Origin: a virus
Virus record (IMG/VR): IMGVR_UViG_3300027863_001490
Strand: one strand, 5' to 3'
Length of the DNA stretch: 47,476 nucleotides
Shown: in pieces, positions 1-47,476 of the stretch
How positions within the stretch are numbered: position 1 is the first letter of the stretch
Layout of the letters: every line of letters starts with the position of its first letter
Made by a program: the position numbers and the translations under genes
The notes under the pieces: generated by a model
Told to the model about the DNA's origin: nothing
What the model saw: the letters and a program-made list of their open reading frames with translations, nothing else
Databases searched by the model: none

Positions 1-127
1 GCCAATCTGGAAGGAGTACGAGGACAAGAGAGCGCCAATCTGGAAGGAGTACGAGGACAAGAGAGCGCAAATCTTGAAGGAGTACGAGGACAAGAGAGCG
101 CAAATCTTGAAGGAGAAAAAACAAAAA
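1..127. repeat. Terminal redundancy, identical to 47350-47476 (circular assembly overlap)
   Basis: 127 nt at both ends are identical, including the non-repeat tail GGAGAAAAAACAAAAA; an ORF reads across the join. Confidence 0.9.
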
Positions 128-402
128 TGAGTGACCAAGTGCCCAAAATCGCAGAACTCGCCGAAATCCAAAAACAACTCAACGAACTCAAAGAAACCAT
201 CGACACCATAAGAGACGAAATCCTTGAATCCATCGAAGACACCCAAAAACAACTAAACGCCAAACTGCTCGAAATTGGAGCCTTCCAGCAAAACGTCTTA
301 GAACCCAATCAACAAAAAATCTGGAACGACGGAATAGGTACAATTCTTAAAACACTTAAAGAAGTCGAAAAAGTCCTAAACATAGAGCCTGACGAACAGT
401 GA
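127..402 (+). CDS. Small coiled-coil hypothetical protein
   Basis: GGAG upstream; ATGA overlap with stop of junction-spanning ORF; heptad-like Leu/Ile pattern. Confidence 0.75.
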   Translation: MSDQVPKIAELAEIQKQLNELKETIDTIRDEILESIEDTQKQLNAKLLEIGAFQQNVLEPNQQKIWNDGIGTILKTLKEVEKVLNIEPDEQ

Positions 403-509
403 GCGCCAAACAATTCAGCCAAATCCTCGCAGTCTGCAACCGCACAGAAAAAGCACAAACCAAACTAAAAACCGACATCCACAACCTAATCCAGAAGTAC
501 AAAAAATGA
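399..509 (+). CDS. 36-aa hypothetical protein (not in ORF track)
   Basis: GTGA overlap with upstream stop and ATGA overlap with downstream start (translational coupling on both sides). Confidence 0.55.
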   Translation: MSAKQFSQILAVCNRTEKAQTKLKTDIHNLIQKYKK

Positions 510-823
510 CCCAAATTTTCGCCGAATGGCTCTGCCGAATCTGCAAAGGCACACACCGCATAAACTACGATTTCATAGTGGACCCCTGCATAGCCTTTAA
601 CCGTCCAGTCTACCGAAAAGGTGACATCATAATTGACGACCCCGCCTATACAAAAGCAAACAAGAAAAACAGCAAAGGACGCCTAACCAAGCATACCCGA
701 TACGCTGTCTACGTCTCAAAAGACATATCAATGAAGCAGGTAATCGACACCCTAAAAGACTACATCCGAGAATACTATACAACTCTAAACGACACAGTTA
801 AGGTAGATGTTTGTTTTGACTGA
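506..823 (+). CDS. Hypothetical protein, possible Zn-binding
   Basis: CRIC...H...C near N-terminus; coupled start. Confidence 0.65.
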   Translation: MTQIFAEWLCRICKGTHRINYDFIVDPCIAFNRPVYRKGDIIIDDPAYTKANKKNSKGRLTKHTRYAVYVSKDISMKQVIDTLKDYIREYYTTLNDTVKVDVCFD

Positions 824-1022
824 AAAAGGAACACTCGGCAAAGCCCCAACTATAGAAGAAATCGCAAGAAAAGCCCTCTTTGAACGAACCATCGACCTAT
901 TGGTGGCTCTTAGAATGGGTTTGGACTGCGAAACAATCAAAAGACATGCTCAAGCTATTGAGCAATTAAGTAAAAACGTAGGAGATTCACCAAAAAATGA
1001 CCCTGAACAACGACCCAACTAA
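807..1022 (+). CDS. Hypothetical protein
   Basis: ORF in overlapping operon-like array. Confidence 0.55.
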   Translation: MFVLTEKGTLGKAPTIEEIARKALFERTIDLLVALRMGLDCETIKRHAQAIEQLSKNVGDSPKNDPEQRPN

Positions 1023-1554
1023 ACCCCCCGAACAACCAACTCCTGAAACAGAAAAAAAGAAACCCCAAAACAAACCCAAACTCACCAAAGCCATAGAACT
1101 CGCACAAAAATACATCGACCTACCATACGCAGCCGCAAAACAGCGCATCATGGAAGAAACCCCATGCGTCAAAAGCACCGCCCACAAAGCCTACCACCTT
1201 GTCCACGACAAACCCAAAACCCAAACCCCAACATCCACAACGCCAACCCTAAACGTAATCAATGAACCCGACAAAACCCCCACTTTCCTACCCGAAGGCG
1301 GCGACCTACAACCACCCGAAGCCCCCGCCCTCTCATATACTAACCAATCTGAAGCGCCGATATTGGCAGCCCTATGCAAAAAATATGGGTTATTCTGGGA
1401 TGGTGAATTTTTCTATAAACTTCAGAGCACTATGATACTTCGCTGGCCACATTGGAGAACAAATTATCGCGTAGATATGGAAAAAGTCCGCGTGAAACAT
1501 AATCAGAGTCCTAAACAGAAGAAACTCTTGCCAATGCTGGGAGTACCTCAATGA
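997..1554 (+). CDS. Hypothetical protein with Pro/Thr/Lys-rich segments
   Basis: 185-aa ORF; stop overlaps methyltransferase start (ATGA). Confidence 0.65.
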   Translation: MTLNNDPTKPPEQPTPETEKKKPQNKPKLTKAIELAQKYIDLPYAAAKQRIMEETPCVKSTAHKAYHLVHDKPKTQTPTSTTPTLNVINEPDKTPTFLPEGGDLQPPEAPALSYTNQSEAPILAALCKKYGLFWDGEFFYKLQSTMILRWPHWRTNYRVDMEKVRVKHNQSPKQKKLLPMLGVPQ

Positions 1555-2369
1555 TTGATCTCTCTTTGTACCAAGGGGACTGCTTGAAGGTTTTTCCGCA
1601 AATACCTGACGAAAGCGTTGACTTAATCGTAACAAGTCCACCCTACAATGTCGGAATAGATTACGGCGTTTATAAAGATAACCTCTCTTTTCAGCAATAT
1701 TACAAGTGGGTTAAGGATTGGTTGTCTGAATGCTACCGAGTCAACAGGGTCGGCGGGCGAATCTGCCTAAACATACCGCTCTGTGCGAATACTCAGGTTA
1801 GAAAAGGGGAACACCTCGAAACTTTCATCGATAAATTTCTCCTTCTTATGGCTGGAGTTGGCTATTCTAACAGAGAAACTATTGTTTGGCTGAAAGCTCA
1901 TAATGGCGACGTGGAAAAGTTCTGTGGAAATAATACCGCTTGGGGCAGTTGGATGTCACCTAGTAATCCATATTGCCGTTCATTCACGGAATTTATTTTA
2001 GTCGCCCATAAAATTGAGCCAAAAATCCAGCATGTCGGTGTCACTGACTTAACTAAAGCTGAGTTCCTAAAATTCAGTCGCAATTATTGGGTCATGCCTA
2101 CAGCGACAACATCCGAACATCCAGCCATCTTCCCCGAAGAATTAGCTTATCGCTGCATGAAGCTTTACAGTTACGTTGGCGATGTTGTGTTGGACCCGTT
2201 CTTGGGTTGGGGAACAACTATGAAGGTGGCGCGGCAACTGAAGCGTAGCTGCATCGGAATAGAATTGGACCCTAAATCGGTTCAGTTAATTAAAAGCCGA
2301 GTCGATTGGGGTTCCAGTTTCGGTGATGTTGCTTTCCATTTTAATCAAGAATTAACGGTGACACAATGA
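1551..2369 (+). CDS. DNA amino-methyltransferase (N4C/N6A family, beta-type motif order)
   Basis: GDCL motif X, catalytic motif IV VTSPPY precedes SAM-binding motif I VLDPFLGWGTT; HPAIFP motif; IGIELD. Confidence 0.93.
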   Translation: MIDLSLYQGDCLKVFPQIPDESVDLIVTSPPYNVGIDYGVYKDNLSFQQYYKWVKDWLSECYRVNRVGGRICLNIPLCANTQVRKGEHLETFIDKFLLLMAGVGYSNRETIVWLKAHNGDVEKFCGNNTAWGSWMSPSNPYCRSFTEFILVAHKIEPKIQHVGVTDLTKAEFLKFSRNYWVMPTATTSEHPAIFPEELAYRCMKLYSYVGDVVLDPFLGWGTTMKVARQLKRSCIGIELDPKSVQLIKSRVDWGSSFGDVAFHFNQELTVTQ

Positions 2370-2722
2370 GAGTCACAGTTTGCCCTTGTTGTGGTGTGGT
2401 CATACGAGATAACCCTCTTTGGCGGGGCTCTCGGTACGATTTTAACGCCGACTATATGCGCTTCGAAGATGGAGAACAACAGCCTGAGCTCAAAGAAATC
2501 TGTCTCTCTCTCTCCGAAAAAGGCAATTTTGACCCTGTAGTTGTAGGTCCACTCACTTATTATCGACGAGGAAAAGGTGGTAAGTGGCTCTACCGTGTTC
2601 CTAATGAGGATTTCAAGGTTGAAACTGAAAAAAGTAAACCGAAGGGGAAACAACTTCGATTTATCAAACGGATTGATCAAGAAACTAAGCAAAAAGTGTT
2701 AATCGTTAACAATCCTTCCTAA
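2366..2722 (+). CDS. Hypothetical protein with N-terminal CPCC
   Basis: ATGA-coupled to methyltransferase. Confidence 0.65.
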   Translation: MRVTVCPCCGVVIRDNPLWRGSRYDFNADYMRFEDGEQQPELKEICLSLSEKGNFDPVVVGPLTYYRRGKGGKWLYRVPNEDFKVETEKSKPKGKQLRFIKRIDQETKQKVLIVNNPS

Positions 2723-2754
2723 AATGTTCCCATAGGCTACATTTTGGGAACATT
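2723..2754. promoter_or_regulatory. Perfect palindrome AATGTTCCCA-N12-TGGGAACATT (site 1)
   Basis: 10-bp inverted arms directly after stop of 2366..2722; same architecture at 45409-45440. Confidence 0.75.
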
Positions 2755-2814
2755 GGACTCTGCAAACGCTTTTATGCGTCATAATTGCTTTTTTCTTTTA
2801 AGAGTTGAACAGAT

Positions 2815-3369
2815 TTGAGTTATGGAACTAACAATCGAGGCGGCGGTTACGGCGGTCAAAACAGGCGTTCTGGTCATGGTTCAGGCAAAGGTAAGAAAAA
2901 AGACGATGATTTCACAGCAAAGTACCTGAGAGGCGACATTTCCGAGGATACATGGCGCCGACATCAAAATGCTGATCGACGCGCTAACGCTCCAACCATC
3001 GAAACTGTCATGGGTCAAATCTCGCAGAAAGCAAATGCTGAAAAAGGCTCTCAAGACTATCAAGGATGGACTAACTGGGATACATGGGAACTGATGCTTC
3101 TCCTCGAAAACACTCAACCTAGCGCAAAATGGTTAGATGCTTGGGCTGAGAATTTCGTCAAGAAAATTAAGCAAGGCAAATTTAGCGAGGAAGAAGCTGA
3201 AAAAGTCGTTGCGACATATCTGATTCCAGTGGCCAGAGGCACAAGAAAACCAGTGTTCTATGATGAATACCATGAATTTACTCCTGACGAAAACATCGAT
3301 CCGAAGAAAGTCAACAAAGCAGAAGTCGTTCATAACCTAATTCAGCGATACCAAGAAAATCATTCTTAA
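2815..3369 (+). CDS. RGG-leader protein 1 (contains GWTNWDTW motif)
   Basis: N-terminus MSYGTNNRGGGYGGQNRR shared with genes at 44374 and 44981; GWTNWxTW motif resembles one I recall from small phage proteins of unknown function. Confidence 0.8.
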   Translation: MSYGTNNRGGGYGGQNRRSGHGSGKGKKKDDDFTAKYLRGDISEDTWRRHQNADRRANAPTIETVMGQISQKANAEKGSQDYQGWTNWDTWELMLLLENTQPSAKWLDAWAENFVKKIKQGKFSEEEAEKVVATYLIPVARGTRKPVFYDEYHEFTPDENIDPKKVNKAEVVHNLIQRYQENHS

Positions 3370-3401
3370 CCTCTTTCTTTTCTTTACCAAAACCCTTAAT
3401 A

Positions 3402-3422
3402 CCTTATAGTTGTACTATAAGG
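3402..3422. promoter_or_regulatory. Perfect palindrome CCTTATAGT-TGT-ACTATAAGG, probable operator
   Basis: 9-bp arms, 17 nt upstream of TTG at 3440. Confidence 0.55.
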
Positions 3423-3439
3423 GCTTGTGGCTAACTAAC

Positions 3440-3577
3440 TTGAGTGAAGATGTCTGGACTCCTGAAGATGACGCTGAATTTAAGCGTTTAAACAATAAAA
3501 GAGCCCGGATACGCCGAAACGAAAAGCGAATTAGAAAGTTCTCACCAAAAAAGAAAGCCGCAAGTGAAAAACCATGA
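3440..3577 (+). CDS. 45-aa basic peptide (not in ORF track)
   Basis: TTG start; stop overlaps next ATG (ATGA). Confidence 0.55.
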   Translation: MSEDVWTPEDDAEFKRLNNKRARIRRNEKRIRKFSPKKKAASEKP

Positions 3578-3795
3578 CGTTATTTTATCAACTCCCGAAA
3601 GAACAGCAAGCAAAAATCCGTGAAATGACTAATGATTTGGTTGCTTTAGATAACAAAATGCTTGATTCTCTGAAGAAGATTCAGGGAAAATACGAGTGGC
3701 ATAGAGACTTCATTAAAGAGTTTCTAAAAGGCAATCGAACGATGGAGCAATTTGAAGCGTTTCTGAAGAAGGACCAAGAAAATCCGGGGCTTTAA
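3574..3795 (+). CDS. Hypothetical protein
   Basis: Coupled ORF, helical composition. Confidence 0.65.
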   Translation: MTLFYQLPKEQQAKIREMTNDLVALDNKMLDSLKKIQGKYEWHRDFIKEFLKGNRTMEQFEAFLKKDQENPGL

Positions 3796-3820
3796 ATCAC
3801 CCCAAAATTACAATTAACGG

Positions 3821-4240
3821 CTACTTCTGTTCATCCTCTAGTGGGATGCCGCCGCCTTGAATGAGATTCCAGAAGTCAATCCAGTAGTTTCCTTTGTATT
3901 CGCCGCCCATCCAGAAGATTTTGAAATGGTTCTTGCGGTCCTTATCCATTAATTCTCTTAACCATTCTGGATCACGACGCGCTGGAAGACACTCGGGTAT
4001 TTCGAGCCATAAATCACGCCAATCACTACCACAGACGACAAACCGGGTAACTGGGAAGCCGTCGAAGCGGATTAAGGTTTCAAGGCAAGCTCCCCAGCCT
4101 AAATCGAGGCTGTCTAATTGGTTCGAGTCAGGTTCTCCAAGGCCGCCGCTCCATAAAACATGAACGAAAAAGCTGCCTTCTTCATTGACTAATCCATCTA
4201 AACTCGCTGGTGGTGGATAAAGGTCGCTCATCCTTATCAC
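3821..4240 (-). CDS. Hypothetical Trp-rich protein
   Basis: 139-aa ORF in minus-strand block with T-rich leader motif upstream. Confidence 0.6.
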   Translation of the reverse strand: MIRMSDLYPPPASLDGLVNEEGSFFVHVLWSGGLGEPDSNQLDSLDLGWGACLETLIRFDGFPVTRFVVCGSDWRDLWLEIPECLPARRDPEWLRELMDKDRKNHFKIFWMGGEYKGNYWIDFWNLIQGGGIPLEDEQK

Positions 4241-4264
4241 AATAGAAAAAATTCGCCAAACAAT

Positions 4265-4507
4265 TCATTGGTGGCGATCTCTGCTCGGTTCAAACGGTGC
4301 GAGCCAGAGTTGTTCTTGCCAAGGTCGCGGCGTCGATTTCGGTGTTTTATCTGGTAGCACAAATGGAGTAAGACCCTGAACAGTATAAACCATTAGCTTT
4401 TTTGGTTGATGTATGTGTTCGAGGCAAACTACAGCGTCGTTGCTTATGCAAACATAGTCGTCTTCTGGCGCCAGCAATTTTTTGCACATTGAGCAGTGAA
4501 AATCCAT
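4265..4507 (-). CDS. Small Zn-finger protein
   Basis: CSMC...C...CLEH ligand pattern. Confidence 0.65.
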   Translation of the reverse strand: MDFHCSMCKKLLAPEDDYVCISNDAVVCLEHIHQPKKLMVYTVQGLTPFVLPDKTPKSTPRPWQEQLWLAPFEPSRDRHQ

Positions 4508-4529
4508 TATCTCACCAACAGAAAAAATC

Positions 4530-4970
4530 TCAGGCTATCTGTAATGGGGGATTGGGCAGAATCTGAATAATGTGCTTTCTTTCGAGCCGTATTATTGAAT
4601 CCGACAAATCGTTTTTGAAGACGTTTTCTAATTCCTCAAAGGTGCATGAGCCTTTCTTTTGAATGTAGAGAACAAGACCTCTTTCAATACTGCCACAGTG
4701 ATAGGTTGTTCTGCGAAGGATTGTGATTTTTTTGTCACGCATATTTAGCCTGAACTCGCCTAAAGTGTTGCACCTGATGTCTTGGGTTCCTTTTTTATTT
4801 CGATGTTTAATTCTTGGTGGTAGCATCGGCGCCGCTTTATGGATTTCGAGCAAGTTTTTGATTGCTGAGCGAATGGCTTCGCTCCTTGAGGAGTAGTGTC
4901 CTTGAGTTACGAGAGCATCTAAGGCGTCTCTCTCGGGTTTGGATAATCGTAACCCTGTTGAGTGTGGCAT
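4530..4970 (-). CDS. RHH (CopG/NikR-like) regulator with probable C-terminal wHTH
   Basis: GLRLSKPERDALDALVTQGHYSSRSEAIRSAIKNLL is a typical RHH signature. Confidence 0.85.
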   Translation of the reverse strand: MPHSTGLRLSKPERDALDALVTQGHYSSRSEAIRSAIKNLLEIHKAAPMLPPRIKHRNKKGTQDIRCNTLGEFRLNMRDKKITILRRTTYHCGSIERGLVLYIQKKGSCTFEELENVFKNDLSDSIIRLERKHIIQILPNPPLQIA

Positions 4971-5046
4971 GTGAGTTTCCCAGTAATAGAAAAATCAACC
5001 CAAAACGAGGATTAAGGGAACTTTTTTCTATTAGGAGAATAAAGTA

Positions 5047-5301
5047 ATGACTGAAATGGAGCCCTTGTATAAAAAAGGGGAATCGGTCTGGCCGAGTTCA
5101 ACCAATAGATTCAAGTTCAATAAAAATGCTAAATTTCCTTGGAAAGTCCATAGACAAGAGGGCTTAACACTCTATGTTGAACATCCATCACGAACAGGCA
5201 AAAAGGTTATTGAATCATGGTTCGTTGGTTTCTGGCAAGACCATCCCGTAGCAGAGGAAAAAGAAATTGGAAAGCCAAAGCAGCATCGAAAAGCAAATTG
5301 A
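5047..5301 (+). CDS. Hypothetical protein
   Basis: GGAG RBS-like site, 84-aa ORF. Confidence 0.6.
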   Translation: MTEMEPLYKKGESVWPSSTNRFKFNKNAKFPWKVHRQEGLTLYVEHPSRTGKKVIESWFVGFWQDHPVAEEKEIGKPKQHRKAN

Positions 5302-7117
5302 CATCGGTAACACTCAGCGGCGAATTGAGGCTTTACTTGAACAGTTTCGTCTTCAAGCCGCCGAACTCGAAACTAATTTCTACTTAGAACTGCTAGATCT
5401 CCAAAAGAAAGGCGTTAAAATCGACCAAGCCCAAATCCAAACATTCCTTAAGCATTACTGGTATACTCACCCAACCAAGAACCCGAATGAGTGGGAGGTC
5501 GCTATTCCAGTTTTTATTCCTTTTAACATCGGTTGGTTTGACCGAACAGAAGGCGGCTACAACATCTTCACAATCAACCGATTCACTAAATGGCTTGGAG
5601 AAAAAATCCCCGATTTTATCAGCCACGAAATCAATATTCCTTCTGGACCCGAAGTATCACTCGACGGCTTAAACCTGTCATTTCCAGAAGCACAGATGGA
5701 GAAAGTCGAGAATAAATTTGGTCGGCATCTTAGTTTAGTTGAAAAGAACCGCGCAACCGTCAAGCAAGGCCACGAATTTGACTTAATCGCTGAAATCATC
5801 GATTCAGGCAGCTTACCATTTGTACCCCATGCAGTAGCCAAAGAAGATTTACGGGATAGTGATTTCACCCAGATTTGGGATGAGCTCGCCGAAAAATACA
5901 ATCCGCTGCAAATCTTCGAAGGCAAATATAGCTATCAGGGCGATGCTTGGAAAGTCTTCGAAAAATACGGCTCTGTCGGTATCTTTTGGGCTATGGGTTT
6001 TGGAAAAACGGTCATCGGAACCTATATTTTGAGCAGAATAATAGGTCGCAAGTTCATAGTGGTTCCATCAAACACTCTCAAGGAGCAATGGCTTCAATTC
6101 TTCAAATGGAACTGCCCAAGACTCCTAGAGGAAGTTGACGTTGTTACCTATCAGGGCATGAGCCGAAAAACTTGGGATGAACTGAAGAAAAAGAATTACG
6201 TTTGCGGTGGTTATGACGAATGCCATAGTCTACCGGCTGATAGCTTCAGTAAATTAGCAACAATAAAGACAAAGTACCGCTTTGGGCTTTCTGCCACTCC
6301 CTACCGTGAAGATGGTCGTGCTAGTTACGTGATTTCACTTACTGGTTATCCCGTTGGATTAGACTGGCGAACAATAATGCAAGTGCTCGGCAAAGAGTAT
6401 CACACTGTAAACGTTCATGTTGTAAAGGATTTAGATTCAAAGATCGCTCTCACACGGCAGCTTTTCAACCCAGAGCAACGTACAGTCATATTCGTTAACC
6501 TCTTAGATATTGGAAACAAAATCGCCGACATGCTTGAATTGCCCTTCATAAGTGGGGAAACAAAGAACCGTTTAGAGGTCATCAAAGAGGCGCCGTCTTT
6601 TGTCGCCTCTCGGGTCATGGAGGAAGGCGTTTCAATCAAAGACTTAGAACACATAATCGAGGTTGATTATCTATTCGGAAGCAAACGCGAAGAACTTCAA
6701 CGGACAGGTCGACTGATGCACTCGCTGGCTGAAAACAAGGTTCATGATGTAATAATGACGAAAGATGAGCTTGAAAGCTATGGAAAACGTCTCTTCAGTC
6801 TCTATGAAAAAGGCTTCAGACCACGATTGATTCCGCATTTGACAGGTGTTTCTCTGCCAACCGAGAAGAAGCAGAATGGTCAGAATAAATCCTACTCGAA
6901 GGGCGAAAAGAATTGGCGAAAGGTACTTGACGAATTGTATGAAGAAGGCTACTTCCAAAAAGGGCGGGTGCGTTCTGATATTGTTTCGGAGTTTGCCCGT
7001 CGTGCGGTAAAGCTTGATCAAAGCAACTTAACACATGCTCTCGATTCTATGGTTAAAGTCAAAAAACTGTACAAGACGAGAACTGAGAAAGGACTTGAAT
7101 ATATTTCAAGAACCTAA
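5267..7117 (+). CDS. SF2 helicase, XPB/Rad25/ResIII-like, with extra N-terminal domain and probable C-terminal wHTH
   Basis: Walker A AMGFGKT, YDECH (DExH), LSATPYRED, QRTGRLMH. Confidence 0.9.
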   Translation: MESQSSIEKQIDIGNTQRRIEALLEQFRLQAAELETNFYLELLDLQKKGVKIDQAQIQTFLKHYWYTHPTKNPNEWEVAIPVFIPFNIGWFDRTEGGYNIFTINRFTKWLGEKIPDFISHEINIPSGPEVSLDGLNLSFPEAQMEKVENKFGRHLSLVEKNRATVKQGHEFDLIAEIIDSGSLPFVPHAVAKEDLRDSDFTQIWDELAEKYNPLQIFEGKYSYQGDAWKVFEKYGSVGIFWAMGFGKTVIGTYILSRIIGRKFIVVPSNTLKEQWLQFFKWNCPRLLEEVDVVTYQGMSRKTWDELKKKNYVCGGYDECHSLPADSFSKLATIKTKYRFGLSATPYREDGRASYVISLTGYPVGLDWRTIMQVLGKEYHTVNVHVVKDLDSKIALTRQLFNPEQRTVIFVNLLDIGNKIADMLELPFISGETKNRLEVIKEAPSFVASRVMEEGVSIKDLEHIIEVDYLFGSKREELQRTGRLMHSLAENKVHDVIMTKDELESYGKRLFSLYEKGFRPRLIPHLTGVSLPTEKKQNGQNKSYSKGEKNWRKVLDELYEEGYFQKGRVRSDIVSEFARRAVKLDQSNLTHALDSMVKVKKLYKTRTEKGLEYISRT

Positions 7118-7127
7118 TTTTTTCTTA

Positions 7128-7209
7128 TGCACCCCGACGAGCCCGGCACAAGGGCATTGTGTTAGAGGTCTTTCATCGCGAGATGTTTGATCTCAAGTCG
7201 GGGACTGCA
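7128..7209 (+). ncRNA. Candidate structured non-coding RNA
   Basis: CCCCGAC/GTCGGGG closing stem, internal hairpins, CATC-GCGA-GATG GNRA tetraloop; intergenic. Confidence 0.4.
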
Positions 7210-7340
7210 CTTTTTCCCATAATTTAATTTTTGTCAGGAAATAGTAACAATCAGCGACATGATTCGTTCTGACGGTAAAAAGCCTGTGCTTGTTTGGGAA
7301 GGTAGTTATCATAGTTACTGATTTTTCCTTCGATGAAGGA

Positions 7341-7844
7341 ATGAGTGATACTAAGCGCAACCAGAAAACTCTTGACGGAAAACGTGTTATGAAGGCTCTT
7401 TCAGTTCGGGAGCCTTGGGCTGGTTTGATTAGGAATGGAAAGAAAACGATAGAGACGCGGACATGGAACACGAATTATCGCGGCGATTTGTTAATTTGTG
7501 CTTCTGCTAATCCTAAGACAGGGTTAAGTGGAAAGGCTGTTTGCATCGTTGAAGTTGTCGATTGTCGTCCTATGGAGAAATCAGATGAAATGGCTGCTTG
7601 TTGTGAAATTTATCCCAATGCTAAAGCGTGGATTCTCCGTAATATTCGACCTATAACTCCTTTTCCTGTCAAGGGGCAACTACAGATTTTCGAGGTTTGC
7701 TATATGATCTCTGAAGAGCCAACCTTCACTTGCACAAAATGTAATAAACCATTAACTTTGATTCGTAATGATATTTGGAAATGCCTTAACTGCAACATAG
7801 AAAAACATCCCTGTTATAAGAGTGATACACTGCCAACCAAGTGA
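7341..7844 (+). CDS. ASCH domain protein with C-terminal Zn ribbon (track start 7290)
   Basis: ALSVREPWAGLIRNGKKTIETR ASCH motif, VKGQLQIF; CTKC...CLNC. Confidence 0.9.
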   Translation: MSDTKRNQKTLDGKRVMKALSVREPWAGLIRNGKKTIETRTWNTNYRGDLLICASANPKTGLSGKAVCIVEVVDCRPMEKSDEMAACCEIYPNAKAWILRNIRPITPFPVKGQLQIFEVCYMISEEPTFTCTKCNKPLTLIRNDIWKCLNCNIEKHPCYKSDTLPTK

Positions 7845-7868
7845 CTTTTTTCTATTAGTGAAAATAAA

Positions 7869-8234
7869 TTGCCTTCAAGCAAAAAATGCTCAAAGAAATC
7901 TTCAATTACCTTCGGGTCAATAATTACTATTTTGTTCGCTATTGGCTGCATGATTTATGTTTACATCGAATCAGGAAGTTTTCTAGCTGTTGGATTGGCT
8001 GCCCTCCTCGTTTTTGCTGGGACAATTATAGCTCTAATCGGATGGATACCGTTTGGTATTGGTCCAGTCATCTATTATTTTTTTCTCTGGCCGTGGTTGA
8101 TACAAAACACTGTCGGTTATTATCCGTACCTTAATATGCCTACAACCTTGTTTGCCATTGAACTCTTCACGATGGCTTTTGCTATCCTCTATACAGTTGC
8201 AAGTTCTTTCTTTATTTGGGCGCTAACTCGATGA
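7869..8234 (+). CDS. Multi-pass membrane protein
   Basis: Four hydrophobic segments. Confidence 0.75.
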   Translation: MPSSKKCSKKSSITFGSIITILFAIGCMIYVYIESGSFLAVGLAALLVFAGTIIALIGWIPFGIGPVIYYFFLWPWLIQNTVGYYPYLNMPTTLFAIELFTMAFAILYTVASSFFIWALTR

Positions 8235-8273
8235 ATCTTCTGTAAAAAAATATTTAGGGAGTATTTTTCTTAT

Positions 8274-8525
8274 GTGATCTTTAGCTTGAAATATGTAGCA
8301 AATCGGCTTCTCTCAAAAGTAGGAAGTGCTATGTTCTTGATAGGTGGAATAATCTGCGCTTTAGTGCTGCTTGTTGGCTACTGTGCTTCTGCCGTGTTGA
8401 CTTATTTGCCTGTCGATTGGGGTTGGGTGTTTTTTGCCGGTTTCTGGGTGGCTGTTTCGGGCTTGCTGGTTCAGGTCATTTCAACCCCGTTTAAGAGAGA
8501 TAAAAATGGTTCAAGTCCAAGTTAA
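8274..8525 (+). CDS. Small membrane protein (2 TM)
   Basis: Two hydrophobic helices, basic tail. Confidence 0.65.
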   Translation: MIFSLKYVANRLLSKVGSAMFLIGGIICALVLLVGYCASAVLTYLPVDWGWVFFAGFWVAVSGLLVQVISTPFKRDKNGSSPS

Positions 8526-8691
8526 CAAAAACAAAAAAGGCAACCCTCAATTCGAGTTATTTTCTGGAATGGGAAACGTTACGCTTTGCCCTTCATGTGG
8601 CAGCCCCGACGTTGAAGAGACGGAAAGGGAAATTCTCTGTCATACATGCGGGATGGGCAAATACAAGGATGGGAGGCGTCATTTTGGTTGA
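8506..8691 (+). CDS. Zn-ribbon protein
   Basis: CPSCGS...CHTCG; ATG at 8506 more plausible than track start 8434. Confidence 0.7.
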   Translation: MVQVQVNKNKKGNPQFELFSGMGNVTLCPSCGSPDVEETEREILCHTCGMGKYKDGRRHFG

Positions 8692-9838
8692 AATTGCAAC
8701 TCAAGTAACGGCGTCTTCTGACGGCGACGCAATCCTCGAAGAGTTCCTTTCTTACCTGAAACCGAGTACCGCCAGCGTGTACCGCATAACTTTCAGGAAA
8801 CATTTTTTACCGTACCTGAAAACCGTTGAGTTTCACGGCGAAAAAATCCCCAATCTCCAAGTGATGCTAGATCTAATCAGCGCCGACCAAGCAAAAACCG
8901 TCAGGGAAAAACAGAATGTTGGCAGAGCAATATTCAAAGGCTTCAGCGAATACCTCATAGCGGAGGGTATGGCGCCGAAAAGCGTCGTCAACAGGGTTGG
9001 CGCCGTCCAAAGTCTCTGCAAATTCAAGGAATTAGCCGTTAGCACGAAATGGATTCAACTGCCTGAACCGATTGCTCAAACTAAAAGCTTCGCATGGACT
9101 ATTCAATGGTATGAAATCCACAATGCTTACTTGAAACACGCCGATTACCGAGCGTTAAGCGCCTGTACTTTCCAGTCGGGGTCAGGCATCAGCGACGTGT
9201 TGGCACGCCCCTACGGTTTAATTCAGAAACAATACGAAGCGCAGCTAGAAAACATCTCCAAACAAATAGCATACTTAGCCGCATCGAAGACCTACGCTTT
9301 AAGCCCAGAGTTCCCAGTTAAATCGATTGTTTTCAGGGCAGTCAGAATCAAAACTGGGGTTGAGCACCGCACCTGTTATGGACCCGAAAGCCTTGTGCTC
9401 ATCAAACGACACTTTGACGAAATATACGGCGAAAACGGAGTTCCGAAGCTTGAAGAGCCAATCTTTAAGATGCAGCGGCGCCCAATCGATGAACTCTTCG
9501 CTGTCCGAGCAAAAACTCTAATCGGCGAGTGGCCTTTCAGAAATCCAATGAGCATTCATGGTTTCCGAAAGTTTTTCCGTAAACGCATGGTTAAAGAATG
9601 TCACTGCCCAAGCGAATACGCCGAATACTTCATGGCTCACCAGTTGAAGGGTGACATGCGGAAAACCTACAGTGAAATGGAGGATCACGAGTGGCTTCAA
9701 ATCTATCGGGAATATGGGGAGCCTAAGTTGTTGCCGGATGGGACGCTTCAAACTGGTTTGGCGTTTAGGATTTTGCCTTATGAGGTTGCCCAGCGGGAGT
9801 TTAAGAAGCTCGGGTCGGCTCCAGCCCTCTCCACCTGA
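8684..9838 (+). CDS. Tyrosine recombinase/integrase (open frame extends to 8597)
   Basis: RIKTG (Lys), IHGFRKFF (HxxR), FMAH, RKTY (Tyr); box I reads QSGSGISDVL with Gly at the usual Arg position; TTG start with GGAGG upstream. Confidence 0.85.
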   Translation: MVEIATQVTASSDGDAILEEFLSYLKPSTASVYRITFRKHFLPYLKTVEFHGEKIPNLQVMLDLISADQAKTVREKQNVGRAIFKGFSEYLIAEGMAPKSVVNRVGAVQSLCKFKELAVSTKWIQLPEPIAQTKSFAWTIQWYEIHNAYLKHADYRALSACTFQSGSGISDVLARPYGLIQKQYEAQLENISKQIAYLAASKTYALSPEFPVKSIVFRAVRIKTGVEHRTCYGPESLVLIKRHFDEIYGENGVPKLEEPIFKMQRRPIDELFAVRAKTLIGEWPFRNPMSIHGFRKFFRKRMVKECHCPSEYAEYFMAHQLKGDMRKTYSEMEDHEWLQIYREYGEPKLLPDGTLQTGLAFRILPYEVAQREFKKLGSAPALST

Positions 9839-9842
9839 TTTC

Positions 9843-9940
9843 TTAACGCCGTTAATTTTTCGGGGTCAGCGTCAGGTGACACTACCCCGCTTTTACGAAA
9901 GTGTCGTAAAATTGCCTGATTTCGTGCCATTGGCAATTTT
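9843..9940. other. Cluster of four inverted repeats, candidate attP/recombination site
   Basis: TTAACG-C-CGTTAA; CGGGG..CCCCG; TTTTACG-N7-CGTAAAA (9891-9911); AAAATTGCC-N15-GGCAATTTT (9908-9940); directly downstream of integrase. Confidence 0.45.
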
Positions 9941-10056
9941 TCGATTTTTTAACAATACTAAATTTTCCTTTGTCTGCCTATATAAGGAAGAAATGGCACT
10001 CACTTTTTCTAGTTAGGTGTTAATTCCCCCTCTTTTTCTTTCATGGTGAAAAAGGT

Positions 10057-10662
10057 TTGCCACAAATTATAGCAGATTCTAACCTGAAAAACGAATTTAT
10101 AAACAAACTCCAAGAACGTTCAGCCCCAATCCGCGAAGAAATCCATGTAAGCGATTTAGTTTATTGCTTAAGGAAAGCCTATTATCGAAGGTTTGAGAAC
10201 CGCAAACTCAGCGAGCAACAACTGATTTTCTTCTTGGACGGACACCAGCGGCACGAAGGCTTACAGAGTCTCGTCGGTAACTTGGAAAAAGAAAAAGAGG
10301 TAAGAAAATTCGGAGTCGTCGGCCACATCGACATATGTGGAAAATATCCCATAGAAATCAAAACGACCAGATCTCGCCCGAATAGTCAAAGACCAGAACA
10401 GTACCTTCGCCAGCTTGCATATTACTGTTTACTCACGGAGACTGACACTGGCAACCTCATAACCCAATACATCAATGATGGCTTCTTAACTTTCGAAAAG
10501 ATAACTTTTAGCCAAGATGAACTCGACGTGTATCTCCGTGAGATGCTATCTAGCCGTGACCTTTTGGAGTTATCTTATAAAACGGTTTCTGTGAATCCGT
10601 TGCCAGTTTTAGGTAATTGGCAATGTACCCACTGCGAATTTAAGGCTAAGTGCCTTCTCTGA
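10057..10662 (+). CDS. Solo Cas4-like PD-(D/E)XK exonuclease
   Basis: IHVSDLVYCLRK, GHIDI, IEIKT, QLAYY, C-terminal CxxCx5C completing a four-Cys Fe-S set. Confidence 0.85.
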   Translation: MPQIIADSNLKNEFINKLQERSAPIREEIHVSDLVYCLRKAYYRRFENRKLSEQQLIFFLDGHQRHEGLQSLVGNLEKEKEVRKFGVVGHIDICGKYPIEIKTTRSRPNSQRPEQYLRQLAYYCLLTETDTGNLITQYINDGFLTFEKITFSQDELDVYLREMLSSRDLLELSYKTVSVNPLPVLGNWQCTHCEFKAKCLL

Positions 10663-10698
10663 TTTTTTTGAGTTTGTATCGGTTTCGCCAAACTTTTG

Positions 10699-10755
10699 AA
10701 AGCGGGTATGCCCGTTTTAGTCTCCAGAGTTCGACTTTGAGGAAGTCGTCTGGGG
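10699..10755. terminator. Two tandem hairpins between convergent genes
   Basis: AAAGCGGG-TATG-CCCGTTTT and CTCCAGA..CGACTT-TGAGG-AAGTCG-TCTGGGG. Confidence 0.4.
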
Positions 10756-10767
10756 TTTTGATTTGCT

Positions 10768-11247
10768 TCATTCTTTCTCCGCTACCGGTTCGTCAACGCA
10801 ATCAGATGTAGGTTCCCAATAAATTACGGCTTGGTGACTCCCCGAATGACCTTTAGGAAGCTGGCAAAGAGTTTTTCGTACTGGTCTTTCATCCCCACAG
10901 TGACCGCCAAAACTCTCAATTTCCTGTTGTAACCGTTTATTTTCAGCCATAAGCGCCGATAGATGAAGCTCTAAATCTCTACGGCTTCGTTCTCCATCAG
11001 AATAAGCCTCTTCTTTGGCATATTTTCGGTATTCTTCTGAAACGTCCTTTTTCATAATTTTTGTGTCTTCATCAAAAATGTCAAAGCGCCGAACTATTAC
11101 AGGATGTCCAGCTTCTTCTTTATCCATGAAGAATTGAAGCATAGCAACAGTATCTAAATGGTTGCCTTCTCCTTTGACCTCTAATTCTTTGCCATAGTGG
11201 ACATACTCGCCTGTTTCTGCATCTATCACATAAAGAGTGAAGCCCAT
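10768..11247 (-). CDS. Hypothetical protein with coiled-coil segment
   Basis: 159-aa ORF with GGAG upstream. Confidence 0.7.
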   Translation of the reverse strand: MGFTLYVIDAETGEYVHYGKELEVKGEGNHLDTVAMLQFFMDKEEAGHPVIVRRFDIFDEDTKIMKKDVSEEYRKYAKEEAYSDGERSRRDLELHLSALMAENKRLQQEIESFGGHCGDERPVRKTLCQLPKGHSGSHQAVIYWEPTSDCVDEPVAEKE

Positions 11248-11360
11248 TATCTTTTCTCCGCTCGATTTACCCTAAATGAAAAATCAACCCATAAGCTTTG
11301 TTATGTCAGGATTTCTGTTTTTACTTTTTTCTTTTATTAGGAAATAGGAAAAGTGAAAAT

Positions 11361-11666
11361 ATGAGTGCGCAAGAAATCGTAATCAAATTAGAATCCCCTG
11401 AACCTTCTGAGCTAGAAGTGCTGTGCCCAAAATGGGGAGGTAAAAGGCAAGTAATAAAAAGTCGAGCTTGCCCAGATGCCGGAAACTGCGTCGTAAAAAA
11501 AGTCATTGGTTACGAGGCTAATCCTTGCACTCCTCAAGTGAAAGACGTTCCCGTCTATAGTGAACCGTTTGACCAGACATCGGAGTTCTGTGGTGCAGCA
11601 ACTTTCCTCGCCTGTGGCGCCTGTCACACCAGCGAGAAGTACATTCCCAAAGCGGCTTCTCCTTAA
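11361..11666 (+). CDS. Cys-rich hypothetical protein (track start 11298)
   Basis: Multiple Cys, CGAC-H. Confidence 0.6.
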   Translation: MSAQEIVIKLESPEPSELEVLCPKWGGKRQVIKSRACPDAGNCVVKKVIGYEANPCTPQVKDVPVYSEPFDQTSEFCGAATFLACGACHTSEKYIPKAASP

Positions 11667-11681
11667 CTGGAGCCTTGGATA

Positions 11682-11897
11682 ATGACTTCTCTAAAAGTCA
11701 GCGACGCCGTTGGCAAAGCGTTGAAGCAGTTTGCCCTCGACACGGAGGTGCATCAGGCGGTTGAGCTCTTGAAGAATCCGAAAGTGAAGATACTCAACAT
11801 AGTGAATTACCATTCTTGTGAGTGTTTCACTAAGGAACTGATGCAGCTTTTTGAGTATGTGAAGCGGGACCAGCAAGAACAAGTTTGCCAAAGATGA
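11682..11897 (+). CDS. Hypothetical protein
   Basis: ORF with GGAG upstream. Confidence 0.55.
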   Translation: MTSLKVSDAVGKALKQFALDTEVHQAVELLKNPKVKILNIVNYHSCECFTKELMQLFEYVKRDQQEQVCQR

Positions 11898-11913
11898 AGG
11901 GAGATAACCAAAA

Positions 11914-12300
11914 ATGGCCTCTCAATCTTCCTCTTATTTCAGGGCTTTAGTTTTATCGTTAAAACAGTTTAAACTAAAATGTGCTCCATTTAATGAAAGA
12001 GAGATTGAGGAAGGTATAGAGCAACATCTTAAAGCAAGGCATTTTCCAGTCAAACGTCAGATAGTCAAAGGAAAAGACCGCTTCGACTTAACCGTTGGCA
12101 AATTCATCATCGAAGCAAAATTAATCGGCTCCATAAGCGTCGCCGAGCAGCTAGATCGATATTCCTTTTTTTGCGACGGCATCATATTGGTATGTTGGAA
12201 AGCTTCTAAACCTCTAAAACAGTTATTCGCCGATGCTAAATCTCAATGCAAAATTCCCGTTGAACTTGTCGAGATAAACAAAAACTGTGATGTTGTCTAA
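11914..12300 (+). CDS. PD-(D/E)XK nuclease
   Basis: E(REIE)...RFDL...IIEAK...QLDRY; abuts SNF2 helicase. Confidence 0.8.
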   Translation: MASQSSSYFRALVLSLKQFKLKCAPFNEREIEEGIEQHLKARHFPVKRQIVKGKDRFDLTVGKFIIEAKLIGSISVAEQLDRYSFFCDGIILVCWKASKPLKQLFADAKSQCKIPVELVEINKNCDVV

Positions 12301-14406
12301 ATGCCTGACAAAATCTATGGCACCCTCGAATACATTGCAGCGCGTAATGGAGAGAATAGGGGTCACTGGCGAATAGTTGGTCCTCAACCTTCAATGATGG
12401 CTAAACGTGTCATCCCCGAGGCTTGGTCCAACAAGACTGCTCAAATCGAAATCCCCGATAACCTATGTAATGTCGAGCACGTTGAATGGTTGATGATGCG
12501 TTATCCTCTTACAATCAAGGATTCGGAGCGGTGGCGATCTCGGATTGATGAGCTTCATGGGGTAAGGCAGCGCAGAACCAGTCTACAAGCAATCGGTCAA
12601 GCAGTCGTTGACGCTCGATTCACTGGGACTCTGATGGATTTCCAGAAGGAAGGCTTAGATTTTCTGCTTAAAACTTCGGGGATCGCTTTGGTCGCAGATG
12701 AGATGGGCCTTGGCAAAACCGTAGAGGTATTGGCGTATTTAGTTACTGAGAAAGATGCTTTTCCCTGTTTGATTGTTGCACCTTTGGTTACGCTCATTAA
12801 TTGGCAAAGAGAGATAGCACGCTTTATCAAGCGAGAATCTGGCGACCAATTCATAGTCAAAACAGTTCGAACAGGCAAATCCGAAGATGGCTTACTCCAA
12901 ACCTTCAAGCTTCTAGACAAAGAGAATGGACAGCCGCAAATTGTCCTAATCAACTATGACTTGGTGCATCGCCGAAAAGATGACCTTGCCAAAATTCCCT
13001 TCAGAACCATCATTGCCGATGAATGCCAAAATTTGATGAATCCGGGTGCTTTAAAGACAGAAGCCATAAAAGAACTCTCTAACCTCGCTTCAGTCAAGCA
13101 CCGTATTGGTCTTAGCGGAACCCCATGCTATAATCATGGAATAGAAATCTGGAGTATCTGCGACTTCATTTATCCGGGGCTTCTAGGAACATACACTGAG
13201 TTCGGAAAAGAGTTCGTCAACTGGCATGATCCTAAGCATTCAGTCTATGAAGAAAAACGCAGTGCTCTTTTTGAAATACTAACTCAAAACCTTATGATTC
13301 GACGCCGAAAAATCGATGTACTATCTCTTCCCGATAAGGTTCGCTACCGGCAACCAATCCAAATTAATGAAGAATACTATAAGCGGGAAATGGAGAAACA
13401 TATCGATGAACTCAATGCCCAGTTAGCGCAAGCTGAAGCAAAAACCAAATTCCAAACCATCAGCCAAATAAACGCTTACGAAAGATTCGCTCAAAATGAA
13501 CGTATAACGGCTGGCATGGCCAAGGTGCCTTACGTTCTCCAGTTCATTGAAGAAATACTTGAAACAGGTGAACCGGTGGTCGTCTACTGTCACCATAAGG
13601 CAGTGCATGACGAATTAAACCGTCATCTATGGAGACATCATCCTGTAACTATTAGGGGCGAACAAACCGATATTCAAAGGCAAGATTCAATCGACAAGTT
13701 CCAGAATGGGGAAACCAAATTAATGATTGCTGGAATACGAGCGGGAAACGTCGGCATAAACCTCACTGTTGCAGCTTACGTTATCTTCGCCGAATTAGAT
13801 TGGAGCCCAGCCAGACACCGACAAGCGGAAGACCGACTTCACAGAATTGGGCAAAAGAAAACCGTTTTCGCCTATTACCTTGAAGGCGTCAACACCCTTG
13901 ACGAGAAAGTGGCTGAAGTCCTCACAAACAAGAAACTGGAACTCGATGAAGTCCTCGGCGACGCCAACCGTTCCGATCAATATGCTGAAACCGAAAAACT
14001 CTCTGACGAGACAAGGGCGCTCGTTGAGAAGTTATTGGAACGCTTCAAAAAAATCGGCGCCAATGTACCCGCTTGCAAACCAGAAACTGTAAAGGAAGAA
14101 ATCGAGAAGGAAACATCAATCATGAATGAACTATTGCCCGTAATGGAGCCAGTCTTGAAGCCGAAGGTTAGAACCCTTCTCGACTTTTCTGTACCTGTGC
14201 CTTCTGATTCTGACCAACATAAAAAGGTGCTTGAGACGCTTATGGCTTTGGAGTCTCAATGTGATGGTCCTGTTCCCAGAGAAGCCTTAATAGCTGAGGT
14301 ATCGACAAAAAATGTTGAACGATCCTTCGCATTGAAAAGCATATCTCTTCTGATGAGGGAAGGAACAATCTATGAGCCGAGGGAAGGATACATCCGAAAA
14401 ACCTAA
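12301..14406 (+). CDS. SNF2/HARP-like helicase with C-terminal MCM-type winged helix
   Basis: DEMGLGKT, IADECQ, LSGTP, GINLT, QAEDRLHRIGQ; ends LMREGTIYEPREGYIRKT. Confidence 0.92.
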   Translation: MPDKIYGTLEYIAARNGENRGHWRIVGPQPSMMAKRVIPEAWSNKTAQIEIPDNLCNVEHVEWLMMRYPLTIKDSERWRSRIDELHGVRQRRTSLQAIGQAVVDARFTGTLMDFQKEGLDFLLKTSGIALVADEMGLGKTVEVLAYLVTEKDAFPCLIVAPLVTLINWQREIARFIKRESGDQFIVKTVRTGKSEDGLLQTFKLLDKENGQPQIVLINYDLVHRRKDDLAKIPFRTIIADECQNLMNPGALKTEAIKELSNLASVKHRIGLSGTPCYNHGIEIWSICDFIYPGLLGTYTEFGKEFVNWHDPKHSVYEEKRSALFEILTQNLMIRRRKIDVLSLPDKVRYRQPIQINEEYYKREMEKHIDELNAQLAQAEAKTKFQTISQINAYERFAQNERITAGMAKVPYVLQFIEEILETGEPVVVYCHHKAVHDELNRHLWRHHPVTIRGEQTDIQRQDSIDKFQNGETKLMIAGIRAGNVGINLTVAAYVIFAELDWSPARHRQAEDRLHRIGQKKTVFAYYLEGVNTLDEKVAEVLTNKKLELDEVLGDANRSDQYAETEKLSDETRALVEKLLERFKKIGANVPACKPETVKEEIEKETSIMNELLPVMEPVLKPKVRTLLDFSVPVPSDSDQHKKVLETLMALESQCDGPVPREALIAEVSTKNVERSFALKSISLLMREGTIYEPREGYIRKT

Positions 14407-14430
14407 CGTTTTTGAGACGATTTTTCTTTC

Positions 14431-14784
14431 ATGGACAGAATAATCGACTTTGAAAAATTCAAAGAAAAATGCGCTACCTTTGATAAACCAGCACTCAAAG
14501 CCTTATTGTTTAATTGGGCTCTTCAGAGAACCTTGACTGAGCTTGCTCTTGTCAAAGCCCTTAATCGATGCAGAGAAAACGGGGCACCCGTTTCCAAAGA
14601 AGAAAACCTAGCTGATTTAGAGAATATAGTTCAAGGTGAGCGTATCCTGATTAATCTGCTTGGTCGCCGTGAAGCAGCTAAGGTCTATGGCATGATGGAA
14701 GACATTACCAGTGACGTGAAAACGGTAGACTGGGTTTTAACCAACGACTTTGTTAGCTGCTACAAGACGGTAGGTAACTCGTAA
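14431..14784 (+). CDS. Hypothetical helical protein
   Basis: 117-aa ORF. Confidence 0.65.
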   Translation: MDRIIDFEKFKEKCATFDKPALKALLFNWALQRTLTELALVKALNRCRENGAPVSKEENLADLENIVQGERILINLLGRREAAKVYGMMEDITSDVKTVDWVLTNDFVSCYKTVGNS

Positions 14785-14792
14785 TGTTCCCA
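14783..14792. promoter_or_regulatory. Half-site AATGTTCCCA overlapping a stop codon
   Basis: Identical to left arm of site 1; TAGGCTAC from the site 1 spacer recurs 12 nt downstream. Confidence 0.5.
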
Positions 14793-15023
14793 AAATTTTG
14801 GTTATAGGCTACTTTTTTCATTTAGTGATTAGATGTCAAATCGAATAGTAATCTCTTTTGAGATTAGAGTTTGGGCTATTCGTCATTACCTCAAAGTGAC
14901 GGAAGACAGAAATCCCTTGTTGATGTTCAAGGATGTTCTTTGGATTTTAGTTAAAGGCGTTCCTTTCCACTTGGCTTATAATCTTCATGTGGTTGACGAA
15001 ATCGAGAATACCTTATATTTTCC

Positions 15024-15256
15024 TTAAGTGAATTGCTTTAGAAATTCTTCTCTGCCCACGCCGCTATTGTTGACAATGCCAGATAGTGTTCCCTGTCTGA
15101 GCTCGTCATGGAAGGGTATTATAACCCGGATTGATATGCGCTGTTTTGTTCGGTTAACCATTGTGACGTGACTGCCTTTCCAGTTCTCGATTTCAAAACC
15201 AAAATGCTCAAGTGCTTTGATGGCATCTTTCCCCGAGATACAGGCAGTTTATTCAT
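15024..15256 (-). pseudogene. hicA: HicA-family mRNA interferase, 1-nt frameshift after codon 5-6 (not in ORF track)
   Basis: MNKLP(V) in one frame joins ISGKDAIKALEHFGFEIENWKGSHVTM...IPFHDELRQGTLSGIV...GVGREEFLK in another; 233 nt. Confidence 0.85.
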
Positions 15257-15684
15257 TTTAATCGAGTCCTATTGTCAAACCAAACCAACGATTCATCATA
15301 AGAAAAAACCTTGAGGCGCTGGGGAGTTTCCGTCCTTCAAGAGCAAGTAAGAAAGGAGTCAGTCGTTAGACCGTTAGACCCTGTGCGTTGTTGTAGGACG
15401 CAATCTCTCCCAGAGTTGATACTGAAACCGCCTCAACAGAAAAAACACTTTTTGAAGTGCTGCAAAAAAATATTTACCGGTGAAAAAAGCATGGGAAAAA
15501 GTCCATGCCCCCTATAGGCGCTCGGAAATTTCTTTAAAAAAATTTTTATTTACCTAATATAGCGAGGTTCTCAAAAGTTGAGTTATGAGAGGAAATTTTC
15601 CATGTTGTGGGATGATGGGGATGCCCCCGTCGCGTTATAGTTTTCGGGCGCGTTGCTGTTCTGTGGCGGTTAGAGGATTTGAAT

Positions 15685-15720
15685 TTGTCGCATTTCATAA
15701 GTGGATTGTCGCATTTCATA
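15685..15720 (+). repeat. 15-bp direct repeat TTGTCGCATTTCATA x2, 21-bp period
   Basis: Exact copies at 15685-15699 and 15706-15720 upstream of an RHH-like gene. Confidence 0.8.
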
Positions 15721-15745
15721 TTATAGGAGTGGACTTTTTTCTATT

Positions 15746-16303
15746 GTGAATGTCGAGTTGGTTGAACCAAAGAAAGGTCGCCGCCCAAAGGTGCCGGGGG
15801 CATTAAGTAATGGTAATGTTCATTCTTTGTATTGTCCTCAAATAGATTGGGATGATTTGCAGAAGATTGCTCCTGTTCTTGGGTTTGGGAGTGCAAGCGA
15901 GTTGATACGTGACAAGTTGGCTCCTGTGCTTGCGGAGTTTCGGAATGGCAAAATTGACAAGCCGCAATTTGACATTAAACGTAAAGAAGCAGAACTCGCC
16001 TTGTCTCTTAAAGAGTTGAATAAAATCACCAAAACCCTAAAGGACCAGTACAGCGGCGACAGCCGAATAAGCGATTATACGAAGATGTGCGGGTACATTG
16101 TCGGTTTAGGCGCCGACGCCAATTTGGAGGGTGGTCTTGAGGTGGCTTTGGAGAAGCTGCGTAAGCCTTCAATGAATGGGGGTTGCCCCTGCTCAGGTGC
16201 TACAAGGACTCTTTTCGGCAAACTTCTTTCCCTTGTTATTGAGTGCCGGGGTCTTCAAGCTGAAATCGACCATTACTATGAACATGAAGGTAAGAAAGAA
16301 TAG
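15746..16303 (+). CDS. Hypothetical protein with RHH-like N-terminal region (track start 15701)
   Basis: HSLYCPQIDWDDLQKIAPVLGFGSASELIRDKL resembles the RHH pattern. Confidence 0.65.
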   Translation: MNVELVEPKKGRRPKVPGALSNGNVHSLYCPQIDWDDLQKIAPVLGFGSASELIRDKLAPVLAEFRNGKIDKPQFDIKRKEAELALSLKELNKITKTLKDQYSGDSRISDYTKMCGYIVGLGADANLEGGLEVALEKLRKPSMNGGCPCSGATRTLFGKLLSLVIECRGLQAEIDHYYEHEGKKE

Positions 16304-16493
16304 TTTTTCTTTTGGAGGATAAAACAGGTGAAGAAACATAGGCATCTTCGAATTTTGATTTTGCCCCTGATTGCTTTAAGTTTTATTTCAGGTTGGCCTC
16401 TAAGTTTTTGCAAAGCCAAACCACTTAAGCGTTTTTCTAAAGTTTGATTTCGGCTGTGGCTGTTAAACCTATTTTTCATTTAGGTAAACAGTT

Positions 16494-19400
16494 ATGATTT
16501 CCCATTCAAACAAATTCCATTTTAACCACAACGCAGTAAGTCGGGTTCTTGTGGCATTAACAATTTTCTCTCTTCTTGTTTCAACATTTTTTTTAGTTAA
16601 CCTCCCTTTAGCTAAAGCTGAAAGTACCTTTGGTTATTCGACTGTTGGTGGTACAGGTGGATACATAAATGGTAACTACATAGAAGGCGCACGTTACGCA
16701 TGTAGCGAATCGGGAACTTTGTCTGCTTTAACTTTAAGTTTTTACTCTAAAGTCAGCGCATCCGTGAATGTAAAAATGGCGTTATATGATGCGTCTGGTA
16801 ATTTTGTCATAGCATCCGAAGCCCATACAAGCGTAACGGCTAATGAATGGAATAATTTTTCTTGCACCGTTTCATCAGAAACATTAAGCGCCCAAAATTA
16901 CTATATTTGTTTACTGTCTTCAGGTGACATAAACAATGGCATAGCTTACGATGACTTAGGCGCTAGTTCAACTGTGTTGATTAGTAACTCTTATGCTTCT
17001 GGTTTTCCATCAACTATATCGACATCACAGTGGAATACGTTTTCGCTTTCTATGATGGCTACATATACGTTGGGCGGCAGTGGCGGCGGGGGTACTCCTG
17101 TGTTGCCGCATGCTGGTTATGATTATACGTTAGCTACTAACGCGACAAGCAACTATGTTATAGCGTCTAATGGAACCATAATTTTTAGTAGTGGAACCCC
17201 TGCGACTGCTTTTGCTAATTTAACTTACGTTGGAAACGGACATACATTGTATGTGGAGAATGGAACCTATGTCAGTGGTTCCTCTTTTGTTTGGCAGAAT
17301 GGTTTGAATACAAACTTGACTTTTAGTCCTTATGCAAACTTTACAATTCAAGCCGCCGTCGATGATGCCGTTCTTAAAATGCAGAGTTGCCAGAACTGCA
17401 CGCTTTCTTATGCTACTATAGATGGGTATTCTTCTGGGCAATCGACAGGTGACGGAGTAAACTTGGCAAATTGTGATGATTGCAGAATAATAAATTCTAC
17501 AATAACTGACATTCGCCGTTTTGGTTGGGTCTGCGATGACACAGATGGTGTTGGTGTTCATGGAAATAACGGTATAATTAATTCAACGGTGACTTTTTGC
17601 GGCTGGAATAATGTACAGTTAGGCGGCACAGACTACTCCATCGGCAACTATGCAATTAACAATACAGTTGCTTATGGTAGTGATGTCGGTATTTCGACAT
17701 GGGGTTGCCGAAATGGAATAGTTGCTTATAATTACGTTCACCACATGAATGGTACAACAGGCGGTGGCGGTAGCTCACAGTACGGTATTGCTGTAGAGGG
17801 CTATAGCGGAAATTCGGACTGCGCTCAAATTATAGGCAACACTATAGATAATACGGTTAACGGAATCATTTTGGGTGTTGGCAGTGATGTTTACTCTAAC
17901 TTAGTGAAGGACAACGTTATATCAAACTCTCAAATTGGCATTCAAACTTACAAATCCCATTTCGACGCAATCTATAACAACACAATAACTACATGGGGCA
18001 CCAGCTACAAGTCAGCCATAGATTTAGATACTTCAACAAATGAAGCTGTTACCTTCAACCATGCAACTTTAGTCTCTGGTAACGGGTATGCTTTTAATCA
18101 GAAAAATTGTTTCAACATAACAATTTCTCATAACAATATTACTGTGCCAACTACGGGAGAAATGGTTGGTATCCTTATGCAGCAGAACACTAACACGACT
18201 TTCTGCATCGACAATACGATAGTAGCAACCACCGGCATCCAAATATTATCAACATGCTATAACAACAAGGTTGACAAAAACAATTTATCTGGTTCAGGTA
18301 CAGCGATAAGCGACAGCGGAGTTAGCAGTCTCCTTAATCCATCAAGCTCATCAACTAACAGGTTAATCGTGACCGATAATTATGCTAATGCCTCGTTTAC
18401 GCAGTCTTATAGTAATAACACCCAAAAAGTCTTAACGAGTAGCGGTATAATTAACGTTGATGGCACAAACGTCACTTCTCCATATACTATAACTATGAAC
18501 GCCGATCATGCCGTTTATGTCGTAGGTGGTAGTTTGTCAATAAATAATAACAACTACACGTTAACCGCATCAATTACCTCTCCAACAAATACAACTCAAT
18601 ACACAAACGTCGTCTCTTACAGTGTTTCAACTTCTGGCAACGATACAAACCCCACTTTCCAGATTAACCTCTACAAGGCGGGAGTAGAAGTCGGCTATAA
18701 CAAGACCGCTTCAACAGGTGTCTTTACTGGTTTAGCGGCTGGCAGCTACATGTTCGCCGTTTACACTCACGGCGATAACGGTGCTTCTGACTATAAAACG
18801 GAATACCTCACCGTTAGCACCTACTCGGTCACTGTCACTAACGGTGGTCACGGCTCCACTAATCCTTCGGGTGTGTATTCGAATTTTAACGGGGAATCTT
18901 TTTCTGCGTTGGCAACAGCAAGCAGTGGCTACACCTTCCTAAACTGGGTCATTTCGGGAGTCGGAAACTCAACAGTTAACCCTCTTCCATTAACCATGAA
19001 TAGTACCTTAAACGGCAAAACCGTCACAGCATACTTTTCGCAGAACAGCTATACCTTGTCGGCTTCAATTGTGTTGCCAGTAGCCGCAGTATATACAAGC
19101 GGCACCGTAGCTTACCAAGTGACTGTTTCCGGAAACGACACTAACCCAGCTTACCAAATCAACGTTTACAGTAACAGTTTAGCGGTGGGCAGCAACTTAA
19201 CTTCTTCTTCAGGAAGCTTCTATGGCTTATCAAACGGTAATTACATGTTTGCTGTTCATGTTCAAGGTGACTTCGGTAGTGTTGACTATCAAACGTTGAA
19301 TTTCTCTGTTTCAACTTCATCGGGCGGCGGTGGTGGCGGTGGTAGCACTCCTACTCCTACACCGGCACCCACAACTTATCCAACGGTTTCGCCGACCCAG

Positions 19401-19883
19401 AATCCGCAGGGCACAAACGAGTTCCATCTTGACGACTTAGACTTGGGCACCGTAAAGCCTAACTCGACATTAACGGGAACATTGCACTTCACATTTTCAG
19501 GCAGCAGCTACACATTAATTTCTATATCTGTGTCTGAGCCTTTGCGTTCATGGATGCCTAATCCTTCTGTTACGCCGTATCAGCTTTACACGTTGAATAA
19601 TGGCGCTTCTGGCTCTGGCAGCTACGTTTTGACTTTTCTGGTTCCCGCCGACGCTGACTTGCAAACCTATAGTAGCGAAGTCACAGTTACAGCTCTTGAC
19701 GGCTTCGGAGTTACCCATACAAGCACTGCGGCTGTTACCGCTAAAGTTTCTGTTACAGAAGAAAACACAAACCCGATTTCGGAAGCAATAAATTATTTGC
19801 TGGCTAATCCCTTCGCGATTGTGATTTTGATTGTTGTGCTCTGTGTTGCTGTTGCGCTTTTGATGAAGACTAAACGGAAATAA
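16494..19883 (+). CDS. Large surface adhesin: signal peptide, right-handed beta-helix, Ig/InlB-B-like repeats, C-terminal TM
   Basis: Repeated NNT(I/V)..GI beta-helix rungs; SGYTFLNW B-repeat motif; many NxS/T sequons; TM plus KTKRK tail. Confidence 0.85.
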   Translation: MISHSNKFHFNHNAVSRVLVALTIFSLLVSTFFLVNLPLAKAESTFGYSTVGGTGGYINGNYIEGARYACSESGTLSALTLSFYSKVSASVNVKMALYDASGNFVIASEAHTSVTANEWNNFSCTVSSETLSAQNYYICLLSSGDINNGIAYDDLGASSTVLISNSYASGFPSTISTSQWNTFSLSMMATYTLGGSGGGGTPVLPHAGYDYTLATNATSNYVIASNGTIIFSSGTPATAFANLTYVGNGHTLYVENGTYVSGSSFVWQNGLNTNLTFSPYANFTIQAAVDDAVLKMQSCQNCTLSYATIDGYSSGQSTGDGVNLANCDDCRIINSTITDIRRFGWVCDDTDGVGVHGNNGIINSTVTFCGWNNVQLGGTDYSIGNYAINNTVAYGSDVGISTWGCRNGIVAYNYVHHMNGTTGGGGSSQYGIAVEGYSGNSDCAQIIGNTIDNTVNGIILGVGSDVYSNLVKDNVISNSQIGIQTYKSHFDAIYNNTITTWGTSYKSAIDLDTSTNEAVTFNHATLVSGNGYAFNQKNCFNITISHNNITVPTTGEMVGILMQQNTNTTFCIDNTIVATTGIQILSTCYNNKVDKNNLSGSGTAISDSGVSSLLNPSSSSTNRLIVTDNYANASFTQSYSNNTQKVLTSSGIINVDGTNVTSPYTITMNADHAVYVVGGSLSINNNNYTLTASITSPTNTTQYTNVVSYSVSTSGNDTNPTFQINLYKAGVEVGYNKTASTGVFTGLAAGSYMFAVYTHGDNGASDYKTEYLTVSTYSVTVTNGGHGSTNPSGVYSNFNGESFSALATASSGYTFLNWVISGVGNSTVNPLPLTMNSTLNGKTVTAYFSQNSYTLSASIVLPVAAVYTSGTVAYQVTVSGNDTNPAYQINVYSNSLAVGSNLTSSSGSFYGLSNGNYMFAVHVQGDFGSVDYQTLNFSVSTSSGGGGGGGSTPTPTPAPTTYPTVSPTQNPQGTNEFHLDDLDLGTVKPNSTLTGTLHFTFSGSSYTLISISVSEPLRSWMPNPSVTPYQLYTLNNGASGSGSYVLTFLVPADADLQTYSSEVTVTALDGFGVTHTSTAAVTAKVSVTEENTNPISEAINYLLANPFAIVILIVVLCVAVALLMKTKRK

Positions 19884-19948
19884 CCCCATTTTTCTTTTAT
19901 TGATTTTTCTTTTAAGGATAAAATTGAATCTCGGAGGAAAAAACAGAA

Positions 19949-21232
19949 TTGAAAAGTTTTATTCGTAACCAAAAAGCAATGTCAAAACAAGCAGCCGCTG
20001 TTTTATCGATAATAATCATTGTCGTCAGCATCTTTGGGCTCGGATACGCTTGGAATCAAGGCTGGATTGGTGCCCCTTCATCTAACAACGTAAACACTAA
20101 CCCCTCAACAGGCACCGGCGGCCAGCCAAGCACAGGATCAGGCACAGTCGAATCAGGACCACTATATGCAAGCGTCGTAGACAAAGTAACCCGGCAAGCA
20201 TTCACCACGTCAACAGTGCAAATTAACCAGATCGCCTCAGACGCATCAGGCGTATTTGACTTCTTAAACGGAGCCCAAATGAAGTCTCTTGCACAAGCCG
20301 CAAACCCACAGTCTGAAACCCAAATCTACACTCAAGGGCAACAAGTCATAATCGTCGTTACATGCACAGGCAACCCGTCAAACGGACTCGACTATTACCC
20401 AGTTTGGTACTACTGCACTTTGAATGAAGGCGCCACAGTTTACCAGTTAGACAACGCCGCATGCTGGACCCAAGTAAGCGCGTCCCCATACAAATACACG
20501 ATTAACTTAGCCGCTGCAACCGCAACAGATCAAAGAGTACATTACACCGCAGTTTCACTTACTAACTACTGGAACATCGGCGACTTAGCAATTTACCCAA
20601 GACTCGCAGCCGCAAACACAGACATTTCAGTAGCATATGGAGCAACCACGTTGGCTTCAGTAACAGACGCTTCAACATGGGTTGACACAGCCGCAGAAAT
20701 CACCGCAAACTGCACCTTAGCAAGCGCAAGCAACGAAAAATTCGTCTTCAGCATGACCGCTGGAGCAGCAAACCTCGGCTGGGGTAAACACTTCTTCGCA
20801 TTCGACAGCGACGGCAAAATCCACGAATACGGCGGCGTACTGGTAGTTGCAACCACAGACACCACAATGACTCAGCCTAACGAATGGAGCTACTTCGGCT
20901 TGAAAACCTTAACCAACGAAAACGCATACTACAAAATCTTACAACCCGACTTCCCCAACAACGGCCAAACCAAATCGTGGTCCGTTGACATCCCAATGAA
21001 CGTCGCAGCGGATTCAACAAAATACCTGATGAAGATTTGGCTACTTGACTGCCAAAACCTAGACACAATCGGCACACAAGGCACAACAACCAGTGTTCCA
21101 CAGGGCTACGGATTCATGGATTCAACCACAGACTACGGCGTCGGCGCTGTTGTCCACGCAGTTGGCTTAACAATTTCAAGCGGCGCCTCTGCAACACCAC
21201 AACTAGAGTTCTACTTCACCGCTCCAAGCTAA
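19949..21232 (+). CDS. Probable major structural/surface protein with class III (pilin-like) signal peptide
   Basis: RNQKA-MSKQAAAVLSIIIIVV fits the [KR][GA]-x-[ST] plus hydrophobic rule; frequent AAC/TAC/TTC/ATC/GCA codons. Confidence 0.75.
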   Translation: MKSFIRNQKAMSKQAAAVLSIIIIVVSIFGLGYAWNQGWIGAPSSNNVNTNPSTGTGGQPSTGSGTVESGPLYASVVDKVTRQAFTTSTVQINQIASDASGVFDFLNGAQMKSLAQAANPQSETQIYTQGQQVIIVVTCTGNPSNGLDYYPVWYYCTLNEGATVYQLDNAACWTQVSASPYKYTINLAAATATDQRVHYTAVSLTNYWNIGDLAIYPRLAAANTDISVAYGATTLASVTDASTWVDTAAEITANCTLASASNEKFVFSMTAGAANLGWGKHFFAFDSDGKIHEYGGVLVVATTDTTMTQPNEWSYFGLKTLTNENAYYKILQPDFPNNGQTKSWSVDIPMNVAADSTKYLMKIWLLDCQNLDTIGTQGTTTSVPQGYGFMDSTTDYGVGAVVHAVGLTISSGASATPQLEFYFTAPS

Positions 21233-21304
21233 AACAACTAATTCCCCCTTCCCTTCTTTTTTTTGTAAACCCGATTTTTCTTTTAATAGAGAGGCTACTT
21301 TACC

Positions 21305-22918
21305 TTGAAATCCACTAACAAAATTGTGCTTATCGGTTTTTTCGTCGGTTTTCTTCTCTTCGGTTTAGGCGCTTCTGGCATAGCTGGAACTTTAGCTTTA
21401 GCCATAAACAATGTGGTGCCTGAATCTTTATCAGTTGTTTCCTTAGACGGCACAAGCGTAACTATTTATCAGGGTCAAGCACGATCCATAACCGTAATTG
21501 AATACGGCGATGTTCCCTTTCTTTTCACTTGGTATCTAGACGGCGTTTACCAGAGACAAGGCCTTAACACTTATACGGCTTCTGACTCTTTTGATTTACC
21601 CACAACTTTAGGCGTCGGCGACCACTCTTTAATAGCTGTTGAAACTCCCGATCCGTTCTCTTCTCCGACAAGTTACGTTGAAATAATAATTCATGTCTTA
21701 TCTAATCCTACTCCTACACCGCCCACTCAGTATTCTTTAACGATTTCAACTATTGGTTCTGGCTCAACAAACCCGTCCTCTGGGGCCTCTTATAGTTACG
21801 CAGTTAATTCTTGGGCAACTTTAACCGCTACTCCAAGTTCAGGATACGTTTTCAGTTATTGGAGCGTCACTTACCCCAGCCAAGCTTACAGCCCAACACT
21901 CACATATACCGTTAATCCCCTTCCTCTCCAAATGTACCAGAACTACGCGGTTGTAGCAGTATTCACCTATTCGCCTTCATCTACACCGACTCCGACGCCT
22001 GTGCCAACCGCTTCGCCTTCACCTACACCGACTCCGACGCCTGTGCCAACCGCTTCGCCTTCACCCACTCCGTCTCCCACGCCAACTCCATCGCCTTCCC
22101 CGTCTCCGACACCAAGCCCGACCCCCATCCCGACCTACACGTTAATAACAGATTACTCAGGGTCAGGAACTATAAGCCCCTCGAAAGGCACCTATACTTA
22201 CACGCAAGGGACATCAGTGCCATTATCAGCAAGTGCCAGCACAGGCTACACCTTCAGTTATTGGCTACTAAACGACGGCACAAAAGTCTATAGTGCGTCA
22301 ACAACTTTGACGATGACAAGCAGCAAATCAGCCCTAGCCGTATTCGCAGCCATAACTCCGACGCCCACACCTATCCCCCAAGTCACCTTGATATTAAGCA
22401 GTTCTGGCTCTGGCTCCATTAATCCAACCGCAGGCACCTACACTTACAATCAAGGAACATCCGTGCCTATTTCCGCTACCGCTTCTACAGGATACTATTT
22501 TGACTATTGGCTCTTCAACGACTACACAAAAAGCTACAGTTCATCAACAACAGTAACAATGTCAAGCAGCAAAACCGCCATCGCCGTGTTCACAGCTTAT
22601 CCAACAGCTACACCTACTCCTAACCCAAGCGCCACTGTCAACCCAAACCCAACTCCATCGCCTTCTCCAACGCCCCAGATTACTCCTATTCCAACAACGT
22701 CTCCCACGAATACGCCATCTCCCACTTCTACAGAGCCAACCCCGATTCCAGTAGCCACGCCTACGCCGACTCCCGCTGCGGTTAGCCAAGAATCTTCAGA
22801 AAACACTTACATTCAAGGCAACGAACTTTCAATGGTCGGAGGCTTAAGCATAATAGCGTTGTCGGCTATCGCTGGACTACAAACTAACGGTTTATTAGGC
22901 AAACCCAAACATCGCTAA
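21305..22918 (+). CDS. Surface protein with divergent InlB B-repeats, Pro/Thr linkers, C-terminal anchor
   Basis: Three GSG..P..G..Y...V...A....GY.F.YW repeats; PT-rich stalks; hydrophobic tail ending KPKHR. Confidence 0.85.
21981..22064 (+). repeat. In-frame 42-bp tandem duplication in Pro/Thr linker
   Basis: Two exact copies encoding [14 protein letters not shown]. Confidence 0.85.
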
Positions 22919-22947
22919 AAACCCTATTTTTCTTTTGTTGATACTGC

Positions 22948-23448
22948 TTGAATAAAAGGTTAAAGCTAAACAGAAGAGAAATTACCTTAGCCTGTTTAAT
23001 TGCCACGTTAAGCTTGGTATTGACGCTTAGACCTGTGCTCCTTTTTCTAAATCAACTCAACCCATTCGTCGGGATGCTCTTTTACTACGTTATACTTTTT
23101 AGCTGTTTAACCGTTCTCGGTCACTTCGGCTTAGTTATCTTCAACATAAAGATTAATAAGCCCCTTCAAACACTTGGGTTGCTACTCATAACATTCAGTT
23201 TCTTTATTGCCGTAGGTTTAAGTTCTGCCTATGTTCAATATGTCGCTACTGGTTCATTTACGGGCGCCAGCAATATTTACTATCAATGCGAAGACGGATC
23301 AGTTTTTTGGCTTTGGAGCCAACTTATCCCGTTAACTACTGACTTCAACATAACTTTAGCATGGGTCATGTCTTATGGAGTAACACCATTTATGCTCACT
23401 TTAATCGGTGGCTATTTAACATTCGAAAAACCACGCCTTAGCCTTTAA
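22948..23448 (+). CDS. Multi-pass membrane protein
   Basis: About four TM segments. Confidence 0.75.
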   Translation: MNKRLKLNRREITLACLIATLSLVLTLRPVLLFLNQLNPFVGMLFYYVILFSCLTVLGHFGLVIFNIKINKPLQTLGLLLITFSFFIAVGLSSAYVQYVATGSFTGASNIYYQCEDGSVFWLWSQLIPLTTDFNITLAWVMSYGVTPFMLTLIGGYLTFEKPRLSL

Positions 23449-23478
23449 CCGCATTTTTCTTTTAAGATGTGACTCTAT

Positions 23479-24492
23479 TTGGTAGGCATACAAGGAAAAA
23501 ATCTCACATGGCTGTTTTTGATTTTCTTTGTATCGCCCTGTGTTCTGCTCTTCATGCTGGCGGGGTCCAGAAGCCTCTCAGATTACATAACAACCACATT
23601 CTACGTGATAACCCTCGCTTTTTCCTTGATAATCTTGAAGGAAATCAACACTGACGAACAATACTATGAACCATTAACTTTAGAACCCTTAATCGCCTCG
23701 GTTCTTTTAGGCGTCGGCATGTTTGCTTTAAGCGCCGCTTTGAGTTTAAGCCTAAAAAACTCTGACATGCTCCTATCCATTGTTCCCTTGACTTTAACAG
23801 CGTCACCAACCAGCATCGCAACAACTTTTCTAAGTGCGTCCCTTTTCGGTTTAGCCTTAATCGCTAGTGGCGAAGAGCTCTGGAAGCTGCCGATGTTCGC
23901 TGAAGGACGTGCCCGATGGGGAAAAGGATACAATATTCCCCGAGTTGTCTTCGCGATCTGCATGTGCTTACTCGGCTTGTTAGTGGCAATGCTGCTTTTG
24001 AATGCTTTAAATGTGCTTTCATACTTCAACTTCGGCATAGTCGCCGTCGTTTTAATCGTGGTTTTCGCTTTAGTCTTCAGCTTAATTGTCAAGCGCCCAA
24101 AATTCACTGTTCCCGGCATCCTCATTTACGTCGGCGTCCCAGTCGGATTCTGGGCGGCGTTACATGGGATTGAAGCGTACAGTAACCCCGTCATGATTTT
24201 GCCAGCCGCCGTCAACGGAGTCGTATTAATTGTTTACCTCTGGAAATACCGTTGTATCCTAGGCTGCATTTTCGCCCACTTCATCTACAACACTCTCATA
24301 ACGGCGTTGTCTTACTTCAACGGGACAGCAAACGTGCAAGCTGGGCTTCCCCTGTTCCCCGACTTCTTTTCCCGATCATATTACAGTAACAGCGGCTTCA
24401 TCTACGATTACGCCGTCATCGCAATCTGGTTCTTCGGGGTTTTCCTGTTCCTGTTGCCGTCTTTGACGAAACAGAAGGCCAACAAAAAATGA
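23479..24492 (+). CDS. CPBP-family (Abi/PrsW-like) intramembrane glutamic protease
   Basis: GEELWK (EExxK), FWAALH, AHFIYN (HxxxN) in a polytopic protein. Confidence 0.8.
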   Translation: MVGIQGKNLTWLFLIFFVSPCVLLFMLAGSRSLSDYITTTFYVITLAFSLIILKEINTDEQYYEPLTLEPLIASVLLGVGMFALSAALSLSLKNSDMLLSIVPLTLTASPTSIATTFLSASLFGLALIASGEELWKLPMFAEGRARWGKGYNIPRVVFAICMCLLGLLVAMLLLNALNVLSYFNFGIVAVVLIVVFALVFSLIVKRPKFTVPGILIYVGVPVGFWAALHGIEAYSNPVMILPAAVNGVVLIVYLWKYRCILGCIFAHFIYNTLITALSYFNGTANVQAGLPLFPDFFSRSYYSNSGFIYDYAVIAIWFFGVFLFLLPSLTKQKANKK

Positions 24493-24938
24493 AGCATACA
24501 ATAATCGTCTGTGTCTTGTTTTGCGAGTTAATAGGCTTCGCCTCAAGTTTAACAGGAGATTTTTCTTGGTATAACAGTTTGGTGAAGCCAAGCTTTGCCC
24601 CGCCTAACTATGTTTTTCTTCCAATCTGGCTTACTCTCTACGCTTTAATGGGGTGGTCCCTTGCCAGATTCATCAACTCAAAGAAGCAACATAAAATGGT
24701 TGGCTACAGCTTTTTTGGCATTCAACTATTCTTGAACGCTCTTTGGAGCAACCTCTTTTTCGGTTTACGCTCAACCTTTTTTGGTTTAGCAGATATTTCA
24801 GCGCTTTTAGCGTTTATTGTTTTAACTATCTGGAAATTCTGGATGGTTGACAAAAAAGCTGCCTTGCTATTGGTTCCCTATATGTTATGGGTTTGTGTTG
24901 CTTTATTGCTGAATTTTTATGTTTGGCGACTGAACTGA
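24489..24938 (+). CDS. tspO: TspO/MBR tryptophan-rich sensory protein
   Basis: WYNSLVKPSFAPPNYVFLPIWLTLY, QLFLNALWS-LFFG, LLVPYMLWV; five TM. Confidence 0.95.
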   Translation: MKHTIIVCVLFCELIGFASSLTGDFSWYNSLVKPSFAPPNYVFLPIWLTLYALMGWSLARFINSKKQHKMVGYSFFGIQLFLNALWSNLFFGLRSTFFGLADISALLAFIVLTIWKFWMVDKKAALLLVPYMLWVCVALLLNFYVWRLN

Positions 24939-25024
24939 TACCAAAAATATTTTTTTAAATAGGTTTATATTTAGCGCTTGCTTTACAAGTGACTATAAAT
25001 CACTGAGAAACACCGTGAGATGCC

Positions 25025-25192
25025 ATGAGCGCAACCGTAAACATTGATAAACCCGTAAACGTTCGATTAACCTTGTCTGGCGACAAAGCAAAAAACTACC
25101 GCTTATTAATGTCACGCAAAGGCGTCACCGTTGACAACCAACTAGTCTATATTCTCTTAGCCGAAGAAAGCAAACGAGAAGGAATCACATAG
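25025..25192 (+). CDS. Small RHH-like regulator (not in ORF track)
   Basis: VNVRLTLSGDKAKNYRLLMSRKG...QLVYILLAEE; TATA-like TTTATAT upstream. Confidence 0.6.
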   Translation: MSATVNIDKPVNVRLTLSGDKAKNYRLLMSRKGVTVDNQLVYILLAEESKREGIT

Positions 25193-25245
25193 ATGGCATC
25201 CAAAAATTGTATGAAGGGTTAACTAAAAATTGGGGTGAACAATAA

Positions 25246-25416
25246 ATGGGTGGCGTATTCGGCAACGAAAAAGAAGAAAACAAATCAGTTGGGTTATGGT
25301 TAGCCATCGACTTATACAATGAAGGCTCTCCATTAGCTAAAGAACTTCTAAAAGGAATGGTTACTCAAGACCCAGCTTTAGCTCGGCAACTAGCCGTTTT
25401 AGGAGTGGAAGTTTAA
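25246..25416 (+). CDS. 56-aa hypothetical protein (not in ORF track)
   Basis: GGTGA upstream; next gene starts 2 nt after stop. Confidence 0.55.
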   Translation: MGGVFGNEKEENKSVGLWLAIDLYNEGSPLAKELLKGMVTQDPALARQLAVLGVEV

Positions 25417-25418
25417 AA

Positions 25419-25730
25419 ATGGGGTTCGGCAATTCACCAACCCACATTTTACAACCCATACTCGACCAAATCACCGAAGAAACAAAAGACGGATCGAAAC
25501 CGCGAAAACAACTCCTAATTTTTTTAGCGAAATATCTTGTTTCATTCGGCTACAATCCAAGCCGACCTTTTCCCTGTTACAGTGACAAAGAAAAAGAAGC
25601 CGCGAAGAAGCTTCTTAAAGAAAATGGCTGCGAACACATAGCCAATTGTAGCCCAGCTTACCGTGCAAGGACATTAGTTTTGATTGAAGCTGAAGAGAAA
25701 CTGCTTCAGCAACCTTTGGAGGTTGCCTAA
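25419..25730 (+). CDS. Hypothetical protein
   Basis: GGAG upstream, tight operon spacing. Confidence 0.65.
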   Translation: MGFGNSPTHILQPILDQITEETKDGSKPRKQLLIFLAKYLVSFGYNPSRPFPCYSDKEKEAAKKLLKENGCEHIANCSPAYRARTLVLIEAEEKLLQQPLEVA

Positions 25731-25732
25731 AA

Positions 25733-25921
25733 ATGGTTTGCCCCCGCGCAGGAGAATGCGAATTTTATCGCAAAGAAAATGTTACTTGCAACCGAGACAG
25801 TGGGGGTCCATTTAACGAGTTTGATCATGCTTACTGTGGCAAACTCCGTAACTGGCAGAAGACCAGTGAACAGAAGGCTTCTGTCATCATAGTTATTCAA
25901 GAAGGAGAAATTCGGCGATGA
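25733..25921 (+). CDS. Cys-rich small protein
   Basis: CPRAGEC..C..YCG; GGAGG upstream. Confidence 0.65.
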   Translation: MVCPRAGECEFYRKENVTCNRDSGGPFNEFDHAYCGKLRNWQKTSEQKASVIIVIQEGEIRR

Positions 25922-26029
25922 AACACCAACTTTACCAGATGGAGAAAAAACCTGTTGAGAACCATCAACCAAACATGCAAGCATCAGCTTGCCCAATCCA
26001 ATTTTTAACGGATTTGGAGGCGAATTAAA

Positions 26030-26485
26030 TTGGAGCAGCTAGAAAAAAAACCAATCCTCAAAATTGAAATGACCGTCAAAACTAACACTATCAAGCGGCA
26101 AACCGACAAAGCCGATGTTTTTGGCATCAACATGAAAAGCGACCAAGGAACATTGCAAATTGGAATGAAAGAAGCAACAGCTAATCTAACTATAAAAAGC
26201 GCCGATGACATTTTGCATTTCAATTTTCCTACAGACGACGAATTTGTGGTTCTGATATACCCTAAACGACGATCTGAAAGAGAACCGCAAGATCACACAC
26301 AACAAACCGCTTTTTCAACAGAACACACGGACAAAGTATTAAACGAAATTTCGCCCAGCGCCAAAGTCGTCAGCGTTCACCAAGCTACCCGAGAACCAGA
26401 ACCATTGCAACAAGCAGATGCTTTCGCTGAAGTACCTGAAGAACATGAAGAAACACTCGAAGCCGAGCCGCCGAGCACCTCATAA
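26030..26485 (+). CDS. Hypothetical protein, acidic disordered C-terminus
   Basis: GGAGG upstream. Confidence 0.65.
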   Translation: MEQLEKKPILKIEMTVKTNTIKRQTDKADVFGINMKSDQGTLQIGMKEATANLTIKSADDILHFNFPTDDEFVVLIYPKRRSEREPQDHTQQTAFSTEHTDKVLNEISPSAKVVSVHQATREPEPLQQADAFAEVPEEHEETLEAEPPSTS

Positions 26486-26493
26486 GTGGGGTT

Positions 26494-27846
26494 ATGAGAA
26501 CATTGACGCAAGAAACAACCCAACCCCAAATAACCGTCAACGCCTCCGACTCAAGCGATCTTCTTTTGCAGTTCGTGTCAAAATACAAAGAATACCTTGA
26601 AGGCAACATCTACATTCTGCAACCCGGCAACAACCGAGCAATCAACGCCAAACAAAACATTATCGGTGATCGAGAAAAAACCAAGGAACTGATTGCCGCC
26701 GCAAAAGAATACGGCGGGGTTCTCTCTGTGATTCCTTCACCCGCAAGATTTCTGTTTCCAGCCGCCAACCTTGCAGCGCAAGGTTACAAATTCATGGTTC
26801 TTCACGAAGAGGACATAGAAGACGGCGGTCCACAACCCAGACTCCATATCCTCGACGATCCAATCAGGCTTGCGAAAGTCAACGCTATCGCTGACAGCAT
26901 CGAAATTGAGGGTCAACGTGAACCCATCGATGTTTACCCTTCGCCATCGGGAAACGGCAAATACCGAGTTTGCGAAGGCAGAATGCGACATACGGCGATC
27001 TTTAAGATTCTGAAGGTTCAAGGTCGCAAAGGCGCCGATGGCAAAGTAATCGATTATATTCTTGCCTTCTGCAAAAACAGAACTGAGCTCGAAGCGTGGG
27101 AAGACGCATGGATTCTTCAAGACAAAGAAAGCTTAACTTCTTACGAGCAGGGTGCCTACATTTTTGGGTTAACCAAGAAATTCCCTGACGTGTACGCTGA
27201 AAATCGGCATGGCTACAACTTCCAAGACACCGTTGGTAAACGACTCGGCATGTCACCTTCGACAGTAGCAAGAATCCTTTTGGCTTACAAAGACGTTCAA
27301 GCTCAACTGCCCACTCTCGACGAAAAAATTGCCAATGGCATGAAAAACCTACCGGAAAGCATCGTTCGAGAAATAAGAAAAGCGCCTCCAGAAGCAAAAC
27401 CTCATCTCTATGAAGTCACCGTTGAAAAGCAACTTCAAACCCCAGAAGTAAAAGCCATAATTGAATCCGTCACCGAAAACCCTTCAATGACCAAAGAAGA
27501 CATCGACGCTGAAGCCGAACGCCTCAAACAAGAAAAAGCTGCTCAGAAGCAAAAAACTGTCGAGGAAATCGCCGCTGAACGAGTCGCCCAGATTAATGAG
27601 CAAGACGACAAATTCGAGAAGAAACTTGAACGCAACATGGACAAAATCGTTAACGCCGCAAGCTTCTTACCTGAAGACTTAATGACCGCGGTTTTCGGCC
27701 ACCTCAGCTTGAAAGACAAAAACAGCAAAGTCACCGTTGAAGACGCCCAGAACTTCGCATTAAAAGTTGTCGCTATCCTCTATGAACGTGCCAGCCATGA
27801 AGACATTGAAAGCATCTTTGCGGAGGTAGATGCCAACAGTGCTTAA
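26494..27846 (+). CDS. ParB/Srx-domain protein with HTH
   Basis: IADSIEIEGQREPIDV...YRVCEGRMRHTA; VGKRLGMSPSTVARIL. Confidence 0.85.
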   Translation: MRTLTQETTQPQITVNASDSSDLLLQFVSKYKEYLEGNIYILQPGNNRAINAKQNIIGDREKTKELIAAAKEYGGVLSVIPSPARFLFPAANLAAQGYKFMVLHEEDIEDGGPQPRLHILDDPIRLAKVNAIADSIEIEGQREPIDVYPSPSGNGKYRVCEGRMRHTAIFKILKVQGRKGADGKVIDYILAFCKNRTELEAWEDAWILQDKESLTSYEQGAYIFGLTKKFPDVYAENRHGYNFQDTVGKRLGMSPSTVARILLAYKDVQAQLPTLDEKIANGMKNLPESIVREIRKAPPEAKPHLYEVTVEKQLQTPEVKAIIESVTENPSMTKEDIDAEAERLKQEKAAQKQKTVEEIAAERVAQINEQDDKFEKKLERNMDKIVNAASFLPEDLMTAVFGHLSLKDKNSKVTVEDAQNFALKVVAILYERASHEDIESIFAEVDANSA

Positions 27847-28048
27847 AGCTGCCCCGGAACCGCAAGAATACGAGTATGAATGCGGCTGCGGCTTAACCGT
27901 TGATGAACAAGCAAAACTTACTGGTGGGGGACCGTTTGTTGCTACTGACTGGCACTCAGTAGATGTGTGTCCTCCGCAGCCATGCCGAACCTGTCATGAA
28001 CCGCACCGAGTTACTTTTCGGCGCCTAAAGGGGGCTTCTGGATGTTGA
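27830..28048 (+). CDS. Zn-finger protein
   Basis: CGCG...CRTCHEPH. Confidence 0.6.
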   Translation: MPTVLKAAPEPQEYEYECGCGLTVDEQAKLTGGGPFVATDWHSVDVCPPQPCRTCHEPHRVTFRRLKGASGC

Positions 28049-28173
28049 GTCGAGACTGCGACGGGTGCTCTCAAATGAAGGAATGCGGTAGGCGCTTCAG
28101 AAAAGTGACGACTGATGCTCCCGCTAAAGTTTACTGTCCAGACGGAACCGCGCACCTAGTCGATGGGGCATAG
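28042..28173 (+). CDS. 43-aa Cys-rich peptide (not in ORF track)
   Basis: CDGC..EC...YCPDGTAHL. Confidence 0.55.
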   Translation: MLSRDCDGCSQMKECGRRFRKVTTDAPAKVYCPDGTAHLVDGA

Positions 28174-28175
28174 CC

Positions 28176-28553
28176 ATGTCACAGAAGACTTTAACTCAGA
28201 AACTATCAACATGGCAACCCCAAGGCATACCAATGAGTGAAGAGGAATGTGCCCAGTACCGCACTTTGATTCGGCAAAGTATCTTTTCTGCTTGGCGAGA
28301 AAAATGCCGCGCAAGCACTCTTCAGGAAATCTACGTTGACGTTGTTCGCAGAGTTAAAGAATTAATTTCGACTGGCGATTGGCCATTCGTTCAGTACCCA
28401 AGAAGCAAACGAACCATTGATAGACGCGTGAACGAAACCGCTCAACCATCCCTCTACCCGAAGGGCGTGGTTATGGTTGTAGCAGTTTCATCTGGGATTT
28501 ATGCCCCGAATCCGCAGCTTTTCATGTTTAAGCAAGAACCGAAGAAGCGATAG
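28176..28553 (+). CDS. Hypothetical protein, possibly wHTH-like
   Basis: TLQEIY...SKRTIDRRVNE...GIYAPNP. Confidence 0.6.
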   Translation: MSQKTLTQKLSTWQPQGIPMSEEECAQYRTLIRQSIFSAWREKCRASTLQEIYVDVVRRVKELISTGDWPFVQYPRSKRTIDRRVNETAQPSLYPKGVVMVVAVSSGIYAPNPQLFMFKQEPKKR

Positions 28554-28566
28554 GAGAAAAAAAGTG

Positions 28567-28761
28567 ATGCTTGAGCAAGAAAACTTTAACGCTAAAGGCG
28601 AAAAAAAACAGAGCTACCTCAGCCTATATGCTGGGTGCCGAAATTACCCCGCTAAATGCTCCGCTTGCACCGACGCTGACACATGGCAGTGCCCCATGAA
28701 CAGCAAGCAATCCCCTGAAGTTTTAGCTACTATAGAACGAGTAAAAGGTCACATTTCTTAA
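28567..28761 (+). CDS. Cys-rich small protein (track start 28501)
   Basis: GC..YPAKCSAC...CP; GGAG upstream of ATG 28567. Confidence 0.6.
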   Translation: MLEQENFNAKGEKKQSYLSLYAGCRNYPAKCSACTDADTWQCPMNSKQSPEVLATIERVKGHIS

Positions 28762-28776
28762 AGGAGAAAATGTTTT

Positions 28777-29931
28777 TTGGTTGAATCTGTCGCCGAGAAC
28801 CCTTTTTCTGCAAAAGAATCTAACTCTAGTTATAACGGTTACGGATTTCAGTTAAACCAGAAGTTAAGTCCAACAGAAAAAAAGATAGTTGCGGTTTTAA
28901 GAAAAGCCTCAATTCCCATTTCTCCAGAAGAAATACGAACAAAAATAGCTCTAATTTACGATCAAAAAGAAATTCCACAAGGCACAATACGACCATTACT
29001 GAGAAACTTAACAAGACGAGCAGTTATCCATAATCCTTGGAAGGGGTTATACTGCGATAAACTCACATACGATGTGGCTGTGAAGCCGATTGCTGTGCAT
29101 AATATTAGGTTGCATTGTGAAGTGGCTTTGGAGTTGGAGCATTGGGAGACTACAAACGAGTATGGAGGGGTTGAAGTTCATGTTTGTTTAGGGGAGAAGC
29201 GGAGTCTTGTTAGCGGTTGGATTAAGTATGACCGGGGGTTAAGTCGACCTGCTTGTATGTTAGCTATTGACAAATGGGTTGAGATTGCTGAGAGTAAATT
29301 GGGTGGTTTTAAACTTACTGATTTTTGGTTAACCCGATTGGAAGTTAACCGCGATGAGGCAGGGATGAGTTTTGATACTACTTTGCATTGTGCCACCCGA
29401 GATGTTTTGAAGGATTTCATTGTCGAAAGGGTGTATGAAAAAGAGGACTGTTTGCGGCAAGAATACTGTATCAGAAAAGATATGACAGTGAAGGATTTGG
29501 ATAACCTTTTCACACAGGGTATAGATAATTTTATGGCTTCGGCTGTTGGGCATGAACAGAACCGTAAATTATCTGGGATTGAGAAAACTCAACGGGTCAT
29601 TAATTCTAAGCTTCAGGATATTGACGCTAGTAACCGAGCCATTCAGAAGAAAATTATGTCTGATGCCTCAAGTGAGGATTCCATTCATAGATTGATTGTT
29701 GATTTAGCGGATGATAACCGCCGCGTTATGGCTTACATGTCAACTAAATTCGGGGAAACGATGGAGTTGTTGACGGCTAAGACTGTTGAAACGGAGGAAC
29801 TTAAAAAAATGGTTCTTTCGATTTCGAAGGCTGCGGCTGAAGTTGTCGATGCTTTGGCTAAATCTATGCAGCCAGAAGCAATTCAAGGTAATGAACAAAA
29901 CAACGAGGCTATGAAAGAGTATGTTCAGTAA
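28777..29931 (+). CDS. wHTH + putative Rep_trans-like replication initiator + coiled coil
   Basis: N-terminal wHTH (LSPTEKKIV..ISPEEI..TIRPLLRNL..KGLY); TRLEVNRD, RVYEK and LRQE resemble the Rep_trans TRLDxAxD, RIYxK and RxE motifs. Confidence 0.55.
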   Translation: MVESVAENPFSAKESNSSYNGYGFQLNQKLSPTEKKIVAVLRKASIPISPEEIRTKIALIYDQKEIPQGTIRPLLRNLTRRAVIHNPWKGLYCDKLTYDVAVKPIAVHNIRLHCEVALELEHWETTNEYGGVEVHVCLGEKRSLVSGWIKYDRGLSRPACMLAIDKWVEIAESKLGGFKLTDFWLTRLEVNRDEAGMSFDTTLHCATRDVLKDFIVERVYEKEDCLRQEYCIRKDMTVKDLDNLFTQGIDNFMASAVGHEQNRKLSGIEKTQRVINSKLQDIDASNRAIQKKIMSDASSEDSIHRLIVDLADDNRRVMAYMSTKFGETMELLTAKTVETEELKKMVLSISKAAAEVVDALAKSMQPEAIQGNEQNNEAMKEYVQ

Positions 29932-29974
29932 AAACTTTTTAGGCAAAAATCTTAAAATCAAGTATCTCTTATTT

Positions 29975-30008
29975 GGAAGCGGGGAAGGGGTTTCTTCCCC
30001 TTGCTTCC
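29975..30008. other. GC-rich hairpin directly downstream of Rep-like gene
   Basis: GGAAGC-GGGGAAG-GGGTTT-CTTCCCC-TT-GCTTCC. Confidence 0.55.
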
Positions 30009-30072
30009 TACGGGGTAAAGGGTGCAGAGCCATATCGCTCTACAAAAGAAAAATGGGAGATGTGGCTTAGGC

Positions 30073-31257
30073 ATGGTTGAAGTAGCTAAGGAAAGGGCAG
30101 AGTTCAAAAACGCCGTCATTTATGCTTCGCCCCAATACAAAGAAATAATGATGAACCAAACGCTTTACCAGCAACTGTATAAACTGGTGGTTCTTGAGGA
30201 TGTCAGTGATATTTACCAGTTAGCGGATCGGCTGGGTCTGCGTTACATCGGCGACGCTGCTAGGCTGCGGCGTGTTCTTGAAGGCTACATAAAAGTTGTT
30301 TTCGAGGGTAAATATGATCGGCGGGCGGCGGCGAATCTGATTTGTCCTCAATGTTTTAAGCCGTCGCTGGTTGATACTGCGAAGATTGGCGGCGACGAAA
30401 TCAAAATGACGTGCAGCGACGAGGAATGCGGCTTCGAACTCGATGATTCTTTTGCTGACTTCGAAGTTTTCAGCAAAGATCTAGACCGCGATGTGACTTT
30501 TGCCCCGACCAGCGCCATCAGTTATACAGGCGGGAAGGGATGCACTTTTAGCCCAAACAGTGACCGGGAACATAAGCATTTTCTTTACAGTATCGTGAAT
30601 AGCGATAATGTGCTTTTCAGCGACTTCGAGAAGAGTCACCCGGAGATTGCATCCCAGTTTAAGGCGGCGCCGGGGGAAGCCGATTGTTTCGAGGTTGTGT
30701 GGGCTGGCGAGCTCGGAAAAGTTTACTGCCGTACCGGGTCTTTTGTCCGCATGGTGTCCATCGATGACTATTTCAACGCCGTCAACGGCTTGTTCCACCA
30801 GTTTGATGGTCCGTTGCGTAAGCAAAAGTTGGAGTTGATGCTTGACCCAAAAAATGAGCTTCGCCGCGCTAAAGAGTACGGTTTGAAGCTTTGTGAACGG
30901 TTTGGCTTCAACAATAAGGATCGGGACCAAGCGATCTATAATACTGTCGGCACCGAGATTGACCGTTTGAAAGCTATTGTTGATATGCGGAAGCGGCATG
31001 TTTCGATGGCTACTTTTACGGAGACGGTTTTCTATTTGGTGGTGCTGCGTTTTGACCGTAAGGGTTTGGCTTCCCGGGTGAAATCTGAGTTGTCGATTGA
31101 TTTGTGCTTGGTAAACTTCATCAATGACGTGTTGTTTGCGTTGGAGAAGGATGGGGTTTCGCCTGATGGTTCATCAGTGTTTTTGGAGGCGCTGGAGCGG
31201 AGTAACGCGGCTCGGGTCGCCGCCGCTTCTAACTCCATGAAAAGTCCACTATCATAA
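30073..31257 (+). CDS. Divergent TFB/TFIIB-like protein (track start 30022)
   Basis: CPQC..CSDEECG Zn ribbon, FAPTSAISYTGGKG B-reader/linker-like segment, helical cyclin-like C-terminus. Confidence 0.5.
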   Translation: MVEVAKERAEFKNAVIYASPQYKEIMMNQTLYQQLYKLVVLEDVSDIYQLADRLGLRYIGDAARLRRVLEGYIKVVFEGKYDRRAAANLICPQCFKPSLVDTAKIGGDEIKMTCSDEECGFELDDSFADFEVFSKDLDRDVTFAPTSAISYTGGKGCTFSPNSDREHKHFLYSIVNSDNVLFSDFEKSHPEIASQFKAAPGEADCFEVVWAGELGKVYCRTGSFVRMVSIDDYFNAVNGLFHQFDGPLRKQKLELMLDPKNELRRAKEYGLKLCERFGFNNKDRDQAIYNTVGTEIDRLKAIVDMRKRHVSMATFTETVFYLVVLRFDRKGLASRVKSELSIDLCLVNFINDVLFALEKDGVSPDGSSVFLEALERSNAARVAAASNSMKSPLS

Positions 31258-31292
31258 TATGATATGCGACATTTTTCTTTTGTGTATAATGC

Positions 31293-31619
31293 TTGAGTGA
31301 AGATAACGCCAGCCGTTCCATCCGCGTGGACAAAAAAACCGACGACAGAATAGAAGATATAAGCGAAGTGACGGGAGAAAGCAAAAAAGACATAATTGCC
31401 GGCGCTATGGCGGTGGTTGAATACTTTTTTAACAACAACGTCGGGTTTCCGTTAACTTATGCTGGTTTCGCTGAACTCCGAAGTTTAGAGGCCAACCGCC
31501 GAAGCTTGGACAGCGACCCATCGGCGACGCCCGAGATGAAGGAACAGTTTGACCGCCGAATCGCTGCGGTGCGTGCCAAATTAAAAAGCTACAGGGAGGC
31601 AGACGATCATGGCACTTAA
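31293..31619 (+). CDS. RHH-domain regulator
   Basis: RSIRVDKKTDDRIEDISEVTGESKKDIIAGAM. Confidence 0.75.
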   Translation: MSEDNASRSIRVDKKTDDRIEDISEVTGESKKDIIAGAMAVVEYFFNNNVGFPLTYAGFAELRSLEANRRSLDSDPSATPEMKEQFDRRIAAVRAKLKSYREADDHGT

Positions 31620-32025
31620 GGAGCGAGTTGTTTTGGCTGCAACAGTTTTTTCCGCTCTTATAGCTGGCGGCTGCTGTTACATGCTTTGGTTTGTCGATCA
31701 ACCAGCCAGCTTCATCGAACTGTTGGGTTTGCCGACGTTTTGGTTGGCGGTTGCTTGTTGCTGTTTTAGTTTCGGCTGCGTTTACATTGACCGAAAGAGC
31801 ATTAAAGATTTTGTTAAGGTTTCCTCCGAGAACAAAAAATCTGTTTCCCCCGAGGCTCAGGACTTTCATGTTTTCGGGGCGGGTTCTAAATTGATGACTG
31901 CGAACGGTGATGTTACCAATTACAGTCAGGATTTTATTGTTTACCCGCCAGAAAAGGACGGCTCTGGGGCTTCGGGGGAACCACAACAAGAAAATGAAGA
32001 GAGGTTTTTCGAAGATGTACCCTAA
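31609..32025 (+). CDS. Membrane protein (2 TM) with acidic tail
   Basis: Two hydrophobic helices; GGAGG upstream. Confidence 0.7.
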   Translation: MALKERVVLAATVFSALIAGGCCYMLWFVDQPASFIELLGLPTFWLAVACCCFSFGCVYIDRKSIKDFVKVSSENKKSVSPEAQDFHVFGAGSKLMTANGDVTNYSQDFIVYPPEKDGSGASGEPQQENEERFFEDVP

Positions 32026-32794
32026 AATTTTGACTTTTTTAGTTTCGGTTCTGCTATTTTCGTCTCTACTTATCGGTTTTGCTTCGGCTAGTTCTGGCGA
32101 CGGTATCTCTTCATACAGCACCCCAACGCCTACCCCGACAGCAACGACAGACACCAACACAACTGAACCCACGCCGGCACCGACTCCAGCGCCTACCCCC
32201 ATTTACGTTTATGTCGACGGAAACTATGTTGAATCATTAACCCCGCTTCATCTCTCTTCTTACAACCGCACCGTTTTAAGCCTAACATTCGCTGCCTGTG
32301 TTTCATGTTCCGTTAATGGATCAACGCCGAATCATTGGAGTTCAAATCAGGATAGTTCAGGAACCATAACGGTTTTTCCCGACCAAATCGGCAGTTACGA
32401 ATTTCGCTTTCAGGTTCTCTATGACCAAATTGTGAACCAAGTGATTACATTAACAGTTTACGGCGGTGGCAACAATGAACCAGACGTTTTACCCTTAAAC
32501 AGCACAAACCGAGGCTTCACTTTAGACGTATTTTTAACAGTCAATGAGTTGCCCCATTACCCCGACCCCAGCGAAATCGCTCAGGCAAACGACAACCTTA
32601 ACCGTCAGCTTTATAACGAAATGAAGACGGATTATCAGAGCCAGCTTTCTTTAAGTCAATCGCTTTCTTATGTGGCTATTGTGGTGGCCGTAGTAGTAGC
32701 TGTGCTTATTATTTTGATTCTTCGCCAGCAACGTCATCATGACGCTATAGTTAACAACCTTAACGCTCGCGGATACGGGAGAGGCAGAGAATAA
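32015..32794 (+). CDS. Surface protein: signal peptide, PT linker, Ig-like domain, C-terminal TM (track start 31907)
   Basis: MYPKILTFLVSVLLF...ASA signal; VAIVVAVVVAVLIILIL TM. Confidence 0.8.
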   Translation: MYPKILTFLVSVLLFSSLLIGFASASSGDGISSYSTPTPTPTATTDTNTTEPTPAPTPAPTPIYVYVDGNYVESLTPLHLSSYNRTVLSLTFAACVSCSVNGSTPNHWSSNQDSSGTITVFPDQIGSYEFRFQVLYDQIVNQVITLTVYGGGNNEPDVLPLNSTNRGFTLDVFLTVNELPHYPDPSEIAQANDNLNRQLYNEMKTDYQSQLSLSQSLSYVAIVVAVVVAVLIILILRQQRHHDAIVNNLNARGYGRGRE

Positions 32795-33840
32795 TGGAGA
32801 AACTACATAGAGACAGCAAAATCAGCAAAATCACTGAACCAATCAGTTCAAAACCTATGCTTGGAAAATACCTCGGAAACTTCAAAGTAACCTTTCGCTA
32901 CGTCGACGACATGGCTATAGAATACTGCGGCGCCCTCAGCGATGTTAGTGGTTTATTCTGTGGCCAAAAAATACAGGCTGACTTCAAAAGAGTAATTCTT
33001 AAGCAAATCGCTATTATGCGTGTTGACCAGCTTAAGCCTATTACGCCTGAATTGCGAACCGACAGCCAGACAACAAATAGTAACGGCTCCCAAACGCAGA
33101 TTATGGAAACAACTCTGGCAGTTCAAACAAACACCCCTGACCCTAAGAAGTCTGCGTTGCAAGAGGCTTTGGACCTTTTCGAGGATTACGACTTCGGGGA
33201 TGTTTGCCGTGTGCTTCTTTTAGAGGAAGATTATACCCGTCAGAAGCATCTTATTGTTCAAATCGTCAATTTGAGTTTACTCACAGAATATGCTTACAAC
33301 ATTGACCGCAGCCAGTGGAGCCTACTGAGGGGTCTGAAATATGATTTTCTCGTTGATGGGCGGGCGGGGAGTTTGCCGCATAAGCAGCGGCTTAGGGAAC
33401 TTGGTGAAATTTACATTCACGTTTTCATTCCTGAAGATCATCATAGAGAAATAAAGGCTGAATCGGTTTGCTTGGATAAAGCGGAGCCGCTTCTGAAAAT
33501 TGTTCCGTTTATTCCCCAAACCGTTGACGTTGACAGTATAGTTAATGCAAAGAACAAAATCATTGCGTCGAAACAAGATACTATCAGCCAAATGGAACTT
33601 GAATTATCGGATAAGGCGGTACGTAATGATGCTGCCTCGATTGCGGTTTCAGGGCATGAAGTTAAGACACCAGCAACCCAGCCGTTTCCTAAAAAAATTG
33701 ACTTCATCGACGGCATATTAGTTATGGTGCCAGTAACACTGATTGCTATTATCGGGTATTCTTTTGCTCCTTTAGGGTGGCTTGCTGGTTTAGCTTTAGG
33801 TTTCCCCATCGGTTTCGGTTTAGTTTCCCGGAGGAAATAA
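32794..33840 (+). CDS. Cytoplasmic protein with C-terminal TM hairpin
   Basis: Hydrophobic C-terminus, RRK tail; start overlaps previous stop. Confidence 0.75.
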   Translation: MEKLHRDSKISKITEPISSKPMLGKYLGNFKVTFRYVDDMAIEYCGALSDVSGLFCGQKIQADFKRVILKQIAIMRVDQLKPITPELRTDSQTTNSNGSQTQIMETTLAVQTNTPDPKKSALQEALDLFEDYDFGDVCRVLLLEEDYTRQKHLIVQIVNLSLLTEYAYNIDRSQWSLLRGLKYDFLVDGRAGSLPHKQRLRELGEIYIHVFIPEDHHREIKAESVCLDKAEPLLKIVPFIPQTVDVDSIVNAKNKIIASKQDTISQMELELSDKAVRNDAASIAVSGHEVKTPATQPFPKKIDFIDGILVMVPVTLIAIIGYSFAPLGWLAGLALGFPIGFGLVSRRK

Positions 33841-34125
33841 ACTCTGAGTCAGGTATTAATTGCAAAAAACATCCAAAAACAGTTATCAGACATCGATACT
33901 GCTGCGAAAGAAATGAAAAGATGCAAAGGCATACTTCGAGGGTTCATTCTTTCAAAAGATTTTCTTGACAACTACAACCGTTTCGACCTTCTTCTTAGCG
34001 TCTGGGTTGATAGTTTAATGACTCTTGTTGAAGCTACAGGACGGATTTTTCCGGGAGAAGGCAGCTTAAACGGCAATTTTCCGTTCAGCGAATCAGAGTT
34101 TAAATCGAAGCTTGAGGGCTTTGAT

Positions 34126-34623
34126 ATGTCTCTTTCAAAAGCGGCAGTCATTATCGCCGCTATCATTGGGACTGTTTTAATTTGTTACTGGCTTAATGCT
34201 CCTTGGTCACTGGCTATTTTAGGCATTGTCTCTTTTGTTTGTATAGGCTTCATTAACCAAATAGTTTCATTGGTTAAGGGTTTAATGAAGAAACCTGACC
34301 TTTCTAAAGAAGGATTTAATACTGTAACACAAACAATCAGCGAAAGCGTAACCTACATCCGAAGCCAATATGTGCAGCGCCGTTTTCTGATTAAATATCA
34401 ACGTTCTAACCCTTATCATTCCTCCGCTGACGATCCCGCCCTTTATGATCGGCGACGCCAATCTATGGAGGAGTTGCCAAGCGACATATTGAACAGAATC
34501 GATACGATAACCGTCGAATGTGATAACGCGGTCTTCAAACGCAAATCTGTCTTGTATTCGTACTGGAAACCCACTTCTTCTCCTGAGCAACCTTCACAGC
34601 GCCAAGCGGGGCATAACTTTTGA
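34126..34623 (+). CDS. Membrane protein (N-terminal TM hairpin); open frame extends to 33913
   Basis: Two TM helices; GAGGG upstream of ATG 34126. Confidence 0.7.
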   Translation: MSLSKAAVIIAAIIGTVLICYWLNAPWSLAILGIVSFVCIGFINQIVSLVKGLMKKPDLSKEGFNTVTQTISESVTYIRSQYVQRRFLIKYQRSNPYHSSADDPALYDRRRQSMEELPSDILNRIDTITVECDNAVFKRKSVLYSYWKPTSSPEQPSQRQAGHNF

Positions 34624-36794
34624 GCTCTGATGATCGCTATTTTAATTTCAATAGCCGCGTTTACGAAAACAGTTTGGGCAAAGAAATCATTGCTGTTTCT
34701 ACTGGCAGAAGCAACCTCGGCGGTTTGCTCTGGTGGATGGACCAACTCGATTTCGTTGACATCGCCGATTTAGCTGACAGAATCAGCGCAAAATTCACCT
34801 TTTTTGATTCAGCTTCAAGAAAATGCAGTTTAGAATCGCTTTCTCGCCCCCAAAATATCCGTGAAGACGAAATAAGCGCTGTTATGGGTTACTGTTGCCC
34901 TAAATGTGGCAAACTGGTTCCCATTATGGCTGATTCAGAGAGAAAATTTTGCTCTTGCGACTCGGAAAACGAATTGACATATTTACTTATCTTTGATAAG
35001 TTGTGGGAACTTAATATTATTCCTACTCCCGAGGCCGTGTTGATGTTTCTGGCTTGGGATTACCTCGCAGACGCTTATGTTGATGCTTATTCGGCGTTTC
35101 AGCGGGTTTTAGCTGCCCTCGTTAAGCAGTATGGTTTGAATAATGCTTTCCAGTTTATCGATGCCGACTTTAAGGATCGCTTAGATTCGATATTTCTCTA
35201 TGTTGATTCGGGGGATGTCCGCATGAGTAAGGAGGAGCGGGAGATTTTGATGTTTCTTCCTCGTGGTGCCTTCGCTAATATTGGTTTTGCTGAAGCTGAA
35301 GAGTTCATTCGCGCCGCTATGGATGTCTGCAAATATGGTTATCTCGCCAACAAATTGTTTTGTGCTGGCGCCGACGTTCAATATGAAGTTGCAAGAGCCA
35401 AGTTTTCTCATCTCTATAATCCGTTGAATGAAAAGATTCGGCGTGCATTGGTGATTACTAGGGCTGAACGGGGTAAACGGAGCATCGAGTATTTGCGGTT
35501 ACAGAAGGATGGTAAAGACCTTGATGTTTTCTTTCCCTGTTACATGTTGGATAACCGTTACTGGTCAACTGGTAAGCTTTCCAAAAACCTTATTCTTAAA
35601 CCTGTTGAGGATATGCCTATTTTCACTACTTACAAGGACTGCGCTGTTAATCTTTGTGTGGCGCCTTCTGGCAAAGGTAAAAGCACGCTTATGGCTGCGA
35701 ATATTGCTTATGCCTTCACTCAGAAGGAGCTTATCTTAAGCGTTTTAGGCGATGAATCGAATAGTCTTTCTTTGGCGTCGTTGCCTCTTTTCCATTGTAA
35801 AGGCAGAAGTGGCTCGTTGCTGGAGTCTTTGGCAAAGACTGGGGTGAAGCCGAGTGGGATTCCGACTTTAACGTTGACTTTTCTGCGTGAAAACGAATCC
35901 ATCGACAAAGACAACTATGAAGCGAACCCGCCGACGATTTTTGATCGGATCGTGCGGATCAGGGAGCCTTGGGATTTTGGCTTAAAATTCCATAACAAAG
36001 ACAAAGCAGTTCGCGAAGGCAAAGAAAGCCCCGGAATCCTCGATGTGCTAAACGAAATCGCGGTGTCTATGGGGTATAAAGCTGACTGTGATTATGGTTT
36101 AGTTAACGTTCGCAACTTAAGCCGGTACAGCACCGACGATGACAAGGAAGGCGCTGATGCAGATATTGAGGTCGCCACGACTTTTATGCAGAAATTCGCT
36201 GTTTGGCGTGAAAACTGTAAAGACCCCGCTTGCCGTCTCGTAGCTGATGAAGCCAGTTATTTGGCGCCTTCAACCTATAATGTTGCGGGTAAGGATACTT
36301 CGAAAAGCAGCGGCATGTTGACTAACACGATTAAGAAGGTGCGTAAGAAGCGGACCAGCTTCGATTTGGGCACACAGAAATACAGCGAAATTAACACCGA
36401 AGTCAAAGTTCAGGCTTTCAATGTTTATTTCCGTGAGTTGCCTCAGTCTGGGGATAAGAGTCGTAGTCAAAGGGATTTGGTGCTTGAAAGTTTATCTTTG
36501 AAGGAAGGCAAATCGGAGAGGGAACTGATTTCTTCGCTTATGGAGAAGAGTGTTTTTCCTGATGACGAGTTTTTCTGGTTTTACTGGAATCAACTTGAGA
36601 AGCGTATTCGAGTAGTTAAGCCGACTGTGCCTTTTTTTATGATTAACCAGCCGCATCTTACTAACCGAGAGATTTTCCGTGAATACGAAAAGTTAACTGG
36701 CGCCAAGGTTTTGCTGGATTCATGGGATGAAGTGCCAGCTTTGAAGTACAAGAACGATGTTTACACGCCGAACCAGTACACGTTCAGAGTTTAA
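34620..36794 (+). CDS. FtsK/HerA-superfamily P-loop ATPase with long Zn-finger-containing N-terminal region
   Basis: Walker A APSGKGKST, Walker B RLVADEA, VRKKRTSFDLGTQ (Arg finger/Gln motif); CPKCG..CSC. Confidence 0.85.
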   Translation: MSSDDRYFNFNSRVYENSLGKEIIAVSTGRSNLGGLLWWMDQLDFVDIADLADRISAKFTFFDSASRKCSLESLSRPQNIREDEISAVMGYCCPKCGKLVPIMADSERKFCSCDSENELTYLLIFDKLWELNIIPTPEAVLMFLAWDYLADAYVDAYSAFQRVLAALVKQYGLNNAFQFIDADFKDRLDSIFLYVDSGDVRMSKEEREILMFLPRGAFANIGFAEAEEFIRAAMDVCKYGYLANKLFCAGADVQYEVARAKFSHLYNPLNEKIRRALVITRAERGKRSIEYLRLQKDGKDLDVFFPCYMLDNRYWSTGKLSKNLILKPVEDMPIFTTYKDCAVNLCVAPSGKGKSTLMAANIAYAFTQKELILSVLGDESNSLSLASLPLFHCKGRSGSLLESLAKTGVKPSGIPTLTLTFLRENESIDKDNYEANPPTIFDRIVRIREPWDFGLKFHNKDKAVREGKESPGILDVLNEIAVSMGYKADCDYGLVNVRNLSRYSTDDDKEGADADIEVATTFMQKFAVWRENCKDPACRLVADEASYLAPSTYNVAGKDTSKSSGMLTNTIKKVRKKRTSFDLGTQKYSEINTEVKVQAFNVYFRELPQSGDKSRSQRDLVLESLSLKEGKSERELISSLMEKSVFPDDEFFWFYWNQLEKRIRVVKPTVPFFMINQPHLTNREIFREYEKLTGAKVLLDSWDEVPALKYKNDVYTPNQYTFRV

Positions 36795-36809
36795 AAGAAT
36801 TTTTGGAAT

Positions 36810-36891
36810 GAGTAGGGGTCAGCCGGTTTGGAGAGGGCTTCAGGTTAATGCGTGGAACCTTTCGCCTAGAGAACCGTGCTGGCCTGTACTC
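36810..36891 (+). ncRNA. 82-nt long imperfect hairpin, candidate structured RNA or cis-signal
   Basis: GAGTAGGGGTCAGCCGGTT pairs with AACCGTGCTGGCCTGTACTC; inner GGC/GCC and AGGTT/AACCT stems. Confidence 0.4.
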
Positions 36892-36992
36892 TAAAAGAAA
36901 AATGTTGCTTTTTTTGTACGCAAAAATTATATAGCTGAAACAGCAATATTCCACGTGTCAAGTGGCTGTTTAGGTACGAAAAGGTGACTAAA

Positions 36993-37100
36993 ATGGAGAA
37001 AAAATTCCGAATACCGCACCGAAAAATAGACAGGGAAAAACCGATAGTGGACCAGCTAGAAGCTGTAGCTGTTGCACTAGAAATCGGCGTTAACCTCTGA
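36993..37100 (+). CDS. 35-aa hypothetical peptide (not in ORF track)
   Basis: AGGTGA RBS-like site upstream. Confidence 0.4.
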   Translation: MEKKFRIPHRKIDREKPIVDQLEAVAVALEIGVNL

Positions 37101-37734
37101 TTCTGCTTTGCCTCTCGAACCTGTCATTCTCCACTGACCCTTCTAAACCTGAATTGTAGGTGCCGTGAAAAATTGCGTCATAGCACCCCATCGATTGGTG
37201 CCTTTCTTGGCTTGTCCCGTAGATGCCGACTGGTAACGGGTCATAATTTGGGGTTTTCACGGTTAACAAATTCCTGAAAAGGGCTTTGGGGTCGAGTAGC
37301 TGCTTGATTTGCCCGGGTGAGACGACGGGTTTGAGGCTCCAAGGTTTTTTCATAATAAAGTCGTAATCGAATTTGTATTTTTGGAAGGCTTCTGGCGTTA
37401 AAAATGTGGCTGCTTTGATTTTTGTTGTTTCGGTTTTTGGGTTGTAGAGGATTTTGGCTTTGACTTCGGGGATTCTGTTTGTGTGTATGTGGGATTCGTG
37501 GTAGTTGATCATTGCTCTTATGTAGCGTCCAGCTAAGTGTCGGTCTAGGCTGATTTCGGTTAATAGTTGCTGGTTGTGGTCGAGGTAGATTTGTTTGGCT
37601 GCTTCTCCGAAGATGTCTATGAGGTGTTGGGCTGAGGTTGGCCATTCGTGGAGCCGCATTATTGGGGTGTTTCGGATTTTGTGGGTGCGTTTGCCTAATC
37701 GGATGATTTTTGCGTAGAGGGTAAATTCTGGCAT
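37090..37734 (-). CDS. Hypothetical protein
   Basis: 214-aa ORF, GATTTTTCT motif upstream. Confidence 0.65.
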   Translation of the reverse strand: MPEFTLYAKIIRLGKRTHKIRNTPIMRLHEWPTSAQHLIDIFGEAAKQIYLDHNQQLLTEISLDRHLAGRYIRAMINYHESHIHTNRIPEVKAKILYNPKTETTKIKAATFLTPEAFQKYKFDYDFIMKKPWSLKPVVSPGQIKQLLDPKALFRNLLTVKTPNYDPLPVGIYGTSQERHQSMGCYDAIFHGTYNSGLEGSVENDRFERQSRIRG

Positions 37735-37887
37735 GTTGGTTCTATGAGAAAAATCAATCTTGACGTTTATTCATGGGTGGGGGTGAATGGCGTTCATAGG
37801 GAGGTATGAATTAGCCCAAAATTAGTTTAACAGAAGAAAAACCCTGTTTTTTGATTTTTCTTTTGCCAGTATAAACACCGTTTCCCC

Positions 37888-37918
37888 TTCGGCGATGAAC
37901 CCCGCCCGGCGAGCCGAA
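37888..37918 (+). promoter_or_regulatory. Candidate kink-turn hairpin
   Basis: TTCGGC/GCCGAA C-stem, GAT bulge, tandem GA/GA, short NC stem. Confidence 0.35.
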
Positions 37919-37944
37919 AAAGAGCATTTTTCTTTTGATTAATC

Positions 37945-38457
37945 TTGCAACGCAAAAACGTCTTTGCCATAGTTTTGCTTGTATTGGGTGCTGTGTTGCT
38001 GTTTTTCAGTGTGCACAGCGCTTTCTATGTTGGCGCCCCTTGGTTCAATGAGCGAGCGAATGAGGCTTGGCATATGAACAATTATTTTGTTGTGCCGGGT
38101 CTTGTGGCTTTCATCGGTTTCGCTTTTGTTCCTTGGCTTTTCGGCGGCGTCTTTATGGGTGCTTTTGTTGTGGCTGTTTTTTGTTTAAAGGGCAAAAAGC
38201 GGAAGTGGCTAATCGTTTTGGGGTTGGCGATGGCGGGGTTGATTGCTTTAGGCTTTAACACGTTCGATTTTATGTTGGGATGTTTCTATTGGACCAACAT
38301 GGCCGAGCCGGCGCCGGTGCTTGTGGATTTGGTGTTTTGTGCTTTCTATGTGAATGCGTGGGATTTCTACTTTTTTGGTTTTTTGATGCCGCTTCTTGCG
38401 GGGGGATTCTGTTTTGGGGCTTCGGCGGCTTTGGCGTTTTCTAAGGTGAAGATTTAG
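37945..38457 (+). CDS. Multi-pass membrane protein
   Basis: 4-5 TM segments. Confidence 0.75.
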   Translation: MQRKNVFAIVLLVLGAVLLFFSVHSAFYVGAPWFNERANEAWHMNNYFVVPGLVAFIGFAFVPWLFGGVFMGAFVVAVFCLKGKKRKWLIVLGLAMAGLIALGFNTFDFMLGCFYWTNMAEPAPVLVDLVFCAFYVNAWDFYFFGFLMPLLAGGFCFGASAALAFSKVKI

Positions 38458-38491
38458 CTTTTTTCTTTCAAAGGATAGTGAGTTCCAGAAT

Positions 38492-38710
38492 ATGTTAAAA
38501 AATACAAAACTTGGCGTTGCTCTTCTAATTATCGGTTCTGTCTTGCTGGGCTACAAAGCCACTGAAATCGCTATTGTTCTCCAAAAAGTTACTGGTCAAA
38601 ATTCTGGTCTTGTGCTTTCACCAATAACTATTCCGATTTTGCTGTGTGGAACCGTATTGTTTGAGTTGGGCATCTACATTCTTGTTAAAGCTAAAGTATT
38701 CAAGAAATAG
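38492..38710 (+). CDS. Small two-TM hairpin protein
   Basis: Two hydrophobic helices, basic termini. Confidence 0.7.
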   Translation: MLKNTKLGVALLIIGSVLLGYKATEIAIVLQKVTGQNSGLVLSPITIPILLCGTVLFELGIYILVKAKVFKK

Positions 38711-38751
38711 TTGCCTGTCTTTTCTCTTTTTTCTTTTAGGAATGGATTCGC

Positions 38752-40668
38752 TTGAAGCATGGAAAATTATACGGGTTCGGCGCTGTTTTTCTCATCGTTT
38801 TAACTCTTGCTGGATTATACATTTACGATCCAGCAATTTTCAGTAATTCACAGCAAAACACAACTTTGAGTATCAGCCAAATCAACGTTGACCCCCAAGG
38901 TTCACCAGTCGGTAACGAATGGAAAGGAAGCTTCTGGAATCTCTTAGTGTACGTGAACGCTAACGACGATATAGCTGGCGTAATTTTGCCTAAAGGTCAA
39001 ACTGGCTCCATCACTTACCAAGGCGCTGTCGAAGCCTTAAAAACAGGTGCTAAAGTCGAAATAAAAATTGATCCACAGCAACCCTATTTGATCCGTGATC
39101 TTCAAGAAAAATATGCTATGCCCGCCCCCGGCGCTGTCGGAGTTGCCACATCAACCACACAGCTTGATCTACGTTACTATGGTTGGGGTGAGGCAACTTG
39201 GCGAATTTACACGCCTTTTACCGTGTCAATCTATAAAGACGGCGTTTTAGTTGGCCAGACAACTTTGAATGATCAGGGACAGAGCTCGGTTCAATCAGTC
39301 AGTACCTCCGAAGGTGCTGTTAGAATCGAAAACCTTGGGCTTCTAGGCGGCAGCTACACGTCGCCGAATACTCCTAGCCAAATCTGCATCCTCAAAGGAT
39401 ACCCCAACGTCTACGACTTAACCCAAGTAAACAGCATCATAAGCGGCACTTATGGAAACTACTGGTTCGGCACTAGACGTGAAGGTAACAACGTCGCAGT
39501 TAACCCGACAATGGTTTACCCGGGGTTGCTAATTGGCAACGTTTACCCGCCGTCTACAATCGGCGGCTGGAAAAGCCTCAACAGCGGCGGCAGCGATGTA
39601 GGCGGCAAAGTTGACCCTGTAAAACCCGTAATTAGCAGCGGCGAAAAATCTTCTTTGCCGTCTGATAAACAAAAATATTCTTCTTTAACTGAATACATTG
39701 CTGGCTCGGGAATAGCTGACCTTGCAAATAGTCTTTTCCAGTCACGCGCCGCTGGCTTTTCAGGTGCTTTATGGCAAAAAGTCAGTCTTGTAACAGATAC
39801 TAACGGACAAACTGCTTTGAAACTTGACATTCCTTGGAGTGCCTTCGGTACACCCCTCGTGAATATTCGGGTTCCAACAGAACTCGCAGACACCTTCGTT
39901 GAGCAACCTATTGTAACAAGCACTCAAGTGTCGGCGGTTTGGCAAACATCAGGGACCGCATACGGTGACATTTCTGGGAGTTTACGTATTGCTTGCACCG
40001 TAACCAACACTGGAACAGTAACAGGTAGCACCATGCTTTCGGTTTCTTCTGGAAACAGCAAGCTTTCACTTACACCCCTAACCCAAACAGTAAATAACCT
40101 TCAACCTAACGTTCCCCAAACAGTTTACTTCGATGCAACCAACCTCGGCGTCGAAAACGAAATCTCAAATATACCCGTCACAATAATCGCCAAAGATACC
40201 TACACTGGCTCAGAAACAGGTCGCTGCACCCTCTACGGAACATTATTATCTACTTTAACGCCGGGAACAACAACTCTCAGCATAAACGTCTATGAAAAAG
40301 GAACAACGACACCCGCGCCTAATCTGCAATTATCTGTTCAATATGGCACACAAACATTAACTCCAGTAACAGACGCTAACGGTGGGACTGGCGGCTTAAC
40401 TTTGACGACTCCGCAAGGCGGCGCCTTCGTTGGTTCTGTGCTCATCACCAGCATGGAGACTTCTACCTATAAAGCTGGAACAATGACTTACCAGATTAAC
40501 CAAGCGGGTGCCTACATTGCAACTTACGAAGTAGAACGCAAAGATACCCAATACATCGATTGGGTGTTAATTGCCATTATAGTCATAATTGTGGTGGTCT
40601 TTGTCGCCATCATCGGCGGGGGCGTCTATGCGTTGCGGAAAAATAAGCATGGTGGAAAACATCGTTAG
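38752..40668 (+). CDS. Putative fusexin (Fsx1/HAP2-like class II membrane fusogen)
   Basis: N-terminal signal/anchor, beta-rich ectodomain with collinear blocks resembling archaeal Fsx1 as recalled, Ig-like domains, single C-terminal TM; the CDS is certain, the family call is unverified. Confidence 0.65.
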   Translation: MKHGKLYGFGAVFLIVLTLAGLYIYDPAIFSNSQQNTTLSISQINVDPQGSPVGNEWKGSFWNLLVYVNANDDIAGVILPKGQTGSITYQGAVEALKTGAKVEIKIDPQQPYLIRDLQEKYAMPAPGAVGVATSTTQLDLRYYGWGEATWRIYTPFTVSIYKDGVLVGQTTLNDQGQSSVQSVSTSEGAVRIENLGLLGGSYTSPNTPSQICILKGYPNVYDLTQVNSIISGTYGNYWFGTRREGNNVAVNPTMVYPGLLIGNVYPPSTIGGWKSLNSGGSDVGGKVDPVKPVISSGEKSSLPSDKQKYSSLTEYIAGSGIADLANSLFQSRAAGFSGALWQKVSLVTDTNGQTALKLDIPWSAFGTPLVNIRVPTELADTFVEQPIVTSTQVSAVWQTSGTAYGDISGSLRIACTVTNTGTVTGSTMLSVSSGNSKLSLTPLTQTVNNLQPNVPQTVYFDATNLGVENEISNIPVTIIAKDTYTGSETGRCTLYGTLLSTLTPGTTTLSINVYEKGTTTPAPNLQLSVQYGTQTLTPVTDANGGTGGLTLTTPQGGAFVGSVLITSMETSTYKAGTMTYQINQAGAYIATYEVERKDTQYIDWVLIAIIVIIVVVFVAIIGGGVYALRKNKHGGKHR

Positions 40669-40682
40669 GAAGGGGTTAAGTC

Positions 40683-42044
40683 ATGCGTTTTGCCCCTAAA
40701 TTTTTTCTTGTTTTAGCAACTCTTTTTCTAAGCGTCGGCGTCGTATTGACTGGTTCGCTTGGTTACGCTCAACTTAACGGTTTAAGCTTAACAGGAGACA
40801 CCTACACCGTAAACTTTGACAGCGGCAACGGGTTTTCTCCTAGCTCCATCACGATTAACCGAGGAGACTTAGTTTATGTCGATTGGCCGCTTGAATCATA
40901 CACAATTTCTTATCCTGAAACTGCTACAGTAGAAATTTCTTGGAGCCTCGACGGTCACTATTTTGGAAGCACCGAAATAAGCGACGCAATAACTTTTACG
41001 CCGAAAACTAACCAGTATGGACTCACAGTTAACGGTTTAGTCCAATTCGACATTGCAGGCAAACACACGCTTTCTCTATATGTGGTTTGGGTTGGTCAAG
41101 AGGGGACGCCGTATTACTCGGGAACTTTTAGTTGCGAAGTCACCGTTAACGCTCCCGCCGTCAAGAAATCTTTGTCTCTTGCGGTTTCAGGCGAAGGAAG
41201 CTTGTATGCGGGTCCGTCATCTACCACTTGGGAAGTCACGATTTACGCTGGCGACTCTTCTACAAAGGTCTACGAGAGGGATCAATACTCGCTTGTTTAC
41301 CTCGAAGCCAGACCAACAGTTGGCTGGCGTTTTCTGTATTGGCTAATGAATGACGGTTCGCAGCGTACAAGCCAAGACATAGGCGTTGTCCTCGACGATG
41401 ACATGAGTGCGTTAGCTGTTTTCGGTCAACAAGCAGTTTTAACGGTTTCAACTGACGGTTTAGGCTACGTGACTGTTTCGCCTCCCATTGACCCGGGCGC
41501 CAGCAACGTTGACACAGTTTCTGCGGGGCAATCCAAACTTTTCCAGCATGACTTTGGAACACAAATCACGCTTTATGCTTGGCCATTAAGCAACTGTGCC
41601 TTTGACCATTGGATTCTCCCCGATGGCTCAACAAGCACAAGTAACCCCGTTTCGTTTACTTTGTCTTCTGACAGTTCTGTTCAAGCCGTTTTCCGTTATG
41701 GGTCTTCATCAACGCCTAACCCAACGGTTTCACCTACAGATCAGCCTTACCCCACTTTGGAGCCCACCGTAGCGCCGACAGTAGCTCCCACAGTTGAACC
41801 TACCCCTATTCCAACGGTGACTCCGCAACCAACACTTTACCCCACTCCCTCTCCAACTCCTACACTGCAACCCACCACCTCAGTTAACCCATCCGCTTCC
41901 CCCTCGCCGACGCCTTCAACAATCAACTTTTTTATCCCAAAAACTTACAGGACACTCGCATGGATTAGTGGCTTCGCATCTTTGGGTTTAAGCGGCGTCT
42001 GCTTTACATTCTTCAAGTTGACTTTGCCCCGTCGCCGCAGCTAG
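40683..42044 (+). CDS. Surface protein paralog A: Ig-like domain, two InlB B-repeats, PT linker, TM
   Basis: [30 protein letters not shown] then TM. Confidence 0.85.
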
Positions 42045-42091
42045 TCTTCCTTTCTTTTTTCTTTTGATGCAAAAAATGGGAGTGTCTATTC

Positions 42092-43498
42092 TTGAAGTCT
42101 GGCGCTAAAGTTTTCGTTTCAGTCGGCGCCGTTCTCTTTCTAATCGGAGCCGTATTATGTGGTTCCTTCCTTTATGCTCAAGCTAAAGGCTTAAGTCTTT
42201 TCGGTGACACCTACACCGTAAATTTTGTCGTCACTGGAACTCAGTGGCAGCAAACTGTGGGTTACGGCGATAACTGGTTCCAATATGAAGTAGGCTCTTT
42301 TGACTCTGCAAGCATCAACATCGCCCCCGGCGACTCCGTTTATTTTAACGTTCCAATAGGCGCTTACAGAAGCGGCGACGCCCTAATGTATCAGGTTTTG
42401 TGGGCTGTCTACAGTGGCGTCTCAGAAATCGGCGGCAACGTCAAACCTGACAGTCAAATCCCCGGCGAATACACCGCTAACGAGTACGGCGAAATTGCAA
42501 ACGCCAAAATGACTTTTCCAGCGGCAGGAACATACGATGTCCACTTGGTCTGTTACTCATACGGTCTTTATAGCGGTCCAAGCGCAACCATCACCGTAAA
42601 CGTTGTTGCACCACAGGTTTACAAAACGATCACCGTTGGCATTTCTGGGCAAGGCATGGTTACTGGCGGCTTGACTTCTGCAAAAATCAGTTCACCCGCC
42701 GAAAACCGCTTCGACGTGCATTCTGGCGACCCAAATTATGTCCGTGAATATCAACAGTTTTCTCTTCTCGACTTTACCGCTGGAGCTTACTCTGGCTACA
42801 AATTCGACCATTGGCTACTAAACGATGGCAGCACAAAAACCGACAACCCAATCAGCATCATCTTAGAGAACGACATGAGCATCCAAGCAATCTTTACGAG
42901 TCAAGGAGTCTTAACTGCCATGAGCGTCGGAAACGGCTACTTCACGATTTTTCCCGGCGTAACTGATCCGCACGCCGCGCAGGATATTGTTTATGCGGGT
43001 CAAACTAAGACTTTCCAGCATGACGCTGGCACCCAAATTGAGTTAGCTGCCTTCGGAAACAGCGGTTCACAGTTTGACCATTGGGTTCTGCCTGATGGTC
43101 GAACTTCAACGAGTTACACTGAATCCTTCACTATGGGTAGCACTGGAACCGTGATTGCTTATTTCACTTCAACATCTTCTCCAACTGCTACCCCAACTCA
43201 AACGCCGTCTCCAACTGAAACGCCTTACCCAACTTTGCCGCCTGAGACGCCTTTGCCGACTGCGGAGCCAACGCCGATTCCAACAAACACGGCTCAACCA
43301 ACAGTAACGCCGACCCCCACGCCGACTGCGGCGCCGACAAGTAACCCGACGCAGCAGCCAACGCCTACCCCGACGATTCAGCCTTCGAATCCGACTTTCT
43401 GGATTCCAAAAGGATACCGCTTCTATGCGTTGCTCGCAGGCATCTTTAGCTTATTCGGTAGCGCCTTCTGTTTCGTAATCGCCAAAAAGTACGGTTAA
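42092..43498 (+). CDS. Surface protein paralog B
   Basis: [30 protein letters not shown] then TM. Confidence 0.85.
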   Translation: MKSGAKVFVSVGAVLFLIGAVLCGSFLYAQAKGLSLFGDTYTVNFVVTGTQWQQTVGYGDNWFQYEVGSFDSASINIAPGDSVYFNVPIGAYRSGDALMYQVLWAVYSGVSEIGGNVKPDSQIPGEYTANEYGEIANAKMTFPAAGTYDVHLVCYSYGLYSGPSATITVNVVAPQVYKTITVGISGQGMVTGGLTSAKISSPAENRFDVHSGDPNYVREYQQFSLLDFTAGAYSGYKFDHWLLNDGSTKTDNPISIILENDMSIQAIFTSQGVLTAMSVGNGYFTIFPGVTDPHAAQDIVYAGQTKTFQHDAGTQIELAAFGNSGSQFDHWVLPDGRTSTSYTESFTMGSTGTVIAYFTSTSSPTATPTQTPSPTETPYPTLPPETPLPTAEPTPIPTNTAQPTVTPTPTPTAAPTSNPTQQPTPTPTIQPSNPTFWIPKGYRFYALLAGIFSLFGSAFCFVIAKKYG

Positions 43499-43521
43499 CC
43501 CTATTTTTCTTTTGTGTCAAT

Positions 43522-43815
43522 ATGGGTTTAGGTAAAGTATTCGGCGTCGTCATGCTTGTTTACGGAGTTGCTTGCATAATTTTTGATTACGTCGGCTTCG
43601 TATTTTCGACGATCCCGAATCTTGGCGTTTTCGGCAGTTGGCTCTTTAACCCGCTTGGCATGGCTTTCAGTAACATAATCACTTCGAATCTTGTAGGCGG
43701 CAACCCAATTTTGGGGTTGGGAAGCTCAGGGATCGCTTGGGCTGTCGGCGGCGTCTTAGCGTTTTTCTGGATTTCCATAATGCTGTTTTTCGGGTCCAAA
43801 CTGGTTAGGCGTTGA
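43522..43815 (+). CDS. Small Gly-rich membrane protein
   Basis: Hydrophobic throughout. Confidence 0.75.
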   Translation: MGLGKVFGVVMLVYGVACIIFDYVGFVFSTIPNLGVFGSWLFNPLGMAFSNIITSNLVGGNPILGLGSSGIAWAVGGVLAFFWISIMLFFGSKLVRR

Positions 43816-43844
43816 CTTTCCATTTTTCTTTTAAGTGAATTATC

Positions 43845-44339
43845 ATGTGGGGCATACGCGATCTGGGCATAGCTGGGGCAACTTTGACAATTCTTACAAT
43901 AGGGATTGTTCCCATCTTGATTATTGTCGGTGTTTTGCTTGCGGTGGGAGTTGTCGGTGCCTTTTTAACTGGTTGGTTAAACACTATCATTTACTTGTTT
44001 GCCGGCATCGGAATTTCTTGGCTTGTAAACGGAGGCTTGAAGTTTTTCGGCGTTTCCAGCCCTGTACGTTTTCTGCTCATCATCCTCATTGTGTTGGTTA
44101 TGTCATTGATTGGCTGGGGCATAAACCACACAAGCTACTTTTCCATGATGCCTAATCCGACAAGCTTAATCGCTTCTCAACCTGAAATTGTTCTCTCACA
44201 GAACAGTGTGACAGGCGAAATCTTCGGTTTCACGTTGGATTTCCAGACTTTCGGTGCATTCATGTCCACGTTAGGTGCCGCCCTCGGGGTCGTTTCGGTT
44301 TGGCTTGTAACCCGGAAACCAAAGAAACATCACCGTTAA
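43845..44339 (+). CDS. Multi-pass membrane protein (matrix-like candidate)
   Basis: About four TM; RKPKKHHR tail. Confidence 0.75.
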   Translation: MWGIRDLGIAGATLTILTIGIVPILIIVGVLLAVGVVGAFLTGWLNTIIYLFAGIGISWLVNGGLKFFGVSSPVRFLLIILIVLVMSLIGWGINHTSYFSMMPNPTSLIASQPEIVLSQNSVTGEIFGFTLDFQTFGAFMSTLGAALGVVSVWLVTRKPKKHHR

Positions 44340-44373
44340 ATTCCACCATTTTTCTTTTAAGAGTTGAACAAAA

Positions 44374-44944
44374 TTGAGTTATGGAACTAACAGTCGAGGC
44401 GGCGGTTATGGTGGAAGAAATAGAGGTTCAAGTAAGCGTTTTGCTATGCGTACCGCCAAAAAAATTGCGTTTTGCTATGCGTACCGCCAAAAAAATTGAC
44501 CGCGTTGTTGACAGAATGGAAAACCTCATAGATGACGTACAAAAGACTGGCAACCAAGCGGCTGACGTACATCTTAACCGTGCGGGTCTAGAAGCTAATC
44601 GGGCTTCAAGAGCTCTGAAGAACGATGATGGCAAAACAAAGCCAAAGGCTAATTATAGGTTGACTGATAAAGAGCTTGAAGCAGAAGACAAAAGAGACCA
44701 CTATAATTTCGATAGGCTTGTAAATAAAGACGACATCGATACCACAAACCCAAAGAACAAAAAAATCTACTATCAAATACTTGCGGTCTTGGAAAAGAAT
44801 AAGATTCCATACTATGCAGATACTCACTTGGATAAAAAGGATGATTCTGCTGATTCTTCATTGCTTGTCTCAAGAGAAAATATGCCTAGAGCAGAAAAAT
44901 TAATTCAAGGACTCTACATTGCTTTGCGGAAAACTTTTGACTAA
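44374..44944 (+). pseudogene. RGG-leader protein 2, frameshifted by a 31-bp duplication
   Basis: TTG 44374 gives LSYGTNSRGGGYGGRNRGSSKRFAMRTAKKI then stop at 44497-44499; removing one copy restores the frame to 44944. Confidence 0.75.
44436..44497 (+). repeat. 31-bp tandem duplication GCGTTTTGCTATGCGTACCGCCAAAAAAATT x2
   Basis: Exact copies 44436-44466 and 44467-44497. Confidence 0.9.
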
Positions 44945-44980
44945 TCTTCCTTTTTCTTTTTTCTTTTGTCGGTGTCATGT

Positions 44981-45409
44981 ATGAGTTATGATGCTCGGGG
45001 CGGCAGCGGCTACGGCGGTCAGAACCGTAGAGGTTCACGTTTCGGCAAAAGCAAAGGTCATCAAGATGATGGCTGGCGGGTTCCCGAGGCTGGTCAGGGT
45101 CCGAAGGGCGTCATCAGATTTTTGCCTGAGCCGATTGCTGGAATAATCAAGGTTGACGAAACCGAGAACGAGTACCGTTTCCGTGTTTGCGATCCTGAAG
45201 GGTTTGTTAAATTTCGTAATACGGATTTCGGCGGGAAACTTCCCGAGGGTGTATCTGTTATTTATGCTGAGACTCCAGAAAACCAGTGGATGGTTCAGAG
45301 TGTCAGGTTCGAGAAGGAAATCTTTGGTTTTGAGGAAGCTCAAAGTTGGCTGCGTGGGCATCAGGATTTGTTTGCTGGCGGCGGCGCTCAACCACCTGAA
45401 ATCCCCTAA
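44981..45409 (+). CDS. RGG-leader protein 3
   Basis: MSYDARGGSGYGGQNRRGS leader; DETENEYRFRV...VQSVRFEK...EEAQSWL domain resembles a small domain I recall from phage head-related proteins. Confidence 0.8.
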   Translation: MSYDARGGSGYGGQNRRGSRFGKSKGHQDDGWRVPEAGQGPKGVIRFLPEPIAGIIKVDETENEYRFRVCDPEGFVKFRNTDFGGKLPEGVSVIYAETPENQWMVQSVRFEKEIFGFEEAQSWLRGHQDLFAGGGAQPPEIP

Positions 45410-45440
45410 ATCTTCCCATAGTGCTGTTTTTGGGAACATT
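45409..45440. promoter_or_regulatory. Palindrome AATCTTCCCA-N12-TGGGAACATT (site 2)
   Basis: One mismatch to site 1, same spacer length, starts at the stop codon of the preceding gene. Confidence 0.75.
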
Positions 45441-45456
45441 TTCCACAAGCTTTATA

Positions 45457-45503
45457 TTATTAGAAGCTAATAGGATTTATTAGAAGTTAATAAGAAGTAA
45501 TAA
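45457..45503 (+). repeat. Direct repeats TTATTAGAAG(C/T)TAATA with 20-bp period plus a partial third copy
   Basis: Between TATA-like CTTTATAT and the RHH gene. Confidence 0.65.
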
Positions 45504-45520
45504 AAAGGAAGACAAACAAA

Positions 45521-45667
45521 ATGGCTGATATGAAAGAAAATATCAGTGTCTCGCTGGAGAAAGAAACAATCGCTTGGGTTGACGCTCAAGCTGGAACAGG
45601 CAAATACCGCAACCGTAGCCACGTTATTGAATATGCCATCCAAGAATTAAAGAAAAAGGGGGCTTAA
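45521..45667 (+). CDS. RHH (CopG/Arc-like) regulator (not in ORF track)
   Basis: ISVSLEKETIAWVDAQAGTGKYRNRSHVIEYAIQEL. Confidence 0.9.
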   Translation: MADMKENISVSLEKETIAWVDAQAGTGKYRNRSHVIEYAIQELKKKGA

Positions 45668-45753
45668 TTATGAAATACACAATCACTGAGTTGGATTTGC
45701 CATCGGTTCCAACCCCCAAAATATCTCAAAAGGAGCAAGAGTGAGGAAAAAAT

Positions 45754-46041
45754 ATGCCCATGTCTTTAAAATCTAAGAAATCAGGTGAAATCGTTCAACC
45801 TACCAAGGTTTTATCAGACAAGGTTATTCCTATTCCCGAACTTGAAGAAGCCTTCAAAATATTTGCGTCTGGCTTTAAAATTGGTGCTCTTTATGGGTTG
45901 AATTTGCCAGCATCATATCGAAAGAAGGAAAAACATAGTGCCTTCCTAAAATGGTTAGAAACGGAAGAAGCACAACAGCAAATTTACAAATTACTTATTG
46001 AAGCGGATTTAAAGCAGAAATCACCCCAAAAGGACTGTTAA
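45754..46041 (+). CDS. Hypothetical protein
   Basis: GAGG upstream. Confidence 0.6.
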   Translation: MPMSLKSKKSGEIVQPTKVLSDKVIPIPELEEAFKIFASGFKIGALYGLNLPASYRKKEKHSAFLKWLETEEAQQQIYKLLIEADLKQKSPQKDC

Positions 46042-46048
46042 TGGAGGA

Positions 46049-46279
46049 TTGAAAAAAATGAGTCTGGAAGCAAAATCAAAAACATCAATTGAAATATTTG
46101 AAGAGGTAGGCAAACAAACGCCTCTTAATCCAGAAAAATTAGAGGAAGAGATTAAGGCACTACTTGATTTCCGAAATCAAAAATGGATTCCACTTGAGGA
46201 AGCACAAAAAGCAATTAAGAAAAGTTTTGACGCTGGTGTTCAATCTGCAAGAACTAACGATGATGACGGGTGGGGTTAA
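46049..46279 (+). CDS. Hypothetical protein
   Basis: GGAGG upstream. Confidence 0.6.
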   Translation: MKKMSLEAKSKTSIEIFEEVGKQTPLNPEKLEEEIKALLDFRNQKWIPLEEAQKAIKKSFDAGVQSARTNDDDGWG

Positions 46280-46319
46280 AACAATCCCAAAAATAGTATT
46301 GCTGGAGGAAAAAATAAAG

Positions 46320-46664
46320 ATGCAACCAGATTGGGTTAAAAAAATGCGTGATGAAGGTTCTGTTACTGTTGACCCTGTAAAAATTAAGGTGTGCCAAGCT
46401 CAAGATAGCCCCTGCCCAAAATGCGGAAAAATAATGTACCGCCTCGGCTTTACAACCGACGATGAAACTATTTTCGGTTGTGGAAACAAGCACGATTTCA
46501 TCATTTGGCATGTTCCCCCTAAAGAGCTTATACTGCCCGAATGCGACCTTGTGGGTCTGCTTTCAACTTGGGGATATGGCGGTATTTCGGAGTGCCGCCG
46601 AGTTGTAAGAACTGGAACTATGCTTCCAGAAGAGCCGAAAATAACAAAAAAGGAGAAAAAGTAA
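46320..46664 (+). CDS. Zn-ribbon protein (track start 46164)
   Basis: CPKCG...CGNKH; GGAGG upstream of ATG 46320. Confidence 0.65.
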   Translation: MQPDWVKKMRDEGSVTVDPVKIKVCQAQDSPCPKCGKIMYRLGFTTDDETIFGCGNKHDFIIWHVPPKELILPECDLVGLLSTWGYGGISECRRVVRTGTMLPEEPKITKKEKK

Positions 46665-46823
46665 ACGCACTTCAAAGGTAAACCTTGCCCAAATTGCGAA
46701 AGAAAAACAACTCTGAACTTTATGAACTTCGATAATGAAGACAAGATTACCTGTTCACATTGCTTTAAGACCTACACTAAAGCAGAATGGCTAAAACACG
46801 CTGATGAATTAGCCAAAAAGTAA
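46665..46823 (+). CDS. Zn-ribbon ORF lacking a canonical start (ACG)
   Basis: CPNC..CSHC in frame directly after a TAA stop; GGAG 9 nt upstream of ACG. Confidence 0.5.
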   Translation, partial: THFKGKPCPNCERKTTLNFMNFDNEDKITCSHCFKTYTKAEWLKHADELAKK

Positions 46824-46837
46824 AGGAGGAAAAAAGT

Positions 46838-47023
46838 TTGAATCGTAAGGATCGAGAACGAATAGAACAACTAAAAAAGGCAATTCTTGAACTCAGAAAT
46901 ACCCCCAGAGTTTCCGAGACTGCCCTTTGCTGGGGAAGCTATGGCATTCTCGAATATCTAGAAACAGGCAACATAGACAAAATCAAGATACCTGAACTCA
47001 GGGAAAAAATTGCCGTAAAGTAA
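46838..47023 (+). CDS. Hypothetical protein
   Basis: GGAGG upstream. Confidence 0.6.
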   Translation: MNRKDRERIEQLKKAILELRNTPRVSETALCWGSYGILEYLETGNIDKIKIPELREKIAVK

Positions 47024-47038
47024 TGTTATGGAGTGATT

Positions 47039-47476
47039 ATGGTGCTAAAAATCAAATATCGGCTAGCTCCCGTTGTGGTCGAAAATGACGTAAACCGAAC
47101 GCTCAGGGACTTAGCCAAAGAATTTCAAGAAATTTTCGAAGACGACAATAAAGCCAACATATTTGAAAAAGAGCTTAGAGCCAAGTTTGACTTAAACGGT
47201 ACAGAGAACACGCCTAGAGGGAAAACCAATTCAATATTTGGAGAAAAAACAAAAATGAACAAAAAACAAAAAAAGCAATTAGTGCCAATCTGGAAGGAGT
47301 ACGAGGACAAGAGAGCGCAAATCTTGAAGGAGTACGAGGACAAGGAAGCGCCAATCTGGAAGGAGTACGAGGACAAGAGAGCGCCAATCTGGAAGGAGTA
47401 CGAGGACAAGAGAGCGCAAATCTTGAAGGAGTACGAGGACAAGAGAGCGCAAATCTTGAAGGAGAAAAAACAAAAA
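47039..47476 (+). CDS. Junction-spanning ORF (continues to stop at 128-130) with 11-aa repeats; internal start possible at 47255
   Basis: Open frame encodes ...VPIWKEYEDKR-AQILKEYEDKE-APIWKEYEDKR...KKQK*. Confidence 0.7.
   Translation, partial: MVLKIKYRLAPVVVENDVNRTLRDLAKEFQEIFEDDNKANIFEKELRAKFDLNGTENTPRGKTNSIFGEKTKMNKKQKKQLVPIWKEYEDKRAQILKEYEDKEAPIWKEYEDKRAPIWKEYEDKRAQILKEYEDKRAQILKEKKQK
47282..47464 (+). repeat. 33-bp coding tandem repeat, five full units plus one partial
   Basis: Two unit types (CCAATCTGG / CAAATCTTG) in order A B A A B B. Confidence 0.9.
47350..47476. repeat. Terminal redundancy, identical to 1-127
   Basis: Exact match. Confidence 0.9.

What the first reader, a model, noticed from the sequence alone, without database searches (positions are those of the whole stretch)
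16494..44339. Capsid-less, fusion-based transmission system: enveloped virus or plasmid-vesicle-like element
Seen: about 25 kb encode membrane or secreted proteins (fusexin-like protein, class III signal protein, four adhesins, many small TM proteins, intramembrane protease), plus one FtsK/HerA-type ATPase, an integrase and a Rep-like gene. I recognise no terminase, portal, HK97 or jelly-roll capsid, tail or VirB4-relaxase set. Established: pleolipoviruses use spike + matrix + ATPase but have much smaller genomes and a different spike; haloarchaeal plasmid vesicles package DNA in membrane vesicles. Inference: a temperate element that either buds as fusexin-armed enveloped particles or spreads by fusing donor and recipient cells, possibly a new archaeal virus lineage with class II fusion.
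Basis: partly seen in the sequence, partly recalled or inferred. Interest (0 to 1): 0.88.

Follow-up and report, generated by a model that had tools for sequence, protein, structure and literature searches.

The report
Fusexin-armed mobile element of Bathyarchaeia
This 47-kb DNA circle is a mobile element of the sediment archaea Bathyarchaeia. It has no recognisable virus shell, but it encodes a protein predicted to fold like the sperm-egg and virus fusion protein HAP2, next to a membrane-linked DNA pump, so it probably spreads by membrane fusion.

Summary
The window is a complete circle of about 47.35 kb with an exact 127-nt end overlap.

**Confirmed parts**
- The 638-aa protein (38752-40668) was modelled at pLDDT 85.5. 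In three structure libraries its best full-length matches are class II fusogens only: HAP2 (Z 13), archaeal Fsx1 (Z 11.5), alphavirus E1 and bunyavirus Gc. No sequence method links it to Fsx1 or HAP2.
- The 724-aa ATPase is HerA-like (Z 24). VirB4 (Z 19) and the STIV2 packaging NTPase (Z 15.7) follow.
- A divergent tyrosine integrase lies outside the given coordinates, at 8597-9838.
- Related elements sit integrated in a 2.1-Mb Bathyarchaeia contig, which fixes the host.

- The 411-aa gene is TFIIB-like and the 450-aa gene is ParB-like, so neither is a capsid candidate.
- The Rep-like call and the class III signal are unsupported.
- Membrane or secreted genes cover about 17 kb, not 25 kb.
- Pfam (51 ORFs) and PHROGs (40 ORFs) found no capsid, terminase, portal, tail or relaxase.
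- The fold of the conserved 427-aa surface protein stays unresolved.

**Best reading:** a temperate, vesicle-type (capsid-less) virus or plasmid-vesicle element that enters cells by class II fusion. Cell-cell fusion is the main rival.

The parts
1..127 (.). Terminal overlap, identical to 47350-47476. It lies in an imperfect 33-nt tandem repeat and closes the circle at about 47,349 bp.
   Evidence: 127 nt at 100% identity, while neighbouring repeat copies are only 74-90% alike
8597..9838 (+). Divergent tyrosine recombinase (integrase). The real start is probably at residue 25.
   Evidence: ESM Atlas feature score 0.98 and structure TM 0.75/0.93 to a Bathyarchaeota PF00589 cluster; conserved R...HxxR...H...Y pattern. 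Pfam itself missed it.
16494..19883 (+). 1129-aa exported protein with a C-terminal anchor, probably a glycoprotein or adhesin.
   Evidence: N-terminal and C-terminal hydrophobic segments; 30 N-x-S/T sequons; only faint PKD/Ig hints.
19949..21232 (+). 427-aa conserved surface protein with an N-terminal anchor and an S/T/G/P linker. Its fold is unresolved; it is a candidate envelope or lattice protein.
   Evidence: 38 homologues, and two share their longest-contig length (61,860 and 26,164 bp) with fusexin homologues, so probably the same contigs; no PDB sequence hit and no relation to the fusexin.
21305..22918 (+). Membrane-anchored adhesin with three InlB B-repeat domains and a PT-rich linker.
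   Evidence: PF18998, E 6.8e-27
22948..23448 (+). 166-aa protein with three TM segments, conserved in the integrated Bathyarchaeia relative.
   Evidence: 44% identity
23479..24492 (+). 10-TM CPBP/Rce1-like intramembrane protease candidate.
   Evidence: PF02517, E 6e-4, below the cut-off; motifs; homologues in L007 and G001.
24489..24938 (+). TspO/MBR membrane protein.
   Evidence: PF03073, E 1.5e-40
26494..27846 (+). ParB-like partition protein.
   Evidence: phrog_4715, E 2.8e-13
30022..31257 (+). TFIIB/TFB-like factor with an N-terminal zinc ribbon. It is a core gene of the element family and is not a capsid.
   Evidence: profile hit to the P. furiosus TFIIB zinc ribbon 1PFT, E 4e-4..
31609..34623 (+). 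Four abutting membrane-protein genes (138, 295, 348 and 236 aa) directly upstream of the ATPase. The last three are core genes. The stop of the 236-aa gene overlaps the ATPase start.
34620..36794 (+). 724-aa HerA-like P-loop ATPase. Walker A is G351-x-G353-K354 and Walker B is D543-E544. A family-specific helical and zinc-ribbon N-terminal domain spans residues 1-285.
   Evidence: D. radiodurans HerA Z 24.0 over 289 residues, VirB4 Z 19, TrwB Z 16, STIV2 B204 Z 15.7
37090..37734 (-). 214-aa basic core protein of unknown function with a Pro/Tyr-rich C-terminal half.
   Evidence: present in all related loci
37945..38457 (+). 170-aa conserved protein with five TM segments.
38752..40668 (+). 638-aa fusexin-fold (class II fusogen) protein. 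It has an N-terminal signal or anchor, domains I-III (about 40-503), an extra Ig-like domain (507-597) and a TM segment (604-630).
40683..43498 (+). Two paralogous membrane-anchored InlB B-repeat proteins directly after the fusexin. They are candidate companion or receptor-binding proteins.
   Evidence: PF18998; in relatives the equivalent gene overlaps the fusexin stop codon.
43522..44339 (+). Two small multi-TM proteins (97 and 164 aa), conserved next to the fusexin block. They are candidate major membrane or matrix proteins.

Best explanation
The window is the circular, extrachromosomal form of a temperate mobile element of Bathyarchaeia. It most likely behaves as a capsid-less, vesicle-type virus, also describable as a plasmid-vesicle element.

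**Proposed mechanism**
- Surface and membrane proteins are inserted into the host membrane: the fusexin, its neighbouring B-repeat adhesins, the 1129-aa glycoprotein, the 427-aa protein and the small TM proteins.
- A HerA-like hexameric translocase is held at the membrane by the TM proteins of its own operon and loads the 47-kb DNA into buds.
- The released vesicles bind a new cell through the adhesins.
- The class II fusogen merges the two membranes and delivers the DNA.
- The tyrosine integrase can then insert the DNA into the chromosome.

**Shown:** the circular genome, the predicted fusexin fold, the predicted HerA fold, the integrase, integrated relatives in Bathyarchaeia, and the absence of known capsid or T4SS families at sequence level.

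**Inferred:** budding, DNA loading by the ATPase, the companion role of the adhesins, and fusion activity.
For: **Genome form and host**
- The circle is closed by a 127-nt exact overlap.
- Fusexin homologues lie on a 2.135-Mb contig of a 'Candidatus Bathyarchaeia archaeon' MAG and on Thermoproteota and Bathyarchaeia MAG contigs.
- That integrated copy also carries the ATPase operon plus the PD-(D/E)XK (66% identity), SNF2 (69%), integrase, CPBP and 1129-aa homologues. It lies between host oxidoreductase and EF-1alpha genes.

**Fusexin**
- The model has pLDDT 85.5.
- In Foldseek against the PDB, all of the roughly 44 rows listed are class II fusogens: AtHAP2 E 1.8e-11, CrHAP2, alphavirus E1, Fsx1 7P4L E 5.9e-9, and RVFV and CCHFV Gc.
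- A search that does not use Foldseek, over 48,161 chains, ranks CrHAP2 first (Z 13.0, 333 residues, model 41-503). Only HAP2 and Fsx1 chains align about 300 or more residues.
- All 50 listed BFVD matches with a name are viral glycoproteins or envelope or structural polyproteins; no archaeal virus protein appears, and about ten rows carry no name.

**ATPase and core genes**
- The closest fold matches are HerA at Z 24, then VirB4, TrwB and the STIV2 packaging NTPase.
- The same structures are named for ORF25 of pR1SE-type plasmid vesicles (PMC10818511).
- The ATPase, the 295/348/236-aa membrane proteins, the 214-aa protein and the fusexin recur in the same order in most of the related contigs from separate samples (the fusexin in six of the eight loci with the ATPase).

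**Absence of capsid families**
- Pfam and PHROGs gave no structural hit.
- Three of the four large soluble unknowns resolve to integrase, ParB-like and TFIIB-like. The fourth, 28777-29931 (384 aa), stays unknown, but it recurs in only two relatives, which argues against a family-wide capsid gene.

**Precedent**
- A haloarchaeal Fsx1 element is reported to be carried by budding vesicles and passed on by membrane fusion (meeting report PMC13712861).
Against:
- Pattern scans of IMG/VR with the ATPase and the fusexin found no relative there.
- HerA-type ATPases also work in DNA repair and defence, and the operon link to the membrane is by gene order only.
- The 427-aa, 348-aa, 295-aa, 236-aa and 214-aa proteins and the small TM proteins were not folded, so a novel shell or nucleoprotein is not excluded.
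- All fold evidence rests on AlphaFold models built from alignments of 22-42 sequences.
Confidence: 0.45

Rival explanations
1. Conjugation-like spread by cell-cell fusion. The element stays inside cells. The fusexin and adhesins on the donor surface fuse donor and recipient membranes, and the HerA/VirB4-like ATPase moves the DNA across the bridge. This is what Moi et al. proposed for Fsx1 elements.
For: - The same fusexin and ATPase evidence applies.
- VirB4 is the second-best fold class for the ATPase, at Z 19.
- No relative was found in IMG/VR.
Against: - No relaxase, VirD4/TraG or VirB6-type family was detected.
- HerA fits the ATPase clearly better than VirB4 does, Z 24 against 19.
- The one experimental report on an Fsx1 element describes vesicles, not cell fusion.
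- Many discrete contigs of 40-62 kb suggest a free replicon at high copy number.
Confidence: 0.25
2. A true virion with an unrecognised protein shell or nucleoprotein. Examples are a lattice of the 427-aa protein over a membrane, small hydrophobic capsid proteins of the spindle-virus type (97 and 164 aa), or an internal-membrane icosahedral virus in which the HerA/FtsK-type ATPase packages DNA as in STIV2.
For: - The ATPase core matches the STIV2 B204 packaging NTPase at Z 15.7 and rmsd 2.6.
- The 427-aa protein is conserved, rich in Thr, Ser, Gly, Tyr and Trp, low in charged residues, and probably shares contigs with the fusexin.
- Small two- to three-helix hydrophobic proteins lie next to the fusexin block.
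- Three proteins carry an RGG-rich leader and could bind DNA.
Against: - The charge pattern and the S/T/G/P linker of the 427-aa protein argue that its body faces outward, not into the cytoplasm where such capsids assemble (inference from the positive-inside rule).
- No capsid family was hit in Pfam or PHROGs.
- A TM-anchored class II fusogen fits an outer envelope better than an internal membrane.
Confidence: 0.2
3. An integrative plasmid or genomic island whose surface proteins serve the host, for example in adhesion, cell-cell contact or envelope remodelling. On this reading the fusexin-fold protein does not act as a fusogen.
For: - Other windows of this scan held fusexin-fold proteins judged non-fusogenic (earlier finding e1-2638979; not checked here).
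- TspO, CPBP and the adhesins are common cellular genes.
Against: - The protein keeps both membrane elements, the N-terminal export segment and the C-terminal TM.
- It is conserved as a core gene alongside the ATPase operon in most relatives, on discrete circular-sized contigs.
- The element carries its own integrase, ParB-like protein, TFIIB-like factor and helicases.
Confidence: 0.1

Closest known systems
Fsx1-carrying integrated mobile elements of haloarchaea (Moi et al. 2022, PMC9259645; vesicle transmission reported in PMC13712861)
   Same: Both are archaeal integrative elements of about 50 kb or more. Both encode a TM-anchored class II (fusexin) fold protein, a tyrosine recombinase and a HerA-type ATPase, and both are proposed to spread by membrane fusion.
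   Different: - The host is Bathyarchaeia (Thermoproteota), not Halobacteria.
- The fusogen has no detectable sequence or HMM similarity to Fsx1.
- No VirB4, TraG or XerC/D family hits were found here.
- The complete free circular form is in hand.
- The element carries its own TFIIB-like factor.
pR1SE-type haloarchaeal plasmid vesicles (apHPVs; PMC10818511)
   Same: Both are about 50 kb and integrating, with no capsid or conjugation genes. Both have a core of membrane or structural proteins of unknown fold. The core ATPase of each matches VirB4, TrwB, HerA and the STIV2 NTPase by predicted structure, and in apHPVs it is proposed to recruit DNA into vesicles.
   Different: - There is no sequence similarity: tblastn of the ATPase against PLSDB found nothing.
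- The host phylum is different.
- That paper names no fusion protein for apHPVs ('fusion' does not occur in its text), whereas this element has a class II fusogen.
Pleolipoviridae (enveloped pleomorphic archaeal viruses)
   Same: The functional layout is the same: a spike or fusion protein, small membrane proteins and an NTPase, with no capsid, a temperate or chronic lifestyle and entry by membrane fusion.
   Different: - The genome is three to six times larger.
- The spike has a class II fold rather than the pleolipovirus VP4/VP5 fold.
- No shared protein families were detected by PHROGs or by tblastn against INPHARED.
Eukaryotic HAP2/GCS1 and viral class II fusion proteins (alphavirus E1, bunyavirus Gc)
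   Same: The predicted three-domain beta-rich ectodomain is followed by a C-terminal TM. These proteins are the best structural matches in every library searched.
   Different: - Sequence identity is only 9-13%.
- An extra Ig-like domain sits before the TM.
- The fusion loops and the trimer were not verified.
- The protein is encoded on an archaeal DNA element.

Membership tests
Fusexin / class II fusogen superfamily | Beta-rich ectodomain with domains I, II and III in the class II topology | tested here: met
   On a predicted model (pLDDT 85.5). All roughly 44 PDB rows listed by Foldseek are class II fusogens. In the wide VIA search CrHAP2 ranks first (Z 13.0, 333 residues, model 41-503), and Fsx1 scores Z 11.3-11.5 over 300-328 residues. 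Domain III matches P. berghei HAP2 D3 at Z 11.8 and rmsd 1.9.
Fusexin / class II fusogen superfamily | Export signal and a C-terminal transmembrane anchor after domain III | tested here: met
   Hydrophobic segments at residues 4-31 and 597-630. The model shows a helix at 604-630.
Fusexin / class II fusogen superfamily | Hydrophobic fusion loop or helix at the tip of domain II | tested here: inconclusive
   Conserved motifs ENLGLLGG (194-201) and NYWFG (236-240, with W238 and G240 invariant) lie in the domain II region. Their place in the fold could not be checked without the model coordinates.
Fusexin / class II fusogen superfamily | Trimeric post-fusion hairpin and measurable fusion activity | not testable with these tools
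   This needs an expression and cell-cell fusion assay or a structure. A trimer exceeds the size limit of the complex predictor.
Fsx1 family (7P4L; NCBIfam NF053506 / Pfam PF28161, as named in earlier finding e1-4359550) | Sequence or HMM similarity to Fsx1 | tested here: not met
   phmmer against PDB chains gave no hit at E 10. A 42-sequence profile against PDB chains gave no Fsx1 or HAP2 hit at E 10. Pfam at E 5 gave none. NCBIfam on all 42 family members listed no Fsx1 model among the 25 families shown, of 35 matched.
Fsx1 family (7P4L; NCBIfam NF053506 / Pfam PF28161, as named in earlier finding e1-4359550) | Location in an integrative mobile element with a recombinase and HerA | tested here: met
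   Integrase, HerA-like ATPase, and an integrated relative in a Bathyarchaeia chromosome.
FtsK-HerA superfamily, HerA clade | RecA-like P-loop core with Walker A and B motifs and the HerA-type fold | tested here: met
   Invariant G351-x-G353-K354 and D543-E544. D. radiodurans HerA matches at Z 24.0, rmsd 3.0 and 289 residues; S. solfataricus HerA at Z 20.6.
FtsK-HerA superfamily, HerA clade | N-terminal HAS-barrel domain and a NurA nuclease partner | tested here: inconclusive
   Residues 1-285 are modelled as helices plus a zinc ribbon and are not covered by any listed match. No NurA family was hit in Pfam.
Type IV secretion / conjugative element | VirB4, a VirD4/TraG coupling protein and a relaxase | tested here: not met
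   Only one ATPase is present, and it fits HerA better than VirB4 (Z 24 against 19). No relaxase, TraG or VirB family was found in Pfam at E 0.01 on any ORF.
Caudoviricetes (HK97-type tailed viruses) | Large terminase, portal, HK97 capsid and tail proteins | tested here: not met
   No such Pfam or PHROG family was found on 51 and 40 ORFs respectively. Three of the four soluble ORFs over 350 aa are integrase, ParB-like and TFIIB-like. The fourth (384 aa) is not conserved across the family.
Varidnaviria (jelly-roll capsid, internal membrane) | Double or single jelly-roll major capsid protein with an FtsK-HerA packaging ATPase | tested here: inconclusive
   The ATPase class fits (STIV2 B204, Z 15.7).
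pR1SE-type plasmid vesicles (apHPVs) | Homologues of the ten apHPV core genes | tested here: inconclusive
   Only the ATPase was compared. tblastn against PLSDB found no match, but its structural hit list matches the one published for ORF25. The other core genes were not compared.
Pleolipoviridae | VP4-type spike, VP3-type membrane protein and a genome of about 7-17 kb | tested here: inconclusive
   No pleolipovirus spike appears in the listed fold matches, which does not exclude one. PHROGs and tblastn against INPHARED gave no hits. At 47 kb the genome is outside the family's range.

The most novel reading that the evidence does not exclude
This would be the complete genome of an undescribed lineage of enveloped, capsid-less dsDNA viruses of Bathyarchaeia that enter cells with a class II (HAP2-like) fusogen recognisable only by structure. 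It would show that fusexin-based transmission exists in TACK-lineage archaea outside hypersaline habitats. It would also support archaeal viruses as an ancient reservoir of the fusogen later used in eukaryotic sex and by RNA viruses.
Probability: 0.4. Interest if true: 0.88.

Novelty: new variant of a known kind. Interest (0 to 1): 0.72.

Why it matters
**What was known.** Class II fusogens drive gamete fusion in eukaryotes and the entry of many RNA viruses. Their origin is debated. The only characterised prokaryotic family, Fsx1, is secure only in haloarchaea, and its assignments to other archaeal genome bins were doubted by its discoverers.

**What this adds.**
- A second family that is unrelated at sequence level but has the same predicted fold.
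- A firm host assignment to Bathyarchaeia, through integration in a 2.1-Mb contig.
- A complete free circular genome and a conserved gene core: a HerA-like ATPase with membrane partners, the fusexin and its adhesins.

**Why that is useful.**
- It gives a defined gene set for asking how a DNA element can spread without a capsid.
- It links fusexin elements with plasmid vesicles, since both have the same ATPase class.
- It points to a group of elements absent from the IMG/VR, INPHARED and PLSDB collections as searched here, so standard virus-detection pipelines may miss them.

Tried and rejected
**Hidden capsid candidates**
- The 411-aa gene proved to be TFIIB-like: it has a CPxC...CxxCG zinc ribbon and hits 1PFT at E 4e-4.
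- The 413-aa gene is a tyrosine integrase. A profile search of it against PDB sequences gave nothing.
- The 450-aa gene is ParB-like.

**ATPase class**
- A classical AAA+ reading was suggested by weak PF00004 hits in 6 of 22 members and by p97 matches at E 0.2-0.8. The fold search rejected it.

**Searches that found nothing**
- Spindle-virus, pleolipovirus or any known virus relatives: PHROGs on 40 ORFs returned only ParB-like and two unknown families. tblastn of the ATPase against INPHARED phages and PLSDB plasmids found no match.
- IMG/VR pattern scans with the ATPase and the fusexin found no relatives.
- Rep_trans for 28777-29931: no family hit at E 5.
- Homology between the 427-aa protein and the fusexin: hhalign probability 3%. 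Its profile against PDB gave no hit.
- The ESM Atlas shape search for the fusexin matched only single Ig-like domains.

**Runs without a usable result**
- The complex prediction of the ATPase with the 236-aa membrane protein returned no answer. It is not evidence either way.
No whole genome is held for the window.

**Integration site in the Bathyarchaeia genome**
- No PF00589 hit lies next to the island.
- No repeat of the nearby tRNA-Asn was found, and no flanking direct repeats of 15 nt or more that looked meaningful.

Full report
**1. What the window is**

- The 47,476-nt window ends with 127 nt that repeat its first 127 nt exactly. The overlap lies in a 33-nt tandem repeat whose neighbouring copies are only 74-90% alike, so it reflects a real circle of about 47,349 bp.
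- G+C is 41-49%, there is no tRNA gene, and almost all genes are on one strand.
- No whole genome is held for the window.

**2. Gene content**

Left third, mostly DNA metabolism (Pfam):
- an N6/N4 methylase
- a ribbon-helix-helix regulator
- an XPB/ResIII-type helicase
- an ASCH protein
- a PD-(D/E)XK nuclease
- an SNF2 helicase with an archaeal MCM winged-helix tail

Flagged region, 16494-44339:
- It is almost blank to Pfam and PHROGs.
- A hydrophobic-segment scan shows 16 genes (17.3 kb) for membrane-anchored or exported proteins.
- Three of these proteins carry InlB B-repeat domains.
- One is TspO, and one is a weak CPBP/Rce1 match with plausible catalytic motifs.
- The 1129-aa protein has 30 N-glycosylation sequons, against 0-1 in the fusexin and the adhesins.

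**3. The fusexin claim**

- The 638-aa protein has 47 relatives, all from metagenomes or genome bins and none with a Pfam domain.
- An AlphaFold model built from 42 of them reached pLDDT 85.5.
- Foldseek against the PDB listed only class II fusogens: Arabidopsis and Chlamydomonas HAP2, alphavirus E1, Fsx1 (7P4L), and Rift Valley fever and CCHF virus Gc, with E 1.8e-11 to about 1e-7.
- A second aligner gave CrHAP2 Z 13.0 over 330-333 residues spanning model residues 41-504, and Fsx1 Z 11.5 over 328 residues. Domain III matched P. berghei HAP2 D3 at Z 11.8 and rmsd 1.9.
- A search of 48,161 representative chains that does not rely on Foldseek again placed HAP2 first. Only HAP2 and Fsx1 chains aligned about 300 or more residues; every other row matched a single Ig-like domain.
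- In BFVD, every listed match with a name is a viral glycoprotein or an envelope or structural polyprotein, and no archaeal virus protein appears.
- The large rmsd values (27-30 Å) are what hinge differences between domains produce and do not weaken the topology match.
- After domain III comes an extra Ig-like domain (507-597) and one TM helix (604-630).
- No sequence method ties the family to Fsx1 or HAP2.
- I therefore file it in the fusexin superfamily by predicted fold, but not in the Fsx1 family.
- Conserved Gly- and aromatic-rich motifs (ENLGLLGG, NYWFG) are candidate fusion loops, but I could not place them in the model.

**4. The ATPase**

- The 724-aa protein has only 23 relatives, on contigs of 40-87 kb.
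- Walker A and B residues are invariant.
- Weak sequence hints pointed to classical AAA+, but the model (pLDDT 84.4) settles the question. HerA matches at Z 24.0 (289 residues, rmsd 3.0), VirB4 at 19, TrwB at 16, and the STIV2 B204 packaging NTPase and FtsK at about 15-16.
- Residues 1-285 form a family-specific helical domain with a zinc ribbon.
- The gene's start overlaps the stop of a 236-aa TM-hairpin protein. It is preceded by 348-aa, 295-aa and 138-aa membrane proteins.
- A complex prediction with the 236-aa protein gave no answer.

**5. Candidate hidden capsids**

- The 411-aa core gene has a TFIIB-type zinc ribbon. Its profile hits P. furiosus TFIIB at E 4e-4, with yeast TFIIB and Brf below.
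- The 450-aa gene is ParB-like.
- The 413-aa gene at 8597-9838 is a tyrosine integrase. Its ESM Atlas feature score is 0.98 and its structure TM is 0.75/0.93 to a Bathyarchaeota PF00589 cluster. The alignment shows the R...HxxR...H...Y pattern.
- The 384-aa 'Rep-like' gene has no family hit even at E 5 and recurs in only two relatives.
- That leaves too few soluble ORFs for a tailed-virus module.
- PHROGs on 40 ORFs returned nothing structural.
- The 427-aa protein remains open. It has 38 relatives, two of which share their longest-contig length with fusexin relatives, no PDB sequence hit, and a composition rich in Thr, Ser, Gly, Tyr and Trp.
- Its positively charged N-terminus, single hydrophobic helix and S/T/G/P-rich linker argue that its body faces outward (inference). 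That would make it an envelope or lattice protein, not a cytoplasmically assembled capsid.

**6. Relatives and host**

- Eight loci with the ATPase, from separate samples, keep a common order: TFIIB-like, 295, 348, 236, ATPase, 214 (mostly on the opposite strand), the 5-TM protein, the fusexin, a B-repeat adhesin and the small TM proteins. Not every gene is present in every locus. The fusexin was found in six of the eight.
- In relatives, the adhesin gene overlaps the fusexin stop codon. This suggests a companion protein, as E2 or Gn is for viral class II fusogens (inference).
- A scan of species-representative genomes found the fusexin on a 2,135,134-bp contig of a 'Candidatus Bathyarchaeia archaeon' MAG, and on Thermoproteota, Bathyarchaeia and one Nanoarchaeia-labelled MAG contigs.
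- Around that chromosomal copy lie homologues of the PD-(D/E)XK nuclease (66% identity), SNF2 helicase (69%), ParB-like protein, ATPase operon, TspO, integrase, methylase, adhesin, CPBP protease, the 1129-aa protein and the XPB-type helicase. They are bounded by host 2-oxoacid oxidoreductase and EF-1alpha genes.
- The family is therefore integrative, its host is Bathyarchaeia, and the window is not a collapsed chromosomal island.
- I could not find the attachment sites.

**7. Comparison with what is known**

- Moi et al. found Fsx1 in haloarchaeal integrated elements larger than 50 kb that carry XerC/D, HerA, VirB4 and TraG. They proposed conjugation-like, fusion-dependent transfer, and they doubted the non-haloarchaeal MAG assignments (PMC9259645).
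- A 2026 meeting report states that vesicles budding from an Fsx1-carrying strain carry the element and pass it on by membrane fusion, 'a dsDNA archaeal virus' (PMC13712861).
- pR1SE-type plasmid vesicles are about 50-kb integrating plasmids with no capsid or conjugation genes. Their core ATPase matches VirB4, TrwB, HerA and the STIV2 NTPase by structure (PMC10818511), the same structures as here.
- The four proposed Bathyarchaeia virus families are tailed, filamentous or spindle-shaped and do not resemble this element (PMC10541130).
- No relative was found in IMG/VR, INPHARED or PLSDB.

**8. Verdict**

- I rate it a new variant of a known kind: fusexin-bearing integrative elements and plasmid vesicles.
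- It has a new fusogen family, a new host class and a complete episomal genome.

Noticed in passing
window 19888-44358 (13 sites, e.g. 19903, 21274, 22926, 23453, 31271, 37926, 43503, 43822, 44348): The 11-mer ATTTTTCTTTT occurs 13 times, against 0.21 expected by chance. All sites lie within 19.9-44.4 kb. Eleven are on the + strand in the short gaps just before membrane or surface protein genes, often extended to TTTTTCTTTTAAG about 10-30 nt before the start codon. It could be a shared promoter read with the element's own TFIIB-like factor, an oligo-T terminator, or both. Variants also occur in the integrated Bathyarchaeia relative.
   Followed up: partly
window 2790-2881 and 44349-44440; also 44966-45409: Three otherwise unrelated soluble proteins begin with the same RGG/GYGG-rich leader. 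Two of them also share 92 nt of upstream and leader DNA at 83% identity. RGG leaders often bind nucleic acid, so these could be DNA-condensing or cargo proteins.
   Followed up: no
window 30022-31257: The element family encodes its own divergent TFIIB/TFB-like protein. It has only 30 relatives among 1.84 billion representative proteins.
   Followed up: partly
window 16494-19883 versus 38752-43498: N-glycosylation sequons are distributed very unevenly. The 1129-aa surface protein has 30, while the fusexin and the three B-repeat adhesins have 0-1 each.
   Followed up: no
L001 (NCBI GCA_975901545.1, 87-kb contig) 1-22088: A distant relative of the ATPase operon sits on a larger contig with a family B DNA polymerase, an Hjc resolvase, XPB-type helicases and a TGT (DpdA-like) gene. 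No fusexin lies within 10 kb. The family may therefore include larger, more autonomous members.
   Followed up: no
window 44436-44497: A perfect 31-nt tandem duplication lies inside the 187-aa RGG-leader gene.
   Followed up: no
window 2721-2754, 45408-45442, 14783-14808: A recurring palindrome-like element, AATGTTCCCA...TGGGAACATT, sits at or just after stop codons.
   Followed up: no
L004 17114-18292: One relative carries a Cas12f1/TnpB-like gene (PF07282) inserted between the ATPase and fusexin blocks.
   Followed up: no

What the first reader, a model, noticed from the sequence alone, without database searches (positions are those of the whole stretch)
38752..40668. Putative fusexin (HAP2/Fsx1-type class II fusogen) on a complete 47-kb archaeal element
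Seen: 638 aa with an N-terminal hydrophobic segment, a beta-rich ectodomain, two Ig-like modules and one C-terminal TM. From recall of the published haloarchaeal Fsx1 sequence (not an alignment), several blocks appear in the same order. NEWKGSFWNLLVYVNANDDIAGVIL resembles the first domain I strands. YTPFTVSIYKDGVLVGQTTLNDQG and VRIENLGLLGGSYTSP resemble the domain I/II strands and ij region. LDIPWSAFGTPLVNIRVPTELADTFVEQPIVTSTQV resembles the domain I-III linker. RIACTVTNTGTVTGS...NLQPNVPQTVYFDA resembles domain III. The would-be fusion-loop region (EKYAMPAPGAVGVATS) is short and Cys-free, and a plain Ig module replaces the Cys-rich domain IV, so this would be a divergent lineage. Established: fusexins drive eukaryotic gamete fusion and entry of class II enveloped viruses; archaeal Fsx1 was described mainly from integrated mobile elements of halophiles. 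Inference: this element carries a fusogen in a virion-like gene cluster, probably outside halophiles.
Basis: partly seen in the sequence, partly recalled or inferred. Interest (0 to 1): 0.95.

Follow-up and report, generated by a model that had tools for sequence, protein, structure and literature searches.

The report
New archaeal class II fusogen-like family
A mobile DNA circle from hot-spring Bathyarchaeia encodes a membrane-anchored protein whose predicted structure matches the class II fusion proteins that merge gametes (HAP2) and let alphaviruses, flaviviruses and bunyaviruses enter cells, yet its sequence is unrelated to the known archaeal Fsx1, so it is probably a second, undescribed archaeal branch of this fusogen superfamily.

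Summary
The 638-aa ORF at 38752-40668 (+) is real. It has an N-terminal hydrophobic segment, a beta-rich ectodomain, two C-terminal beta-sandwich domains and one C-terminal TM.

It founds a conserved, unnamed family: 144 clusters at 50% identity. The family occurs sporadically in Bathyarchaeia (5 of 401 genomes), always on mobile elements.

No sequence method links it to HAP2 or Fsx1. Pfam PF10699, NCBIfam NF053506 and the PDB 7P4L sequence all fail, while a genuine Fsx1 control hits all three.

AlphaFold2 models are confident (pLDDT 85.5 for the whole protein; 92.5, pTM 0.85 for residues 36-390). Three independent fold searches return almost only class II fusogens across domains I, II and III: HAP2, alphavirus E1, flavivirus E, bunyavirus Gc, Fsx1 and EFF-1. 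A DI/DII homotrimer model scores far above its controls.

On a near-identical backbone (L011), the ectodomain and two adjacent adhesin genes are replaced as a 4.7-kb cassette.

Verdict: a new fusexin-fold family, probably the fusion and entry protein of an integrative 47-kb element. Fusion activity is untested. The scan holds no look-alike in other windows.

The parts
38728..38737 (+). T-rich promoter-like box (TTTTTCTTTT), 15 nt upstream of the TTG start
   Evidence: The motif occurs 21 times in the window against 1.29 expected, mostly on the + strand just upstream of gene starts. The sequence was read. The stretch 38726-38802 is 88% identical to L011.
38752..40668 (+). Fusexin-fold (class II fusogen-like) type I membrane protein, 638 aa (P0001)
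   Evidence: ORF. Family. AF2 model. Fold matches.
38752..38841 (+). N-terminal hydrophobic segment (aa 1-30): signal peptide or signal anchor
   Evidence: Helix 4-25. 21 of 30 residues are identical to L011's protein although the ectodomain is only 18-28% identical. Cleavage could not be determined.
38869..39876 (+). Domains I and II (aa 40-375), intertwined as in class II fusogens
39127..39162 (+). Candidate fusion loop (aa 126-137, PGAVGVATSTTQ) at the tip of the long hairpin 112-125/138-145
   Evidence: This assignment is an inference. It is the least conserved ectodomain segment (0.41). Its length varies: about 20 of 42 homologues carry a roughly 20-aa insert with aromatic, amphipathic strings such as TYRSWMNKILP. 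Its position at the DII tip was not verified, because no coordinates were available.
39865..39921 (+). DI-DIII linker (aa 372-390) holding the family's most conserved motif, IRVPTELADTFV
   Evidence: Conservation 0.83, the highest 12-mer. T376-T381 and P386 are nearly invariant. The segment lies between the end of the DI/DII alignments (about 380) and DIII (391).
39922..40257 (+). Domain III (aa 391-502), Ig-like
40264..40545 (+). Domain IV (aa 505-598), a Cys-free beta-sandwich of transthyretin/CnaB type
40561..40665 (+). C-terminal TM helix (aa 604-630) and short basic tail (631-638)
   Evidence: Helix 604-630. A single C-terminal TM in 39 of 42 homologues.
38803..43497 (+). 4.7-kb variable cassette: the fusexin-like ectodomain plus two InlB-repeat surface proteins
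   Evidence: blastn against L011: flanks are 77-88% identical, and there is no DNA similarity inside the cassette. Protein identities are 28% and 36-39% inside, against 80-87% for backbone genes.
40683..42044 (+). InlB B-repeat (Flg_new_2) surface protein with a Pro/Thr linker and C-terminal TM
   Evidence: Pfam PF18998, E 1e-9. Sequence.
42092..43498 (+). Paralogous InlB B-repeat surface protein with a PT linker and C-terminal TM
   Evidence: Pfam PF18998, E 1.1e-13. Paralogy: repeats D7 and D15.
34620..36794 (+). 724-aa P-loop ATPase of the conserved module upstream; probably FtsK/HerA/TrwB-like
   Evidence: Syntenic in L001 (33% identity) and L011 (87%). Atlas language-model features resemble FtsK/HerA/TrwB/CedB clusters at score 0.91, which is a lead only. 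No Pfam or PDB sequence hit.
37945..38457 (+). 170-aa multi-TM protein, a conserved upstream neighbour
   Evidence: 52-84% identical in L001, L002 and L011, always just upstream of the fusexin-like gene.
1..127 (.). Terminal direct repeat, identical to 47350-47476, indicating a circular element
   Evidence: Repeat family D1. An independent assembly is 47,490 bp.

Best explanation
The gene encodes a membrane-anchored protein with the class II (fusexin) fusogen fold. It founds a sequence family distinct from HAP2 and Fsx1. The family is carried by integrative mobile elements of about 47-50 kb, and by smaller ones, in Bathyarchaeia.

Proposed mechanism; every step is inferred from the fold and from how known class II fusogens work:
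1. The protein sits on the element-specified membrane, either the producer cell surface or a vesicle or virion envelope. It is held by its C-terminal TM as an extended monomer with domains in the order DII-DI-DIII-DIV.
2. After the neighbouring InlB-repeat adhesins attach to a target cell, the tip loop of the DII hairpin (aa 126-137, or the longer aromatic version in relatives) inserts into the target membrane.
3. Protomers trimerise through DII contacts around a three-fold axis.
4. The strongly conserved DI-DIII linker lets DIII and DIV fold back. DIV acts as a rigid stem substitute. This pulls the TM anchor toward the inserted loops and merges the two bilayers.
5. Fusion delivers the element's DNA, or joins two cells.

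Shown here: the ORF, the family, the predicted fold, the in-silico trimer, the mobile-element context and the cassette exchange. Not shown: membrane insertion, trimerisation in reality and fusion.
For: Fold of the whole protein:
- Model pLDDT 85.5.
- Foldseek against PDB returns only class II fusogens at the top: AtHAP2 5ow3 E 1.8e-11, CrHAP2 1e-9, alphavirus E1, Fsx1 7p4l 5.9e-9, RVFV and CCHFV Gc, each with 500-600 aligned columns.

Fold of DI/DII alone:
- Model pLDDT 92.5, pTM 0.85.
- All 45 Foldseek PDB hits and all 65 BFVD hits below E 1e-3 are class II glycoproteins.

Topology: a single C-terminal TM and a basic tail.

Homotrimer of DI/DII:
- ipSAE 0.66, best of 3 controls 0.00.
- The mark was reached by 20 of 30 proteins solved as pairs of one chain and by 1 of 23 solved as single chains.
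- Runs agree in at least 61% of contacts; partner pLDDT is at least 69.
- Self-contacts lie on the axis at aa 209 and 224.
- Solved class II trimers exist, so the pass may reflect likeness to them.

Sequence link: DIII aligns in register with Fsx1 DIII in a profile-profile comparison (88.9%, E 2.4e-6).

Context:
- A conserved module of ATPase, TM proteins, fusexin-like gene and adhesin across elements.
- Integrated copies in chromosomes.
- Sporadic distribution, 5 of 401 genomes.
- Cassette replacement of the ectodomain plus adhesins on a 78-88% identical backbone, as expected for host-interaction or entry proteins.
Against: - There is no experimental evidence of fusion.
- There is no sequence similarity to any fusogen in DI or DII.
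- Global TM-scores are low (0.15-0.35).
- The window's own candidate fusion loop is short and only mildly hydrophobic. Its location at the DII tip could not be verified without coordinates.
- The invariant HAP2/Fsx1 DIII disulfide and all other disulfides are absent.
- Almost no stem separates DIV from the TM.
- It is unknown whether the N-terminal hydrophobic segment is cleaved. If it is not, the protein would be anchored at both ends.
- No capsid or other virion marker was found, and no RNA data were available.
Confidence: 0.6

Rival explanations
1. The protein has a class II-like fold but is not a fusogen. It would be a surface adhesin, a receptor-binding protein or a coat/lattice protein of the element or host envelope that reuses the fusexin scaffold. 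The anchorless bacterial and DPANN HAP2/Fsx1 relatives noted elsewhere in this scan may be such cases.
Against: The protein keeps every architectural element a fusogen needs: a full DI/DII/DIII, a conserved DI-DIII linker and a C-terminal TM anchor in 39 of 42 members. It has a predicted trimer. Many relatives carry aromatic, amphipathic tip-loop inserts. Dedicated adhesins are already encoded next door.
Confidence: 0.25
2. It is simply a very diverged orthologue of archaeal Fsx1, belonging to the same family and not to a new one. On this view it mediates cell-cell fusion for conjugation-like transfer of integrated elements, as proposed for Fsx1.
For: It has a four-domain ectodomain like Fsx1 (DI-DIV). 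DIII shows profile-level similarity to Fsx1 DIII. It resides on integrated mobile elements with a HerA/FtsK-like ATPase, as reported for Fsx1 IMEs. Fsx1 was also reported in two Bathyarchaeota MAGs.
Confidence: 0.1
3. The class II resemblance is an artefact of structure prediction. On this view the protein is a string of unrelated beta-sandwich domains, that is, an ordinary archaeal surface protein.
For: Global TM-scores are low (0.15-0.35) and the rmsd of whole-chain alignments is 20-33 A. DIII and DIV match many generic Ig-like domains. The ESM Atlas shape search gave nothing.
Against: Two independent AF2 runs without templates gave high confidence (pLDDT 92.5, pTM 0.85 for DI/DII). Once the Ig domains were removed, the hit lists were still almost purely class II, in three libraries and with two algorithms. 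Alignments consistently end at the targets' DI/DII-DIII boundary. The high whole-chain rmsd is explained by a hinge state: the best global fit is to the extended prefusion CmHAP2 (rmsd 11.4 A against 27-29 A for post-fusion trimers).
Confidence: 0.05

Closest known systems
Archaeal Fusexin 1 (Fsx1; PDB 7P4L; NCBIfam NF053506; Moi et al. 2022, PMC9259645)
   Different: No DI/DII sequence similarity and no NF053506 or PF10699 hit. Cys-free, against 10-22 Cys in Fsx1, including the invariant DIII disulfide. DIV is a transthyretin/CnaB-like sandwich, not the Cys-rich chitin-binding-like domain. There is always a single C-terminal TM, against three in the crystallised Fsx1. The charge is not extremely acidic (42 D+E against 39 K+R). 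The hosts are hot-spring Bathyarchaeia.
Eukaryotic HAP2/GCS1 gamete fusogen (PF10699; 5MF1, 6E18, 5OW3, 7S0K)
   Different: No Pfam hit. 9-13% identity in structural alignments. No disulfides. An extra DIV. A prokaryotic mobile-element context.
Viral class II fusion glycoproteins (alphavirus E1, flavivirus E, bunyavirus Gc)
   Different: There is no companion or chaperone protein of the E2/prM/Gn type and no polyprotein. There are no disulfides and no recognisable capsid gene. The host is an archaeon.
Pleolipovirus spikes (HRPV VP4/VP5) and plasmid-vesicle elements such as pR1SE
   Same: The analogy rests on my own knowledge. Both involve a membrane-anchored spike next to small membrane proteins and an NTPase, on a capsid-less archaeal element that can integrate.
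   Different: The pleolipovirus spike has its own V-shaped fold, not class II. No sequence or fold match to it was seen here.

Membership tests
Fusexin / class II fusogen structural superfamily | Three-domain ectodomain: a discontinuous beta-sandwich DI, an elongated DII inserted in it, and an Ig-like DIII after a linker | tested here: met
   This rests on a predicted structure only. Class II proteins dominate the Foldseek and VIA-align searches for the whole protein and for DI/DII alone. A dengue DI-only construct aligns 107 of 116 residues over model 1-346.
Fusexin / class II fusogen structural superfamily | C-terminal transmembrane anchor following the ectodomain | tested here: met
   TM helix 604-630. 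One C-terminal hydrophobic segment in 39 of 42 homologues.
Fusexin / class II fusogen structural superfamily | Hydrophobic or uncharged fusion loop(s) at the DII tip (cd loop) | tested here: inconclusive
   The candidate is loop 126-137, between long strands 112-125 and 138-145. It is uncharged, variable, and carries aromatic inserts in about half of the relatives. Its tip location is not verified because no coordinates were available.
Fusexin / class II fusogen structural superfamily | Homotrimer in the post-fusion state | tested here: inconclusive
   The test was in silico only. DI/DII x3 gave ipSAE 0.66 against a best control of 0.00. The mark was reached by 20 of 30 solved one-chain pairs and 1 of 23 single chains. 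Contact agreement is at least 61% and pLDDT at least 69. The pass may reflect likeness to solved class II trimers.
Fusexin / class II fusogen structural superfamily | Membrane fusion activity | not testable with these tools
   Needs a cell-cell or liposome fusion assay.
HAP2/GCS1 (Pfam PF10699) | Match to the HAP2-GCS1 profile | tested here: not met
   No hit at E <= 1. The control Fsx1 ORF hits at E 3.9e-11.
HAP2/GCS1 and Fsx1 | Invariant disulfide between DIII strands betaC and betaF | tested here: not met
   No conserved Cys column anywhere. C415 and C492 of P0001 are V and D in most relatives. In the hhalign register the Fsx1 Cys positions face non-Cys residues.
Fsx1 (NCBIfam NF053506; PDB 7P4L) | Sequence or profile similarity to Fsx1 | tested here: not met
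   NF053506 does not hit P0001, P0040 or P0043 at E <= 1, while the controls hit at 1e-31 to 1e-34. The family profile against the 7P4L sequence gives no hit at E <= 10. hhalign matches DIII only.
Fsx1 (NCBIfam NF053506; PDB 7P4L) | Cys-rich chitin-binding-like domain IV | tested here: not met
Fsx1 (NCBIfam NF053506; PDB 7P4L) | Carried on integrated mobile elements with DNA-mobilisation ATPases | tested here: met
   Integrated copies occur in G001 (at least 50 kb), L005 and L009, the last with an integrase and MCM. A conserved P-loop ATPase has FtsK/HerA-like features, which is a lead only.
Pleolipovirus spike (VP4/VP5) | V-shaped VP5-type fold | tested here: inconclusive
   It is not among the listed fold matches in any library. 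The tools warn that an unlisted family is not excluded.

The most novel reading that the evidence does not exclude
The 47-kb circle is a capsid-less, enveloped virus-like or plasmid-vesicle element of Bathyarchaeia, and this protein is its envelope fusion protein. That would make it the first class II fusogen of a prokaryotic virus-like particle. It would form a swappable host-range cassette with its adhesins and give a living link between archaeal mobile elements, viral class II glycoproteins and HAP2.
Probability: 0.3. Interest if true: 0.92.

Novelty: new variant of a known kind. Interest (0 to 1): 0.8.

Why it matters
Fusexins are the only fusogen superfamily shared by viruses, eukaryotic gametes and archaea. 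Their origin, the 'virus or the egg' question, is unresolved, partly because only one archaeal family (Fsx1) is known and its non-halophile assignments were treated with caution.

This family adds several things:
- It is a second archaeal family that cannot be linked to Fsx1 by sequence.
- It is firmly placed in Bathyarchaeia (Thermoproteota) chromosomes and in a free 47-kb circle from hot springs.
- It is disulfide-free and has a different fourth domain.
- Its DI/DII core is at least as close to viral E1 and to HAP2 as to Fsx1.
- Its ectodomain is exchanged together with adhesin genes on a conserved backbone, which is the behaviour of a viral envelope gene.

Together these make concrete experiments possible on how uncultivated archaeal elements move between cells. 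They also supply a new deep branch for structure-based phylogenies of fusogens.

Tried and rejected
Sequence searches on P0001:
- Pfam, PHROGs, NCBIfam and PDB sequence searches with the protein and with the family profile gave only noise: Insulin_TMD, tonB_Cterm and designed Ig proteins.

Structure and collection searches that gave nothing:
- The ESM Atlas shape search with the DI/DII model had no meaningful match, TM <= 0.29.
- The IMG/VR scan with the family pattern found no relative.
- An Fsx1 motif scan of IMG/VR found none.
- The pleolipovirus spike and S-layer proteins did not appear as multi-domain matches in any fold search. This is absence from the lists only.

- The recalled alignment blocks were checked by BLASTP against a real Fsx1. 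The 'first domain I strands' block matches Fsx1's last DI strand and linker, out of register, and is probably coincidental.

Fusion-loop placement:
- Linear interpolation from E1, E and Fsx1 numbering points to aa 144-172. That region holds the conserved tight KDG hairpin.
- I rejected this as unreliable, because the first DII excursion here is much shorter than in those proteins. Coordinates are needed.

Other attempts:
- Expression: no RNA holder is listed among the sequencing runs.
- The genome search centred on the window failed because no genome is held for it. I re-centred on G001.
- The ATPase had no Pfam, NCBIfam or PDB sequence hit.
- Typing published Fsx1 sequences from the paper's supplement was left out. 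Instead I fetched their contigs by a short degenerate motif.
Full report
**Observation**

The ORF at 38752-40668 (+) exists as described. It starts with TTG and encodes 638 aa. A T-rich box, TTTTTCTTTT, lies 15 nt upstream. This box occurs 21 times in the window against 1.3 expected, almost always just before gene starts, so it is probably the element's promoter element.

The contig has identical 127-nt ends. The same element was assembled independently at 47,490 bp. The DNA comes from hot-spring metagenomes.

**A real, conserved, unnamed family**

The word-indexed search found 47 clusters at 90% identity, reaching down to 23% identity to the query. The exhaustive HMMER search found 144 representatives at 50% identity, 113 of them with E <= 1e-10 and nearly all 600-700 aa long. 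None carries a name or a Pfam domain.

Named records are Bathyarchaeia or Thermoproteota MAGs. One copy lies inside a 2.1-Mb chromosome contig. Only 5 of 401 sampled species genomes of that class have a match, which is an accessory, mobile distribution.

**Sequence-level tests against known fusogens are negative, with working controls**

- P0001 and the family profile hit nothing relevant in Pfam, PHROGs, NCBIfam or the PDB sequences.
- To obtain a true control by reference, I fetched the contigs of two published Fsx1 proteins with a short degenerate motif. These are HHR27186.1, assigned to Ca. Bathyarchaeota, and RLG58774.1, both from Moi et al. Suppl. Table 1.
- The 618-aa L006 ORF hits crystal Fsx1 7P4L (E 8.8e-15), Pfam HAP2-GCS1 (E 3.9e-11) and NCBIfam Fsx1 NF053506 (E 2.1e-34).
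- P0001, P0040 and P0043 hit none of these.
- BLASTP of P0001 against that Fsx1 shows nothing in register.
- hhalign of the two family alignments gives one match only. It is in register: DIII 411-502 against Fsx1 DIII 359-447, 88.9% probability, E 2.4e-6.

**Structure**

AF2 with a 42-sequence alignment gave pLDDT 85.5. Residues 36-390 alone, with 68 sequences, gave pLDDT 92.5 and pTM 0.85.

Whole protein:
- The Foldseek PDB list is headed exclusively by class II fusogens: AtHAP2 1.8e-11, CrHAP2, alphavirus E1, Fsx1 5.9e-9, RVFV and CCHFV Gc. Each aligns over 500-600 columns.
- In VIA-align over 48,161 representative chains without a prefilter, the only chains that span model residues 40-500 are the following:

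|---|---|---|---|
| CrHAP2 | 13.0 | 29.3 | 333 |
| AtHAP2 | 12.2 | 26.8 | 306 |
| Fsx1 | 11.3 | 26.7 | 300 |
| CmHAP2 (prefusion, extended) | 9.8 | 11.4 | 298 |

- The large rmsd values reflect hinge state. The monomer model fits the extended prefusion CmHAP2 far better than the post-fusion hairpins.

DI/DII model alone (this removes the generic Ig domains):

|---|---|---|---|
| CmHAP2 | 9.0 | 5.1 | 247 |
| E1 | 8.1 | 6.3 | 216 |
| RVFV Gc | 7.9 | 5.9 | 228 |
| Spondweni virus E | 7.4 | 6.4 | 215 |
| Fsx1 | 7.0 | 5.8 | 228 |
| Atlas virus Env | 7.0 | 5.4 | 195 |
| EFF-1 | 6.9 | 5.8 | 223 |

- A dengue construct containing DI only aligns 107 of its 116 residues over model positions 1-346. DI is therefore built from discontinuous segments, which is the class II hallmark.
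- All 45 Foldseek PDB hits and all 65 BFVD hits below E 1e-3 are class II glycoproteins.

Other domains:
- DIV (505-598) is a transthyretin/CnaB-like sandwich.

**Domain map**

This map is an inference from the secondary structure and the alignment ranges.

| Residues | Assignment |
|---|---|
| 1-30 | signal or anchor segment |
| 40-100 | DI, N-terminal part |
| 101-150 | first DII excursion: a long hairpin 112-125/138-145 with tip loop 126-137 |
| 151-193 | DI, middle part |
| 194-342 | second DII excursion, with helices 223-239, 296-301 and 312-318 |
| 343-375 | DI, C-terminal part |
| 376-390 | DI-DIII linker |
| 391-502 | DIII |
| 505-598 | DIV |
| 604-630 | TM |

- The linker motif IRVPTELADTFV is the most conserved 12-mer in the family (0.83).
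- The tip loop is the least conserved ectodomain segment (0.41).
- The tip loop varies in length. About half of the relatives carry a roughly 20-aa insert with aromatic, amphipathic strings such as TYRSWMNKILP and TYGTWINKINPF. This resembles HAP2 fusion helices.

**Trimer**

Three copies of DI/DII gave ipSAE 0.66, with runs at 0.61-0.68, against a best control of 0.00. The mark was reached by 20 of 30 proteins solved as one-chain pairs and by 1 of 23 solved as single chains. Contact agreement is at least 61% and pLDDT at least 69.

Interface residues are aa 145-150, 203-210, 222-231, 319-322, 328 and 340. Self-contacts at 209 and 224 place DII segments on the three-fold axis. Because class II trimers have been solved, the pass may reflect likeness to them.

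**Differences from Fsx1 and HAP2**

- There is no conserved Cys, with 0-6 per protein, so the invariant DIII disulfide is absent. The Fsx1 clade has 10-22 Cys.
- There is always one C-terminal TM. The Fsx1 clade has one to three.
- DIV has a different fold.
- The charge is near neutral, whereas Fsx1E has a net charge of -67.

**Context**

The window also encodes:
- an N6/N4 methylase, ResIII and SNF2 helicases, ASCH, a PD-(D/E)XK nuclease, a ParB-like protein, an RHH regulator, a CPBP/Rce1-like protease and TspO;
- three InlB-repeat surface proteins;
- a 724-aa P-loop ATPase with FtsK/HerA/TrwB-like features, which is a lead only.

No capsid, portal or terminase was detected.

The following module is collinear in L001 and L011: proteins of about 290, 348 and 236 aa, then the ATPase, a 214-aa gene on the opposite strand, a 170-aa TM protein, the fusexin-like gene and an adhesin.

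Integration:
- G001 carries an integrated relative of at least 50 kb that is collinear with the window.
- L005 lies next to cellular genes.
- L009 is a small integrase + MCM element that carries the same gene.

**Cassette exchange**

Against L011, backbone genes are 80-87% identical. The fusexin-like protein is 28% identical and the adhesins 36-39%.

At the DNA level, similarity runs at about 78% up to 38471. It is 88% over 38726-38802, which covers the promoter box and the first 17 codons. It vanishes from 38803 to 43497 and resumes at 43498. Consistently, the signal segment is 21 of 30 identical while each ectodomain region is 18-28% identical.

This is the pattern of a swapped host-interaction or entry module.

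**Literature**

- No paper in the library combines Bathyarchaeia with class II fusion.
- No later archaeal fusexin family turned up.
- Described Bathyarchaeia viruses are head-tailed, adnaviral or spindle-shaped.
- Moi et al. reported Fsx1 on integrated elements with XerC/D, HerA, VirB4 and TraG.
- The scan's own notes hold no look-alike of this protein. Related notes concern bacterial HAP2 homologues and an anchorless DPANN Fsx1.

**Conclusion**

This is a new sequence family with the fusexin fold, most likely the fusion or entry protein of an integrative Bathyarchaeal element.

Three points remain open. Does it fuse membranes? Does it act from a virion or vesicle, or between cells? Is loop 126-137 the fusion loop?

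Noticed in passing
window, 21 sites, e.g. 2790, 19889, 21275, 22927, 23454, 37927, 38728, 42056, 43504, 44349: The decamer TTTTTCTTTT occurs 21 times against 1.29 expected. It is mostly on the + strand, 15-30 nt upstream of start codons. It is probably the element's shared promoter (TATA-like) box and suggests leaderless or short-leader transcripts.
   Followed up: partly
window 24489-24938 (+); L001 12484-12972: The element encodes a full-length TspO/MBR membrane protein (Pfam E 1.5e-40). A 42% identical copy sits just downstream of the fusexin-like gene in the integrated relative L001. This is an unusual cargo for an archaeal mobile element.
   Followed up: no
window 38803-43497 against L011 10052-13348: The variable cassette holds two paralogous InlB-repeat/PT-linker surface protein genes in the window (40683-42044 and 42092-43498) but only one in L011. 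Adhesin copy number therefore changes along with the cassette.
   Followed up: partly
L009 4603-16207 (contig SRR27370447_19785): A 57% identical fusexin-like gene sits in a much smaller integrated element. That element has a tyrosine integrase, an 813-aa MCM and a ParB-like gene, and is flanked by cellular genes (radical SAM, TtuA, TBP). The gene therefore moves between unrelated element backbones.
   Followed up: partly
L002 (JAQTNH010000004.1): A 60% identical copy lies on a 10.9-kb contig binned as 'Candidatus Nanoarchaeia'. This is either a binning error for a mobile contig or a hint of a host range beyond Bathyarchaeia.
   Followed up: no
window 1-160 and 47251-47476: The contig ends consist of 33-nt tandem repeat units (family D1, six copies of a 127-nt register). 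The 127-nt overlap that suggests circularity therefore lies inside a repeat array, possibly an origin or iteron region. The exact unit count may be an assembly artefact.
   Followed up: no
window 44436-44497: A perfect 31-nt tandem duplication (GCGTTTTGCTATGCGTACCGCCAAAAAAATT x2) lies inside the ORF 44381-44944.
   Followed up: no
window 39543-39923 (-): A 126-aa antisense ORF inside the fusexin-like gene appears 'conserved' in tblastn (50-59% identity in five loci). It is most likely a shadow of the conserved + strand coding sequence and not a gene.
   Followed up: partly
window 8597-9838 (+): A 413-aa protein without any family hit is conserved in L002, L005 and at the far end of the integrated copy in G001 (25-29% identity). 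Its position makes it a candidate undescribed integrase or recombinase of these elements.
   Followed up: no
window 38492-38710 (+): A 72-aa protein made of two hydrophobic helices lies immediately upstream of the fusexin-like gene. The architecture recalls the small two-helix structural proteins of spindle-shaped or pleomorphic archaeal viruses. No homology was tested.
   Followed up: no

Follow-up and report, generated by a model that had tools for sequence, protein, structure and literature searches.

The window, that is, the whole stretch of viral DNA that was analysed (IMG/VR record IMGVR_UViG_3300027863_001490; 47,476 nt), represents a circle of ~47,349 bp, with its first 127-128 bases repeated at the end. 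Exactly three ORFs on the + strand carry a common N-terminal leader, starting at positions 2815, 44374 and 44981 (genes A, B and C). A degenerate DNA pattern of the leader matched exactly three sites in the window, with 0 expected from 100 shuffles, and a leader HMM searched against the six-frame translation gave E-values of 6e-10, 1e-8 and 1e-5 at the three sites, the runner-up having an E-value of 0.9. The ORFs, the DNA pattern and the HMM thus agreed with the original prediction that these three genes start with the same leader.

Gene A (2815..3369, + strand; 184 aa) has a TTG start codon and is preceded by a front end (2790..2814, + strand) that contains a T-run and a Shine-Dalgarno-like box, GAGTTGA, located 6 nt before the TTG. 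Its leader core (2815-2868, + strand) is followed by a basic tail to ~2910 and by a helical, DUF7249-like body (~3022-3348, + strand). Gene B lies 34 nt beyond the end of a gene (43845..44339, + strand) whose 164-aa product has four TM-like segments. The front end of gene B (44349..44373, + strand) is nearly identical to that of gene A, and its leader ORF (44374..44499, + strand; 41 codons), which also has a TTG start, contains the leader core at 44374-44427. A perfect tandem duplication of a 31-nt unit with an A8 run (44436..44497, + strand; 100% identity, spacing 31) lies beyond the core, and the body of 158 aa (44468..44944, + strand), counted from the second repeat copy, includes a C-terminal beta-alpha-beta-beta-alpha domain (~44705-44941, + strand) that was confident in the model. 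Gene C (44981..45409, + strand; 142 aa) has an ATG start, and its leader core (44981-45031, + strand) is followed by a disordered basic linker to ~45100 and, in the AF2 model, by a beta-rich domain with a helix (~45110-45373, + strand).

In genes A and B, an in-frame stop lies two codons 5' of the TTG. The differences among the three copies of the leader in the window are mostly at synonymous sites, which supports that the leader frame is the coding and selected frame. We rejected the +1 frame, which starts with MELT at an ATG inside the S-Y-G codons, as the true frame, because the synonymous differences accumulate in the leader frame and the ATG of the +1 frame is not conserved in relatives.

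Exchange of front ends and frameshift in gene B

The front ends of genes A and B form a direct repeat of 92 nt (2790-2881 and 44349-44440) with 83% identity. Only 4 mismatches were found in its first 63 nt, which include the 25 nt 5' of the start codon, confirming the near-identity that had been noted across the upstream DNA and leader of the first two genes. In a comparison that covered 25 nt of upstream DNA and 54 coding nt, gene B in the window has a front end 86% identical to that of gene A in the same genome and 56-67% identical to those of its own orthologues, while the orthologues of B are 65-75% identical among themselves. The leader of gene B in the window therefore groups with its genomic neighbour and not with its own family, and this suggests that front ends were exchanged inside the element by recombination or gene conversion. 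These identities also bear out the original view that the expression signal and the leader move as a module.

In other genomes, the T-run and GAGG arrangement precedes 15 of 16 leader genes. A portion of the upstream DNA common to A and B (TTTTTCTTTTAAG) is also located 5' of the element genes at 23446 and 43805, and variants of the upstream motif assigned to the D4 family are located at 19888, 22926, 31271 and 34792. As the T-run motif recurs before other genes of the element, it is a generic intergenic signal, and its presence alone proves nothing.

The conserved T-run and GAGG box, together with the TTG start in 12 of 16 leader genes and the extension of the A/B near-identity into non-coding DNA, would fit an expression signal acting at the RNA level, in which the ribosome-binding site, the weak TTG start and the first codons matter and the peptide itself is functionless. 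We consider this the least probable of the explanations weighed here. The leader codons are mixed across genomes (Ser AGT, TCA or TCT; Tyr TAT or TAC; Gly GGC, GGT or GGA), the Ser2 codons of relatives being drawn from both the AGT and the TCN families, although the amino acids are conserved; the front-end DNA is just 52-75% identical between genomes; and the upstream motif is generic in this element. The mixed codons and the low DNA identity indicate that selection acts on the peptide.

A repeat search located the two perfect copies of the 31-nt unit in gene B at 44436-44466 and 44467-44497. This duplication throws the body into the +1 frame, and the leader ORF runs into a stop after 41 codons, at 44499. 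As assembled, the only open reading of the body is a 187-aa ORF in the +1 frame that begins with an ATG at 44381 and has an unrelated N-terminus of 29 residues in place of the basic leader. A single copy of the unit would yield an intact gene in which leader and body are in frame, and the leader is in frame in the body B homologues P0003, P0005, P0006, L003 and L004. The expected arrangement of a leader followed by an unrelated body was therefore observed for the genes at 2815 and 44981, but not for the gene at 44374.

The same frameshifted reading was found in databases as gene calls P0002 and P0015, whose contigs (47,490 and 47,472 nt; JGI, ENA, MetaClust) we infer to be one circle of 47,349 bp with different assembler overlaps. 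Since the frameshifted calls occur on contigs that fit one circle, the duplication is probably not an artefact of a single assembler. With its leader severed from the body, the copy of gene B in the window is either a pseudogene or expressed without the leader. The frameshifted gene is kept in all database copies, and this persistence of a leaderless body suggests that the leader is not obviously indispensable for body B. Rescue by programmed frameshifting was judged unlikely, as it needs a +1 shift or two successive -1 shifts; slippage that loses one A of the A8 run would restore the frame, which is speculation. The duplication is located just past the end of the A/B front-end similarity, and it may be a scar of the front-end exchange.

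Conservation and distribution of the leader peptide

Across relatives, the leader core can be written as M-[S]-Y-x(4-5)-G-x-Y-G-x-[Q/N]-x-[R/H], with a length of 17-20 aa and fixed spacing. In an alignment of 15 leaders from different bodies, M1, Y3, Y12 and G13 are invariant, Ser is usual at position 2, as are [Q/N] and [R/H] at positions 15 and 17. The core is followed by 10-15 further residues that vary in sequence and are always rich in Lys and Arg. All genomic matches of the leader begin at the start codon, and several of them are preceded by an in-frame stop at a distance of 1-4 codons. The conservation of RGG, which the original prediction had taken as part of the shared motif, did not hold: each leader in the window contains one RGG, but most relatives lack it (for example, KGNYGSQ and SGHGYGNQ). 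The leader common to the three genes thus stands, while the argument from RGG to phase separation is not supported, as it rests on residues that are missing from orthologues.

The first 35 residues have a net charge of +4 to +11 in 16 of 16 leader genes and are rich in Gly, Ser, Asn and Gln; the body pI ranges from 4.7 to 10 in 15 leader genes, the body of gene B in the window being left out. The AF2 model of protein C has pLDDT values of 41-49 at residues 1-40 and of 75-90 in the body; the alignments behind the structure models are shallow, with 6-9 sequences. The best reading of these features is that the leader is a portable N-terminal module that is predicted to be disordered.

Charge, composition and predicted disorder are also what would be expected from a generic nucleic-acid-binding or condensate arm that acts in the cell on DNA or RNA without being packaged, for instance in a chromatin-like coating or in replication or transcription foci, with Tyr and Arg as stickers in a Gly/Ser/Asn spacer. 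A weak lead in the same direction (score 0.90) is that the N-terminal low-complexity regions of eukaryotic RNA helicases are neighbours of protein D in a language model, and stand-alone chromosomal copies of B located outside any structural module also fit such an arm. However, the invariant Y3, Y12 and G13 and the fixed spacing exceed the needs of charge-driven binding, RGG is absent from most relatives, and the leader genes are consistently located after membrane-protein genes (see below). We therefore regard a generic arm as rather unlikely.

Searching the leader HMM against 1.84 billion representative proteins gave 7 matches with E<=1e-3, all at residues 1-30. The leader DNA pattern had no match in IMG/VR and one match in JGI metagenomes, which lies in an internal Gly-rich stretch of a high-GC protein and was read as chance. 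With residues 1-40 of A as query, a word search retrieved the orthologue of A alone. Two Bathyarchaeota MAGs were identified with a profile of body B in species-representative genomes. Among 401 genomes of the order of these MAGs, the leader HMM detected true N-terminal copies in about a dozen, and a class-wide sample of 401 genomes added three, with a convincing copy in G224 and two weak partial matches; both samples consist of incomplete MAGs. The small number of matches, which in the genome searches fall in a subset of Bathyarchaeia only, indicates that the leader is a rare, lineage-restricted motif. No description of the motif was found in databanks or in the literature searched, and the literature on RGG in archaeal viruses contained nothing relevant. 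A survey of the Bathyarchaeia virome covers tailed, filamentous and spindle-shaped viruses, and its abstract and sections on spindle-shaped viruses do not mention the leader (PMC10541130).

Diversity of the bodies carried by the leader

The leader is found on at least eight different small, soluble bodies (A, B, C, D, E, F, G and B'). Related leader peptides are present in homologues of body A (P0001, an orthologue that is 85% identical), body B (P0003, P0005 and P0006) and body C (P0008). As had been predicted, the leader HMM showed that the leader recurs on new bodies in Bathyarchaeia genomes and metagenomes. Family D (~161 aa) occurs in G173, G337 and G225 and twice in G381. The other leader-headed families are E (~245 aa), F (99 aa), G (P0014; 119 aa) and B', which combines the B-type N-domain with a different C-terminus. 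In short leader forms of 65-67 aa, only the N-domain of B is present.

The bodies A, B and C in the window showed no similarity to each other by BLASTP or hhalign, in agreement with the original description of them as unrelated. Their predicted folds also indicate that they do not share one fold: A is helical, B has the C-terminal beta-alpha-beta-beta-alpha domain, and C is beta-rich with a helix. Of the two observations that the original prediction had named as speaking against it, a common structure of the bodies and a leader that never recurs with new bodies, neither was made. Beyond the leader, hhalign found nothing common to A, B, C, D and E except a 27-aa C-terminal motif of D and E (probability 54%), and B, B' and E have an N-domain in common after the leader. 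Nothing above threshold was found in Pfam, PHROGs, NCBIfam or PADLOC for A, B, C, D, E, F and B'.

Body A matched Pfam DUF7249 (PF23907) at residues 80-112 with 17.3 bits and E 0.01, below the gathering threshold of 27 bits. The best match of the Atlas model of A (residues 70-178) was a DUF7249 cluster, with a TM-score of 0.67 by target and 0.39 by query. A WTNW(D/E)TW motif of the A type was found, without the leader, inside a 962-aa protein on a 127-kb viral contig, as one distant match in IMG/VR, and only chance-level matches to body A were found in 401 Bathyarchaeia genomes. Bodies B and C had no match in IMG/VR, and A and C had none in GenBank phages by tblastn. For body B, the fold search returned only generic helical hairpins, on the low-confidence part, and gave no match for the C-terminal domain.

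A profile of C retrieved leaderless homologues of body C, which are ORFs of ~103 aa, from 11 Bathyarchaeia genomes (E 4.5e-9 to 2e-4 per genome), and their alignment with body C has 15 invariant columns. In 10 loci of tailed proviruses they are located directly downstream of the portal gene, and in the eleventh the homologue is fused to the C-terminus of the portal protein (phrog_9232, E 1e-17). Gene C in the window follows gene B, has the leader, and is neither beside nor fused to a portal gene. In BFVD, body C is best matched in fold by long proteins of uncultured tailed viruses, and one BFVD match, which is 32% identical over 65 columns, is named prohead protease. Among PDB folds, body C showed only a weak resemblance to BRX: the Foldseek match to the plant BRX domain 6l0v_E was weak (prob 0.98, rmsd 2.2 over 54 columns, E 0.21), as was the resemblance found by VIA-align (Z 5.7, rmsd 4.2, 60 residues aligned). 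The match to the BRX family (PF08381) at residues 89-123 had 18.9 bits and E 9.6e-4, below the threshold of 24.5 bits.

We considered whether the leader genes are ordinary paralogues, in which the N-terminus of one ancestral small protein was kept while the bodies diverged beyond recognition. The N-domain common to B, B' and E and the C-terminal motif common to D and E indicate that some leader proteins are true paralogues. As an account of the whole set, common descent is very improbable, because the predicted folds of A, B and C differ and because the body domains of C and A occur without the leader in other virus types, which requires fusion and not divergence. Taken together, the differing folds and the leaderless occurrence of bodies indicate that the leader was joined to domains of separate origin.

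Genomic context of the leader genes

The pair of leader genes at 44374 and 44981 had been described as directly following the membrane structural cluster, and this was confirmed by the gene for the four-TM protein, which is separated from the pair by a 34-nt gap. Such an arrangement was not limited to the window. Blocks of leader genes were located 26-146 nt downstream of a gene for a small protein with 2-4 TM-like segments, on the same strand, in 7 of 7 cases from the window, G173, G337, G225 and G381. The loci of G173, G337 and G225 are integrase-bearing elements (phrog_1, E 8e-6), and these elements and the window have the integrase and two further genes in common. The leader genes were often paired, as B with C, D with E (twice) and B' with D. 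For the neighbouring membrane proteins, nothing above threshold was found in Pfam, PHROGs, NCBIfam or PADLOC. Co-occurrence with the fusexin, which the original prediction had proposed as a check, was not observed: with a single-protein query, the fusexin-like protein of the window was not found in five leader-bearing genomes.

This placement has exceptions: neither gene A of the window nor F of G348 follows a membrane-protein gene. In addition, stand-alone leader-bearing copies of the B family are located in MAG chromosomes beside IS-type transposases, with no membrane-gene context, and several of them are truncated or frameshifted. These chromosomal copies indicate that the leader also works, or decays, outside an evident particle module.

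The occurrence of leader genes outside elements would be compatible with docking of the leader to a host factor, the bodies being unpackaged takeover or anti-defence effectors, or with a degradation or turnover signal that sets timing. The resemblance of the core to a short linear motif is in keeping with either role, as are the diverse, quickly exchanged bodies with swapped front ends. Nevertheless, no defence or anti-defence family was matched, body C is related to a domain from a portal-adjacent morphogenesis context, and the synteny is with membrane-protein genes and not with early or regulatory genes. A host-factor or turnover role is, in our view, quite unlikely.

Proposed role of the leader

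The reading that we favour, tentatively and as something short of probable, is that the leader is a shared address by which small proteins of diverse kinds reach the DNA-membrane assembly of the element. Its core, with Tyr, Gly, Gln and Arg at fixed spacing, would dock to a single shared partner, with the basic stretch binding to DNA or acidic lipid. In this way, diverse bodies may be gathered at one place, most likely the DNA-membrane assembly of the small membrane proteins encoded upstream, where they would serve as internal proteins (matrix- or nucleoprotein-like) or as co-transferred proteins. Integrase-bearing mobile elements of one order of Bathyarchaeia, together with stray chromosomal copies, encode the bodies to which the leader has been joined.

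Several lines of evidence favour this shared address. The occurrence of a core with fixed spacing on unrelated bodies argues for recognition by one partner, and the always basic but variable stretch that follows argues for unspecific binding to DNA or acidic lipid. The placement after membrane-protein genes, together with the portal-context ancestry of body C, points to an assembly or transfer apparatus.

The original prediction had proposed loading of cargo into particles or onto the genome as the task of the leader, which we treat as an inference. In its more specific form, the leader would be a packaging or delivery signal of capsid-less, membrane-borne elements of Bathyarchaeia, and the tagged protein would travel with the DNA to the next host; recombination would then swap front ends between genes to equip new cargo. 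We consider this form unlikely.

We know of no work on the choice of proteins that accompany the DNA of archaeal elements that are membrane-borne or lack a capsid. To our knowledge, no genetic system exists for Bathyarchaeia, so that the question is approached mainly through sequence signatures. A rare peptide with conserved positions provides a concrete handle for binding assays, pull-downs and particle proteomics, and it can also serve as a search key for new element-encoded proteins in this lineage. The genome studied here further offers a view of natural shuffling between leaders and bodies, through the front-end exchange and the possible 31-nt scar. Should the leader prove to be a loading signal, it could also be used directly as a tag for bringing foreign proteins into such particles.

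Comparison with known systems

RGG/RG (GAR) motifs occur in eukaryotic RNA-binding proteins, and [G/S]Y[G/S] low-complexity motifs occur in FUS-type proteins. The leader resembles them in its Gly/Arg/Tyr composition and predicted disorder, and each leader in the window contains one RGG. Unlike GAR proteins, which have at least two closely spaced RGG/RG repeats, the leader has a single RGG in the window and none in most relatives. It also differs from both kinds of motif in that positions, and not just composition, are conserved, and in being strictly N-terminal.

Disordered N-terminal arms rich in Arg and Lys occur on capsid and nucleocapsid proteins. The leader shares with them its N-terminal position, its predicted disorder and a strongly basic character, and its genes lie in the structural part of the genome. 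Such arms are, however, located on one capsid protein and have no core with fixed spacing, whereas the leader is found on many unrelated bodies, and no capsid fold was found here.

In spindle-shaped viruses, including the Bathyarchaeia provirus Huangdivirus, the sections on these viruses in the virome survey describe a basic DNA-binding virion protein, VP2, beside the two-helix capsid proteins VP1 and VP3 (PMC10541130). The leader genes present a similar picture: a small basic protein is encoded next to small proteins that have two hydrophobic helices, and the archaeal element carries an integrase and comes from the same class of hosts. The leader is located on many bodies, whereas VP2 forms one family, and PHROGs gave no match for the membrane or leader proteins.

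The system closest in logic to the Bathyarchaeia leader is the capsid targeting sequence (CTS) of phage T4. The CTS is cut off by the prohead protease, and in the alignment of leaders no conserved cleavage site was evident after the core. It targets the scaffolding core of a tailed-phage prohead, whereas no prohead, scaffold or protease was evident here, the protease not having been sought systematically. The two sequences are unrelated. Among the features of the CTS that can be checked here, the shared N-terminal peptide alone was found. The CTS is the only conserved part of highly diverse internal proteins (PMC3012670), and similarly, an N-terminal peptide alone is common to diverse small proteins of one mobile genome. 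Bodies are exchanged behind a retained leader and its adjacent expression signals, as in T4. If the packaging reading were true, which we doubt, the leader would be an archaeal counterpart of the T4 CTS.

Repeated elements around the leader genes

The opening 127-128 bases of the record reappear at its end (window 1-160 and 47251-47476), which makes the record circular, with a length of about 47,349 bp. The circle junction falls within a 33-nt tandem repeat array, in which the repeats code for KEYEDKRAQIL-type repeats of an ORF that starts from 47033.

A 33-nt palindrome-containing element (AATGTTCCCA...TGGGAACATT) was found in two copies in the window, which are 79% identical. One copy (2722-2754) is located 60 nt ahead of leader gene A and the other (45408-45440) begins at the stop codon of leader gene C, and therefore both adjoin leader genes. 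These two copies may be terminators or operators. In addition, the motif ATTTTTCTTTT(AAG/GTT) precedes several genes of the window element (19888-19918, 22926-22956, 23446-23481, 31271-31301 and 43805-43835) and probably has a general role as a terminator/ribosome-binding or promoter signal; TTTTTTCTATTGAGG precedes leader genes in related elements.

A membrane-anchored protein of 468 aa is encoded at 42092-43498, upstream of the leader pair (genes B and C). It contains InlB B-repeat domains (Flg_new_2, E 1e-13) and a Pro/Thr-rich stalk, and a paralogous stretch was observed at 40735-40818 and 41517-41566.

In gene B, an ATG arising from the S-Y-G codons (AGT TAT GGA) of the leader starts a 187-aa ORF (44381-44944), in which the leader is read out of frame and is followed by the intact body B. 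This ORF is open from the ATG at 44381 because of the 31-nt duplication in gene B, and a leaderless protein B could still be expressed from there.

Related families in Bathyarchaeia genomes

Homologues of body B (the B family) were found as multi-copy genes in the chromosomes of two Bathyarchaeota MAGs, where they neighbour IS-type transposases, an AbrB-like gene and a gene for a 139-aa membrane protein (B-family loci L003:9731-12626, L004:9734-12255, L008:330-1590 and L010:60-1562). Several chromosomal copies are truncated or frameshifted right behind the leader (27, 34, 37 and 47 aa), and short forms of 65-67 aa share a common end point behind the N-domain.

Two further leader-bearing families, D and E (L044:7934-9551 and L045:10382-11625), have a C-terminal motif in common (..D..Y.GN.+N.L...G[FY]T.), the remainder of the proteins being unlike. 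In the Bathyarchaeia genome G173, D and E each follow a separate membrane protein with two helices and 81-86 aa.

Body C has a relative among tailed proviruses of many Bathyarchaeia (L053:1405-2895, minus strand; further loci L052 and L054-L062), a domain of ~100 aa (MPGLEE..WRYRV.DP.KF.KFRV...W.IQNY.FEK) without a match in Pfam, PHROG or NCBIfam. It is encoded right behind the portal gene, and in genome G373 the domain and the portal form one fusion.
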